Positions 1 to 63,126 are shown, counted from the whole stretch's first letter. The stretch: DNA of 63,126 bases, filler included, from Stramenopiles sp. TOSAG23-3 (GCA_900128585.1; 31 parts of 31 records of this genome joined end to end with filler, not necessarily neighbours in it); one strand, 5' to 3'. Numbers and translations are program-made. Notes: generated from the letters alone by a model not told the origin.

Positions 1-2
1 TG

Positions 3-1954
3 AAGAGTTTGAATCTGACGGGGGGAGATGTGAGTCACGAAGCAGATTCAACTGGAGCAGATCAAACTGGCGGGTACGGGGGGGCAGTTTGTGTTAGGGG
101 TGAATTTCATGGAGAAAATTTGGCGATAACAACCAATAAAGCTACTCGGGGCGGAGGCATAAATGTTGCTGGTGGAACTTGCATTTTGGTCAATTGTAGC
201 TTTGATAGAAACAATGCTACGATTTATGCTGGAGGTATGTATGTGTGCTGGTTGGCAAATGCAGAATTATCAGGAACTAAGTTTTATAAGAATGAAGCTA
301 TCATGTATGGCGGTGGAGTAGGGTGTATTGACTCTACGTGTACAATTAAAGAAAAGTCCATATTTGAAGAAAATGAAGTCGTATCAAAAGAAAGTGCATG
401 GTACGGCGGCGGTGCAATTTATAATTACGGCGCAGCAGTTACTTCAATTAGAGATTCCTCTTTTATGAACAATAAAGCGCAACATGGAGATGAAATATTT
501 AGTCAAAAAGTCAATGCGCAACGACCTAAATTGATATTGATTAACGCAAAATTTAGCGATTCCGACAATAATTTTGCTGGACTTAGTAACGTAAATCAAC
601 AATGCGAAGGGGAAAACGGGTATTGCGGAACTGAACCCATGGCTAGGTCGTGCAACGATTTAAAGTTACGCCGCTACCCCAGTGGAAGATATATTCTTCA
701 AGACTCTGCGAATGATGTTTTTGAAACATATTGCGATATGGATTCAGACGATGGGGGATGGACATTAGTTGCTTCAGTTGTAACACAAAGTTTATTGTGG
801 CAAGCTAGTACATATTCAGACAAGGACAGTAGTGCACTGAGGAAAACATTAGGAAATCCATCCTTGAACGACAATTATTTATTGAGACTTCCAACTTGGA
901 AAGGTCTTTTCTCGTATTCCGGCGTTTGTTTTGAATTACGTTTAACGGAAAAACAAATGGCGGAAGAAGGAGGAACCGTTCGAACATTAGGAACATTAGT
1001 CGGTCTTCAGATGACTGATGCTCTTGGGTTTACCGACCCAAAACATATATTAAATGGAACTGGGTTCTCGGTAGATGGTCTCGGTAGTTGTGTTATCCAA
1101 TATACCAGTAATTTTGAAGCTGCTGTTACCAAGGTGCAGTTCCATGGTTCATCCTGCTCATATGCTTCGTCAATTGGGTGGCATGGTTATTGTGGTTATC
1201 CTGTTTTTGGACACAGTGTACCATTTTATAGCATACCAAATATTACCGGTGGGTTTGTGCATGCATGCAACCTTAGATTAGGGTATTATTGCACAAGTAC
1301 TCGTTGGGGCACCTATAATGGTAACGGAGTGCAAGGTTTTTGCATTTACGCTAAGAAGTGGTACTGGATTCGGGCAACTCCTCAAGCCGAGCCAACACTA
1401 TGTACGGACTATGGCTACCCAAACAGTATAATTGATTACAAACTCAACCCGAACGAAGGCGTGGAATGCAAACCAAAATGCGAATTTCTACAAAACTTTC
1501 CAGCAGAGATGATTAAATTTTCCGCCACCATCACCAGCGATTGCATCTTATACAAACAAATTGTAGTAACCGGCTCCGTGAATATCACCGGCGTTCCAGA
1601 TGCGCAAGGGAACCTTCCCAAAATCATCGGCGGCGGGGCGAACCGTTTGTTCAAGGTGGAGAGCGTCGGAAAGCTGGTGGTGAAGTATTTGAACTTGACG
1701 GGGGGTATAGCAAGCGAAACAGATGAGAATGGTTGGGGTGGTGCCGTTCTTGTTTCTGGTTCGTTTACTGCAATATCTTCATTTCTTTGGGGAAACCAAG
1801 GATATAGAGGTGGAGCAATTCTAGGCAAAAATAGTGGCTCCAATATTCAAATCTTTAATTCCACAATTTCTCATAATGCTGCACATTATGGAGCTGGATT
1901 ATATGCAAAGGAAAACTTGTACGTTATCGATAGCAAAATTGAGCATAATGTGGG
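3..1954 (+). CDS. Partial modular surface protein: parallel beta-helix (polymorphic membrane protein-like) repeats flanking a fibrinogen/intelectin-like domain
   Basis: Open frame across the contig with GGA(V/I) and FxxNxA repeats. ARSCNDLK..PSGRYIL..FETYCDMDSDDGGWTLVASV is the fibrinogen C-terminal domain signature. Confidence 0.8.
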
Positions 1955-2054
1955 NNNNNNNNNNNNNNNNNNNNNNNNNNNNNNNNNNNNNNNNNNNNTT
2001 AATTAATTAANNNNNNNNNNNNNNNNNNNNNNNNNNNNNNNNNNNNNNNNNNNN
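1955..2054. other. Artificial contig spacer N44-TTAATTAATTAA-N44 (first of 30 spacers, recurring about every 2.03-2.05 kb)
   Basis: The same 100-nt structure recurs throughout, with stops in all six frames. Contig lengths fall from 1954 to about 1926 bp. Confidence 0.99.
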
Positions 2055-2056
2055 GT

Positions 2057-4008
2057 AACTTTGTGGACTCCGATACGTTGTATTGTCGATTTGGAAACTC
2101 TACTTCGGTATTAGGCCGATGGATATCTGGTGACCGAGTTGATTGTCGATTTCCTATTGTCCAGAAACAAAGATATTTGCAACAAGGGATTGAGATAAAT
2201 TCAGATATTTTACCATCCTCCGAAGCAGAAGTTCAAGTTGTACAGGTGTCAGACTCTTGGAATACCCAGACCGTTATGATGTCGTCATTGGATACAATAA
2301 GTGAGGGCTCATTCAAATTAATATACAACCACAAAGAGTCTGCCTGTATTTCACACAATGCATCTTCGAATAGCATAAAAAGTATTCTTGAAATGCTGCC
2401 TGGCATAACGTCAGTCGAGGTCGAAACAACTATGGAACGTTTGTGGCGAAGGCACATTATTCGGTTTAGTAGTCCAACCACGGGAGTTGAAGAATTGAAA
2501 AGTATATCTGTGGGTACAGGTCAGTGCCAGGCTTTCGTTTGCGGCGGTCAAGCATGTAGCTCGCACAGTATTACATTAAATGAACATAGTGGTTTAGGTC
2601 ATTTTGATCGGGGAAACTTTTTTCAACTATCTGCCACTTTTTCAAAATCCAATTGTGCACTATGTTCATATTATGGTAAAGCTACTACGGGGAAAATAGA
2701 CTGGGAGGCTTCCATGGACTCTGTCAACTCAATTCAAAGTCGTTTGAATGAATTGCCGTTGATTGCGAGCAGCCTGGGTGATAATGGAACCAAAGGGGTT
2801 CGAGTTTCTCGTAGTCGATTGGAAAATCGTGAGGGGTATATTTTTAGTATTACTTTCAGCGGAAGTTCTGTTATTGGCAACATACCACAGTTTTCAGTTG
2901 CACCTTCTGGTGTTAAAAAATTGGGCAATACACTCAGCACAGATGATGTCAAAATTTCGGTGACAACGTTTCAAGAGGGGTATGAACCAAGTGTTGCATT
3001 TGGATACGGAAAAGAATCAACCCACTGTGTTCAATTAACCGGGCATCAAGGACCCCACTCTTTAAAAGAACAACTTGAGTCTTTGGCGCAAATTGACCAC
3101 GCATCTATTGAAAATGTGGTGTATCCTCAATTTTCATTTTTCAGTGTCCGCATTGAGTCTCCATCAATCCCACAAAGGATGCGGCATGAACCATTGACAC
3201 TTTTCCCTTTGCGTGTTATGGAACTAGATGCGTGCAAACAAGGCAAACTGATGTGGCCTACTGTTTCTTTATCTGCACTCAATGGCGCTAACGTTCCACT
3301 TCATTCTGCTCGAGAACTGCGGGTAAGTATGACAAACAACGGAGTCGATTACACTACAACAAACAGCACGTTCATGGTTTTACCTGAAAGTGAAGTTTCG
3401 AAAGTATCCCCAAGGTTTGTGTTTTCACGGAGTCTTTACTGTCGGTTTGGTTTGTCTGCAGTGGCGGCAATGTATGTCAACGAAACTACTGTTGTATGTA
3501 CAGCCCCTGATATTCCAGCGGGTGTAGTAAATGTTACTGTGAGTAGCAATGGGGTCGACTACAGCAGTTCGAAAGCGACGTATGAATACGTAGCTGCACA
3601 TCATATCCAGAGTATTTTGCCTCGATCTGGATCCGTATCTGGGTCTACTTTGGTTTCAATTACCGGTACAGATTTCAAAAATACATCTGGTTTGTTCTGT
3701 CGTTTTGGTACATTGGAACCGATCAAAGGTACTTTTGTGTCGAAGACACTAATCCAGTGTCTGTCCCCAAGCAATGGGGCGGGTATTGTGTCCGTAGAAG
3801 TAACTACGAATGGTGCTGATTATAGTGAAGATATGGTTCAGTACCGATACTTTGCATCGCCTGCAATATCGCACGTAATTCCAAGTAGTGGCCCGACTGA
3901 AGGTGGTACCGTGGTCAGTGTTTACGGTCGTAACTTTGTGGACTCCGATACGTTGTATTGTCGATTTGGAAACTCTACTTCGGTATTAGGCCGATGGATA
4001 TCTGGTGA
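2057..4008 (+). CDS. Partial giant IPT/TIG-repeat surface protein
   Basis: Repeated PxSGxxxGGTxVxxxGxNF..L(Y/F)CRFG..C.(S/A)P..V.V..NG.DY IPT motifs, plus EVQ-type beta-rich modules. The frame is open throughout. Confidence 0.85.
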
Positions 4009-4951
4009 NNNNNNNNNNNNNNNNNNNNNNNNNNNNNNNNNNNNNNNNNNNNTTAATTAATTAANNNNNNNNNNNNNNNNNNNNNNNNNNNNNNNNNNNN
4101 NNNNNNNNTTCTGTTTTCTGTTTTCTGTTTTTTGATTATTTTTTAAATATTAATGTAATGAAACAAAATTCTTGCACGCCCCCAGATCCAATCGCCTTTT
4201 CATCTTTTCTATGTCATCCCAATGCAACATCGTGCAATGAAACGGATTGAGAACGAATCGTTTGATGGTGAAAGAATTTCTTTCCGTGTCGACGAGTATA
4301 TTCCGTACTGTGTTCGTGTTGTTGTGTGGTTAAAAGAAAAGAAAAAGAATGAAAAAACATCAATGCTATTTCTATCTTAATTAAATGCCATAATTGCCAA
4401 CGAAGCTCAAGGTCAAAAGGTTCGTAGTGAATGCTGTGTTGATGTTCTCTTGCCATCGCCCAAATCCTATATCATAGTTAGAATTAGGGTTAATAAAACG
4501 AATGGTGGGGAGGATTTGATACTTAATGTTACTCTGAGACTATACCTTATCAATAGAATATATGAACAGTACTGTGAAGACCTTGAATATACGTCGATAG
4601 GGTTTATTAGAAATGGTTTTAATGCCAATGCAATGTAAATGAAATATTAAAATGTATATGTAGTGTATTTTAGACTATGCTTCTATATAACCCTAAAATT
4701 AACACTATTATTGGATTCGAGAGCAAAAGAGAAGATAGAAAAAGATAAAATAAAAATATAGACAACTTTGACACACATATCATAAGTTTATTAGAAAATA
4801 TGCACTTGGATTAAACTGATATGGAGAAGACAGAAAGTAAAATTTGAAGGTTTGAAACCAAAACATCAAACAAAGTGAAATGCTCTTAATTTTTTGACCT
4901 TTTACGCGGAGAGTGGTGTACTCTTTTTCTATGATTATGTTTAATTTATAT

Positions 4952-5788
4952 TTATTGGATCTCCATTTCGGTGATCCCTTTTCTCAATGGTTCGCAGGAA
5001 CTGAGATTGGACTGGAAACGACTTTGTAACTGTTGGGGCCGTGGGCAGACGGCGGTGACCTCTTTGGCATGGGCGGCCGTGTGAAACTCAAACGGGACCG
5101 TATCGCTCCGTTCGATCGTTTGGAGAGGACCTTCCTGGTAAAAATCCACAAATTCGCTATCGATGCTCCCGACCAAAAGTTTCGACGGTTCATTCGATTG
5201 CTCGGCGCCCATCGCAACACCTGGGGACATACAGTTATAACTCTTCAACACCAACTTCGGGTTCTTGTGCTCCCAAAACTCAACGGGCGCCGCCTTCCCA
5301 CTGCTACTCACAGTACTACTGTGCTCGCTGCTGCCCCACGCCCCCATGCCGGGGGGGGTCCCGTAGCCCCACCGGTTCGGGCTTGTGCCTATCTTAATGC
5401 TCTTCGTCCGCTGCGGGGACGTCCCGGAGTAAATTTGGTTGTACATCATTTCGTTCTGATCACTGCTTCGGCGCCGCTTGTTGCTCTCTTTCATCACGAT
5501 ACCGACGGGGTTGGTTCTACCGCTGACGTTTCGGTTGAAAGTGGTCTCGACGGGCTGCACGGCGTTCGTCGTATCCCCCATCATCTGGACATCCGTGAGC
5601 GAGTTGTACGACGATCCGTACGATCCCACTAATGCGTCGCCAGAAAACGACCTACTTCGCGCGTTCTCGGCCAGCTGCTGGGCGACCGGATTCAAGGCCC
5701 CCATACGGTCCCCGTTGTGCTTCCCGACCACCGGCATGAACCTGGTCTCCTCGTCTAAAAGAAACTGCAGCTCATCATCCCCATTCAT
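4952..5788 (-). CDS. Hypothetical Ser/Gly-rich, largely disordered protein
   Basis: 278-codon ATG ORF in a GC-rich island between AT-rich flanks; no domain recognised. Confidence 0.6.
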   Translation of the reverse strand: MNGDDELQFLLDEETRFMPVVGKHNGDRMGALNPVAQQLAENARSRSFSGDALVGSYGSSYNSLTDVQMMGDTTNAVQPVETTFNRNVSGRTNPVGIVMKESNKRRRSSDQNEMMYNQIYSGTSPQRTKSIKIGTSPNRWGYGTPPGMGAWGSSEHSSTVSSSGKAAPVEFWEHKNPKLVLKSYNCMSPGVAMGAEQSNEPSKLLVGSIDSEFVDFYQEGPLQTIERSDTVPFEFHTAAHAKEVTAVCPRPQQLQSRFQSNLSSCEPLRKGITEMEIQ

Positions 5789-6160
5789 TGGTAGCACACA
5801 CTAACAAAAACAATCACACCAACCGAACGAACAGTTTCGATTAATCTAAAGGCTTAATTTGTGGTACAGGCTTGCAAAGATATTTTATTTGATTGCAAGT
5901 ACTATCTGTGGGTGGTTTGGTTGGCTTCTTCTTTCGTTGTTTCTCCAACTCCATATTATTGTATTTATTTATATTTTTTATCATCGATCGATCATCAAGA
6001 CACCACACCACCACCACCATCATATCATACAACACCACAGAAGAAGAAGAAGAAGGAAATNNNNNNNNNNNNNNNNNNNNNNNNNNNNNNNNNNNNNNNN
6101 NNNNTTAATTAATTAANNNNNNNNNNNNNNNNNNNNNNNNNNNNNNNNNNNNNNNNNNNN

Positions 6161-7579
6161 GAACGCTACCAAAACTGTTCTGAAGTCCAGATTAAATCTA
6201 TATTAAATTCCATTAAATCTTCAAAATTCCCGCTTACCACGCTCCTTTTTGTGAAACACTTACAGGCTTATAAGGGGAAACCAAGACTTTGCGTTAAAAA
6301 CATACATGAAATTCTAGAAAGTGAAACTTGCAGTAGCATTGCAACGGAAAAAATGGTGTTCGACTCACTGAGGCCAGTAGTGAAACGTATCATGGGTCGC
6401 GCTATTTCGTTACAACTGTTAAACTTGTCGCAGAGGTTACAATCTCTTCTCGTTAATGCTACTAAGATTGTTGACACCGCGTTGAATTTGCTGCCCAAAG
6501 ACCATAATGTGCTAGATTCGCTTGAGTTTACTGCAATGGCACAGTCTGTCATGACAGTAGAAGGTATTGAAATCAATTGTGCTCGATTGTTTCAAACAAA
6601 AAAATCTGCGCATTTTTTTATTGGGGCTTTACTTCTCAGAATTGCTTTGCAATGGGTCGTGTGTGGTGATTTTGCGGCGCGATATTTACAACGGTGTTTT
6701 CGTCGCTTTATTTTGAAGCGACAAGGTAACCGGGTACGGTTGAAAGCTCGCCGTTCCGTGACAAAAATACAGGCGCAGTGGCGAAGAATGCTAAGCAGAC
6801 GTTATGCATTTTCATTGCGTTCTCAATATTTGGCATCCTGGGAGCAGTTGTATGACGAAGAGCGCCAAATATATTATTTCTTCGACAATTTAACACAATC
6901 ATCTCACTGGAATTCTCCTCCAATCCCTTTTAAACCATGCGGATGGTGGCCACCTGAAGAAGAGAACGAGATAGCAGCTGCTGGATTTTGCTCATCATGT
7001 TTTACAGAAAGAGCAACAAGAATTTGTAATGGCTGTTTTGATAAAAAAACTGGTGGTGGAATTGAATACTGTTTTGCGTGTTTTGCTCTTGGCCACAAGG
7101 ATTCCATGGAAATGTTATCCCACACCTTCAATTTAACATCACCTGTCCAAGACGTGCATCTGTATTGTATTGAATGCGAATCGCCGGCGTCTATAAAGTG
7201 CCGTGATTGTGAAGATTCGTACTGCAAAGCATGCTTTCGGCGTATGCATAAAAAAGGAAAGCGGAAATTACACAGTTACTACACATTTGATATAAATTGC
7301 CCAGCATGTGTCGAATGCAAGGATGATATTGCATCAGTTAAATGTGTATCTTGCGATGATTATTTTTGTAATGCATGTTTCAAGTTAATTCACGAGCACG
7401 GAAAGAAAGTAAAACATCAAGTTTTGACTCTGAATGCAGTGAAGAAAGATGTGTTGGTGGTCTTGCAACCGCAAGTCAAAGATCAGCTTAATCCCACAGG
7501 CCATTTGGGAAGGAGGGGGAAGATTACAGAAGGATGGCGGAACCTGCGACCAACATGTCCTCCGCCCCCCAAGTTTTAA
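6161..7579 (+). CDS. 5'-partial IQ-motif / WW / tandem B-box zinc finger protein
   Basis: IQAQWRRMLSRR (IQ), WEQLYDEERQIYYFFDNLTQSSHWNSP (WW), and three CxxC..CxxC..CxxC..H..H B-box-like units. Confidence 0.85.
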   Translation, partial: ERYQNCSEVQIKSILNSIKSSKFPLTTLLFVKHLQAYKGKPRLCVKNIHEILESETCSSIATEKMVFDSLRPVVKRIMGRAISLQLLNLSQRLQSLLVNATKIVDTALNLLPKDHNVLDSLEFTAMAQSVMTVEGIEINCARLFQTKKSAHFFIGALLLRIALQWVVCGDFAARYLQRCFRRFILKRQGNRVRLKARRSVTKIQAQWRRMLSRRYAFSLRSQYLASWEQLYDEERQIYYFFDNLTQSSHWNSPPIPFKPCGWWPPEEENEIAAAGFCSSCFTERATRICNGCFDKKTGGGIEYCFACFALGHKDSMEMLSHTFNLTSPVQDVHLYCIECESPASIKCRDCEDSYCKACFRRMHKKGKRKLHSYYTFDINCPACVECKDDIASVKCVSCDDYFCNACFKLIHEHGKKVKHQVLTLNAVKKDVLVVLQPQVKDQLNPTGHLGRRGKITEGWRNLRPTCPPPPKF

Positions 7580-7867
7580 TTACCATGGTTCTTGATTGCG
7601 CCACTTAGTGGTACCGACATTAAACTGAAAAGTGTTCGTAAGAGATTGCCACAATTGCTATTTTTCCCCACCAAAAAACTTAATTTGGTGACTAAAAGTT
7701 AAAATACTTTCCACGGCCCTTTGGCCCTGTGGGGTCCTACGCTAACCATCGTGGGTACGAGTACTACATACACCCTCTTCCGAATAATCCCAATCAACTT
7801 CTTGGCTATGAACTACTGAAACACCTGCGTCTAGCTGAATATTTGAGAGTAAAAGGTTTTATCTTTG

Positions 7868-7915
7868 AAAACAAATAATTGCTGTTATTTAGGTATTTAA
7901 ATTCATATTACTGAG
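7868..7915 (+). repeat. 3'-element family copy (degenerate)
   Basis: aaaacaaataattgctgttatttaggtatttaaattcat, about 290 bp after the stop at 7579. Confidence 0.65.
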
Positions 7916-7994
7916 ATTCTAGCAATTTAAAAAAAAATAATGTCTGTCATATAATAGCTTTATTCAGCATTTAAAAATATATAATAAAAGTTGG

Positions 7995-8111
7995 ATGAGG
8001 AAGTTGATTAAGGGTCATGTGGAAGCATTGCCAATCCATCTACTGATTCAGATCATAAATGGAGTACATCTGAGAATGATAGTCAAGACTAAGTGACAAG
8101 GGTATATCGAT
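7995..8111 (+). repeat. Second dispersed repeat family (~117 bp); other copies at 20981-21045 (-) and 54977-55021 (+)
   Basis: gatgaggaagttgatta..ggaagcattgc..aatcc is shared with 54977. agatcataaatggagtacatctgagaatgatagtcaa..aagtgacaagggta is shared (reverse complement) with 20981. Confidence 0.85.
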
Positions 8112-8212
8112 NNNNNNNNNNNNNNNNNNNNNNNNNNNNNNNNNNNNNNNNNNNNTTAATTAATTAANNNNNNNNNNNNNNNNNNNNNNNNNNNNNNNNN
8201 NNNNNNNNNNNG

Positions 8213-8737
8213 AATTCCTCTGCTTTCCGAAATCCTATCCATGCACGTGCTTATTTTTCCACCGGTCCCACGTCAACGGACGACTCGGTTGATTCAACCG
8301 CGCCGAAACCGAAACGTGGGAAGAAAGGGGGAAGAAAGAGGCGAAAGAAAGCACCAGGGGGGAAAGAAGTGCCATCCCCGACGGAAACCGAATCTGCTGC
8401 AAAACCGAAAAAAGACGACGAAAAAAAGCCTGGTAAACTGCAACAAATCAAGATGTACATAAAGGAGTACAAGTGGGTATTTTTAGCGTATTGGACTGGC
8501 ACGTGGGCTGCCGGTGCCGTAGTATGCTACGGGGCCCTGGAAGTTACCGGAGTAGATGGCATCGGGATTCTTCGCTACTTAGGCTCGGATAATATTTATG
8601 ATATATCGGGATGGAACCCGAAAATTGTAAATGGGTTCCTTGCTATTGAAATAAATGAATTTTTGGAACTGGTCCGTTTCCCCGTAATTCTTGCGACTAC
8701 ACCCAAACTTGCAAAGTGGTGGCGAAGCGAAAAGTAA
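8213..8737 (+). CDS. 5'-partial FAM210/DUF1279-like mitochondrial membrane protein
   Basis: KIK.YIKEYKWVFLAYWTGTW..GVD..GFLAIEINEFLELVRFPVILATTPKLA. The upstream open frame contains ARAYFST, resembling a presequence cleavage site. Confidence 0.75.
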   Translation, partial: NSSAFRNPIHARAYFSTGPTSTDDSVDSTAPKPKRGKKGGRKRRKKAPGGKEVPSPTETESAAKPKKDDEKKPGKLQQIKMYIKEYKWVFLAYWTGTWAAGAVVCYGALEVTGVDGIGILRYLGSDNIYDISGWNPKIVNGFLAIEINEFLELVRFPVILATTPKLAKWWRSEK

Positions 8738-8808
8738 AGAAGAAAGATGAGGGGACAGCACATTTCATTTAGTAAAGAAGAAAGATGAGAGGACAGCACA
8801 TTTCATTT
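8733..8808 (+). repeat. 38-bp tandem duplication spanning the stop codon
   Basis: agtaaagaagaaagatgag(g/a)ggacagcacatttcattt occurs twice with one mismatch. Confidence 0.9.
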
Positions 8809-8810
8809 TT

Positions 8811-8906
8811 AAATTACAGCCAATTTTTTGTTTTTAAACTAAAAATGATAAGCAAGAAAATTGGCTGTTATTTAAGTAATCAAAATTCATGTACTGCGAG
8901 CTGAAC
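8811..8906. repeat. Inverted pair of 3'-element copies between convergent genes
   Basis: acagccaattttttgttttt (8817, -) and caagaaaattggctgttatttaagtaatcaaaattcatgtactgcgagctgaa (8853, +). Confidence 0.85.
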
Positions 8907-8966
8907 TCTAGATTTAGACTAAAATTTATTAAAAAAACAACTTCAGTATAAGGCCTATGATAGATG

Positions 8967-10160
8967 TTACAGGCCCCAATGTTCAAATTTGGCGACAAGG
9001 GATTCTTCGTGTTCCAATTCTTTCTGTGCCTCTTCCTCTTTGGTGTCGTACAACGCCATCTCTAATACCTCGGTGCACTGTGGCACTGCATTGTCAAGTT
9101 CTTTGTTAATCTTGCGGTCGGTCTCGACATCGTGTACCATTTGTGAGGAGAATTTGAGCATCTGGTGACGCCGGGCATGCATGACTATCCGCTGACTCAG
9201 CTTCATGTTTTCTTTCTTGCGTGCTTTCACCAAGTCTTTCTCTCGCCGCTCGCTATCCATCTTCAACTTGCCCTTTAAGAATTTAATTTTCCTTCTTAAC
9301 TTTCTCATTTTCTTTTTTTTCCCTCCCAAATCGTTCTCCACTTCCAACCGTCTCTCCTCTTCTGCAAACGCGTTGTACCCAATCGTACACGAACTTCCCG
9401 AAGATGGACTTTTCACCGGACTACTAAGTGTCTTCGTTACTTCGTATCTACCCTTTGGTCTTTTAAACGATCGGCGTGGTCGCTCCAACTGCTTCGTGCG
9501 CTTCTGTATCGTCTTTATTTTATTGTACACATTACTGGAGTGAAATGACAAACGTTTTAAAGCCGTCACTTTCTTTCGTTTTGCTTCGCATATGTTTGCA
9601 ATCTCTTTGCTGGCCCTAAAAGAGCCTGATAGATCGACTATAAAATCCCTCCACATCGGCCAGAACCGTTTCCCGAGAAAATGCCTGTGCCGATGCCACC
9701 AGCCCCTGAATGTGCACTGTATTTTTGCTGCCATCATTGCCCGATGCGACGCTTCGCGCAATTGCCTTTGACGCGCCAGGGTATACCCCCTTGCAATATA
9801 ACCTCTGGCAATTGCCTGGATTTGCACTGCAACATCATTTTCAAGCTGTCTAATCTCTCGGACCATTGCAACATATTTACGAGCCCGCTCCACTCCGAAA
9901 AAGAACAATTGTATTGTTTGAGCTGCTTTGAAGCGTATTCGCTTAAACCTCAGCCGAAACAGAAACCACCTAATGTTCTTTTGCAAGAGGAGCGCAGCTG
10001 CTCGGCGGCTTTCTCGCCTGGTCTTTAAGAACTTCAAAATCGCTCTTGCTTTTCGTCGTCGTCTATAAAATCGTTGTACAACCGTAGCAAAGGCGTTTCT
10101 GCGTTCTTTTATTCGTATGCTGCGCAATGTGTCCAATATAGAAAAACCGCTCGCACGAAA
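8967..10160 (-). CDS. 5'-partial multi-IQ-motif basic coiled-coil protein
   Basis: VQRFYR, LQKNIR, IQAIARGYIAR and IQCTFRGW IQ motifs. Confidence 0.8.
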   Translation of the reverse strand, partial: FRASGFSILDTLRSIRIKERRNAFATVVQRFYRRRRKARAILKFLKTRRESRRAAALLLQKNIRWFLFRLRFKRIRFKAAQTIQLFFFGVERARKYVAMVREIRQLENDVAVQIQAIARGYIARGYTLARQRQLREASHRAMMAAKIQCTFRGWWHRHRHFLGKRFWPMWRDFIVDLSGSFRASKEIANICEAKRKKVTALKRLSFHSSNVYNKIKTIQKRTKQLERPRRSFKRPKGRYEVTKTLSSPVKSPSSGSSCTIGYNAFAEEERRLEVENDLGGKKKKMRKLRRKIKFLKGKLKMDSERREKDLVKARKKENMKLSQRIVMHARRHQMLKFSSQMVHDVETDRKINKELDNAVPQCTEVLEMALYDTKEEEAQKELEHEESLVAKFEHWGL

Positions 10161-10260
10161 NNNNNNNNNNNNNNNNNNNNNNNNNNNNNNNNNNNNNNNN
10201 NNNNTTAATTAATTAANNNNNNNNNNNNNNNNNNNNNNNNNNNNNNNNNNNNNNNNNNNN

Positions 10261-12208
10261 CGCCCCGGGAGACCCACCGCCGCCTCCTGAACTTTTCGGG
10301 TTGCCCCCCGCCCCCGCCCCGGGAGACCCACCGCCGCCTGGGACGCCATTGCAGCTGCAGAGGATTTCGAAATCGCCACATTTTCTGTCACGGTAGCAGC
10401 ATTGGGTTCGATCTCACCCCCAACAATTGTCTGCGATACTGTCTTGGATTGCCTCATTCGTTCGTCCAACTTTGCACCATGCTGCAACAGCTTTCGACCC
10501 GCAGAGGATCTTCCTGGGTTTGCATGTAACGCTTTAAGCCGTTTCTGCGCTTCAAAGTACGACAGACAGGAACTGTATTTTTGTTCAATCTGAAACGCGG
10601 AAAGCCGGCATTGCAGATTTGTGTCTAAAATCTCCACACAAACGTTTGAGAGAGAATGGTTCGATGTTTCCCGGTATTTTTCGAACGCTTTCACAAGGGT
10701 AGATTTTGAGTAGTTGGAATTTTCCCAAAACTTTAGCAGTCTGCTGTGATTTTGCAAGCACGATGCCCCCATGTTGTCCGTTTGAAAGCGCGATAGTGCA
10801 GAAAGGCAGTGCGGCTCTTCCAGGTTGTAGCTCATGTTTCCCATTTTTATAATCGCAGCGCATGATGCGTAGCGCAAGATCCGTGCCCGTTTGGCTCGGG
10901 AAGTTTCGTTCGACGCTGTATCGTTAAAAATGTCAAAAATTATGCGCTGGTGAAAGTTAGGCGGGGTTCCCAGTTTTGTGGATTCGTTGGGCAAACTTGC
11001 AGAATCCTGTACCCGGAGGGTTTTGTTCGCAGTTGGAACGCGACGAAACACGCCCAGCCGGGCCCTAAGAGCGCCATCATTCGTCCCCTCCGTGATTGAT
11101 GGGGTTGATGGGGTTGGAAAGTCAACCAAAAGGAAGAAACGGGGTGAAACTTTCATCACATACGGATACATATGAAGCTTCTGCAGTCGATTGTTCCCGG
11201 TGTGGATATGGTGAGTCGCCATTCCTAAGTCCTTAAATTTGAACGGATTGGCCCAGTTTAGGAATTTCTTTGCGTTATCTATGATTGGGGCTGCCTTATC
11301 TATGATTGGGGCTACAAAGGGTTTTGCCACATTAATGCCTGTTTGGACCGTTTGTTTTACAAACGGCCGGGTGCTGTCGATCATTGTGTTTACATTCTGA
11401 TCTACCCACGAATTGGTATAAACCGTGCTGGCAGTCATTCCACCAGCCAATGATCCCGTCGTAGCCCCTATGGCCATACCCGGTACAGCTCCAACAACAG
11501 GAACCGTGACCCCACCGGTAAAACTTCCGGCAAGTTTACCGAATTTGGAACCAATGTTTTGCCCCAATTTCGTCACCAAGAAATTGTCCACTTGTTTCAC
11601 ACTGCCAAGAGAAAAATCGGTAATTTTTCCAGCCAATGACGCATCGTTGCTGTTTGCCATTTGGGTAGTACCGCCGGAAACGATACCATAGGCATTCAAC
11701 GCAGTCCCCGCACCTTTCACGCCCTTCAATGCTTTAGTAAGAGTGGGGTTAGAGGTTGGCACTACAGCACTTGGCTGCACGGGTGAACTTCCCATGTTAT
11801 ATTTCCCCAGCCCGTTTGCCGGACCAAGCTGTGAGGCAGATGGTGACGTGCCCCACCCTGGTTGAGTCACTACTTTAGGGGCCAGTGGATTCGATTTCGG
11901 TGCAGGCACTAGATTTGGCTGCACGGGTGGTGAACTTCCCATGTTATATTTCCCCAGCCCGTTTGCCGAATCAAGCTGTGAGGTAGTTTGTGTCGTGCCC
12001 CACCCTGGTGGAGGCACTACTGCAGGGGCCCTTGGATTCGATTTCGGCAGATTCGATGTCGGTGCTGAACTTCCCCCGTTTCCCGAACCAGGCAGTGTGC
12101 CGCTTGCTTGGTTTACCTGGGCTGACTCCAGCGCTAGTTTTGCTGTATTTTGCGAGACCCCAAGGACATCGTTGGTGGTTTGATCCAGGGCATGATTGGC
12201 GAGAGGTG
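10261..12208 (-). CDS. Partial hypothetical protein with Pro/Gly-rich tandem repeats, a glycine-zipper segment and a Cys-containing helical region
   Basis: Frame open across the whole contig. A ~48-aa repeat (PGWGT..SQL..ANGLGKYNMGSSP) occurs twice, GGVTVPVVGAVPGMAIGATTGSLAGG is present, and there is a 54-bp repeat at 10261/10315. Confidence 0.7.
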
Positions 12209-12387
12209 NNNNNNNNNNNNNNNNNNNNNNNNNNNNNNNNNNNNNNNNNNNNTTAATTAATTAANNNNNNNNNNNNNNNNNNNNNNNNNNNNNNNNNNNN
12301 NNNNNNNNCGAAGAAGAGGAGAAGAAGAAGACGATGACTCTGGTTTTGTTTTATTGATTGTTGTTGCAGCTGTTGTTGTGTTGAAGT

Positions 12388-12799
12388 GGCCAAACGGCGA
12401 CTAAGGGATGAGAAACGGCTGCAGAAAGAGAAGGATAACTTGAAATTTATTATCCAGGAGGCTCAGGAGAAGCAGCTGGCCGCGGAAGCGGAGGCGAAGA
12501 GGGTGAAGCAGCAGCTCGCAAACTCTCCCGGAAAAGGGCTGTACGCATCTGTCCCTGACCTTCGCATGACTACGGACTTGGGCTCGTTCGCGGAGCACGA
12601 CGTTCCATTGTACGGTTCCCTCCCCACGATCGAGTCGGCGTCCCCGAGCCCAGCGAAAGCGCCGATGAGCCTTTCGGAGCATGCAGACATTCAGCGAGAG
12701 GAAGAGCGGAACGACAGGCTCGCGCTGTACCGGGAGCAGCAGCGGCAAAAAGAGAAGAACAAGAGCGAGATGTACTTTTGGAGGCACAGCAAGAAATAA
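12388..12799 (+). CDS. C-terminal fragment of a coiled-coil protein
   Basis: GC-rich, E/K/R/Q-rich frame ending in TAA. The 5' part is abruptly replaced by the contig's inverted terminal 79-mer. Confidence 0.55.
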
Positions 12800-12914
12800 A
12801 ACCAGGCAAATCTCCAAACGCGAAACGTATACTCTTTTTGGTTTTTATTGGTGGCATGTATGTTTTATACACCAAATAAAATATAGACAGAAAAAGTACA
12901 AAAAATAAAAAATA

Positions 12915-12943
12915 TAAATAACAGCCAATTTTCTTCTTGTTTT
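12915..12943 (-). repeat. 3'-element family copy
   Basis: taaataacagccaattttcttcttgtttt. Confidence 0.8.
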
Positions 12944-13036
12944 AAATAAAAAAAAATATGATATTTTAATTAAATTAAAAGAAAAAAACAAAAAAGGAGG
13001 AGAAGAAAACAAAAAAAAAATTAATATATTATCGGC

Positions 13037-13095
13037 GGTACGGGTACCTAGGTACCTGTACCTGGTATATACCTGGTACCAGGTACCGTACCGGT
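13037..13095. repeat. GGTACC/GTAC palindrome-rich tract
   Basis: ggtacgggtacctaggtacctgtacctggtatatacctggtaccaggtaccgtaccggt. Confidence 0.85.
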
Positions 13096-13271
13096 GGTTC
13101 TCCCTCTCCCTCCTCTTGCATTTTATTCCTTTTAATTATTCTTATTTACTACGTAAGAGTTCTAAATAAAGTACCTACGAACTCTTATAAAAAAAATGTT
13201 TACTAGTCTAATTTGCATTTTTATAACTTTCTAGATGTACTGGTACTTCTGTGATACTCATTTCCAGATTT

Positions 13272-13952
13272 TCAGTCGCGTGGCGGTGGTACATTTCGGA
13301 CGAGATCAACCTCGTCCCATATCGAAAAAAAAGTATTTTTACTCTCGGCGCTCGTCGCCTTCGTCGTGTCGATCAGGCCTGTGCGTAAGCAGCAAGACAC
13401 AAATTCTAAGAATGGTGCGCACACGAATCCATGCAATAAGTTTGGCGGAGCTCCGAACCGTTCGTGTGCACAATGACCCATCAACTGAAACACGAATGAA
13501 GCAATCACGATTCCAATGCCTACGCCTCCAAACAGCACATTCAGCGACAAGGAAGATAGGGTCGAGTCCACGCTCCACGTCGCTTCTATCGATGATTTGA
13601 GAAGAAAAATGGCGTACACCTGGGCAGGAACGGCACATGATATATACGCCGCACCAATCTTCTTTCCCAGAAACAGTACGTATACCGTGTAGAAAGCCAA
13701 CAATATCCAGCTCGGGGCGTAGAAATACGAAGCGCCGCCTATCGCAAGCGTTGAAATACCAACGCCGATCCCGTACGTGTGCAGGAAAAGAAGATGGTTT
13801 ATGTGCAGCCCCAGTGAATAATGGTACGCCAGATGGTACACCATCGCCTCCCTTAAATGAAACGGGCGGAATGAAACGACAAATGTTCTCGGCTTGTCCC
13901 ACAGGCAGCACCGCGATGTCTCCTCTACGGCGGCGTAGTTCGACGATGCCAT
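13272..13952 (-). CDS. Mpo1/DUF962-like multi-pass membrane protein (2-hydroxy fatty acid dioxygenase family)
   Basis: YHLAYH..HINHL and FQLMGHCAHE..PP..GFVCAP motifs flank hydrophobic helices. Confidence 0.7.
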   Translation of the reverse strand: MASSNYAAVEETSRCCLWDKPRTFVVSFRPFHLREAMVYHLAYHYSLGLHINHLLFLHTYGIGVGISTLAIGGASYFYAPSWILLAFYTVYVLFLGKKIGAAYISCAVPAQVYAIFLLKSSIEATWSVDSTLSSLSLNVLFGGVGIGIVIASFVFQLMGHCAHERFGAPPNLLHGFVCAPFLEFVSCCLRTGLIDTTKATSAESKNTFFSIWDEVDLVRNVPPPRD

Positions 13953-14608
13953 TTTGTAATTCGTATGGTTCCGCCGTGCCCGCACCGTGGACATAACCTC
14001 GCGCTGGGATATCGAGAGCAGCACTCTACCCGCCGCGTGCACCACTGGGCATGAAAACAATATCTCCTGCAAGTCATGCACCAAATGCACCCCCGTCCTC
14101 GACCGACTCTCTCTCTCCGTCCGTTCACCAAACTTCAAATCGTAAAATGTTTCCAAAACGACCAACGCGTTTATCAACTTCAACACAACAACAGCTGCAA
14201 CAACAATCAATAAAACAAAACCAGAGTCATCGTCTTCTTCTTCTCCTCTTCTTCGNNNNNNNNNNNNNNNNNNNNNNNNNNNNNNNNNNNNNNNNNNNNT
14301 TAATTAATTAANNNNNNNNNNNNNNNNNNNNNNNNNNNNNNNNNNNNNNNNNNNNTCGGTGTCACGTCGCCGCTTCTTCGGCTCTTCTTCTTTTCTTCTT
14401 CGGCTCTTCGGGGTTGTTTGTGTTTGTGATGTTTTTGTATTGGTTTGGGGGAAGGTGGTGAGTGTCGAGGTGTGGTGCCCAGAAACTTTTTGATCCATGT
14501 TGCCCCCATTCGTATTCAATTGCGTATTTTTTCGAGTATTTTTTCTACGTCTCCACCGATAGTTTTGCTGTACGTGGGAGAAGAACGGGGTTCTGATTTT
14601 TGTTTGTC

Positions 14609-15910
14609 ATGCCAGGTTTTGAAAGCGGGGTTCCACACACACAAAAACAAATTCGCAAAATTGGCGGATCCAGCTTTGCGCTTGTTGTTTGTGCAACGAC
14701 GAAAGAATACAGGTATCAGGTTCAAGCACATGTGAGTAGCAATGATGTTGTGTTGGAGATAGGATCATCGCACGGCAAAACTACAGATATGATTTCTAAG
14801 CGGACAAACAAAGTAGTCGGTGTCGACTTCATCAACTCTTTGGTTTTGGAGTCAAAAAAAAGATACCCACACATCCCGTTTTTTCAGCACGATGCTCGTG
14901 AAATTGAAAGTTGGTGGAAGTCAACTCTTCCGGTGACAGCCGAAAAATATTCGTTGGTATTTATTGACATTGCCGGAACAATTGAAGTATCTTATCTTCT
15001 GCCCATTATTCAAAACATAGAACGCTTCTTAAAGCCACGAATGATAGTCCTGAAGAGCCTGAATTGCGCAAAACTCTTGGCGAAGTTTGCCCGTGGGCAC
15101 AGCTTAAAAGCTGGCCCCAAACCGGCATTTCATAGCATCGATGGCAGCAGCATCGGTGATTCCAAAAATGCTGTTTTTGGTGCTGGTGCTTCTTCAGCAA
15201 TATCAATGCAATTAAGATCCCTCGCAGATAGAACGTTGCTTCTGTTAAAAGAGTCGAGGATTCCGTTTGCATTGCACAACTATTTTTCTCCGACAATACA
15301 GGCAAACGAAAAAAAGAAAGTAAACCGAGCCGAGACATGCCGTATTACCGACAAAAAGTTGCTTCACTGTGTACCGTCGGTCCTTTTGCACAACGAGCGC
15401 GCGGTCATGGTAATGTATAGCGTTGGCAGTTCTTTCAATACAGCGACGGTGTCCAATTCCCCGATCAAGCAATTTGCAGAAAAATGCAACCCAGGTGCCT
15501 GCAAGAGCCGTTTTTCGAAAGAAGTCTGTGAGGCAAACAAGAAATATATGCTTGCACCACCATTTCTTAAAAATTGTCCAATTTTACTCTGTGATGATGT
15601 TTTGAGCTTGAAGGGTACCGCTCCCGTATACTTTGAGCTGTATTTTGCAGAGTACATATCCATGTACAAATCGAATTTATGCAACTTAAGCGCAACGGCG
15701 TATCCATACAAGGCGTTCCACAGCGCAGAGGTCAGCGAACAACCTGCTGAAAAAGATGAAGGTGGAAGACTAATAAGCATTTCTGTCCCCAAACTAAGCA
15801 GCAATGCTGACATTTCTGGTAGAATCTTCAAAGCCGCAACAATAGCAGGAGCTTTCAGTGGCGGGATTAGTTTCTGTATTATAATGTCAGCACTGCAAAC
15901 AATCCTCTAA
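14609..15910 (+). CDS. Class I SAM-dependent methyltransferase-like protein with a possible YbaK/ProX-like second domain and a C-terminal TM
   Basis: VVLEIGSSHG (motif I), VVGVDF, HDA and LVFIDIAG. Later LAPPFLKNCPILLCDDVL..VYFE and a hydrophobic C-terminus. Confidence 0.7.
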   Translation: MPGFESGVPHTQKQIRKIGGSSFALVVCATTKEYRYQVQAHVSSNDVVLEIGSSHGKTTDMISKRTNKVVGVDFINSLVLESKKRYPHIPFFQHDAREIESWWKSTLPVTAEKYSLVFIDIAGTIEVSYLLPIIQNIERFLKPRMIVLKSLNCAKLLAKFARGHSLKAGPKPAFHSIDGSSIGDSKNAVFGAGASSAISMQLRSLADRTLLLLKESRIPFALHNYFSPTIQANEKKKVNRAETCRITDKKLLHCVPSVLLHNERAVMVMYSVGSSFNTATVSNSPIKQFAEKCNPGACKSRFSKEVCEANKKYMLAPPFLKNCPILLCDDVLSLKGTAPVYFELYFAEYISMYKSNLCNLSATAYPYKAFHSAEVSEQPAEKDEGGRLISISVPKLSSNADISGRIFKAATIAGAFSGGISFCIIMSALQTIL

Positions 15911-16017
15911 AAGAAGATGATCTGAACCTGTGGATTTCACTGCAAGAACGTAGTATGTTAAATTTGATAGTCCAATAGTCTACTGTTGATAAAGGACCAA
16001 ATCCTCGCGGTGTAGAA

Positions 16018-16135
16018 AAGCATTTAAAAAAAAACTAATGATATATCATATCATATGTTAGTATCATATGTTTTAAGACTCTCAAGATTATCCATTTAAA
16101 AAAAACAAATTATATAGTATGTTTTAAGACCCTCA
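16018..16135 (+). repeat. Tail module of the 3'-element family (TAGTATGTTTTAAGACTCTCAAGATTATCC); also at 31458-31482 (+) and 59217-59270 (-)
   Basis: Near-identical sequence at three loci. At 59217 it is directly contiguous with the core element. Confidence 0.8.
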
Positions 16136-16787
16136 TTTATTAAATTTCTTAAAACATCTGAGTAGACTTAGAGTACTTCGTAGAAAATAAATTATTTTTT
16201 CAATAAGGGGAATGCCGCGATTTACCAAATTTTTTCCCGGCGCGCGATTTCGTTTTTGCCCGTCCTGCTTTAAACTCCTGTCTGTCTGCAAAGGCTTGGC
16301 CNNNNNNNNNNNNNNNNNNNNNNNNNNNNNNNNNNNNNNNNNNNNTTAATTAATTAANNNNNNNNNNNNNNNNNNNNNNNNNNNNNNNNNNNNNNNNNNN
16401 NCCCCACCACAACCTGAGGGGGAGGGATTCTACTTCAGGTCGGTCTGTATGTGGTGCGACGGAAGATAGGAAGAGGAAGGATGATACGGTAGTCACACAC
16501 ACGAAGAACCAGAACCACCGATGAGAGACGATGAGGAACCGGCAGGAACAACGAACCGGCAGGAGGAGAATATATTATCGATCATGTTGTTTTAACATAT
16601 TTAATTAAATAGTAAGATGATGAATGCAGCGTGTTATTTCAATCAGCATAAACAAATTGCATGAAGTGATAGTACATTACGGAAGTACTATACGGAGGAG
16701 GAAACTGCACAGTTGTTTATTTTTTTTTGGGATATCACAAAACGCACGAGGAGCGGGGGAAGATTTAAAGGCAAGCAAGGGAGAGCA

Positions 16788-18345
16788 ATGCCAGCCTCCA
16801 TGCACCCGGTCAGCTCGGGCGTGAAAGGTCGTCAGCCAATCAAAGTCGGGGACATTGAAGAGATAGTACCGTCGGACCCGCGGCGATGGGTTGGACACAA
16901 GCGGCGAAAGGGAAAGTACGAGCTCCGGGATTATGTGAAAGAGCTTTTGAGCCATTTAAAGGAGATGAAAGAGGAGCGCCTAAGTAGGACACCTCCGGTT
17001 TCGCTTGAAATGCTAGACTTTGACAGGGCCACTTCGGAAATTTTGAAACGTGGGTATCCCACAACACGGAAGAGTGAGGTCATTCACGTGTACCGCGACT
17101 TGGTGCGAGAAGGCATCGTCACACCGGACCAAGAAATAGAGAATCTTTTCATTAAAAAATTGAGCAAGAGTACCTTTGGAGGGGTAAACGTCAGCATCTT
17201 TCTCCCACCGGGCCACAACGCGCCAATGTGGTCCATCAATATCCGGAAAACGTCCGAGAAGTCTTTCAAGCTGACGGTCCTGGAGCGAAGGAGCGTGTAC
17301 ACGCTGGCGTCGTACATTGATTACGTTTCCAAACAACCTTCGTCGGGAAATACTCCCAACGACCGACTTCGCCGCGCGCAGCTGGTAAACGGAATGCACA
17401 GGATTCTTACCACATCAGAAGATGTAATCACGTTTGAGTTTTTAGGGGAAGGCACGAGGCGGAAAATCAAAGGAAACATTTTTGACATCGTCTCGATGGA
17501 AGGCCAGGTGTCTTTGAACAATCTTGAGATTGACCAAGACGTCCCAGGCTTGCTGAAAGGGTCACATGGGATAAAAAGCTGCACGTTTGGGTGCGTGTAT
17601 TGCCCCACTGAGGTAGACAAGGAGGGAAACCAGATCAACCCCAAGTCGTACTTGACACGGGAGCCCGGCGTCGTTCGCGCGGTTAGAAACGACTACAGCA
17701 CAACGTCGCAGGTGTACGACAGAATCGTGTCTCTTCGAGATATGGGCCACGAGTGTTCCAAGGTGTTTATACGGTGCGTGGGGGGGACATGGAGCGTATT
17801 CACGCAGTCCGGGCAGGAGAGTTTTATCCGGGATATTCTGTACGCCTTGAACACCATGGACGCCCCGTTGGGTAGGGAGAAACTCTCCTTGCTAGAGGAG
17901 CAGCAGATCAACGAGACGGCGGGCTGCCGCGCGGTTGAGATCTGCGTTGAGGACCACCCGAAGATGGTCTCCTACAGCAATTTAGCGTGGGCGCGATATT
18001 TGGGCATCACTGCAATTGAGATGGGGATACAGACGACCGACGACGCGATCCACAAGTTGACGAAGCGGGACTCGACCAGGGCTGAAATTATAAACCGAGC
18101 GATGATCACAAAAGAGTTTGGTTTCAAAACCCTAGCGCACGTGATGCCAGATTTGCCAGGAAGCACCCCGGAGAAAGACATTGCCGTAATCGACGATTTG
18201 ATGGACGGAATAGAACGTGTCCGCGTTGCAGATTACCGGTGGATAGGGGCCGGGCTCGCCATTCCAGCGGCAGTGATGTGCACGTCGGCCATGTACTATA
18301 CCGTCGAACAAAGCCCGTGGGAGGTTGCAGGAAACTGGCGTACAC
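16788..18345 (+). CDS. 3'-partial Elp3-like radical SAM protein, divergent, with insertions
   Basis: CTFGCVYCP (CxxxCxxC), PKSYLTREPGVVRA, LRDMGH..K..GGTW, EEQQINETA.CR, IEMGIQ and HVMPDLPGSTPEKD. Confidence 0.88.
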
Positions 18346-18445
18346 NNNNNNNNNNNNNNNNNNNNNNNNNNNNNNNNNNNNNNNNNNNNTTAATTAATTA
18401 ANNNNNNNNNNNNNNNNNNNNNNNNNNNNNNNNNNNNNNNNNNNN

Positions 18446-20389
18446 ACTCTCACGTGCCGGGTTTTCCAATTTTGCCCTGCGGCAGCCTTAAAAACGCTTC
18501 GCTTCGCGCTGCTTTTCAAAATCTCTACTTCGATCGGCGTTGCGTTTTGCTCAAGGGCCAGTCCCACAGTCTTCTGCATGAACATAGCCCTCAGGCTCTC
18601 CTCCCGTTCCCTCTCCAATTCTTTGACTTTCTCTGCTAATTCTTGCTGCACGATGGCCGTACATCGCGAACGGGCCGCCAGGCAAAGGTACGGATCCATA
18701 AATGTGTACGTCACTTTGTTCGTGCGTACGTCCATCGCTTTGCAAAATATTCCCGATTCTTCCAACGAATCTGCTACGCCCTCTAAGTCCGCCTTCAGGT
18801 CTTCGATTGGGCAAGCGGCTTCCAAATGTTCCAGCGGGAAAAAGTAACCTCGGAGGCTCGCGCTGTTGTATTGCTGGTGGCTTCGTTTTATGTCGGCTAC
18901 CCCTGCTGCCATTTTGATGACCTGTTGCTGGAGAACGTGCAACCGGTCTAACGTCATATAGCGAGAGCCTCGTATCCACGACGAATAAAACGTGCATTGC
19001 AATCTCTCGTCGACCGACGCCTTCAGGCCGTCCTCAGACCAGTGCACTCTGCTCAATTGTTTCGTACCGCCCCCGTCTCCACTGTCGGAATGCGCCCCGT
19101 TAGAGACAACGATAAAACCACGCGCCAGCAGTGCACCGGCCATTTCTAGCGCGGTTTTAGGGTTGCCTATCGAGTTGTCGACAAAGAATGTTGAAAGGTT
19201 TTGTTCCATTTCGGCACAATCAAAGAAAGAAAACAAAATCGTTTGGATTTGCCGCGGGGTCGCAACGCCCATTTTCGTTGCCATGACCGAGGGTAAACAG
19301 ACAAATTCGGCCCATGACACCTCGTTCATGAAATGAGCGTCGTCGATGCAAATAACACAACGGCGGGAGGCGGCCTTGTCGAGCAACTCGTTCAAACAGA
19401 ACAGTAGCATATCAAACATTAACGTGTCTTTTTGGCCCTGGTCAAGCTCTGCAGGTGTGCCCGTGTTTTTGTTCTGTTTGAAGTCCACCAAATCGAGCTC
19501 AATGGAAAATATGCCTTCTATAAGGTAAGTGTACTTTGCAAAACGTTCGTTGTGCTGCAACATATTGCGTACGTGTTCCTCTGCGCTTGGAAGTACATCT
19601 TCTTCGTTTGTGTAGATCTCTTCGACCATATTCTCCATAATACGGGCCCAAACAACGTAAGGGTTGCCCCTTTCGTACGCGGATACTTGGATACCAATCA
19701 CAATCGGTTTGATGGTTGTGTCCGATTCTTTATCCAAACTTGCTGCAGACTGTGTGGCGCAACAGCAGCTCACGAAGCGCTTTAGAAAGAAGGACTTGCC
19801 GCTTCCACGGCCTCCACTGATGACCAGACCGCCCCCATTCCCGGTCTCAATCAGCTCGCAGACCTTTTCCAACCCGTGGACAAAGGCATGCTCGCTTGCC
19901 GGGGCACACTGTGTGTCATTCAACTCCCCGACTCGCCTATATACCAGGTTGCGGGTGAGACCAAGCTTTGGAATGAACGAAGGGAGCCAGCTGACGGATA
20001 AATTAGCGTTGTCTGGCAAAATCGTGTTTGCGCCGTCCACGACCAGGCGGTATGCCGACCTCGTCGGGGGGGTATCGGTTTGCGAATCTATCGCAGACAT
20101 CCACGTGTCGTGCACTTTCATGTACAAATCGTGAAACGTTAGCACCCCTTTGAAATCACTGCTTTCCGGCCCCAGCGTACCAACGCCGTCGTCATTGGCT
20201 CCCTTCGGCACTGTGACCCAGAGACCTTGCAAACCATTCGTGCTTCGCACTATGCTGCATCCATCGCTCTTTGCCGGCATAAACAAAGGCGATACCATCG
20301 ATGGCTTGCTAGCCGAGGCCGGTGTGGATGGGGCTTTGGGTGGCGCTTTTGCATCGTTCTTATTTCCAATCATGTTGCCTATTCCAATC
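18446..20389 (-). CDS. Partial STAND-type P-loop NTPase (soluble adenylyl cyclase/MalT-like module) followed by the start of a PH-like domain
   Basis: Walker A SGGRGSGKS, Walker B VICIDDAHFM, GNP motif, LDRL..QQ.VIK.AA, and a C-terminal ILK..QNWKTRHV. Confidence 0.7.
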
Positions 20390-20489
20390 NNNNNNNNNNN
20401 NNNNNNNNNNNNNNNNNNNNNNNNNNNNNNNNNTTAATTAATTAANNNNNNNNNNNNNNNNNNNNNNNNNNNNNNNNNNNNNNNNNNNN

Positions 20490-20822
20490 GGAGCTGCATT
20501 ACAGTTTGCATCAAGCGCATTGAGGGGGGATCGGGAAATCGTCTTAGCTGCAGTTGAGCAAAATCCCATTGCGCTACAATATGCTAACGGTTCCATGCAG
20601 AAGGACAAATCTATTATCATGACAGCCGTCAAGAAAGACGGCATTGCAGTACGATGCACTATGAAAGAAATGCGGCAAGACTATGATATTGCGCGCGCTG
20701 CGTGCATACAAACAAGTAAGGCACTCCCGTACCTAAGCGAAGAGCTGCAAGAGCGCTTGAGAAAAGAATTGTATGAGGGCAACTTGAACGATTTTGATTT
20801 GGTCGAGTCTTCGGTGGAATAG
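20490..20822 (+). CDS. C-terminal fragment of a DUF4116-type short-repeat protein
   Basis: ALQFAS..LRGDREIVLAAVEQNPIALQYA..DKSIIMTAVKKDG repeats. Confidence 0.8.
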   Translation, partial: GAALQFASSALRGDREIVLAAVEQNPIALQYANGSMQKDKSIIMTAVKKDGIAVRCTMKEMRQDYDIARAACIQTSKALPYLSEELQERLRKELYEGNLNDFDLVESSVE

Positions 20823-20891
20823 TCAGGCATGCAGTACGTTTAAACGTTTGTGTTAAAAGTGTTCAGTTCAATTTGAGATTCTGATTTTTTT

Positions 20892-21375
20892 AAAACAAGA
20901 AAATTGGCTGTTATTTTTAAGTAATTAAAATTAATGTACTGCGAGCTGAAATCTATCTTTGCTCTTTTGGTCTTTACTAATCGATATTTACCCTTGTCAC
21001 TTAGTATTGACTATCATTCTCAGATGTACTCCATTTGTGATCTGATTTTATTAAACAATTCTGATTCAAACCAAATATATGCAATTATTAAAAACAAGAA
21101 AATTGGCTGTTATTTAAGTAATTAAAATCTTTAGATAAATTATCTTAAGTTAATCTCTATATGTGACTAAACTTACCTCTCTCCTTATTAATATTGAAAT
21201 TTCAATCCATTCTTCTTCGTCGCAATTAATTTTTTTTTTTAAATTTAATACTTACATGAGAAAGCTAAATTTTAATTACTTAAACATACTTAATTAACAT
21301 ACTAAATAACAGCCAATTTTTCGTTTTTAATAATACACTTAAAATTACATAAAACCGCCAGTATTTTGTTTTTAA
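20892..21375. repeat. Cluster of 3'-element copies (+ at 20892 and 21090; - at 21261-21328 and degenerate ~21345) with a second-family insert at 20981-21045
   Basis: Direct sequence matches to the core motif. Each pair is oriented sense to its adjacent convergent gene. Confidence 0.9.
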
Positions 21376-21429
21376 TAATGGGTAAGATACATTTTTCATT
21401 CGTAGCATACAGGATACAAACTATACGAA

Positions 21430-22432
21430 TTATCTCGCCATCAACTTGTCACATTTGGATTCAACACATTTTGTGCTGGTGTGCCATTTGTTTTTGACGC
21501 ACATTTTGTCCGGGTATTGAAAAGCAACACCGTAAGTGTGCCTTAAATACAGCGATTGCTGATTCATGCAAAACGTTGTTATTCCATCAAAGTTACACGT
21601 TCTTAATGGGAATACCCAGTTCAAAGGAATGATTTCAGGCCTATAGGTAAGGTGATGCTGCGTCCCTAAATAATGCTCCGGGACCCCACCCGGGTCATCA
21701 AAATGTTCTAATATACCCCATATATCTACGTGCCTATCGTCGCCCTTCCTAAAGTAGCGCGCAATAGGGGCAACAAAATCAACAGACATGCCACGATGGT
21801 ATTTCCTATGCTCCCAATGCGGCTTCTTGAAGTCTGGGGTGACAACTAATTTTGCTCCATACATACTCTTCAACCAATTTTTGCGCCGTGACAAATTGAA
21901 AAGTCTCTCGCCGTTTCGAAACAGGACATACACGTCAACGTCAGTGTCATATGGAATTGATCCATTCCATACGCTCTGCCCCAATGCTGTGCCGTAACAG
22001 AGCCAGTAGGAAATGTTTTGTGTCTCCGCAAACTTGTGAAACGAACGAATCAGCGCTTTAGCCCTTTGACGAGTGCGGGTATCCGCAGCGGCATCGCATA
22101 TAAACGGTGTATTGCGATGCGGTTTGTTTTCGTCTTGCAGAGTCATCTGTTTGACCAGAGCTGGCGAAGGCACGCCCGCCTTAGGGCAATTTTGTTCTAG
22201 TGATGCACCAAGGGAAAATTTCCAGCCTGGGCGCTTGTCTGCCAGTTCCTGACAGGATATTTTCTTAACCAGCGGTATTTGGTCTCTTTCGTTCTTGTGA
22301 TCCCACACACCCGGAATACACTGTGTTCTCCATGTTTTACCATACTCCCAGTCCAGATAAGCTCCCATTTCATGTGGCCCCCGAACTTTCACGCCTTCCA
22401 ACGTTATCTCCTTCGTCGGAAAAAGGTACTCG
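21430..22432 (-). CDS. 5'-partial LicD/fukutin-family nucleotidyltransferase-fold protein with tandem LicD domains
   Basis: YWLCYGTALG..IPYDTDVDV, HVDIW and WVFPL..C.FDG..YLRHTYG. The upstream EYLFPTKEITLEGVKVRGP..YLDWEYGKTW is the end of a preceding LicD domain. Confidence 0.88.
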
Positions 22433-22532
22433 NNNNNNNNNNNNNNNNNNNNNNNNNNNNNNNNNNNNNNNNNNNNTTAATTAATTAANNNNNNNNNNNN
22501 NNNNNNNNNNNNNNNNNNNNNNNNNNNNNNNN

Positions 22533-22580
22533 GAAGCTAAATTTAATTACTTAAATAACAGCCAATTTTCTTGTGTTTTT
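22533..22580 (-). repeat. 3'-element family copy at the contig edge (degenerate second copy at ~22625)
   Basis: gaagctaaatttaattacttaaataacagccaattttcttgt. Confidence 0.9.
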
Positions 22581-22665
22581 TTGAGGCAAGGTAAAGATAA
22601 CAAAACATTGCATTTGTTTTTTGTACTTAAATAACAGAAAATTGTCTTTTAAAAACACAGCCAGT

Positions 22666-24476
22666 TCACTTCGTGCTGGCCCATGATTCGTCCAGCCCAG
22701 ACAGCGATATATTTTTCATACTACGATCTCCGTGCGCACCCGACGTGATGGTTGCCCGTGGAAGTTCATCTCCAAGCGAGGAGCGGTGCCCTGACAAGGG
22801 CATGGCGATTGACAATTGGTTGGTTTTCTGCATATCTCCTTCAGCATCCAAGGTGCCTTCAAACAGACGCCTCATACGAGTCTTACACTGGTTTACTACA
22901 AATTCTATTTGAGACAGGGCAGACGTAGTGCGGTCGCCCGGCTTGCCACCGCTCTGCTTTTGGATATCGCGGCAGTACTGCGCTACTGTCGCACCGAGAC
23001 GATCCATAATGTGAACAGAGTTTCTTCCAAACCAGGCTGCGCCTTCCATAAAATCATGGTCTTCATTTTCGTTCGTTGCGCCAGGCAAAGGAACCTGGCT
23101 GCTGGAGGCTTGGAGGCGCTTCAGCTCGTCCTGAAGCTTCTTGTTTTCTTCTGCAAAATTGTTCACTTCCCGTGACAATTTCTCAACGGTAAACAATGTG
23201 TTTTGCATTACTTTTTGCTCTTTCGCAACCTTCACCGACGAGACACGACCTCGAGATCCAGACACACCGACCTTTCTACGCAAATTCTCCAACTCTTTGG
23301 TTAGCTGGGATATCTTTTGCTTCTGAACGACTTCCGCGTAAGGCATTCGATGGTTGTTGGAACGCTTGTAGTTTTGCAACTGGGCAGCATACTTGGCCTT
23401 TGCCCGGGCGACCGCACGGACTCCCCGCCGCCGCCAGACTTCATTCATTTGCTGCAAAAATTCATTTATAAGCTCCATTGATACATGAGGCATATGCCTT
23501 TGTCGAAAGTCAATTGCAAGGTGCAATGCGTCCGTGGGCATCCAGTTGTCACGCTCATCCTTGGGCTCGATGGCTTTTCTCTCGGCAGCCTCAGCGTACT
23601 TTCCCGTCCCGTATACTTTGGAAAACACCGAAACGTCTCCCCAGGCGCCATACTCCTGCCCGACCAGTTTTCGATCAAATTGCGGGACTGTCTTTCCGTT
23701 GGATGTCACTTTTATGCCAGAGCGACTGCTGCCTTTGTTAGTCAATGCTTTTGGAGTACCCGGCACGTAAGAAATGCCCCGGCTGTTTTCTGCAAACTGC
23801 AGGAACTCGTTGTATTCTTTGGTGGTAGACAGAAGCCGGACCATGCGCGCATTGTCGAGCTTCAGATGTTCTATTTCGTAACGAAGGGCTTCCTCTGATC
23901 GTTTGGCCTGCTTGTAATCACGAACCATCCCGCGAGTCATATCGGTTTCCGTCTCAAACGTTTTTGCAATCCGTTCGGCACGAAAAGCGCGTTGGTCGGC
24001 ATCGATAGCTTTCTTTTCAGCCTCCTCTAAGGCTTGCTGATGATGCGAGACGGTGTCATTTTGAATGCGAATCCGCTCGTTTGCCAACTGCAGCTTCCGC
24101 TGCAGGCTAGCCAGGTCTTCTTCTTGAGTTCTAATATCATTGAGCGATTGGCTTAAAAGGGATGCCTTCTCCGATTCAATTTGAGTCAATCTTCCCTCAA
24201 AATCCCTGATCCGGGCAGCCTGCTGCTTCTGTCGCAGGGAACTCTCTGCAAGTTGTCGCTCCGAGTCCCGAAGTTTATGCTTCAAGTGCTCGCAGTGCCG
24301 GTGCCAACGGTCGTTCTCCTGTCGCTTTTGCTCAAGCTCTTCTTCGCTACTCCTTAGCTGCTCTCTCATTTCTAATAGCTCGTGCTGCACCTTCGACAAT
24401 TCGTTCAATTGCATATTGACCCGTGAGCTTGTGGTATCCGAAATTGCAATTTGGCTACGCAAGTCTGCTAGCTCAN
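22666..24476 (-). CDS. 5'-partial long coiled-coil protein
   Basis: About 600 open codons, heptad-like and E/Q/R/L-rich. Confidence 0.8.
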
Positions 24477-24915
24477 NNNNNNNNNNNNNNNNNNNNNNNN
24501 NNNNNNNNNNNNNNNNNNNTTAATTAATTAANNNNNNNNNNNNNNNNNNNNNNNNNNNNNNNNNNNNNNNNNNNNTTTAAACGTCGCAGGCAGTGTTTCG
24601 CTGGGCAGCGCGAGTACCGATACCATAACGATAAAGTCCCGTGTAGTTCACAACAACAACAACAACAAATAAAATAATTTAATAATAATTCTTCCTCCTT
24701 CCTCCTATATATATAGTCGTCTATCTCTTCTTCATCTTTTCTTCTCCTCTTTCTGCCAGTGTGTTTTGGTGCTAAAGAGGTTTGCTCTTGCTTGGTGACA
24801 GATACAATAAGATCGGCTTGAACTTGAATTATCTCGAACCAGGAGGACGACTATCGATAAAATAAAAGTAATAAATAAAACATTTAAAACCCAACAACAA
24901 CAAAATATTTTGTTT

Positions 24916-24980
24916 TTAATTTCCTAAATAACCGCCATTATTTTGTTTTTTAATATCTTAGCAGCCAATATTTTGTTTAA
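24916..24980 (-). repeat. Two degenerate 3'-element copies just after the stop at 24996
   Basis: taaataaccgccattattttgtttt and gcagccaatattttgttt. Confidence 0.65.
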
Positions 24981-24995
24981 AACATTTTTTTCTTC

Positions 24996-26518
24996 TTAAC
25001 AAATTATGCATTCATCTGGGTCTCCTGCACTTTCTCTTCGTTTTTTCATAACGTAGACACCATTTACTTTTTCATCCTCATCATCCGATGACTCTTCTTG
25101 ACGCAGCTCTTCAATCCTACCACCGGAACAACATCCTCCGAAACTCTCTCCTGTTAACTCGCCCGAAGGAGGTCGATTCGTAGGTTCAAACAGTATGACC
25201 TCACTCACGGTATCTGCACTTTTTTTGAAACTATTTTTTCTACTGATTTTTACAAGCTTTTTCGGGGACTCCCTCCTTTTGTTTCTGCGCCCCATACTGC
25301 CACGTTGATTCGTGTACTTTCTTTTCACCCTTTTGCCTAAAATTTCTGGGGATTTCTGATCTTTACCGGTTGAGTTGGAGGTATCAGAAGGGCCGAAGTC
25401 TATTGTTCTTTCTTTCTCCCGTTGTTTTTTTTTGGGCAGTGTAACCCCACGGGGAATGTCCCACTGCGTAACGCCAGACACCTTATTGTGATAAAACGTC
25501 TCCCCATCATTGGTATGGACTTGCAGCCATCCCAAACCCAACTCAACTTTTTGACTAGAAGAAACATACGTTTCTAGCCTTTGGTGCTGTGGCTCGGCAT
25601 CACGGGGTTTACGCTGCTGCATTTTATTTGTTTCGGCGTGAAGGTACAGTTTTTCAGCACCCTTTTCGAAATCGTACAGCTGAAACCAACCATCGCCGAG
25701 GGGTTCGTCGACAAATATTCGATCTCCATCATTCTCATCGACGATTTCTATGCTCTCAAAATCATCGAAGTAGACTTCGTACTTTTTCTTTTTACCGGTA
25801 GTATCTGTATGGACTTTGTCTATGTGCCCAAATATTGCACACTCAGGATCATACGAGTACATGTCTGGCCACAGTCCTTTGCTTGTAACCCAGATATAGT
25901 CGCCAACTTGGTAAGAGCCCTGTCGATTAATTAAACGTTTTCGACTTTCGTTCACAAGCCTGCCCCGTCTTTCTTGGTCATCTTCAGATTCACTCTCTCT
26001 TTCTGGCTCTTCATGGTACAGTTGGTCTCCTTCATCCCCAACATCAATTTCGATATCCCCATCATCAAAGTGAATTTCGTACAACACTTTCCCACTTTCA
26101 GACAACTCATAATTGTCCACTATACCATGGAATGGAGTGTCGGTCCCAAAAAGCCGAAGGCTGACGACCCATATGTCACTCCCTTTTTCAAAATCATGCT
26201 CAAAGGCATCCTTCCCAAGTTTGCCATTGTCCTCACTGTCGGCATGGGTGATGCCAGAACTTGCAAGCGTTTTGTCCGTTGAATAGTTATTTTCTGTTGG
26301 ACTGTTTAGTTCTGTTGCATTAGTTTTTTCAATTACAGTTTTTTGTTCTGCTCCATTCGTTTGTTCTGCTTCATTTGCATGTTCTGCCCCATTCCTTTGT
26401 TCCGAATGCCTGTTCTTATTTTCTTCAATGTGAGTGTCCTCTACGTTTGGTGCTGCATGCGGCTCGTCGTGGTACAGCCTGTCGCCACCTATTCCAATGT
26501 CGTGCACAACGTCCCCGT
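24996..26518 (-). CDS. 5'-partial protein with repeated Tudor/SH3-like barrels, WW domain(s) and a C-terminal CIIC
   Basis: GxxIWV..G..D..YE(I/V)xFDD occurs twice, plus GWLQVHTNDGETFYHNKVSGVTQWDIP (WW). Confidence 0.75.
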
Positions 26519-26619
26519 NNNNNNNNNNNNNNNNNNNNNNNNNNNNNNNNNNNNNNNNNNNNTTAATTAATTAANNNNNNNNNNNNNNNNNNNNNNNNNN
26601 NNNNNNNNNNNNNNNNNNT

Positions 26620-27477
26620 GATGACGAGACGATCCGTGTCTGGGATACGTCGACAGGAACATGTTTGACGACGTTGAAAGGCCATTCTTATTCGGTCTTT
26701 TCTGTGGCTTTCAACCATGATGGGTCACGTATCGTATCCGGTTCTGGTGACAAGACGATCCGTGTCTGGGATACGTCGACAGGAACATGTTTGACGACGT
26801 TGAAAGGCCATTATGAAGGGGTCCCTTCTGTGGCTTTCAACCATGATGGGTCACGTATCGTATCCGGTTCTGGTGACAAGACGATCCGTGTCTGGGATAT
26901 GTCGACGTTGAAAGGCCATTCTTCACAAAGCTCAGAAGGTGGACTTCCCGCGACGCCCCCTCCTTTGGCGCCGTTAGCGCAAGCGTGTATGGACACTTTA
27001 GCACAATTCGTGTACAAGATTTTCCCGCAAAAGACTCCAGTTTCAAAATTTATATATAAAGCAATCGAACCGTTGTTTCTTAATCACCAACAGCTAATTC
27101 TTCAGATTGCTCAGTTACGCTCTGGAGATATGAAAATTGGGGAGGGTTACATAAGCTTGGGCGAATTTTCTGAGTTGCAGACAACTGGTCCCCAGACATT
27201 TCATTATGCGCATCAATTGAGAGATACAATTTACCAAAGTTCCTTGTTGATTCTGGCTTCAAAGGGGCACGACAGCTACAGTGTTTGCCTTTTGCTTCAA
27301 TGGGGATTCGACCCTGCGTTTCAAGATATAAATGGCGACACGTTTTTGCATATAGCATACCGTGAAAAGTTTGACGATGTTGTAAAAGTAGCATACGATC
27401 AGCTTGATGTATTGAAGCTAGATGCCTTAGCAAAGCTTAAAAACAAGAAAGGAGAAACTTACATTGACTCAACTTGA
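26620..27477 (+). CDS. 5'-partial protein with near-identical WD40 repeats and a C-terminal ankyrin-like region
   Basis: 126-bp period WD repeats TLKGH...V.SVAFNHDGSRIVSGSGDKTIRVWD, then LLILASKGH..QDINGDTFLHIA..KNKKGET. Confidence 0.8.
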   Translation, partial: DDETIRVWDTSTGTCLTTLKGHSYSVFSVAFNHDGSRIVSGSGDKTIRVWDTSTGTCLTTLKGHYEGVPSVAFNHDGSRIVSGSGDKTIRVWDMSTLKGHSSQSSEGGLPATPPPLAPLAQACMDTLAQFVYKIFPQKTPVSKFIYKAIEPLFLNHQQLILQIAQLRSGDMKIGEGYISLGEFSELQTTGPQTFHYAHQLRDTIYQSSLLILASKGHDSYSVCLLLQWGFDPAFQDINGDTFLHIAYREKFDDVVKVAYDQLDVLKLDALAKLKNKKGETYIDST

Positions 27478-27645
27478 CCGCGTATATTTGGATGTTGTAA
27501 ACACAAAATAATGAAAAGTGTGGTATTTGAAATCTTCTCCTTCCTTGACAATGAAGACTTGCTCGTGGCAAGTCTAGTCTCTAAGCAGTTTTCAAAAGAG
27601 AGCGGGTATAGGTTGGCCGCTGGCAGACGGGTTGACTTGGAGTAG
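27478..27645 (+). pseudogene. Duplicated F-box-like fragment homologous to the C-terminus of the CXC gene at 48667-48780
   Basis: Gapless 114-bp match with 11 mismatches by my count. It lies in frame after the TGA at 27475. Confidence 0.8.
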
Positions 27646-28305
27646 ACACTATACGCCTGCAGGCGGGGGCAAACTCCCACGAGCTGCAGCGCCGTAGTCG
27701 TAGGGTTCGCTCCGAGTTAATGTTGGGGATGGGAATTCCTCAACAACGTCACGGCCGTCAAGTGCATTGCCGCGGTCAGAGCGTAGACTGTTGGAGGCGG
27801 AGCGGGTAAGGACGTTTTACCTGTCTTCGAAGTTGGCCAACAAAGTGTTGACCGCAAAGCAGTGCCGAACGATAGCGGCCTTGCTCCCCCCTGGATGGAT
27901 GTCAGGGACATCCTTACGGGTGTCCCTACCGACCCAGTTGTTTTCAAGGTGCATTGACCCAGGAAACTTTGAAACATCGGTCTTTCCCTTGCTCTTCGAG
28001 CGAGAACGGTACGTTTACCGATGGGCGACGAACATAAAGTTGCGAGTCTGCTGTTGGAACTGCAAACAGAGGAGGCCGGCCATGCGACGTTGATGGACGA
28101 CCATGTATATGAAACTTCGACAAATTTTACGTTATGATACGAGGGGTATTAACGGTATCATTAAATATATTAAGTGTGTTGTGTGTTGTTGTTTATTTAT
28201 TTTTTTGCGAAAAAAAAATAAAATAATATTTGAAGATAGAAAGAAGGAGGAAGGTTCCCCACCAGAGTATTAATACGACGATACAACAACCAACAAACAA
28301 AGACG

Positions 28306-28386
28306 ACTTCTCTTCTTCCTTCTTCCTTCTTCTTCTTCCTTCTTCTTCTTCCTTCTTCTTCTTCTTTTTCTTCTTCTTCTTCTTCT

Positions 28387-28418
<32 letters not shown>

Positions 28419-28450
28419 CTTCTTCTTCTTCTTCATCATCTTCTTCTTCT
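28306..28450. repeat. (CTT)n microsatellite
   Basis: Long imperfect ttc/ctt run. Confidence 0.95.
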
Positions 28451-28661
28451 ACTAAAAAAAAAGAAGAAAGTTGATCAAAGCATGTGTTGGGAGTGAACGG
28501 ATGCAATCGATTCTACAAATGATGTTGGTCTTCGTCCTTCGTCATCACTTCATCTGTCATCNNNNNNNNNNNNNNNNNNNNNNNNNNNNNNNNNNNNNNN
28601 NNNNNTTAATTAATTAANNNNNNNNNNNNNNNNNNNNNNNNNNNNNNNNNNNNNNNNNNNN

Positions 28662-30574
28662 CCCCCCCCAGGCATCGGTGGTGGGCCTCTCAACGGGCGT
28701 GCCCCCCTTGCTCCGGGCAATGGGGGCGGTCCCCTCATCGCACGTGCCCCCCTTGCCCCTGGCAGAGGAGGTGGTCCCCTCATCGGACGTGCCCCCCTTG
28801 CTCCTCTTGCCCCCGGCATCGGTGGCGGTCCTCTGAGTGCCCCCCTTGCTCCTCTTGCCCCTGGTATCGGCGGCGGTCCTCTAAGTGCCCCCCCTGCTCC
28901 TGTTACCCCTGGCATCGGCGGTGGTCCTCTGAGTGCCCCCCTTGCCCCCGGCAGCGGCGGCGGGCCTCTCAACGGAGCGCCTGTTGCCCCTGGCAGCGGT
29001 GGCTGGCCTCTCAACGGAGCGCCTGTTGCCCCCTGCAACGGAGGTGGATCCCGCAGGGCAGCACCGCCTATTACCCCGGGAACAGCCCCCGGCCCGCGTT
29101 GGGGCGAGGTATTCCCTGCTGCTGTTGGTGGCGGCCCTCCAGTCGCCTGCATTTTTTCCAACTCAAATATTCTTGCTCTTTGGGCCTCGACTACTTTGTC
29201 AGAATCAGCTAGTTGTGCGTACCGTAAATCGACATCTTTCTTCTTCTGGTAGTACTCCCGGAGCAACTGAACGTTTGGATGCCACTCTGATAAGGACTCG
29301 TAATTAGTGGCCACTTTCATCAGTTGGGTGAAAAACCTACCGATAATGTCGTAGGTAAGACCTCCTAGGCTGACGTCGTCGGGAACCAAGAGGAGCTGTT
29401 GAAACACACTCAGAACGTCTTGGCCGATTCCTAGCTTCTCAGCAGTCCCAAGGACTTTGTCTAGAACATCGTCCACGTTCGTTACGTCCAAGCCGTCGTC
29501 AAGAAGGCAAAGCTTCTGATCATCAGCCCGCAACTCCTCAAAAACCGTTACTTGTGCAACTAGTAAATCAAAAGTTTTCCTTTCGTCTTCTGTAACGATG
29601 TCCTTTCCTTCCTCAGCCTCGCTTTTTCTTTCCTTGAAGTTCCCTATTGAATCATGGTAGGCATCCATCATGCACAGGCTTGCAAACTCTTCCCTTGCGG
29701 CCGCTCGTCCTTCAAGGTCTGGGGCGCGATTCACGATGGTATTTATAAACTGCAAACATTTTACTTTGAACCGCAGATTATCTGCACCTTTCACAGCTTC
29801 AATCATGTTGTAATATCGCTTCGGCTCCAAATGGAACCGTTGGTAACGATCCATTCCGTCCATCACTCGGTCGTACCCTTCATCAGACTCCCAGCAGCTC
29901 ACGGACAACAGTTCGATCACATTAATCGCCATTTCAATATTTTCAAAATCAAGGCACATTACAATGTCCTCTAAAATGTTGGGGTGCTCTAATCCAGCTT
30001 GCATCCCAAAACCAGTGTTCATAACACCTCGAAGACAATTGATGATTTCTGTTTGGGAAAGGCGTTGCTTGATGCCTTTGCTTCCGACCCCAGTTTTTTT
30101 CAAGGCAAGAGACAGCGTTTCCAATCCCTTTTGCTTTATAAAATTTTGAAGCCATACTTTATGACTGCTATTGATGACGATTTTAAGCTGCTGGGCTATA
30201 TCTTTCAAGTCTTCGACGTCCGCGGCAGCTAACTTTTTCGCCCAAAACTCGGGCGTTGTCGTGGATCGCCTCGCTTTCAGCTTCTTATCATTGGTCAAGT
30301 TCGACTGAGCTTGGATTATTTTCCATTTTTGATCAATTGTCTGGGTTTTTATCATATCCCCCCTTGTGGCGGTCGGGATTGCCAAATCTTCCAGCATATT
30401 GGCGTACAGGTCCTCGATCTCTTGGTCGTTTTCTGGCCTTTCTCCCGCAAAAGCTTCTTCCGCAGGGACCAAAATCGGGTTGGTTTTTACCGAGCCCTTG
30501 GCACGTTTGTCACTGTCTTTTTTCTTGTCGAGACTGCCCATGGAGCGGATTTTTTGAACGCTCGTGATTGTCAT
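28662..30574 (-). CDS. Formin, N-terminal part (GBD/FH3 plus FH1)
   Basis: MLEDLAIP..KWKII, WLQNFIKQKGLETL, CLRGVMNTGFG, CLQFINTIVN, followed by GPPP(L/M)PG FH1 repeats. Confidence 0.92.
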
Positions 30575-30703
30575 TGGTAGAGACTTTGCAGTGATTTCAT
30601 TGNNNNNNNNNNNNNNNNNNNNNNNNNNNNNNNNNNNNNNNNNNNNTTAATTAATTAANNNNNNNNNNNNNNNNNNNNNNNNNNNNNNNNNNNNNNNNNN
30701 NNC

Positions 30704-31258
30704 GATACGTTGTATGGTGCGTGTGAAGATGGTGACTATAAAGCCGTGAAAAAGCTTGTTCGCAAAGGCGCTGATGTAAACTACGTGAACCCAAACAAAA
30801 AGAACAAAACGCCATTGATGGAAGCGTGCAAATGTTTGAGTGAGCCAATAGTAAAATTCTTGATTGAGAAGAATGCAGATCTTAATTTGACTGACACAGA
30901 CGGATGGAATTGTCTTCACTGGATAGCGTTTAAAGGTCATGCCAAAATTATGATCTTGCTACTGGAAAAAGGCGCTAATTTTATGCAAAAAAGCACCAGT
31001 GGTTCCACCCCATATGATGTCGCCACTCAGTTGACCTCTCAAAAGAAGACTCAGTGCGAGTTTGTATTGAAACAATGGATGAATAAGCTGCCTGCAAACA
31101 AGCGACCGAAGGATACTACTGAAGGGAAGGGAAACTGGAATTATTCGTACCATGTTCCTAGAAATTCTACAGGCAGGTGTTCTCTCGACCGTACAACGGG
31201 ATGGGACGATACGTGGGAAACGGAGAAAAAAGAGACGCTGGGAAGCACAAAAAAGTGA
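30704..31258 (+). CDS. 5'-partial ankyrin-repeat protein
   Basis: GADVN..KTPLMEAC, DTDGWNCLHWIAFKGH and GSTPYDVA. Confidence 0.88.
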   Translation, partial: DTLYGACEDGDYKAVKKLVRKGADVNYVNPNKKNKTPLMEACKCLSEPIVKFLIEKNADLNLTDTDGWNCLHWIAFKGHAKIMILLLEKGANFMQKSTSGSTPYDVATQLTSQKKTQCEFVLKQWMNKLPANKRPKDTTEGKGNWNYSYHVPRNSTGRCSLDRTTGWDDTWETEKKETLGSTKK

Positions 31259-31375
31259 GATTTTCCTGAGTCACCAACATACTAATCAGCGCAGGAAGCA
31301 ATAGCAAATTTTTAGAAATGTTTGGTGAAATGAGTCTACTATCGTCAATTTTCACGACGTGTCCTTATTACTATT

Positions 31376-31482
31376 AAAAACAAAACATTGGCTGTTGTTT
31401 TAAAAAGTAATTTATTTACCTTCTCCTTATTATAACTTATAAGGAAAAAAAGCATATTATATAGTATGTTTTAAGACTCTCT
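31376..31482 (+). repeat. 3'-element core plus tail module
   Basis: aaaaacaaaacattggctgttgttttaaaaagtaattt followed by atagtatgttttaagactct. Confidence 0.75.
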
Positions 31483-32364
31483 CATTTTAAATCAAAAAGC
31501 ATATAGCATCATATGCATATTAAATATATGAACTTTTATAGAGGTGAATCTGTATTGAACAAATCGATCCTTCGCCCTTCTCCCAATCAAAGTCCCTGAA
31601 AGTTTAAAAATAATTTTGATTTTGTCCACTAACAACAAACCAGAGAAGCAACTGCGTAATTAAAATCCTGGGGACTAAATCCTAAAAACTTACAACAAAG
31701 ACCATTTTCTTTAATAATGTTTAGGAGTAAAACAATGCGTAAATGTAGACCTCTAATGTGCCTTTCTTTAATTTATCACAGTTCGACGGGATGTTCACAA
31801 AATCAAAACGATAAACAAAAAAAAACAACGAGCAAAAAGAAGCGAAATGATAGAAACTCGAGACCGAAGAAGAAAAGAACATGGAGAAGGGGGGGGGGTT
31901 AACCTGAGTGGTTTGCAATCAAATGAAAACGTTTACATTAAGGGACATGTCATTGATCCCAACGTTACTTGCTTTTCAAGCAGTCGGGGGCGATTTTACC
32001 GTCTGGTCAATAGGCGTATCTGGTGAACTGACATCTCCCGCACGTTAGGATGGGCCCGTTTGTACGATGAAGTCGTTCTCCTCTGGGAAATTCGCTGCGG
32101 ACCATAAGCTTTTCTGGATCAATTTACTACTTATCATTAAGTCTAACACTGTTTATCCTCTTGTGTACCCGATGCATGATCAGAATTGCTATTTGGATTC
32201 TCGACGATGTCATATTACCCATTCATCAACTTCTTCACCCGGTACCCCGACTCATAAATGAGTCAGAACTTGTGTGAATCTATATTTTATAAAATTAAAA
32301 CGTATGTTCTTGAGCAGAGATAAGTTCGCTGCACATGAAGGAAAGTAAAACTTTTATGGACACA

Positions 32365-32643
32365 AGGAGCAGGTTCACATTCGCGGTACAAGAAGAAGAC
32401 CATTTTTACTCCGTAATTACTTAAATAACAGACATTTTTTGTGTTCAAAAGTAATGTTAATAATTAAAATAAAATTAATGAACAAAAGGAGCAGCTTCAC
32501 ATTCGCGGTACCTGGTACCTTGGTACATGAAGAAGAAGATAAAATTTTAATTTACTTCCAAATCATGAGACGAAATTACAGAATCAAGTTAGGATTAGGG
32601 TACGACGAAGCTAAATTTAATTACTTAAATAACAGCCAATTTT
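32365..32643 (-). repeat. Tandem pair of extended 3'-element copies ending at the contig edge
   Basis: aaggagcag(g/c)ttcacattcgcggtac occurs twice, each followed by aattacttaaataacag. The segment aaattacagaatcaagttaggatta is shared with 40985. Confidence 0.85.
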
Positions 32644-32785
32644 NNNNNNNNNNNNNNNNNNNNNNNNNNNNNNNNNNNNNNNNNNNNTTAATTAATTAAN
32701 NNNNNNNNNNNNNNNNNNNNNNNNNNNNNNNNNNNNNNNNNNNTATACTGTACTGTTAACTATAAAATTAAAAATAATTCATTCT

Positions 32786-32863
32786 GAAGGAAGAAGGAAG
32801 AAGGAAGAAGGAAGAAGGAAGAAGGAAGAAGGAAGAAGGAAGAAGGAAGAAGGAAGAAGAAGA
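32786..32863. repeat. (GAAGAAG/GAAGGAA)n heptamer microsatellite
   Basis: Regular 7-bp purine repeat. Confidence 0.9.
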
Positions 32864-33399
32864 AGACAAGAATATTCTTTCGATTTAATAATAAAATTGA
32901 GTGGATCCGGACGAGGAGCGAGGAGAAGAGAGGGAAATGAAAATATAATTTTCAATGCTGTGTAAAGCTTATATAAATATAATATCAACACCACCACCTC
33001 AGTTTTTTTGTTCATATTACTTTCCATAATACTCCTCCTTCTTTTTTTTTCTTCTTCTTCCTCCTTCCTCCTCCTCGCCGCCTTTCTTTTTTTTCTTTTT
33101 GTCTTTCTTCTTATTTTTTACCCATAATGTTCACATACAGTTTATTCCGCCGCGGTTGGTATAAATTAAATATGTACACACTTTTACAATTAGGAAACAA
33201 TGTGTCAACTTTAAATATCAGCACCATTGATGAGAATCGAAAGGATAACTAATATCTTCAATTTCGTTGAGAACCTTCACCGTATTATTGTTTGAAACGG
33301 CAATTGCAGGCAAACGCTGTCGACGAGTGTCAGTTGTTGGGTAGCTTCTCGGGCAATCGTGGGGGGGGCTGAGCGTGTCTCTGAGGTCAGCCATCTTAC

Positions 33400-34128
33400 A
33401 TGTTTTGCACGTATTGCTTCCTGCGTTCGCTGCCGTTAAACGGATACAAAAGGGGAGACTATGAGGTGAGGGGATGGAGGCGACCTTTGCTTCGGGGGCT
33501 TATTCCTGCCGTTGTAACAGACTTGACTGCCCTGGTACTCGCGTGGCGACTCGCTGTCGGGGACTGCTCGCCACTGCTGTTCCTTCTGGTGACGCTCCGA
33601 GTGCTCAACCCTTTCATGTCAATCCTGTACCACTGTCATGACCTTGACGTATTCCACATTAAGGACATTGCTACAGAAGATGTTGTACGCCAGGTTGATA
33701 TGTTCATCATACTGGTGGCAACAACAACGGACCTGGCGTACGCTGCTACCATACTGATGGTGCCTGAGTGCTTTCCTGTCGACATACCGATCATCGCCAT
33801 TGGCGCCTGCTTTTCACAGATTTTTCCGCGCATAGTAAAGGATGGTATGTTTAGCCTTTTGATGCTTCGGGCAGCGTACCTGGGGTTTCTGTACGTTCCT
33901 GACCCCGTGGCATGGGGTGCCCGCATGGCCGTCATAGGTATTCTCATAAATGCACTTGACGAATCGAGGCCGGAGTGGCCTGACCGGCCGTACCGTGGGA
34001 TTCGCAAGTACTTCGGGTTGTACGACATTGTGCACGTCTGTTGGTTCATTGACTTGGCGATAATGTTGTACCTCGGAGACGCTGGGAGAACGAACGAAAT
34101 CGGGACCGTGTGGGCGCTTCACCGCTGA
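33400..34128 (+). CDS. Divergent PAQR/haemolysin-III family membrane protein
   Basis: RPLLRG, SILYH, RQVDMFII and FGLYDIVHV appear in the order and spacing of the HlyIII motifs (KPRLRG, SxLYH, RRLDH, FGxHExxH). Confidence 0.7.
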   Translation: MFCTYCFLRSLPLNGYKRGDYEVRGWRRPLLRGLIPAVVTDLTALVLAWRLAVGDCSPLLFLLVTLRVLNPFMSILYHCHDLDVFHIKDIATEDVVRQVDMFIILVATTTDLAYAATILMVPECFPVDIPIIAIGACFSQIFPRIVKDGMFSLLMLRAAYLGFLYVPDPVAWGARMAVIGILINALDESRPEWPDRPYRGIRKYFGLYDIVHVCWFIDLAIMLYLGDAGRTNEIGTVWALHR

Positions 34129-34784
34129 GTGACAGAATTCTGAAACCTTGGTCCGGTTCGTGGCGCCCATCGTTCAGAGGATACAGAACGAACTCTTGGG
34201 CGAACCTTTCGTACCACACCTTCGCAATTTATTACCAAAAGTTCTACACCAATTATACTATACGTAATTTTTTTATTCTTCTTGTTGTCTTATTTAATTT
34301 TATTTTACCACAGTCTTCGATATTTCCATTGTAATGCAATGTATTATATTATATAGACATAGCATAGAGATAAAAAGAAAGAAGAAGAAAACTCCATCCG
34401 GTATCTTTGGCGCGGAATTGAAAAGTGACACCGGACTTTGTGTAAACTATTTGAAACGAAGAGATCTTTATGAAAAAAAGACAATTTTCATAATTTTAAA
34501 CAGTCAAATGCCCTTTTAGATATATAAAATTGTGCCCCTATGATTCGTTTTTCCCAATCCCACAAATGAATAAGTGTTTGTCCGGGCGATATATGGTCCA
34601 AATGGTCCATTTCACAAAAAATTGTCCCTAGGAACCGTAATTCCAAGTCAATGGAGGGCAAACAATTTATAAACGTTCGTTTGNNNNNNNNNNNNNNNNN
34701 NNNNNNNNNNNNNNNNNNNNNNNNNNNTTAATTAATTAANNNNNNNNNNNNNNNNNNNNNNNNNNNNNNNNNNNNNNNNNNNNG

Positions 34785-36614
34785 GAACAAAGTAACACAG
34801 GGGATGACGGGGGAAGGGGCGCAACGGTGACCAGCAAGCCAGCTCGTTCTAGCAAGACCGCCCCGCGGCGTGAGGAAAACATTTTTGGGAAATTTTTTAA
34901 TAATATCAATGCTTACGAGGCGGCTGCCCTTGCTGGCGACAAATCGGAGCACGATGCGAGCGAAGAATCGGAGGAAGAAAGTAGAGATATGAGTAAGAGC
35001 ATTTGGGAGCAAGATGGAAGCAAGAATCTCGATAGGACAGAGGGATCAGAGCCTAACAAGTCCTCATTTATGGTACCGAGCGTTAACGTTACAGAATTTA
35101 GCCGAGTGAAAAGACCGCCCCAAGAGCGTCGCCGACCCGTTTCAATAAACAGACGAATCCGGCTATTGGTGTACTCGGTGTGCGGCTGCTGCACTGTCAC
35201 GGCTGGTCTGGTCTACGGCCTGCACACCGCTCTCACATTCGGGTATGGCACATGGGTGGACAGCGGTGTTCCAATCCAGAAGACGATAAAAGTTGAACAC
35301 ATCGTTTCGCCACCTGAGGAGGGAGAAGTAAGCATAGTGCCTAAGCAACCGCCCCCCGTGAAGGCGGTCCCGGATTCCAGCGGAATATTGCCTCAAGAAT
35401 CGATACAAAAAATAAAGGTTTATTTGGACTCTGCTGTGGAGAATGCAATAGGATACCTTAATGAAGTGAAAACTACCATCGAACAAGGGATGGACCTATT
35501 TCTGAAGGATGTGAACCCCGAGCAGCGTGCTTTGCTGGGCAGCGTGCTCGTGCTGCTTGTTTTGTACTTTGTGTACAGGCACCTGTGCAAGGGATCCACG
35601 GCCAAGTCCAAATATGCGCGTCAAGGCAAGCCTTCAAAGAAATATAGTGGCATGCGTGTTCCGGCAATAGCCTTGTCGTCGTTTGACGTATTAAAACTCA
35701 CAAAGCGCGCAAAAGAGAGGGAAGACGTACAGAAAGAGAAACTCGAAACAGAACCGCCCAAGCCGAGCAGCTCAAAAAGCGAAGTGGTAAAAATTTCAGA
35801 GCCTATGGTGGAATCGGAATCGCCAGTGGCACAGGAAAACAGAAGGGGGCGCGGTGAGTCCGATGGGGAAAGCGCGTTATCGAAGGCTTTGCTGTTGGTC
35901 GCTTCTCGGCTGCGCGCTCCCGGCTCCGTGAACTTAATGATCGATCTGGTTTTGAACGAGGTAGGATGTTTATCATTCGATGAAAAAGATGTGAACCCAG
36001 TCCGACAGTACTTGTTAGAGCAGTTGCAGAGTACCACCCCGTCCCCAACGAAAGAGCTGGTATTGAATGACTTGGCAAAGATGCAGAGCAAGGACAAGGG
36101 TATTTTGGAGCTGGATATTTCAGCCATTTGGCCGACAGCATCGCCGGGGTTGGTAAAGACCCCGGATGTTTCGGGCACATTTGTTGAGCCCGAACCATCC
36201 AGCTCTGCATCGCCGAAGAAAAAGGAAATATTAGCCAACATCCCGGAAGACCGGCCCCAGACGACGTCCGCGGCAATTGCCGCGAAAAAGCCCCGTTCGT
36301 TGTTTGGGAAAGATGACATTTTGCCAGGGGACACGGCAAGGAGCGACGTGCCGAGTGCTCTAGGGCGAAAGCCGCGGACAAGTTTTGCCGATGAACATCC
36401 GAGTTTTCGCCAGGCATCGCGCGCATGGAATGATACGGAAAACAAACCGCAGCGGCAGTCGCAAAAGCGGAGCGCTTCGCCCCACAGCACTTTCTTGTCA
36501 AGTTTATCGACGTCGTACACACTTGACCATGGCGGTACATCGTTCATAGGTGCTTCCTCGTCCCGCCGTCGCCGTCGCCAGAAGGATGGGGAAAGAACAA
36601 AGGGGCGCCGTTGA
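34785..36614 (+). CDS. Hypothetical protein with two TM helices and long disordered regions
   Basis: About 600-codon ORF with hydrophobic segments LLVYSVCGCCTVTAGLVYGL and LLGSVLVLLVLYFVY. Confidence 0.75.
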   Translation, partial: EQSNTGDDGGRGATVTSKPARSSKTAPRREENIFGKFFNNINAYEAAALAGDKSEHDASEESEEESRDMSKSIWEQDGSKNLDRTEGSEPNKSSFMVPSVNVTEFSRVKRPPQERRRPVSINRRIRLLVYSVCGCCTVTAGLVYGLHTALTFGYGTWVDSGVPIQKTIKVEHIVSPPEEGEVSIVPKQPPPVKAVPDSSGILPQESIQKIKVYLDSAVENAIGYLNEVKTTIEQGMDLFLKDVNPEQRALLGSVLVLLVLYFVYRHLCKGSTAKSKYARQGKPSKKYSGMRVPAIALSSFDVLKLTKRAKEREDVQKEKLETEPPKPSSSKSEVVKISEPMVESESPVAQENRRGRGESDGESALSKALLLVASRLRAPGSVNLMIDLVLNEVGCLSFDEKDVNPVRQYLLEQLQSTTPSPTKELVLNDLAKMQSKDKGILELDISAIWPTASPGLVKTPDVSGTFVEPEPSSSASPKKKEILANIPEDRPQTTSAAIAAKKPRSLFGKDDILPGDTARSDVPSALGRKPRTSFADEHPSFRQASRAWNDTENKPQRQSQKRSASPHSTFLSSLSTSYTLDHGGTSFIGASSSRRRRRQKDGERTKGRR

Positions 36615-37234
36615 GAAGTTACAGCGGAGATTCAAGTATTTAAAATAAATGTTTACATTAGATTACACGCACTCTCTATTAAGTAGGAACGAAAAAGGAG
36701 GTACCGGCCGACTTTAAGTGATNNNNNNNNNNNNNNNNNNNNNNNNNNNNNNNNNNNNNNNNNNNNTTAATTAATTAANNNNNNNNNNNNNNNNNNNNNN
36801 NNNNNNNNNNNNNNNNNNNNNNATATATAGCAATACATTGTTATATTATAATTACTTATAAATGTATACTAGTCGTTCTACTATTGGGATATCAGTATTT
36901 ATTTATTTAATTAATTTAGAGAGAGAGAGACTAATAAAATGAAGAGCTGCTCTATACACTAACGATTTACTCATATATAAGGGGGATATAATAAAATGAA
37001 TTATTCAATGAGGTTTTAGGTAGGTTGTGTATGATACATATGTGTTTGCGTGTGTATGTGCGTTTGAGTAAAGGGGGCATGGATGGTGTGAAAGAGTTGG
37101 ATTTGTTTTCTTTCTTGGTCGGATTGTGAGGTCTCCATTGAATGTACAGTAAAGAAAGTGAATCAATTGTCGATAGGTTTTAGGTTATTCAGTTTCGTCT
37201 GGGTAGCAGTGAAAATCGGAAGGTTCAAGGCAAA

Positions 37235-38759
37235 ATGAAGACTTCTTTCCATTGCTGCCTTCTCTTTGTCGTCGTCTTGGCAGCCCTACTTGTTTCCTCT
37301 GGAAATGCGCAAGCGGATGAGAGCGATGCAATTGGGCGTGTGGTAGGGCGAATATTGACCACGAAGCAAGCAGCGCGCACGACCACGGCTAGCAAACGGT
37401 GGCAATGGTTGCGAATGAAGGTGCGCGCCGTGAAAGAATTTAAGAAGCGACCGTTCCAGTTCCTTCTGTACCTGCTGAAAAGTCGTAAAGAGAACGTCTT
37501 GAAGCCCCACAACCAGGAGTTTGTAACAGAGGCCCGCGAGCAGTGCACGGAAGATGGGAACAAAAAAGTATTCGTTAAGTACGGCGACGAGTCGCAATGG
37601 TGGGAGAGTGAACTGCGAGGCTGCGAGTCGAACTCCAAGTGTGCAAACAACGTAAAGCCGTACCAAAAAAAGGGGGCCAAAGAACACACGTGCGTCGAGG
37701 CGCACAGTAGAGCATACCAGAAGCAATTGGAAAGGATGGAGTCCGTCAGCAAGGGTGTGGAAGATGCAAAGTCCTCGCTTTTGGAAGGAAGCAAGCAGCG
37801 CAAAGCCGAAAGTGCAAAGTTCTTCGCCACAGTCCGCGGGCACGACGATGCCATCAAAGTTCTCGACAAAATCATGGAAGTTTTGTCCAAAGGCGAGGCC
37901 CCGTCCCTGCTTGAAGTGCAGCGACAGGCCTTGCGCAAGGTTACGGCAACATCTACCGTGCCAGAGATGCTTCTTGAGGTTTCCTCGTCTGCGAAAGAGT
38001 CCAAGCTGGACCAACTTCGCAAATTCTGCGGTCTGATGAAGAAAAACCTGCAAGATTCCACCAAGTTCATGAAAGCGGAGGAAGAAGCCCAAAATGCAGA
38101 ATGGGAAAACGTTAAAAAACAAAACGTTTTGACCATAACGCGGGGACCAGCCGCTCTCGCTGACGCAGAGTATCTGAGGGAAGAGGCAAAGTTCGAAAGA
38201 AGCAAATGCAAGACTAGACTGACTCATGCAGCGGAGGGGTTCTCTGCACTTGTTAAGACGTGCATCGACAACCACGATATCTATGCCAAGGCTGCCAAAG
38301 AGTACGCTGAGGAGGGACACATGGTCTCCCACGTGGAAGAGGAATCGCAAGCAGAGGAGGAAGCGCCAGTAAACGTTCCAGCAGTGGAGGAAGAGAGCAT
38401 CCCATCCAGCACTGGCACGGTGCAAGCACCATCGAGCACAGGCGCGGTTGCGACGTCATCGAGTACTGGAGGAGAAGCAACGCGCCCAATAATTTCTGGG
38501 TCTGTTTCGAGCACTGCAGAAACGCCCAAGGCCCCAGCTGCATTGCCCCCCCCCGAACTTCCGGTAAAAGATATTGGGCGTGGCAGCGCAGCAACTGGTA
38601 TTCGTGGTCGGACTACTGTCCCAAAGACGGATTTAGGCGCGTTAGGTAGCACAGCCACTGGTGTGGAAATACCAGCAAACGCTGACGAAGTCGTCGCCGC
38701 CACGGCAATCGAGTCGACGGGAACCGCTACTGGCACAGCAGAAGCACCAGCAAAAGCTG
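37235..38759 (+). CDS. 3'-partial secreted helical protein (trichocyst-matrix-like region) with a Thr/Ala/Gly-rich tail
   Basis: Signal peptide MKTSFHCCLLFVVVLAALLVSSGNA, a coiled-coil region with paired Cys, and SLLEV/MLLEV motifs. Confidence 0.75.
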
Positions 38760-38859
38760 NNNNNNNNNNNNNNNNNNNNNNNNNNNNNNNNNNNNNNNNN
38801 NNNTTAATTAATTAANNNNNNNNNNNNNNNNNNNNNNNNNNNNNNNNNNNNNNNNNNNN

Positions 38860-39212
38860 AAAAGCTGATTATCGTCCATGCGATCCATTAAAGGTTTGCT
38901 CCCTTCGTGTACTGCAAACTTTAAAACGAAATCATGGCCAAGAAATAGCGCCGTGGGGACGCTTGGAGCACTTGGTGCATCCCCCATGGCGTCCAATGTG
39001 CCGAGCCCAAAGACTATGCGGGCGCGAAGCAAAACGTACTCAAGCAGCGATAAACAGGCCAAAGCGAAAAAAGTGAGGCAACAACTTGTAGCGCAGTTTG
39101 TAGTCCTGCTGCTGTGGCTTTGCTGTTTGGGATTATATGAGGAGCATGATGAAATCCTTTCGTACCGTACCGGCTCGTCGTCGTGCCGTGCCGTGCCTCC
39201 TCTTGTTGCCAC
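38860..39212 (-). CDS. Possible N-terminal fragment of a single-pass membrane protein
   Basis: Open frame with one hydrophobic helix, but no in-frame ATG before it. Confidence 0.3.
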
Positions 39213-39477
39213 TTGTGCGTGTGGTGTAAAGCTATTAATATTATTTTATTTTAATAATTTAAATAAATAATTTAAATTAAAATAATATTGCAATAAAAAA
39301 ATTCGAACACAAACCACGACAACAAATTGAAGTAACACATGCGAGAAGAACTACAAAGTATTCCCCAGATATCAAAGATATAGAAGAAGAGAGGAACGAG
39401 TTTCATCTTTGTAAGTTGTCCTCGGATTAAAGGTATACCATTGCCAACTTTGAACATTTCCTGAGGCCGATCGCGAT

Positions 39478-40642
39478 CTATCCATCCTCACACTCCAAAA
39501 ATGCACTACAATCATCACATTCACAGTCCAACCCCCCTCCACCAAGTTCAAGTTCACCATAAGCCTGACTATGACCACCCGCTGCTGTGGCAACCGCTGC
39601 CGAGTTAACGGCCAGACATGCTCTCGCACGAATGGATTGCGCCAGCGAGATTACGCATTGAATTATCATTTTCAAAATCATTAGGCATGTGTAGATGAAC
39701 GACAACCATCCCCAAACTGAAATAATGCCTTCATTCGAGAGTTCCCCTACTTTTACTGCAAGGGATGGCCCGTCTTCAAAACAAAGATTAAATGCAAGCT
39801 GGAGAAAATTGTAGTCTATAATCAACCATTGCAGATAAACTATCAGATAGGTAGGAATTACGCCATTCAAACGATACCATAAACAAGAACATTCAGAGCC
39901 TGCGCTGCACTCAATGCACGGAAAAATCCGTTTTCGGCAACTCATAGATTTCATTTTCGGCAACTCATCGATTTCATATGCTAGTCCCGCAAATAAAACT
40001 ACTACCAATCGTGCAGCTGCCAAGGTCAATGTAGTGACAAATGCAAACATTCTTACTGGATCGTACCAGCGTACAAATGGGGAGTTTAATATAGAACGCA
40101 TGGTAAAACTGACTTGTTGAACATGTCCATACTGCGGCTCAGAAGGAAACTGGCAATTTTCCTGGTTCAAATTGGATAGAAACCGAACAGCACAGTTGCC
40201 ATCATTGCTGTTGTATAAGTTGAATTTTGGACTGTAATTGTGAGTGTTTTGAAATGAACCCAAATTATATAGGAATCCGTCATTGGGCGCCGTGTAACTC
40301 TCCAGATCGCACCCTGCACTAAAGTGAATGCACCGTGAACGACGATAAGTTAACCAATCGTAGATGTCTGTCAATATATCAAAAAGTGCAGCCAAAGAAA
40401 ACATCAAGGAGAAACATTTCATGTTCCGAATTATAACCGAATCCACTAGATTTGCCGTCCTGCCATTCAGAGCTGCATTGACTCCGTATTTGTCGTACAG
40501 AGGACTGTAACGTTCGATCTTTCCAGTATTTTGCAACCGGTTTTGGTGTATCGACGGTGGGCTAAATCCTTGTTCAAGTTTGAAGTCGTACGGGGGCACC
40601 ACGGTCCATTTTTTGTTGAATAAATACCCTTCATTCTTTCGG

Positions 40643-40679
<37 letters not shown>

Positions 40680-40794
40680 TTCTTCTTCTTTTCTTCTCCA
40701 TTTCTTCTTCTTTCTTCTTCTTCTCTTCTTCTTCTTTTTCTGCTTCTTCTTCCACGATCACTCTTAAAGGAACCAGTACCTTCATATGATCCAT
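39478..40794 (-). CDS. Multi-pass membrane protein of unknown function (start uncertain; 5' part overlaps a GAA microsatellite)
   Basis: Several hydrophobic helices, LFDILTDI and FEDGPSL motifs, and a Cys/acidic C-terminus. Confidence 0.65.
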
Positions 40795-40984
40795 NNNNNN
40801 NNNNNNNNNNNNNNNNNNNNNNNNNNNNNNNNNNNNNNTTAATTAATTAANNNNNNNNNNNNNNNNNNNNNNNNNNNNNNNNNNNNNNNNNNNNAAAGGA
40901 ATTAAATTGTTCATCAAATTGTTCATTGGAAAATATATCATCCCCTCGGCCCTCGGTGATTGATTGACAACCAACAATGAAACA

Positions 40985-41080
40985 AAATTACAGAATCAAG
41001 TTAGGATTACGTAGGGTATGAGGAAGCTAAATTTAATTAGTCTACTTAGTCTATAAATAACAGCCAATTTTCTTGTTTTT
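40985..41080 (-). repeat. Extended 3'-element family copy
   Basis: aaattacagaatcaagttaggatta..gaagctaaatttaatta..taaataacagccaattttcttgttttt. Confidence 0.88.
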
Positions 41081-41476
41081 ATTTTGTATTATATATTGGT
41101 GTACCGTTTTAAAATCGACAAAGCTTGTTGTTGTGGTATGGACCACAAACACTCCTCGTACTTCTTTCTCCCTATGGAAGCAGCAATCAAAGCACTTTAG
41201 GTTTAACATATAAATACAACCGATAGATGATACAAATATCATTAGGAGAAAAAATAATAATAATATAGCCGCCGCCATCATCTAATTAATAATAAGATGT
41301 CGTCTATAAAAAATAATTTAAAATATACATATATATGGTTTGACTGCCCCCCGCTCCCGCTGCCGAGTGGAACAGCGCAGTAAAACAAAAACCCTTCGGC
41401 ACCACCCCCTGTTTTAGGTGACTTAAATAAGCACTTTGCTTTTAATTTTATTCTACAATCTACACACACGACTACC

Positions 41477-42802
41477 ATGGCTGATGCAAACGTCGTTGTG
41501 GAAGATACGACTCCAGATGATGTTTCTTTGGATGAATTTGTGGTTTTTGATGGTACCAGTAAGCTTGCTGAATTCTGCAACCACCCGACACAAGACGTAA
41601 TGGTTCAGTTCGTTAAGAAGTATGGAGAGACGGTCGTTTGCCTCTCCATGATGTTGGATTATACGGAAGAAAATGAACCAATCGATTTTCAACACCTTGG
41701 ATTGCCAAAGTTAGAAACGTTAAGTCTAAGAAACGTATGCGTCAAAAATCTGTATTTAACTTCCACGAACACGCCATTGCTTACTGCTATTTCACTTAGC
41801 AACATCCAAGGGTATATGAAGCTTTTCCTTGAACTTCCAAATCTAACTAGCTTTTCTGCTGAGCATACTCATGTACACGGTGAAACGGAGAATTCATTTG
41901 GGTTGTCCGTCAGTCGTTGTCCCAATTTAGAAGATATTGAAACATATAAATTTCGTGGATTAACTGGCAGTAACTTTTGTGTGCTTCCAAAATGTGAGCA
42001 TTTGGAATTATATAGAAGTGAATGTACAGATTCGCTTGAAATTCTGTCAGCTCCAAATCTATGTCATTTGTCTGTGCAAGCTGCATATGGATTGACTCAT
42101 TTGCGATTGCACGATTTTTTAGGAGCAACATTACAGGATGTGGAGGAACTGTGTGGACTAGAGAAGACGATACATTCAGATGCAGAAAGGTATACGAACC
42201 AAGCAAGGGATTCAATTTTAGCGAAATCAAGGGAAGAACTGCAGCAATTTGCTATCGAAAAGAATTGGATCGACACCCATGATGAGGAAGAGTTTGATCC
42301 AAACGATGATGGGATTGGCACAGAGATTTTTAATGAATATCTTTGGAATTTGAAGACAGAAAAAATTGCTAGTTTACGCCGGGAACGTATTCAACCGTGC
42401 TTAAGTAGTATCAAATTAAAAGCACCATTAGAAAACTTGGATGCAGAAAAGTTACCAGAGTGCGAAGTAATCACTACAAATATGGATCTAGACATGTTCT
42501 CGAAACAGCATCTTGCTTCACACTCAAGAGTTTCTTGCGATGGTATAAGTTCAGATATGAATGATATGATGATGGGTGGTCCTAATAATAGTCACCCGGC
42601 ATTGATGATGATTGAAATGCTAATGCCATCATTAGTGATGCAAGGATCTACCGGAGAGGATGAATATGTCCCAAATTCATTTTCAATGGATGGAACGGCA
42701 TTGACAATGACATTTACCGCCAGACACAAATCGGACGGTACAGAGTTTCAGAAGACAACGCCGATTCCACCAGTTCTATTGGGATTAATGGGCCAAATTT
42801 AA
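41477..42802 (+). CDS. Leucine-rich-repeat-like protein
   Basis: LPKLETLSL, TPLLTAISL, LPNLTSFS, CPNLEDI and APNLCHLSV repeats; complete ATG-TAA ORF. Confidence 0.75.
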   Translation: MADANVVVEDTTPDDVSLDEFVVFDGTSKLAEFCNHPTQDVMVQFVKKYGETVVCLSMMLDYTEENEPIDFQHLGLPKLETLSLRNVCVKNLYLTSTNTPLLTAISLSNIQGYMKLFLELPNLTSFSAEHTHVHGETENSFGLSVSRCPNLEDIETYKFRGLTGSNFCVLPKCEHLELYRSECTDSLEILSAPNLCHLSVQAAYGLTHLRLHDFLGATLQDVEELCGLEKTIHSDAERYTNQARDSILAKSREELQQFAIEKNWIDTHDEEEFDPNDDGIGTEIFNEYLWNLKTEKIASLRRERIQPCLSSIKLKAPLENLDAEKLPECEVITTNMDLDMFSKQHLASHSRVSCDGISSDMNDMMMGGPNNSHPALMMIEMLMPSLVMQGSTGEDEYVPNSFSMDGTALTMTFTARHKSDGTEFQKTTPIPPVLLGLMGQI

Positions 42803-43037
42803 TTTTTGTATAATAATATTTTATTATANNNNNNNNNNNNNNNNNNNNNNNNNNNNNNNNNNNNNNNNNNNNTTAATTAATTAANNNNNNNNNNNNNNNN
42901 NNNNNNNNNNNNNNNNNNNNNNNNNNNNCCATTACTATCATACTGATAGAATTGTGCACCCTGGGGAAAGGGTAAAATGTTTAAGAGGATTTTAAAATAA
43001 AACGTTCGTATTTGACACACAGTGAAACATTAAATTG

Positions 43038-43084
43038 AAAACAAACAATTTGGCTGTGTTATTGTTATTTAAGTAAATTATTAA
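43038..43084 (+). repeat. 3'-element family copy (degenerate)
   Basis: aaaacaaacaatttggctgtgttattgttatttaagtaaatta. Confidence 0.7.
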
Positions 43085-44862
43085 TTATTTTTCTTCGCTT
43101 CCATCTTTCCCCTCTGCCAATTTATGCAAATATCTCCCTTCGATGTTTCTGAGTACTGTCCCCATAACGTTTGTCACGGTGTGCTTTGCAACAATGGACA
43201 TGTCCCTTTTAAATCGTTGGATAATTTCTTTGGTTAGGATCCTCACCTGGCAGCTGAACACTGCATATGGAATTACTTCGGCCAAGAGAGACTTTGCGAA
43301 GACGCTAGTCATGCATTTGTTCAAGTTTTTCCGTATCAGTTTCTTTGTGTATACCTTGATCTTGGTTTTCTTGAGTGCCCTCTCCAACGTGGATGCTGAA
43401 AGCGTCCTGGCGACAGTTTCCGTATCAATACGCATTGAGAGCTGTTGGATGGCCCTATTGCGCCCGAGAAAGCGTGGGGGAACATCAAGCCTTTGTCGAG
43501 CAATTTGGGAGACCCGCCAGTGCCGCCGTAGCTGGTCCAGCGCTTTGTGAATAGTATACGATGAAATACGAATCGTCTCTGCCGAGGAGATAGCATGGAA
43601 CGTTTTCTTTCGTTGCTGGTATCGCGGGCTGTCGGGGGTGCCAGAATTTCCACGGGTGTAGATGCTATTTGGCAAGTAATCGTGCGGGATAATATACATG
43701 GCAGCGGAGCGCCTGTGCACGCTGTTGTCGGACGTATTTCTGCCGGCGCTCAGGTACATACCGCGGTGCAGGCGTATGCTATTTACTTTGTCTACGCGAC
43801 TTTGGTTGTACTTTCGTTTCTCCAGTTCTTTCCTATTTTCCTCTTGCATCTTGTTGTTGTACTTTTCCTCGGCATTTTTCAAACCTTCCGCAAGCAGCCC
43901 TTTTCTTCTACCCTGTTCCGCCCGCGCTTCTTTTGCGTGTTTCATTGCCAAAAAGTGTTCCCACTCGGCGTTCATCTTCTCTCGCTCTTCGCTTTCTCGC
44001 TGTTTTTGAGCCCGCAGGGCATGTACAAACTCACGTTCGGCTTCGATTTTGCTTCTCACCCCTAGTTCGTGGCGGTCCAACCGCGTGGCCATTGCTTTTG
44101 CCAAACACCCTTTGGTCAGGTTCCAGGATACATCCTTTCTCACTTTTGAATTGGCTCTACGCTGCATTACTTTTCGTGAGATGGATTTCACGCTCGCTTC
44201 AGCCGATTCTAAATTTCTGTACTTCAGTATTGTGGTTGGGCGAAAGCACACGGTTGACAAATTTATCAAGTCGAGCTTCTCCCTGTACGTCACCCCGCCA
44301 TATGCGGCCCCGAAGGATTTTGCTAGCGGGACCCGAGATGTTGTTTTAACCCCTGTGGTCTCACGGATCCACTCTTGAAGGCGCTTCTTCCGGCGCCGTT
44401 TGCATTTTTCTCGGCCCAAATGCCCCCGGTACATCCTCTGGATTGCGGTTGCCATTCGAGTGTTTCTGCGGTACACAAGCAGTTGCATGTACCTCCACCC
44501 TCGCACTGCCCTGTACCAACACTGTATGTACGTCGCACACGATCTCTCTTGCTCTCGTCGGAGGTCTACCAAGTAGAGAAACTTCTGTGTGGTCCTTCTT
44601 TGGAACGAAAACATTCTCCAAACTCTTTGAATGGAAATCGTCTTTGAGACCAAGGTGTCGTAGAACCCCTCTTCTATTCGCACTTCCGGGCCCAACCGAA
44701 TCACTTTTGCCAGGTCTCCCGCCCACATGGATTCCCATTTCTTCACCGCCCGTTCTTGCGCAACGTCCCAGGCGTCTTGTTCGATCATATGTTTTATGCG
44801 CAGCTCCTCTTCCTTGTTTTTCAAAATTCGCCGGTGCTCTCTTGCCCCTTTTCTACCCTTTC
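43085..44862 (-). CDS. 5'-partial IQ-motif basic coiled-coil protein
   Basis: IQRVWR, IQCWYR and IQRMYRGHLGR. Confidence 0.8.
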
Positions 44863-44964
44863 NNNNNNNNNNNNNNNNNNNNNNNNNNNNNNNNNNNNNN
44901 NNNNNNTTAATTAATTAANNNNNNNNNNNNNNNNNNNNNNNNNNNNNNNNNNNNNNNNNNNNCG

Positions 44965-45555
44965 AAGGAGCTGGCGCAGCGGCTGAAGGACAAGACCAGG
45001 CACGATACTGAAGAATTAGAAAAATTAGAAGAGCGGTTGGAGCATTACAACCTTCTGCTGCGAAAGGCGGAGACGGACGCGAAACACGAGAAGGCCGAAC
45101 GCATCATCAAAACCCTGATACTCCAAAGCGAGAGCCGGGCCTTCCGCGGCTGGCACGACGGGGCGAAGGTACAGACCCACCAGCGCAACCAAGCAAAGCG
45201 TCTGATGGCCAGGGCGATGAACCGAACCATGGCGTACAACTTTGACAAATTCGTCAAGATATGGAAGGACGGAAAGCAAGCAAGGGCGCAGAAGAAGCGG
45301 GCCCTGGCCTACTTCAAGAACCGCGAGTTGACAATGGTGTGGGGAAGCTGGCAAGCGTACGTGCGGCGGCGATTGTTCGTGCGGCATTTTCTGAACAAAA
45401 TGGTGAGGCAGTGGGAGAACAAGGAGATTGCGAAGGGCATCAACGGGTGGAAAGCGTTCTACGCATGGCACCTCATGGAAGAGAAACGAAGGTTGGAAGA
45501 GGAAGAGAACGCAAGGAACAGGAAGAGCAGAAGCAAGTTTTGTACCGTGCTTTAA
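44965..45555 (+). CDS. C-terminal fragment with Sfi1-like Trp repeats and a CaaX end (CTVL)
   Basis: RAFRGW, VWGSWQAY and GINGWKAF helical repeats; ends RNRKSRSKFCTVL*. Confidence 0.65.
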   Translation, partial: KELAQRLKDKTRHDTEELEKLEERLEHYNLLLRKAETDAKHEKAERIIKTLILQSESRAFRGWHDGAKVQTHQRNQAKRLMARAMNRTMAYNFDKFVKIWKDGKQARAQKKRALAYFKNRELTMVWGSWQAYVRRRLFVRHFLNKMVRQWENKEIAKGINGWKAFYAWHLMEEKRRLEEEENARNRKSRSKFCTVL

Positions 45556-45953
45556 CAGAAATAAAAACCTTACATGGGGTGTATACTTTTCATGGAATAT
45601 GCTTTATACCTAAATAACGGCCATGGAGGGCAAGTAAACGAAAACGTGGATTCTGTATAAGACTAGTATAAAAAAAATTATATAAATAATATTATATAAA
45701 TAATATGATTGATGATGATCTCTAAAAAAAAGTTTATTTAAAAAAATAATATGATTAGTTATCCCTTCTCATTTAAAAAAATAGTTTCCTTTTGTTATAA
45801 ATGTAATGATGGAGGGGTGGCCAAAAAAGAAACCCCGAAAGACCCGTATTAGTCCAAGGATTGCACGCGAAAGTGGCCAAATTTCAATCGCGTGATTTTT
45901 ATTGAATTTTCAGGGGTGATCGATTGCATTTTACAAAGACACGTAAGTACGCC

Positions 45954-46847
45954 ATGGATGCAGAACTGCGCCAGCTTTTGAAACGATTGAAAGTTGTGTA
46001 TGAGGAGACGGGGGGAAAGGATGCCGGTGCGGTGGGTAAATACGCAGGGGACTCCTTCATGCAATTGAGGTCACGCTTGATAAAGCAAACAAAAGTAATC
46101 CATGAGTTGTGCGACGCCCGAGACGCAGATGCGAAAAAGAATAAAGGGAAGCGTTCCACTGAGGCCATTAAGAGAGACCAGGAAATCCGAACCTGCGTCG
46201 TCGAGTGCTCCGAGATCATGCAGAACCTTCACAAGGTTCACAAGTCCCTTGTCAAGAAGCAGAACAAGAAGCGCGTTACCAGCGAAGAGATGCGAGAGAA
46301 AAGTGAATTCCTCGGCGAATGCGTGCGAGAGGTACAACTCGCCGTTGAACGGAGCAATCGGCGCCCGGGAGAGTCGTCCGACGCCGTCACTCCGGAGGCC
46401 ATTTCGTTTAATACCATGAGCCTAGCGGATGCCCTCGCTAGCATGGACTCGGGCCCGAACAAGTCTGGGAAGGAGTACACGTCGCCTGCCCCGACTGGTC
46501 CGGGGGTGGAAATGAGCGCGAGCGTTACTCAAAAGCTTGAGGTGGTGGAACGAAACAAGCAAGAGATGGACAAATACTTAGATGTTATTGAGGAGGGTGT
46601 CAGCCAAATTGCAGAAATAGCAAATACCCTCGGCGAGGAGCTGGCGGTGCAAGACCAACTGATTGCAGACGTTGCGAAGAATATTGAGAAAGCAGACGAT
46701 AACATACAAGGTTTGAACGACCAAGTAGATGAAGTGCTGAACGACAAAGGCCAATGCTGCCAAAACCAAGCCCTTAATCTGATATGTTTTGTTCTTCTGC
46801 TAGGGGTCTGCGGGGTCATCATAAAAATGATCAGCGCCGACGGATAA
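45954..46847 (+). CDS. Qc-type SNARE (SYP7/Stx6-like architecture)
   Basis: Helical N-terminal domain, SNARE motif DKYLDVIEEGVSQI..LGEELAVQDQLI, and a C-terminal TM. Confidence 0.85.
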   Translation: MDAELRQLLKRLKVVYEETGGKDAGAVGKYAGDSFMQLRSRLIKQTKVIHELCDARDADAKKNKGKRSTEAIKRDQEIRTCVVECSEIMQNLHKVHKSLVKKQNKKRVTSEEMREKSEFLGECVREVQLAVERSNRRPGESSDAVTPEAISFNTMSLADALASMDSGPNKSGKEYTSPAPTGPGVEMSASVTQKLEVVERNKQEMDKYLDVIEEGVSQIAEIANTLGEELAVQDQLIADVAKNIEKADDNIQGLNDQVDEVLNDKGQCCQNQALNLICFVLLLGVCGVIIKMISADG

Positions 46848-46996
46848 AAATGCCGGATCCAAAAAGTGGAGAAACTATCAGGGGACTTTGATTGGGNNNN
46901 NNNNNNNNNNNNNNNNNNNNNNNNNNNNNNNNNNNNNNNNTTAATTAATTAANNNNNNNNNNNNNNNNNNNNNNNNNNNNNNNNNNNNNNNNNNNN

Positions 46997-48822
46997 GAAG
47001 CGTACTCCAACGAGAAAAGGAGGCCAGACCATGTTCTCTTCCCCTCTGATCCCAGACTCCCCGTTTTCTGCCTTTGCCGGTAGCCTCTCGCCGTTGATGA
47101 TGATGAATGGTGGCTCGTCCATCCCAAACTCGCTGTCAAACACTCCAAACTGGAATGTGGACTTGGGCTCCCCGATGATGCAGAATGATATGGACCAACT
47201 TTTGTTGCCTGGAGGTGCAGGTATGGGGTCTCCGGCGTTCTATGGCAGGATTCCCAATCGAGCCCGCGCTCCTATTTCCGCAAACGATTCCGATTCGAAA
47301 AGGCAAAAAGGAACGTTCGTCCAACGCCTCGATTTCCAAAAAGAAGCAAATGGGCTAACCTTGGGCGGCTCCGGAGGGAGAAGGATGCGTTTCCAGATTA
47401 TGCCTGGCGCAGGCATGTCCCAAGGGTTGATCCCAATGGATACTTTTGATGAACCGGAGCCAGGTTCATTTAATCCTATGTCGCCGTCAACGTCTCCGCG
47501 CACTTGGAACCGGCTGCGAAACACGGACTCTACCGGTGTCATGGAGGACTTCATGAACTCCGTCGGCAGAACCACACCAAATACTCCCAGGATGCAAGGT
47601 GCGTCGGTGTCAAAGCAAACGCCGGTTAACTCGAGCTCTTCGGCCAAGAAGGGGGGGAGAGGTAGCGCCAAATCCCGGGCGAAAGCAAGCAACACTTCGT
47701 CCCGAAAAATATCTGGAAGCAAAGGAAGTGCTTCAAAGTCTAAGAAGCCTTCCAAGAACAACTCGAAATCGACCGTCAAGACCGTCAAGCGCAAACGTTC
47801 TGGTGGCTACGGAGGTGGCCCCGATACATTTCGATCGCCTGCCCCTCGCTCCACAGGATCTAATTCTACGAAGGCGAGATTTAGTGGGAACAGTCGCCAG
47901 CGTGCTGCTGATCGCTCTGCCGATACTTCGCTTACCGCAGGTGCCCAAGAGGAAGCACGAGAACCGTGCAACTGCAAAAAAAAGTAAGTGCTTGAAACTT
48001 TACTGCGTCTGCTTCGCGGCTGGAATTTACTGCAGTGGGTGCAATTGCACTATTTGCGAAAATAACAAAGAGAATGAAACTGCGCGAAGAGCTGCGGTCC
48101 AGGCAACACTAGAGAGAAATCCGCATGCGTTCAAGCCCAAAATCAGCAACTTGGACCAAGATCCCAAAAAGGGAAGCGATGATGTGGAGCATAGCAAAGG
48201 ATGTCACTGCAAAAGAAGCTTCTGTTTGAAGAAATACTGCGAATGTTTTCAAGCAAATATATTCTGCGGTGCAAATTGCAAATGTGAAAATTGTCAAAAT
48301 TTTCACGGAAGCCCGATGCTTACCAAAGCGTCAGCAACTAAAAAGTCTCGCAGTGCGGGGCCACGGGGTACATCCGTCCGAATTGTTCCTTTGCGATCAG
48401 TAAAACCAGGGCAGTCCCTCGCGTTCATAACTTCGGCAATGCAAGCTGTGAAGAAGAATAAACGTGCAAATGTATCGCTTGCAGTTGGCGGTAGTGGAAA
48501 GAAAACTCAAGTGCGTAATTTGTCTCAAAACACTGCAAAGAAAAGGCACGAGTCTCGAAAAACTGCAAACGCTGCTCGGTCGCTTCCAGGGGCTTCGTCC
48601 ACAACATCGATTCCATCCCGGCCAACTCGTCGGTTCAACATCGGGAAAGATTCGCCATCTGAAACGCGTATATTTGGAACTCGTAAACCCAAAATTAAAA
48701 AAAATGTGGTATTTAAAATCTTCTCCTTCCTTGACAATGAAGACTTGCTCGAAGCAAGTCTAGTCTCTAAGCAGTTTTCAGACCGTGCGCTTGACGAGGA
48801 AGTTTGGCATATGAAGCTTTAA
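46997..48822 (+). CDS. Tesmin/TSO1/Lin54-like double CXC (CRC) domain protein with a C-terminal F-box-like motif; +1 frameshift at 47976-47987
   Basis: PCNCKK / [14 protein letters not shown] is split across two frames. Also RNPHAFKPK and [22 protein letters not shown]. Confidence 0.9.
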
Positions 48823-49029
48823 AATTCTCTATAGTTGGGAAAAAGAAACCACACTTCGGTAATTCCAGGTCTAGTGATTACTGCGAGTGTCTTATGATAC
48901 GATTTTTAAAAACAAAAATATATCATTACNNNNNNNNNNNNNNNNNNNNNNNNNNNNNNNNNNNNNNNNNNNNTTAATTAATTAANNNNNNNNNNNNNNN
49001 NNNNNNNNNNNNNNNNNNNNNNNNNNNNN

Positions 49030-49562
49030 AAGACGAAAAAGAGTTCCAGACTCTTGCAAACACGTACATTGCACATATCAGAGTATACACGGAAGAGGGA
49101 AACTTGGGGAGCGGTGCCATGGAATACCTCCACAAAGCATTCAATTACGTATCGAGGATGCTGGAGATTGCGCAGGAGCCTTCTTCTCTCCAGGCCAAAG
49201 AAATATCCCGGTTAGAGAGACGACTCTCGAACCTGTCAGCCACTATCCGAGGGGAGAAAACTATTGAATGGATCAATGGAAAAGGTAACGTAAGAAAGGT
49301 CGTGTTTCGTGAGATTTCGAAGAGAAGGGGGAACAATGAAACGGGGCGCGGAAAGACATCCAAGCGAGGTGCAAGGAAGAACAATGAAAACGTGGAGCAT
49401 CGACAAAAAACAAATATGAAGCCAAAAATGTTTACCGCGAAAGATGCCCGGGGAAATAAACCCGCGCGTGCGGTAAAGCAAACCCCAATGAACCGGGGGC
49501 ATCGTGCACCCTTGGGTAATTCTGTACTGCAGGAACTCCAAGGCGAAAGTAGTTTCTTTTAA
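49030..49562 (+). CDS. C-terminal fragment of a hypothetical protein
   Basis: Open frame ending at TAA, with a helical region and then a basic disordered tail. Confidence 0.5.
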
Positions 49563-49690
49563 AATGAACGTATAATAGTTTTCTTAACACGATGTAGACA
49601 TTTTTTAAAAATGCGCGCGGAGCACTCCTCTCGCACCAAGTAATTTTGGCGAGGACATTTTCTGTCTTCGTCAATCAAACGCACGCTTCT

Positions 49691-50185
49691 TTACCAATCG
49701 CTGTCCTGAACGGGGGTATTGCCTAATCGCATAATCCAAGACGAAATAATTATCAACACGACCGAAGTAAGTTGCACCACGCCATCCCTCGCCCCATATA
49801 GCGGGTCGCACGGCAGGTGGTCGGATATGTGCTTTGGTTCCGCGTACCAATTGACCATAACACCCACGGAGCCACCAATTGCAGACACGCCAACTAAGGT
49901 TCCGAATATAAGCACAGTTCGATTTATGCAAGGTACATTAGGATTTGAATAGAGATCTGCATTTTGCGGGTCCATAGCTTCCCAAGATATGAGGTTAATC
50001 ATGAAAAAGCTGACGACTGCGAATACAGCAGGAAGTGCGAATAGGAAACGAAATTGGCACCCCTCATCTGGGTTCACCATAACTGAAATCAACAACCACC
50101 AAGCGAAACCGAACACTGTACCGGCCGCGTACGAACACTTTCGTGACTTTACACGCGCCTCGTCGTCGTCTAAGTTTGTATACAT
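49691..50185 (-). CDS. TMEM50/Vps68 (UPF0220) family membrane protein
   Basis: YAAGTVFGFAWWLLI, PAVFAVVSFFMINLISW, four TM helices, and a C-terminal VLIIISS. Confidence 0.85.
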   Translation of the reverse strand: MYTNLDDDEARVKSRKCSYAAGTVFGFAWWLLISVMVNPDEGCQFRFLFALPAVFAVVSFFMINLISWEAMDPQNADLYSNPNVPCINRTVLIFGTLVGVSAIGGSVGVMVNWYAEPKHISDHLPCDPLYGARDGVVQLTSVVLIIISSWIMRLGNTPVQDSDW

Positions 50186-50414
50186 AATTAACAAGAGATT
50201 GGGTCCCGTTTTTTTATCGCTTCTTTTGCAGGGCTGTAATAAGAGACCTTGGGGTTTTGAAAGCATTTTAGTTTCTCTCAAGAATGAAATGGGTCTGATT
50301 CAGTCATCGCCCAAATTGATATAAGACCAGTAAACATGTTTGTTAGTTATTAATTCCTAGATTCGATAATTTGTGTCGTGCAAAGCTATTATTGTAATTA
50401 TAGACTATTATGTG

Positions 50415-50472
50415 TGTACCAGGTATTAATAGTACAGGTACCTACCAGGTATTAATAATACCTGGGGTACTA
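50415..50472. repeat. GTAC/ACCAGGT palindrome-rich tract
   Basis: gtaccaggtattaatagtacaggtacctaccaggtattaataatacctggggtac. Confidence 0.75.
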
Positions 50473-51061
50473 CAGCAATTATTTTGAGTTTGTCATTTTG
50501 TTATATTCCTAATTTTTTATTTGATAGGTGAGTAGTTATAGTTATATGATTGCTAGATATAATACTCTATATTAACATTCAAATACCACCGGCCACCACT
50601 CTTTCTTCCACCCGTACCCCCGTATTACATTAAAATACCAGTATCATATCATACCGGTATTACGTGTATAATAGTTTAAATTTTTTATATAATAATTATT
50701 TTATTTTTTATATAATAAAAAAAATAATACAGTAGAATACGACGACTATGAAATCATCTCTCTCTCTATTATAACTGGTATTAACACTTCTCTACACCAC
50801 TTAGTCGTCTAATAAAATATAATACGAAGTGCTACCCACACTTGTATAACGATGATTGCTAATGATGGTATTGGTGACCAACCGAGGACTTTGTACAGAA
50901 TTCGTAATTGGGTTGTATTCAACAGGGGAACAAACTTTCGCGTGGCTTGTACCTAACCGCCNNNNNNNNNNNNNNNNNNNNNNNNNNNNNNNNNNNNNNN
51001 NNNNNTTAATTAATTAANNNNNNNNNNNNNNNNNNNNNNNNNNNNNNNNNNNNNNNNNNNN

Positions 51062-52991
51062 TGTTATTCAAGTGCTCTCTGGTAAAGGTCAACCCCACAC
51101 CCCCTCCATGCTTGGCTCTGTTGCTTTCAAAATAGCACGCATCAAAATGGTAAGACTGCGGGGGGCCTTGCTTGAGCTCCCTCGCTTGAACAGCTCCACC
51201 ACTTGCTAACGCACTGTTGTTAATAAATTTACATTTATCAAAAGTCGTGACACCAGCGAGATCTATCCCATAAAAGGCACCGCCATCCAACCGGCCTTCA
51301 TTTTCTCGAAACGTACATCCAACAAAAGCGATTCTAGCGGGATTTGTGGAAGACCCGCTTCCGTACATAGCTCCCCCATGATCTGCGATGTTTTTGGTCC
51401 ATTTGCACCGAGTAAATATGGCAGATTGAAAACGAATGCCCAAATTGGCGTAGATTGCACCGCCGTGTGCTCGATCTTTATCCTTATAATATGACGAGTC
51501 AACAAGTTGGGGTGCAGCGTTTTCGTGCCAATTTGAACCGGTAACATTTATTTTTAAGCACTGCGATAAATATAGCGCACCTCCAGTCCCACCCATAGAC
51601 ACTGAATTTCTTGCCCATGTACAGTTCGTGATATTCAGCTGGTCTATTTCATAAAAACTGGTGGCTCCTCCTTGGGTAAAATAACTATTATACCTATTAT
51701 TAGTCCATGAATGAAGAACGGAGTTGCGTTCGTACGTGCAATTCTTAAAATTTGCTCGTACCACGTTAAAAAGCTGCAAGGCTCCCCCCTCGCGAGTTGC
51801 CCAGTTGCCATACCATACACTACTCGTGAACCGTGTTTGGTCAAAGTCAGAAAGATAAATTGCCCCCCCACTTCCAGGCACACGGCCACTTCCAGGAGCG
51901 GAATTATTTGTGAATGTGCACTTTTTAATGTCTATCTGGCCCCCTTCATTTCCCCAAAGCGCACCTCCTTGGGATCTGGCCCAGTTGCCAGACCAAACGC
52001 TACTCGTGAACCGTGCTTGGAAAAATTCCCAAAGATAAATTGCCCCCCCACTTCCAGAAGTTCCAGGAATGGAATTATTTGTGAACGTGCACTTGTTAAT
52101 ATCTATTTGGCCCCCGCTGTACCAAATCGCGCCGCCCTGACCGTGATAAACGTAGTTATTTTTGAACACACAGTCATCAAAACTTGTTTTGTCAATGACC
52201 TCCTCTTTTTGCCCATCGATATGCACAGCTCCACCTTTCGAATTTTTTTCCGGGGAAAAATTATTTTCAAACGAGCAACTTCTGACCATCACATTTTGGC
52301 TTGCATCCCCAACATCCCGATCCTTATCCAAAACTAATGCCCCCCCCTTCTTCGCAGAATTGTTTCGGAACGTGCAGTTGCTAAAATCTATCTTTTGGTT
52401 ATTCAAAAGGTAGACCGCCCCTCCACCATAATTTGCACGATTGTTGTAAAACGTGCAGCTGTCGAAAGCGACTTTGCTTTTGTAAACGAAAACGGCCCCG
52501 CCACCATCGGCACGGTGCCCGGCTACATTCTCACGAAAAACAACGTTTCGAAATACCAACCCCTTCCCGCGCACATTCAAAGAGACCTCTTCGCCACTAA
52601 AGAAAGCAACGCTAACGGCGCCTCCAGCACATTTGTTGCCCTTTTCGCATAGAAGATCCTTTCCTTGTCCGTTACGAACGGTAAAGTTGGCCAAAATAGT
52701 GTTGTTCCCTTCTTCCACTGCTCCAAAATGAAACGCAGGGGATTTCAACCCGCAATCGTAGACAACTTCGTCGGCGGTGGAATGCGGCGCGCCTCTGACA
52801 ACGATTCCACCATTTGCGGTCGTCTTGTCGCCTTTTAAAAACCGGATGCCAAAAAATTCTCCGTCCTCCGTGTAGACGTCGTGATCAGACCTGCAGGAGT
52901 GCACTCCTTTCATCAAATGTATTTCGTCGCCTGTCGATGAAATGAATATTGCGTACTGTGTCGTATTGCAAAAGTGAGTTTCGTTGCCGCA
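51062..52991 (-). CDS. Partial right-handed beta-helix (polymorphic membrane protein-like) surface protein
   Basis: Many GGA(V/I/L) and C.(F/W)..N.A repeats, with a recent internal duplication at ~51780-52110. Confidence 0.85.
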
Positions 52992-53578
52992 NNNNNNNNN
53001 NNNNNNNNNNNNNNNNNNNNNNNNNNNNNNNNNNNTTAATTAATTAANNNNNNNNNNNNNNNNNNNNNNNNNNNNNNNNNNNNNNNNNNNNTACATTCTA
53101 ATGTAATACTACCACGCAGTATTCTACGATGCACGTTCAATACTTACAAAATCACCAAAAAAAATTTGGGCTGTTAAAAGGTCGCATTCGACAATTTCTC
53201 CCTATGTAACGTAACCCCCCCCTTCTTGAAAGCATGAAGTAGCACCCGGCGGTTGACCTTAGGCACAATTATAAATTAATAATATGAGGAGATTTTGAGA
53301 AGGAGGTGTTGTTTGTACTTGTAATTGGTATAAAAATAGAGTTGGGCGACCCGGGACATCAAAACAAGAGATAGGGAACAGCTCCAATAGATGCGCACGA
53401 AGACTTTTTATTGTATTTTTATGAATCACTGTTCATTTTGTTTGAGAATGAAATAGAAATGTGTGGCGATTTTGGACAAAAAGTTAGTGAACTCGCACCC
53501 AACGGATTTAGGTTGCAATAGGGCTTCTTTAACTAGCGCGGGGGGCTGGAAACAATTGTATGCACACGACGAAAAGGA

Positions 53579-54521
53579 ATGTCCGGTTCCGTAGAGAAAT
53601 GCCTTTTTGTCGAGGATGCGAAGGTGGTCACCTTGACGTTCATCAGTTCATTTAGAAGTCACTACCTACGGAATAATCGGGGAAGTGGAAAGAAGAATAT
53701 TCGTTGTTTTCCCGGCTGTACTCGCCGCGGCCCCGGAGGACATGTTTCCAAAGGGTTTTGTGGAAATTTAATTCATGTCAAAGCAGGAGGTCTTGCCGCA
53801 GAAGATACAGTGCTGCTGCAGATACGGCCCCGTGTTACCCCTGCGTACGTTTTACTTCCTACTCCGTCTTCCTTGATACTTGCATTAACACTTCTATTCT
53901 CTTTTAAGCTTTCCCAAACGAATGCCCAGCGAGCGAAATTTATTGGACATCAAAATTCAAAATACTTATTCAGAGATAGAGCTGCAAAAATGGTTCGGGG
54001 TACCAGCATGTATGGGGCAGATCTTCGCCCCATCAAACAAAGGCCCCTGCGGAGGAGATTTTTACTTTAAACCTAGCTCCTGGAGTTACGGGTGGACTTC
54101 CAATAAACATAGGCATATTGAAAGGCATGTAGTGAGAGCATATGCCATGGTGCGTATTGGAAGTTCGGGTAAGTACCGATGTGAAGGCATGGTAGATTCT
54201 TCCCCGTTTCAAATATCAAGCGCAAAACGATTCCAAAACAGTGTTAGAAATGGCACTGCGAAAGAACAGTTCCCAGAGATAAGCCGTTACCTTCGGTCGC
54301 CTGTCTCCTCGGGACTATCGGCAATTGCAAAGAAAAAAAGAACCAGGAAATCGCGTCAGTCCAAAAACACGAAAGGAAAAAAGAAGCAACGATTAGAGTC
54401 ACCCGCGAGTGGCTCCAATGACTGTTTCCAGCAGTCTGAGATCATGCAACAAAGTTTACTTCCTCTAGAGTCAATTGAGAGTGATGAAACAGACTTTTTC
54501 GATTGTTCTTGGATGGAGTAA
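53579..54521 (+). CDS. Two-exon putative DNA-binding protein (exons 53579-53844 and 53909-54521)
   Basis: Removing the intron joins the two ORFs in frame. Motifs are HYLRNNRGSGKKNIRCFPGC..H..GFCG, WSYGW.SNKH and SSPFQISSAKRF, plus a basic NLS-like stretch and an acidic tail. Confidence 0.8.
53845..53908 (+). other. 64-nt GT-AG spliceosomal intron
   Basis: GTACGT donor, ATTAAC branch point, pyrimidine tract and TAAG acceptor; removal restores the frame. Confidence 0.85.
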
Positions 54522-55121
54522 GGCAAACCAGGCCAAGCAGAAGGCCGGTCTCCAATAAAATTGATATATATATATGGTGAGAAAGGATTTTAGGTTTCAG
54601 GCAAATCTAGTCGCCCCGTTTCATAAAACAAGCTTGCCCACCAAATAGAGATACAGACAACGACACCATTTTTATTTTTTTAAGAAAATTCAGCCTTGAA
54701 TACCCCGCCGGGACGGCAGTATGGAGTGCGCCACTCCCCCTACCCCTTGGAAAAGTGCGAGTCAGGCTTGGAGAGAGGATAACCGTTTAACACTTGCACG
54801 GACTGAAACGTTGGGGGACGTCAAACGCCTCCTCCAATTCTTTTGTTGCGCAACCAAAACAAATATTGCCTCTTGATTATATACGCAATTTCGTAAATTA
54901 ATTTTAATAATTCAGTAAAAATATTTTAGTTTTAAAACATTTACACAAGGAATGAGTCACCTATGAATGAGACACCGGACGAGGAAGTTGATTATGGGTC
55001 ATCTGGAAGCATTGCTAATCCNNNNNNNNNNNNNNNNNNNNNNNNNNNNNNNNNNNNNNNNNNNNTTAATTAATTAANNNNNNNNNNNNNNNNNNNNNNN
55101 NNNNNNNNNNNNNNNNNNNNN

Positions 55122-57031
55122 CCGACGAAGCTAGCGAACAAAAAGAGACGAAGCATGGTAAACCGCAGCCGACGCTCCATTCCAAACCATGTCGATGCCA
55201 TCAACACTCCGTAGAGGTATGTTGCTGGCCCGGAACGACTGGCAGCGCTCAATTCATTCGGCATATCGGTGGTGGAGGGATTGGCTGCCGGTGATGGCGA
55301 GCTTCCCGCCGGAGATGGCGAACTCCCTGCCGGTGACGGCGAATTTCCTGCCGGCGATGGCGAGCTTCCTGCCGGTGATGGCGAATCTGCAGGTGACGGC
55401 GAATTCCCGGCCGGCGACGGGCTATCACCCGATGGCGACGGGCTTTCCGCGGCCGCACAGACCCTATCCGCTGTTGTAGAACCCGCACTGCTTTCCACTT
55501 CGGTGGTAGCGTTGCATGCGGTCCAATTCGAGCAAGTGTTCTGGTTAGACGCGGTAGAGAATTTCCCAGTCGGGCAAGTTTCGCAGGTACGGTCTGCGCT
55601 GCTTGTGCCGTTGGCGGCTATCTTTTGGCCTGCAAGGCAAGTTGTCCAAGCGTTGCACGAGAATGCGTTGGCGGAGGTGGAATATTTTCCAGCCATACAA
55701 CTGCTGCAAACAGAATTCGAGGTACTCGTTCCGTTGGCAGAGATGTAATAGCCGGCGGTGCAATTTGTCCATGGTGTGCAAGACGCCACATTCGAGGCCG
55801 TGGGGTATTTTCCCGACGTACATGCCGTGCAAGTCGTAGCTCCCGTGCTTGCTCCTGTGTCCGTAATTGATCCTGCTGCGCATGAGTTGCAACTGCTTCC
55901 CGCAAAATTAATTGCGCTTTGGTATTGGCCGGTAGGGCAAGCCTCACACGTATCGGCAGTAGCAGAACCGGGACCTTTAAAGAATCCAGCATTGCAGGAT
56001 GTTGAATGCGCAGTGCAAGTTGCCACAGGAGGCAAGGAGGATTGGCTTACGGTTACGTTAGTCCCATAAGTCCCTCCTCCGCAGGATGAATACGCGCACG
56101 TGACTCCATAATTTGCATCGTACGTCCGGTCGGTACATGCGCCAATAAATGGAGCCACGGTGCACGGGAAATCGGAACATGTTTTGCGTGAAAAAGTGCC
56201 GTACTTGTCGGCACCACTGTTCGAGGAATCGTCATCGTCGTACAAGTAGAAGTTGGTTCCTGCTGTCACACCTGAGTTGTTAAATTTCGTATTCACCACA
56301 GTCACGGCTGGAGCACCACCTTGGGAGTTCCTCTTGAACGCCATGATCTGATGTCCTTTGTTAGTTCCTTCCGCATGGTTCTGATCAAATGTACTCTCTC
56401 GTATAGTCCCAACAGCATCCATGGATATATACACACCACCACCACCATTGGATGCAATTCCCCCTGATGTCGTCTGTCTATTATCCCTGATCAGTGAGCG
56501 TGTGATAGTAACGCTGCCGTACTGCTGCCATATACCACCTCCTTGCCTGCCTGCTCTGTTCTCAGCAATGATACTGTCGTCGTGGACCACCGTGGATCCT
56601 TCGTTGTTAAATACACCACCTCCATAAGTTGCTGTATTCAAAAAGAAAACGCACGAGGTGGCGTGCAAGGTACTGCCGGTGTCCTTGACGTAGATGGATC
56701 CACCACGGTCATTAGGATAACTACCCGACATACTCCCACCCGTCAGGTTCAACCATTTCAGTGTCAGCGTCCAACCCAACTCGACATAAAAGTGCCGCCT
56801 ATCCCCGGTCGTCTTGGCAGTGATGGTTGTCATTTCTGGTCGTCCCGTGATGGAAAGGTTCGCTGTTAACTGAACGCCGGCACTCGTCATAGTGCAGTCC
56901 TGAGTACAATTAAATGTACCTGCTGCTTCCGGGTTAGCACTGGTGCAGTTCCACTCTGCTGCGAGCGCAACCCCGACGAAGCTAGCGAACAAAAAGAGAC
57001 GAAGCATGGTAAACCGCAGCCGACGCTCCAT
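55122..57031 (-). CDS. Surface protein unit: signal peptide, beta-helix, Cys-rich (TNFR/GCC2-like) repeats, SPSPAG stalk and GPI/TM-like segment, reading in frame into a second signal peptide
   Basis: Stop-free frame. MERRLRFTMLRLFLFASFV occurs at both 57031 and 55180, and the contig has a 76-bp direct terminal repeat. Confidence 0.85.
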
Positions 57032-57148
57032 TCCAAACCATGTCGATGNNNNNNNNNNNNNNNNNNNNNNNNNNNNNNNNNNNNNNNNNNNNTTAATTAA
57101 TTAANNNNNNNNNNNNNNNNNNNNNNNNNNNNNNNNNNNNNNNNNNNN

Positions 57149-57225
57149 TTCTTTTTTTGTTTTTGTTTGTTTGTTTGTTTGTTTGTTTGTTTGTTTTTGT
57201 GTTTGTTTGTTTGTTTTCTTTTTTT
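57149..57225. repeat. (TTTG)n microsatellite
   Basis: Direct reading of the sequence. Confidence 0.9.
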
Positions 57226-57326
57226 CTGAAAATTTAATGGACACGTCCTCTCTCTCACGCTGAGCGAGTAAAAGAAAATGCGTGCACCCCCTTCTTCCCC
57301 AATCCTCTGTTTCGTATTCTCTCCTT

Positions 57327-58463
57327 TTAGTTCGACGCCGTGATTTTATATAGCCCTGCCCTCATCCTCATTTTCTTCGCTGTCTCGGACGCTTTCTCCG
57401 CTTTGATCCGTAAGTCGTTTAAATTTCTGTAAATAATACTATGCGAAACCGTCTTGAAAATTTCAGGGTCCGTTTCGTTGCTAGGGAGGCCTCGCTCTAT
57501 GCGCAAAACGCGATTGCGTTCGCACACGTGGACGGCTTGTTTTCTAATGGCGTCCAGCAACTGCTTGCGTGCAGCCGCTGCCCCGTTTCCTAATACAATC
57601 GATTCCATCATGGCGTCTACGTCCTGGCCAGGCTGGGGGTTGGCTACGGCGGTCTTGACAGCCTTGGTATCGTTCGCAATTTTTGCTAAGCGGACGATCA
57701 CTTGCTGTTGCACGACAGCGGCCTCTTTCTCCAATTTCGTGCACATCGTCTCCGCGGATTCAAACCGGCGCTTGTCCAAAGCCACCAGTTGCTTCTCCGT
57801 GCTGACCCGTATCTCCTTCGCAACATCGTACTTTGCTTTCACAGCATTCACTTTCTTGCGCTGCGGTATGATGAAATCGACCTTTTCTTGAGAGCATTCC
57901 GTCTTGTTGATCCCTTCGTTCAACATCGAGTTGGTCGCACGGATGGTTTCGCTACGGTTGAAACTCATGTAAGCCTCGCGGGTTGCAATTCTAGCCCCTT
58001 CCATGCACACGATAGCGGCACTGACGCGGTCCTTCAGCTCCTTGGTTTCCCGATCCAACCAAAATTTTGCGATGGTCTCGTTTAGCATTGCCTCTTCTAG
58101 CTCGCGGCCGCTTTTGCGCATTTCCGACATTTCGTCGTCGTTCATTTTCTTTAACCTCTTCGGGGTGTGCGTAAAGTTGCCCTTGCCGTCGTCTGGGAGC
58201 TGGGCGTGCGGGAGCGCCGTGTTCGTCGTGTATTTTTCCGGGCAGTCTGGGTCAATTTCCGTTTCGACGGTCTCTTTTGTCTGATTGCCTTCGGACATCT
58301 CGAGGAACATGGCATTGTACACGCCCGCTTGTTGGCTCAACATTTGTTGCATTTGGCATCGTTTCATCAACTGCCGCTCCTGATCAACACGCAAAGAGGT
58401 CGCCCCAGCCGTGTCCGCCAGAAGCCCGGCAGCGCATGCTGCTAATACCAAAACCCGTTTCAT
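57327..58463 (-). CDS. Secreted helical/coiled-coil hypothetical protein
   Basis: Signal peptide MKRVLVLAACAAGLLADTAGA; complete ORF. Confidence 0.8.
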   Translation of the reverse strand: MKRVLVLAACAAGLLADTAGATSLRVDQERQLMKRCQMQQMLSQQAGVYNAMFLEMSEGNQTKETVETEIDPDCPEKYTTNTALPHAQLPDDGKGNFTHTPKRLKKMNDDEMSEMRKSGRELEEAMLNETIAKFWLDRETKELKDRVSAAIVCMEGARIATREAYMSFNRSETIRATNSMLNEGINKTECSQEKVDFIIPQRKKVNAVKAKYDVAKEIRVSTEKQLVALDKRRFESAETMCTKLEKEAAVVQQQVIVRLAKIANDTKAVKTAVANPQPGQDVDAMMESIVLGNGAAAARKQLLDAIRKQAVHVCERNRVLRIERGLPSNETDPEIFKTVSHSIIYRNLNDLRIKAEKASETAKKMRMRAGLYKITASN

Positions 58464-59216
58464 TCTTTCTTCAAATCAAATACAGATAATAAATATATAT
58501 TTACTCTGTTCAATATGAATTTAGACAAACAGAACATGAAACCGGAACTCGTGCACAATGGCATGCTCTTTCATTTTCATTCCCTTCCCCCTTTCGATAT
58601 CCATTCCCTTCCCCCCTTTCGATACTCATTAAACGACATGTTCGATTCAATCCAAAATCCAAAATAATAAAATGAAAGACAAGAAATTGTCATATTTTAT
58701 ATTTTCACGTACATTATATAAATAAGAACAATTATAAAAGAGAGATCAAAGAAATTAGTGTATAGTTACTTCTATATACAACGCTTCATTTCATTTTTCA
58801 ATTAAGTACGTTTGACTTCAAGAATAAAACATCGTCGATTCTCTTCTATTACTATACACCCAATAGTACAAAAAAAGTAAAATCACGAAGTGATATACAC
58901 TGGATGTTTATGAATAATTCCTTACTTTACTAGCAGACGTTATTCATATGTAAACTAGCCCATTCTTTAGGTCATGTTCAGTAGTTACATTCCTTTATGG
59001 AATCCATGATGACATTTTATAGTAAAGCAATGGTGCATATTAGTATACGAATAATAATAGTTATGATATTATCANNNNNNNNNNNNNNNNNNNNNNNNNN
59101 NNNNNNNNNNNNNNNNNNTTAATTAATTAANNNNNNNNNNNNNNNNNNNNNNNNNNNNNNNNNNNNNNNNNNNNATGAATTTTAGCAGTCGCAAAATTAG
59201 ATCAGTTCTACAATTG

Positions 59217-59313
59217 GGATAATCTTGAGAGTCTTAAAACATACTATATCATTAGTTTTTTTCATTTATGCTAAATTTAATTACTTAAATAACAGCCAAT
59301 TTTCTTGCTTTTA
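59217..59313 (-). repeat. 3'-element core joined to the TAGTATGTTTTAAGACTC tail
   Basis: gctaaatttaattacttaaataacagccaattttcttgctttt, preceded by ggataatcttgagagtcttaaaacatactata. Confidence 0.9.
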
Positions 59314-59619
59314 AGTACATAAAATACGAGAGTCGATATGTCAACCGTATCTTAATGACATTAATGTCTAAATCGACGAAGTCTCCAAGAGTACGAAGTA
59401 TAGTTAAATTTACGCGTATCATACGAATTATCGTAAAATCATACGTATGATAGGAGCAAAATATGAACATGAAATAACGTTTATTCTATCACAAGCCCGG
59501 AGATTTTTGTACAAAGTACATAAATTAATTATTAGTCAGAGCGCAACGTAGCCGCCGTAAAATAACCCACACTCTTCTAAAATCTAGGAGTCTATAGAGT
59601 GCGCGTTTGTCTTTGTTGC

Positions 59620-60960
59620 TCAAACTTGCATGCCTGCCTCTTGGCTACGAATAAGAAGTGACCCTACCGTTACCACTAAACTGATACAAAAGTATGCTGC
59701 TTTGGCAATCAAGCTGGGGGATATGGTAATGCCAAAGCCATGAAAACCAATTATGTCGTGGTCACTATCGACATGGTCAAAGAAATGCTTTGCCGCAATC
59801 AAATCCTCGGGGAAGTGGACTGCGACCCATCCTTTGACCATATGGGCCTTTTGGCGCACCTTTTTTGCCTCGCCCGTGAGTCCGGCAGATACCGTGGCGA
59901 GCGCGCACAAGATCAAGATGGCTCCAACCCACATGCACACAACACACGCCACCTTCAGGATTTTTGCAACGGGAAGGTCGTCTGTTGCTTGAAACTCTTC
60001 AACGGTCGCCAGCGTACAAACAAATACACAAATGAAAAGTGTGAATTCGGCACAGAAAAAAAATACGCGGAACGATTCGCTGAAATCGTCGACAGTTTTC
60101 CGCATAATTTCATAATTTCTGTACGCTGCGGAAATGTCGATTCTCTGCCCTTTGCCATCGTGCCGCAGGTTTTCCACCCCCCGGGGGAATATCTCGTACT
60201 CTTTGATTGCTTTTTTCAACCCTTTCCCCACACTGCAAAAATACATGGTCAGAAACATGGGCTCCATGACGTTGATGCAGTAGGGATAGATAATGTACAG
60301 TGCCACCAAGGCCTGCTCGTGCACATATTCCATCCCGCCAACCTTTAGCGCAAACAGCCACAGCGGACATACGTAAAGCGCAGGAGCCAAAAACACAAAG
60401 GAGATTCCAGTCCCTTGGGACCAGAGAGAAGACGGTGACCACCATTGTGTGACGAATTTTCGCTCCTCCACGGGCAATGTGCGTAAGAACATAAACACTG
60501 GCGCATCATCCTTGGTAAATTGTCCGTGGATCGACAGCCCCTTCGTAAATGTGTTCAAGGAGGCGCAAGCATACGTAATTCGCGTCAGGACGTTGAAGCC
60601 CAAAACCTGGAATGCGAAATACGTCAAGGGGATGGCTGCGAACGAGACAATTAGTTGGAGAAACCTCAAACACCCAGTGGCTCGGAACCGGATACCGGGT
60701 AATTTTCCCCCCAAGTAGGACCATGACAAAGACGTGCCGGCACCCCGCTCCTCAGCCAGCACACGCAATGAGTCGTCGGCTGCTTCCGACCAAGTCCGTG
60801 AGCCTCCGTTCTGTCGGACCAGGCCAGGCAACTTCATTTGACCCTCTTCGCTGACTGCGTACATAGACGCCATCTGCTGTAAATTCAATCTCGGTACACC
60901 GTGCCTACCTTGGCACTTTTCAACAGCAATAATAACAGCTGCGAACACAACCACCTGCAA
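59620..60960 (-). CDS. Gustatory-receptor-like (GRL/7TM ion channel, DUF3537-like) membrane protein; start uncertain
   Basis: About 7-8 hydrophobic helices. The C-terminal pattern is Y..MRKTVDDFS..F / SAGLT / IIGFHGFGITISPSLI followed by a final TM. Confidence 0.65.
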   Translation of the reverse strand: MQVVVFAAVIIAVEKCQGRHGVPRLNLQQMASMYAVSEEGQMKLPGLVRQNGGSRTWSEAADDSLRVLAEERGAGTSLSWSYLGGKLPGIRFRATGCLRFLQLIVSFAAIPLTYFAFQVLGFNVLTRITYACASLNTFTKGLSIHGQFTKDDAPVFMFLRTLPVEERKFVTQWWSPSSLWSQGTGISFVFLAPALYVCPLWLFALKVGGMEYVHEQALVALYIIYPYCINVMEPMFLTMYFCSVGKGLKKAIKEYEIFPRGVENLRHDGKGQRIDISAAYRNYEIMRKTVDDFSESFRVFFFCAEFTLFICVFVCTLATVEEFQATDDLPVAKILKVACVVCMWVGAILILCALATVSAGLTGEAKKVRQKAHMVKGWVAVHFPEDLIAAKHFFDHVDSDHDIIGFHGFGITISPSLIAKAAYFCISLVVTVGSLLIRSQEAGMQV

Positions 60961-61200
60961 CCCCCAAACTGTTCCCGAATCTTTCCTATCGATAAAAACC
61001 GAATGTAACGGATCAGCCGTGGGACTAACTCAACTTCATATTGTCATTCATGAATATTCAAGAGAAGAAGAATACAATCGAAGTGCTAAAAAATGTTAAT
61101 NNNNNNNNNNNNNNNNNNNNNNNNNNNNNNNNNNNNNNNNNNNNTTAATTAATTAANNNNNNNNNNNNNNNNNNNNNNNNNNNNNNNNNNNNNNNNNNNN

Positions 61201-61366
61201 TCTTCTTTTTTCTTCTTCTTCTTCTTCTTCTTCTTCTTCTTCTTCTTCTTCTTCTTCTTCTTCTTCTTCTTCTTCTTCTCCTCCTCCTCTTCTTCTTCTT
61301 CTTCTTCTTCTTCTTCTTCTTCTTCTTCTTCTTCTTCTTCTTCATCATTCTTCTTCTTCTTCTTCT
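61201..61366. repeat. (CTT)n microsatellite
   Basis: Long near-perfect run at the contig edge. Confidence 0.95.
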
Positions 61367-61690
61367 ACTTATATAATAATTATAATATAACTATAATAAT
61401 AATGTAATCCTCGCTACTAGTCTAATTTTTATTCTCTTCTTCTTTTTTGTTGTTTTGTTATTGTCCTTCTACCCACCACCATGATGCTTGGTATTTAAAA
61501 TACGGTAGACGACTAATTTAATACTGTACGTTCGGTAGAAGTGAACCATCATCTTGTTGTTTTTTTCTATTATATTTTTATTTTTTTTAGTTGAGACTAT
61601 AATATTATTACTCCATATACTACTACGAAAATTATGAAGTCCAATAGTTCATACTGTACGTGTTGTTATGGTATATTTTTAGATACGATT

Positions 61691-63126
61691 TTAGTTTTCA
61701 ATGTTTTCAGAAATGGCTTTGACGACCTCTTTTGCGGCGTATGGGATGGGGGTTCCAGGTCCGAAGACGGCAGCAACTCCATTCTCATACAAAAACTCAT
61801 AGTCTTGTTGAGGAATTACCCCACCGCAGATGATGACAATATCTTCCCCGCCTAATTCTTTAAGACTGTCTCGTAGCTTGGGCACCAATGTCTTGTGGCC
61901 AGCTGCTTGGGAAGAGACACCAATGCAGTGCACGTCGGCGTCAATGGCTTGTTGGGCTGCCTCCATTGGAGTCTGAAACAATGGCCCTACGTCCACGTCG
62001 AAACCTAAATCCGCAAAACCGCTCGCAATGACTTTTGCCCCACGGTCGTGACCATCTTGCCCCATCTTGCAAACAAGCATTCGTGGGCGACGGCCGTCCT
62101 CCTCGGCGAACTTCTCGATCGCGTCGGTGGCCTCATTGTAGACTGCTTCGTCTTCAGCAGAACCGTACTGGTTCGCATATGCCCCAGTAACGACGTCGCT
62201 GCGAGGTATATGCTCGCCCCATACGCCCTTCAGGGCGTCTGAGATCTCCCCCAAAGTGCAGCGGACCCGGGCTGCATCGACTGCGAGCCTGAGCATGTTT
62301 TGGGGGTGGTCACCAGCCCCAGTCACTTCGGAGCTCGAGGCGGAGTCGGTCAATGCCTTCAATGCCTTTTCTACGGCCGCATCGTCGCGTGATTGGCGTA
62401 TCTCTTGCAAGCGAGAAATTTGGGAATCTCGCACCGCAGAATTGTCAATTTGGAGCACGTCAATCGGTTCTTCGTGATCCAAACGGTACTTGTTAGTGCC
62501 GACAACCACATCGATGCCCGCGTCAACACGAGCCTGCTTGCGGGTAGCCGCTTCCTCAATGCGAAGCTTTGGCATCCCAGTCTCGATCGCCTTCCCCATG
62601 CCCCCGAGGGCCTCCACTTCGTCGATCAATTCCAAGGCTTCGTCGTACAGTTTGTCGGTAAGGGATTCCATCAAATACGATCCACCCCATGGGTCCGCGA
62701 CGTCGGTGATGCCGGTCTCTTCCTGGATTATGAGCTGGGTGTTTCGGGCAATTCGCGCGCTCAACTCAGTAGGCAGGCCAATGGCCTCGTCGAAGGCGTT
62801 CGTGTGCAGACTTTGCGTGCCCCCCATGACGGCGGCCATCGCCTCCACCGCTGTGCGGACGACGTTGTTGTACGGGTCTTGCTCGGTCAGGGAGTACCCA
62901 CTGGTTTGGCAATGGGTTCGCAGGAGCCAGCTCTTTGGGTTCTTCGCGCCCATTCTATCTTTCATCAGGTGGGCCCACAGCTTGCGCGCGGCGCGCATTT
63001 TCGCAATCTCCATGTAAAAGTTCATCCCAATCGCCCAGAAGAACGAGAGGCGTGGGGCGACAGAGTCCACGTCAAGGCCCGCCTTCTGCGCGGTCCGGAC
63101 GTATTCCATGCCATCGGCAAGGGTAA
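61691..63126 (-). CDS. MMUT: Methylmalonyl-CoA mutase (adenosylcobalamin-dependent), 5'-partial
   Basis: [30 protein letters not shown] and the B12-binding motif [12 protein letters not shown]. Confidence 0.98.

What the first reader, a model, noticed from the sequence alone, without database searches (positions are those of the whole stretch)
7868..59313. Strand-oriented ~40-bp element that marks gene 3' ends across unrelated contigs
Seen: the core AAAACAAGAAAATTGGCTGTTATTTAAGTAATTAAATT occurs about 15 times: 7868+, 8817-, 8853+, 12915-, 20892+, 21090+, 21261-, 22533-, 24916- (x2), 31376+, 32414-, 32607-, 41023-, 43038+ and 59270-. Most copies lie within ~350 bp downstream of a stop codon and in that gene's sense orientation (stops at 7579, 8737, 8967, 13272, 20822, 21430, 22666, 24996, 31258, 59620). 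Between convergent genes (8737/8967 and 20822/21430) both orientations occur. I found no copy in the long 5' flanks at 36823-37234, 53092-53578 or 58464-59074. Exceptions: 43038 is antisense to its neighbour, 12915 is antisense to the nearer stop at 12799, 32414/32607 have no matching gene on the contig, and 41023 adjoins only a small doubtful ORF. Inference: this is much longer than a eukaryotic poly(A) signal. It may be an undescribed 3'-end/termination or mRNA-fate element, or a short mobile element that targets transcript ends. The antisense strand reads CAGCCAAT (CCAAT-box-like), so a DNA-bound terminator or insulator is another option.
Basis: partly seen in the sequence, partly recalled or inferred. 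Interest (0 to 1): 0.8.

Follow-up and report, generated by a model that had tools for sequence, protein, structure and literature searches.

The report
Truncated retroposon tails at gene ends
The repeated 40-base motif is the constant end of a family of short mobile-element copies that, in this compact genome of an uncultured marine protist, sit almost only in the DNA just after genes.

Summary
The repeat is real. The 14-nt core occurs 16 times in the window against 0.7 expected.

The window is 31 short contigs of an intron-poor marine eukaryote. Across 110 related contigs (747 kb), 173 of 180 copies lie nearest a stop codon. Copies occur in 65 of 91 convergent intergenic regions, 20 of 109 tandem regions and 0 of 52 divergent regions.

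The claimed sense orientation is weak: 102 sense against 71 antisense.

The motif is not a free-standing signal. Copies are flanked by 9-15-nt target-site duplications: 21 of 142 copies have 12 nt or more, against 1.65 expected. One end is constant. The other end varies, giving inserts of 21 to 338 nt. The target site reads T-rich | (T/A)AA.

This is the signature of target-primed reverse transcription with 5' truncation. The motif is the 3' tail of a LINE/SINE-like retroposon, read on the opposite strand.

The copies appear in metatranscriptome contigs. No RNA structure, Rfam family or partner reverse transcriptase was found. Whether the 3'-flank restriction reflects targeted integration or selection remains open.

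The parts
7866..7903 (+). Degenerate copy of the repeat head, about 290 nt downstream of the stop at 7577-7579. The inferred RNA-sense strand of the retroposon is the opposite one.
   Evidence: 10 mismatches of 38. Core with 2 mismatches.
8798..8835 (-). Degenerate copy between the convergent genes ending at 8737 and 8967. It is 61 nt from the + gene's stop (antisense to that gene) and 132 nt from the - gene's stop.
8849..8887 (+). Head copy followed by about 50 nt of the 'A-type' body, then unrelated sequence (a truncated copy).
   Evidence: nhmmer E = 4.9e-11. Alignment row W05.
12915..12941 (-). Short-form copy of about 27-29 nt that ends right after the core. It is flanked by similar T/A-rich runs, which may be a low-complexity target-site duplication.
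   Evidence: nhmmer E = 5.4e-06. Flanks read.
20878..20886 (.). Target-site duplication, first copy (ATTCTGATT).
20887..21057 (+). Complete insertion of 171 nt: head at 20890-20932 plus an A-type body with an internal deletion. On the opposite strand it ends in a T-run followed by five A. It starts 65 nt downstream of the stop at 20820-20822.
   Evidence: row W11. nhmmer E = 2e-09.
21058..21066 (.). Target-site duplication, second copy (ATTCTGATT).
21088..21128 (+). Near-consensus head copy in the same convergent intergenic region.
   Evidence: 1 mismatch of 38. nhmmer E = 5.1e-12.
21303..21329 (-). Head copy 101 nt downstream of the stop of the - strand LicD-family gene (21430-22431).
   Evidence: nhmmer E = 8.3e-04. 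Core exact. Pfam LicD.
22539..22578 (-). Near-consensus head with the start of a 'B-type' body, cut by the contig start at 22533. It lies 88 nt downstream of the stop at 22666.
   Evidence: Sequence.
22616..22653 (-).
   Evidence: 12 mismatches of 38. Core with 2 mismatches.
24913..24950 (-). Degenerate copy 46 nt downstream of the stop at 24996. A second partial copy lies directly 5' of it on the same strand.
31362..31370 (.). Target-site duplication, first copy (TCCTTATTA).
31371..31423 (+). Insertion of 53 nt (degenerate head at 31376-31413), about 115 nt downstream of the stop at 31256-31258.
31424..31432 (.). Target-site duplication, second copy (TCCTTATTA).
32410..32447 (-). Degenerate head with a 'C-type' body. 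No gene on this contig side.
32613..32643 (-). Head cut by the contig end at 32643, followed on the - strand by a B-type body.
   Evidence: nhmmer E = 1.6e-07..
41054..41081 (-). Head copy in what is a 5'-5' (divergent) region, unless a 109-aa ORF is real. The same locus in a longer public contig (L075, 99.2% identical) shows the context.
43038..43075 (+). Degenerate head with an internal duplication. It ends 10 nt from the stop (43085-43087) of the - strand gene and is antisense to that gene.
59273..59314 (-). Near-consensus head 306 nt downstream of the stop at 59620.
   Evidence: nhmmer E = 8e-12.

Best explanation
The 40-nt motif is the constant terminal segment of a family of short interspersed mobile elements. 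It is not a free-standing gene-end signal.

What is shown:
- Each well-preserved copy is an insertion flanked by a duplicated 9-15-nt piece of target DNA.
- The end that starts with the A-run plus CAAG is always present.
- The other end stops anywhere, giving inserts of 21 to 338 nt or more that run into several different bodies (A, B, C, D types).

What is inferred:
- On the opposite strand this pattern is what target-primed reverse transcription produces. The fixed 3' end is the - strand of window 21091-21109, CAGCCAATTTTCTTGTTTT, sometimes followed by 1-7 A. The 5' end is randomly truncated. The nick site is AT-rich, reading T-rich | (T/A)AA.
- So the copies are most likely dead-on-arrival 3' fragments of LINE-like elements, or of RNAs that carry their tail, made by a reverse transcriptase that recognises this tail.

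Distribution:
- The copies accumulate just downstream of stop codons, most densely between convergent genes.
- They are essentially absent from 5' intergenic DNA of the same base composition.
- They are present in many RNA contigs, probably as parts of 3' UTRs or read-through transcripts (inferred).

Cause of the 3'-flank restriction: not settled. I put about 60% on purifying selection in a compact genome, where promoters and coding DNA cannot take insertions. I put about 40% on integration directed at 3' ends or termination zones.
For: Reality of the repeat:
- 16 core matches in the window against 0.70 expected.
- 105 of 120 metagenome contigs fetched with an 18-mer carry the extended motif.

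Target-site duplications:
- Of 142 copies with enough flank, 38 have flanking direct repeats of 9 nt or more (8.4 expected from mismatched flanks). 21 have 12 nt or more (1.65 expected).
- Lengths range from 9 to 15 nt, most often 12-13.

Truncation series:
- The distance between duplications is 21, 25 (five times), 32, 33, 38, 41-47, 51, 54, 61, 62, 79, 111, 125 ... 338 nt, always with the same end present.
- Head-anchored similarity between copies is a continuum from 36 to 486 nt.

Constant end and target:
- The constant end reads ...CTTG + T(0-5) + A(0-7) on the opposite strand in 32 filtered copies.
- The first base of the duplication is T or A in 32 of 32 copies, followed by A in 21 and A in 19, and preceded by T-rich DNA.

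Nested insertions into other copies, with duplicated flanks: rows L126 and L039.

Two window copies have duplications: 20878-20886 / 21058-21066 and 31362-31370 / 31424-31432.

Distribution:
- Nearest gene end is a stop for 173 of 180 copies.
- Regions with a copy: convergent 65 of 91, tandem 20 of 109, divergent 0 of 52.
- 23 of 25 tandem-region copies lie in the stop-proximal half.
- Among regions not selected by the search pattern: convergent 6 of 30, tandem 3 of 92, divergent 0 of 51.
- GC is 0.328, 0.344 and 0.337 in the three region types. Target-like hexamers differ less than 2.2-fold.

RNA: on L091 the repeat block has summed contig depth of 295, 265, 47 and 15 in four RNA runs. Gene bodies show about 3-6, and a 5' intergenic bin shows 0.
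Against: - No reverse transcriptase or endonuclease ORF ending in this tail was found in about 1 Mb. There is no multi-copy enzyme family among 498 ORFs. No RT family is among the 25 families listed for 86 neighbouring ORFs. A crude RT-motif regex gave 0 hits.
- Only 7 of 32 copies show any A-run at the inferred 3' end. There is no long poly(A) tail.
- No filled/empty allele pair for a copy was seen. The only indels between near-identical contigs (W21/L075, 100 bp; L100/L128, 2.6 kb) are not simple element insertions.
- About three quarters of copies have no detectable duplication.
- The loci were fetched with an exact 18-mer of the core. Core conservation cannot be judged from them, and region-type counts carry ascertainment.
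- Gene models are bare ORFs.
- The assignment of the sense strand leans on the known L1-type layout, which is recalled, not tested.
Confidence: 0.8

Rival explanations
1. The core is a selected cis-element for 3'-end formation, termination or mRNA fate. Either it evolved as such, or it is a retroposon tail since co-opted. It would be bound by a protein or read in the RNA, and this would be why it sits after stop codons.
For: Position is tightly tied to stops: median 113 nt for sense copies and 160 nt for antisense copies. It is strongly enriched between convergent genes, where termination matters most. It is present in RNA contigs, including oligo-dT libraries. The sense strand carries an ATTAAA hexamer a few bases after the core, read directly from window 21117-21125. 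A known precedent is Leishmania SIDER2 retroposons in 3'UTRs that control mRNA decay (abstracts of PMC5509151 and PMC5689007; passages of PMC2323293).
Against: Orientation relative to the nearest gene is only 102:71. The shortest copies (21-25 nt) lack the ATTAAA part. There is no RNA structure beyond shuffles on either strand (z = +1.10 and +1.26). There is no Rfam match. Many 3' ends have no copy: 89 of 109 tandem regions. Several copies often pile up in one region in both orientations. RNA contigs showed no poly(A) junction next to the motif.
Confidence: 0.12
2. It is a miniature DNA transposon (MITE) whose terminal inverted repeat is the 40-nt motif. Single copies would be solo ends.
For: Inverted pairs occur: 18 of 43 neighbouring pairs within 400 nt are in opposite orientation. 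One unit in L021 has the motif at both ends in inverted orientation, flanked by one 13-nt duplication.
Against: Of the 12 outward-facing (+ then -) inverted pairs tested for it, none shared a flanking duplication of 8 nt or more. Duplication length varies from 9 to 15 nt rather than being fixed. Single-ended copies of 21-338 nt each carry their own duplication, which cut-and-paste transposition does not produce. No transposase was seen.
Confidence: 0.04
3. It is a DNA-level site, such as a replication origin consensus, an insulator, or a roadblock-terminator binding site with a CCAAT-like core on the opposite strand. Such a site works in either orientation and is therefore favoured between convergent genes.
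For: The motif is nearly orientation-independent and has a strong preference for convergent intergenic regions. The opposite strand contains CAGCCAAT, read directly from the sequence.
Against: Nothing tested here speaks for protein binding. The density, about one copy per 4 kb in the window (16 in 60,126 bases) with frequent clusters, is far above what origins need. The insertion signatures show how copies arise without any need for function.
Confidence: 0.03

Closest known systems
Leishmania SIDER1/SIDER2 (short interspersed degenerated retroposons)
   Same: A large family of short, non-coding, degenerate retroposon copies lying predominantly in 3'UTRs. For LmSIDER2, 18.9% of copies are flanked by vestigial duplications of 11-19 bp, most often 13 bp (passages of PMC2323293). 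Here 38 of 142 copies have duplications of 9 nt or more, most often 12-13 nt.
   Different: SIDERs are about 0.5 kb, and their conserved hallmark is a 79-nt signature at the 5' end. They sit in polycistronic units, and a regulatory role has been shown experimentally. Here the conserved part is the 3' terminus, and most copies are 21-200 nt. Genes appear to be separate units in both orientations, to judge from their convergent and divergent arrangement. No function is shown. Sequence relatedness to SIDERs was not tested.
5'-truncated LINE copies and LINE-dependent SINEs that share the LINE's 3' tail
   Same: A constant 3' end, variable 5' truncation, variable-length target-site duplications, an AT-rich nick site, and several bodies sharing one tail. 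The abstract of PMC3747384 says SINE 3' ends derive from a partner LINE. The layout of L1 insertions is recalled.
   Different: No partner LINE was found. There is no tRNA-, 5S- or 7SL-like head (Rfam). The A-tail is absent or very short. Truncation is extreme, down to 21 nt.
Safe-haven targeting retrotransposons of compact genomes (Dictyostelium TRE5-A, yeast Ty1)
   Same: A gene-dense genome, with insertions confined to a narrow class of harmless positions (abstracts of PMC3159450, PMC5391098 and PMC7459421).
   Different: Those elements are directed to RNA polymerase III genes by protein contacts. Here the positions are the 3' flanks of protein-coding genes, and active targeting is not demonstrated.
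SINEs that bring polyadenylation signals into 3'UTRs (dog SINEC_Cf)
   Same: Retroposon copies in 3'UTRs that can alter where transcripts end (abstract of PMC11699766). This is a possible consequence here.
   Different: No effect on transcript ends could be measured here.

Membership tests
Non-LTR retroposon copy made by target-primed reverse transcription | Target-site duplications of variable length flanking each insertion | tested here: met
   38 of 142 copies have 9 nt or more (8.4 expected). 21 have 12 nt or more (1.65 expected). Lengths are 9-15 nt.
Non-LTR retroposon copy made by target-primed reverse transcription | Constant 3' end with variable 5' truncation | tested here: met
   Inserts of 21-338 nt all contain the same end. 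Similarity extents run from 36 to 486 nt.
Non-LTR retroposon copy made by target-primed reverse transcription | AT-rich first-nick consensus at the 5' edge of the duplication (TT|AAAA type; recalled) | tested here: met
   T-rich | (T/A)AA. The first duplicated base is never C or G (0 of 32).
Non-LTR retroposon copy made by target-primed reverse transcription | Poly(A) or a defined simple tail at the 3' end | tested here: inconclusive
   The end is CTTG + T-run. Only 7 of 32 copies have 1-7 A after it.
Non-LTR retroposon copy made by target-primed reverse transcription | An autonomous partner encoding reverse transcriptase and ending in the same tail | tested here: inconclusive
   None was found in about 1 Mb of loci. 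The whole assembly was not available.
Non-LTR retroposon copy made by target-primed reverse transcription | Filled and empty alleles of the same site | tested here: inconclusive
   Only paralogous evidence exists: insertions nested in other copies, rows L126 and L039. No allelic empty site was found among the overlapping contig pairs at 90% identity or more, whose two indels are not element insertions.
SINE in the strict sense (RNA polymerase III transcribed) | A tRNA-, 5S- or 7SL-derived head with an internal promoter | tested here: not met
   No Rfam family at gathering score in the window and four element-rich loci. None at E of 1 or less in contig 11.
MITE / cut-and-paste DNA transposon | Terminal inverted repeats and a duplication of fixed length | tested here: not met
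   Single-ended copies each have their own duplication of 9-15 nt. None of the 12 outward-facing inverted pairs tested share a duplication.
Polyadenylation / termination signal | Works in one orientation, at a fixed distance upstream of transcript ends | tested here: inconclusive
   Orientation is 102:71, which speaks against it. Transcript ends could not be read from RNA contigs.
Hairpin-type 3'-end signal (giant-virus 'hairpin rule'; recalled) | A stable palindromic hairpin in the RNA | tested here: not met
   Fold energy of the head is no better than shuffles on either strand (z = +1.10 and +1.26). There is no extended match in viral contigs: 0 of 8.
Leishmania SIDER family | The 79-nt trypanosomatid retroposon signature | not tested
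Only papers were read.

The most novel reading that the evidence does not exclude
The retroposon machinery behind these copies is actively directed to the termination zones of RNA polymerase II genes, above all between convergent genes. That would be a safe-haven integration strategy not described for any retroelement. The copies then become parts of hundreds of 3' UTRs, where some may have been taken over as terminator or mRNA-decay modules.
Probability: 0.3. Interest if true: 0.7.

Novelty: new member of a known kind. Interest (0 to 1): 0.42.

Why it matters
This turns an apparent 'giant poly(A) signal' into something explainable: the tail of a retroposon family.

It also documents a very clean distribution in an uncultured, widespread marine protist. 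The organism was found in runs of 15 studies. All detectable interspersed repeats sit in 3' flanks, at 58.7 per kb between convergent genes against 0 per kb in divergent regions. Base composition does not explain this.

If the restriction is due to targeting, it would add a new class of integration-site choice. If it is due to selection, it gives a sharp picture of which DNA is dispensable in a compact eukaryotic genome.

On the practical side, the repeat breaks assemblies of this organism. Two window contigs end inside it. It should be masked before anyone infers regulatory motifs from 3' flanks.

Tried and rejected
L091, a 13.4-kb contig of the same population, was used instead.
- All four RNA runs are stored as contigs. 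No poly(A) junction, strand or transcript end could be read from them. Two RNA contigs of different studies stop at 7195 and 7207, about 120-130 nt after a stop codon and before the repeat block. This is only a weak hint.
- Taxon: two protein-atlas look-ups, two homologue searches (only unnamed environmental proteins) and a paper search gave no name. Pfam shows an axonemal dynein heavy chain, formin, DOCK and calpain, so the organism is a flagellated heterotroph-like eukaryote.
- Rfam: nothing.
- RNA folding of the head: nothing. The strong hairpin in L120 only reflects two neighbouring inverted copies.
- Viral contigs: 8 chance 18-mer hits without extended similarity.
- Earlier findings of this scan: nothing.
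- A multi-copy Ser/Thr-rich ORF family next to long B-type copies (L019, L038 twice, L065) has no Pfam match. It could not be shown to belong to the element.
- Paper searches for the core string found nothing. Searches for retroelements targeted downstream of genes found no description of such an element. Only listings and abstracts were seen. Supplements were not available and might hold repeat libraries that bear on this.
Full report
WHAT THE WINDOW IS

The 63,126 bases are 31 contigs of 1926-1954 bp joined by N44-TTAATTAATTAA-N44 spacers. No whole genome is held for the window.

Long uninterrupted ORFs carry eukaryotic domains: formin GBD/FH3, IPT/TIG, WW, B-box, WD40, ankyrin, LicD, Tesmin/F-box, TNFR-like repeats and methylmalonyl-CoA mutase. 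Related contigs encode an axonemal-type dynein heavy chain in a single 1919-aa ORF, plus DOCK, calpain and SNF2.

So this is an intron-poor, flagellated eukaryote. Its DNA is held by marine and seawater metagenome runs of 15 studies, six of the holding runs being RNA libraries. I could not name it. Protein look-ups returned only unnamed environmental relatives.

THE OBSERVATION

The literal 38-mer is rare: 3 matches with up to 3 mismatches, against 0.00 expected. The 14-nt core TTGGCTGTTATTTA, with up to 2 mismatches, occurs 16 times against 0.70 expected. 9 are significant with a profile built from the family. Two contigs end inside a copy (22533 and 32643), as expected for a dispersed repeat that breaks assemblies.

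A WIDER SAMPLE

It also pulled 8 viral contigs. 105 of the 120 metagenome contigs carry the extended motif. None of the 8 viral contigs do. One locus (L075) is 99.2% identical to window contig 21, so this is the same population.

I used bare ORFs as gene proxies: at least 150 aa, longest first, non-overlapping. With redundant loci dropped (L052, L127, parts of L113, L128 and L068, and W21), the sample was 110 sequences and 747 kb. It holds 186 copies, 2 of them inside ORFs.

The main counts are:
- Nearest gene end: a stop codon for 173 of 180 copies, a start for 7.
- Regions with at least one copy: 65 of 91 convergent, 20 of 109 tandem, 0 of 52 divergent.
- In tandem regions, 23 of 25 copies lie in the stop-proximal half.

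The loci were chosen for having a copy, so I also counted only regions lacking the search 18-mer. Degenerate copies occur in 6 of 30 convergent, 3 of 92 tandem and 0 of 51 divergent regions.

Two cases are ambiguous. The window copy at 41054 (also in L075) and one region in L113/L023 are 5'-5' regions unless ORFs of 109 and 155 aa are genes.

Composition does not explain the bias. GC is 0.328, 0.344 and 0.337 in convergent, tandem and divergent regions. Target-like hexamers occur at 12.0, 7.2, 5.5 and 7.0 per kb in convergent regions, tandem stop-halves, tandem start-halves and divergent regions.

ORIENTATION

Relative to the nearest stop the split is 102 sense to 71 antisense (p = 0.02). For strong hits it is 83 to 58. 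In tandem regions it is 8 sense to 17 antisense. 'Strand-oriented' is therefore at best a mild bias.

WHAT THE MOTIF BELONGS TO

Aligning copies with their flanks shows that the motif is the head of longer repeats with several different continuations. The A type extends to about 200-300 nt. The B type is 111 nt in one complete copy and up to about 486 nt in others. There are also C and D types. The side starting with the A-run is sharp. The other side ends anywhere.

The decisive result is that copies are insertions. Of 142 copies with enough flank, 38 are bracketed by a direct repeat of 9 nt or more (8.4 expected when the flanks of different copies are paired). 21 are bracketed by 12 nt or more (1.65 expected). 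The duplications are 9-15 nt long, most often 12-13.

The DNA between the duplications measures 21, 25 (five times), 32, 33, 38, 41-47, 51, 54, 61, 62, 79, 111, 125 ... 338 nt, and always includes the same end. Some of these 41 candidates are repeats of element sequence. After removing those, 32 remain.

Heads are also found inserted inside the bodies of other copies, with duplicated flanks (rows L126 and L039). In the window, the 171-nt insertion at 20887-21057 is flanked by ATTCTGATT, and the 53-nt insertion at 31371-31423 is flanked by TCCTTATTA.

MECHANISM (INFERRED)

Four features point to target-primed reverse transcription by a LINE-type enzyme: a fixed end, a randomly placed other end, variable long duplications, and an AT-rich target. 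The layout of such insertions is recalled, not tested here.

On that strand the copies end in CAGCCAATTTTCTTGTTTT (the - strand of window 21091-21109), with a T-run of 0-5 and, in 7 of 32 copies, 1-7 A.

On that strand the duplication starts with T or A in 32 of 32 copies, then A (21 copies) and A (19 copies), and is preceded by T-rich DNA. The other edge of the duplication shows no motif. This asymmetry is what fixes the strand.

The mild orientation bias then reads as 59% of copies antisense to the host gene. That direction is usual for retroposons in transcribed DNA (recalled).

Inverted neighbours are independent insertions. The 12 outward-facing (+ then -) pairs were tested for a shared duplication of 8 nt or more, and none has one. 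This, together with the variable duplication length, argues against a MITE.

WHAT IS MISSING

I found no reverse transcriptase:
- No multi-copy enzyme family among 498 ORFs.
- Only ordinary host genes among 86 neighbouring ORFs: glutamate-cysteine ligase, MCM, Sec1, enolase, dynein and others. Only the top 25 of 124 matched families are listed.
- No hit to a crude RT motif.

No allelic empty site was seen either. So the class is inferred from insertion anatomy alone.

EXPRESSION

Contigs of four RNA libraries were laid on L091. The repeat block at 7169-7616 collects a summed depth of 295, 265, 47 and 15. The flanking genes show about 3-6, and the 5' intergenic bin 10305-10752 shows 0.

Many loose ends diverge exactly at the constant end of the copies (7458-7470 and 7662-7668). 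This means the same motif sits in many different RNA contigs. These are contigs, so strand, level and ends cannot be read. No poly(A) junction was seen.

The head has no fold beyond shuffled controls on either strand and no Rfam relative.

WHY ONLY 3' FLANKS

All interspersed 16-mers shared by at least 6 loci (354 words) give 58.7 occurrences per kb in convergent regions and 20.0 in tandem stop-halves. They give 1.1 in tandem start-halves, 0.13 in ORFs and 0 in divergent regions. These words are mostly from this family, so this is not an independent family.

The filtered copies with intact duplications, presumably the youngest, show the same pattern: 20 convergent, 7 tandem, 4 at a contig edge beside a stop, 1 at a contig edge beside a start, 0 divergent.

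Selection against promoter and coding insertions in a genome that is about 67% ORF can produce this pattern. So can integration directed to termination zones. The data here cannot separate the two. I lean 60:40 to selection.

COMPARISON WITH KNOWN SYSTEMS

The nearest analogue is the Leishmania SIDER family. SIDER2 has 1,073 copies, lies predominantly in 3'UTRs, and 18.9% of copies carry 11-19-bp duplication vestiges (passages of PMC2323293). It has a demonstrated role in mRNA decay (abstracts of PMC5509151 and PMC5689007). SIDERs keep a 5' signature and are about 0.5 kb, whereas here the 3' tail is kept and copies are tiny.

Retroelements of compact genomes that target safe positions are known for RNA polymerase III genes (abstracts of PMC3159450, PMC5391098 and PMC7459421). 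My searches (listings and abstracts only) found none described for the 3' flanks of protein-coding genes. The core string itself appears in no paper of the library.

VERDICT

This is a real, highly non-random repeat. It is a new family of a known kind of mobile element, not a new kind of gene-end signal. Its remarkably strict confinement to gene 3' flanks remains the open and interesting part.

Noticed in passing
window 34401-34681 (end of contig 17): A 283-bp stretch is 80-82% identical to segments of three unrelated public contigs (L055, L056, L059). It is another dispersed repeat family, and it is not head-associated.
   Followed up: no
window 41203-41301 versus L075 near 3410: A 100-bp insertion/deletion difference between the window contig and a 99% identical public contig, close to the copy at 41054. 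The extra DNA has no head and no clear duplication.
   Followed up: partly
L100:1519-4159 versus L128 near 8945: A 2.6-kb segment with two ORFs and the head part of a B-type copy is present in one contig and absent from a contig that is 97-99% identical. The junction falls inside the B-type body, suggesting deletion or recombination at repeats.
   Followed up: partly
L019:555-1163, L038:4142-4555, L038:5358-6122, L065:4576-4905: A multi-copy Ser/Thr/Asp-rich ORF family without a Pfam match. In L019 it ends 62 nt from a B-type tail, on the element's inferred sense strand. It could be part of a longer source element or a host gene family.
   Followed up: partly
Window about 59205-59240 (- strand) and about 31470-31490. 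Many loci.: A second short repeat module containing TAGTATGTTTTAAG occurs about 20 times in the loci, often next to heads. It starts with a similar A-run plus CAA end, so it may be a sister tail.
   Followed up: no
window 32560-32600 (- strand), 41000-41030, and B-type copies in the loci: The B-type body contains a telomere-like CCCTAATCCTAAC stretch (14-mers seen 15-16 times).
   Followed up: no
window 46998-47984 and 47557-48819 (+ strand): Two long ORFs in different frames overlap by about 430 nt on contig 24, upstream of a Tesmin-CXC/F-box protein. This may be a frameshift, a sequencing error or a rare intron.
   Followed up: no
L120:700-830: Two neighbouring copies, the second too degenerate for the profile, lie head-to-head in opposite orientation and form a long perfect-looking hairpin (-32 kcal/mol, z = -4.4). 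Such pairs in transcripts could give double-stranded RNA.
   Followed up: partly
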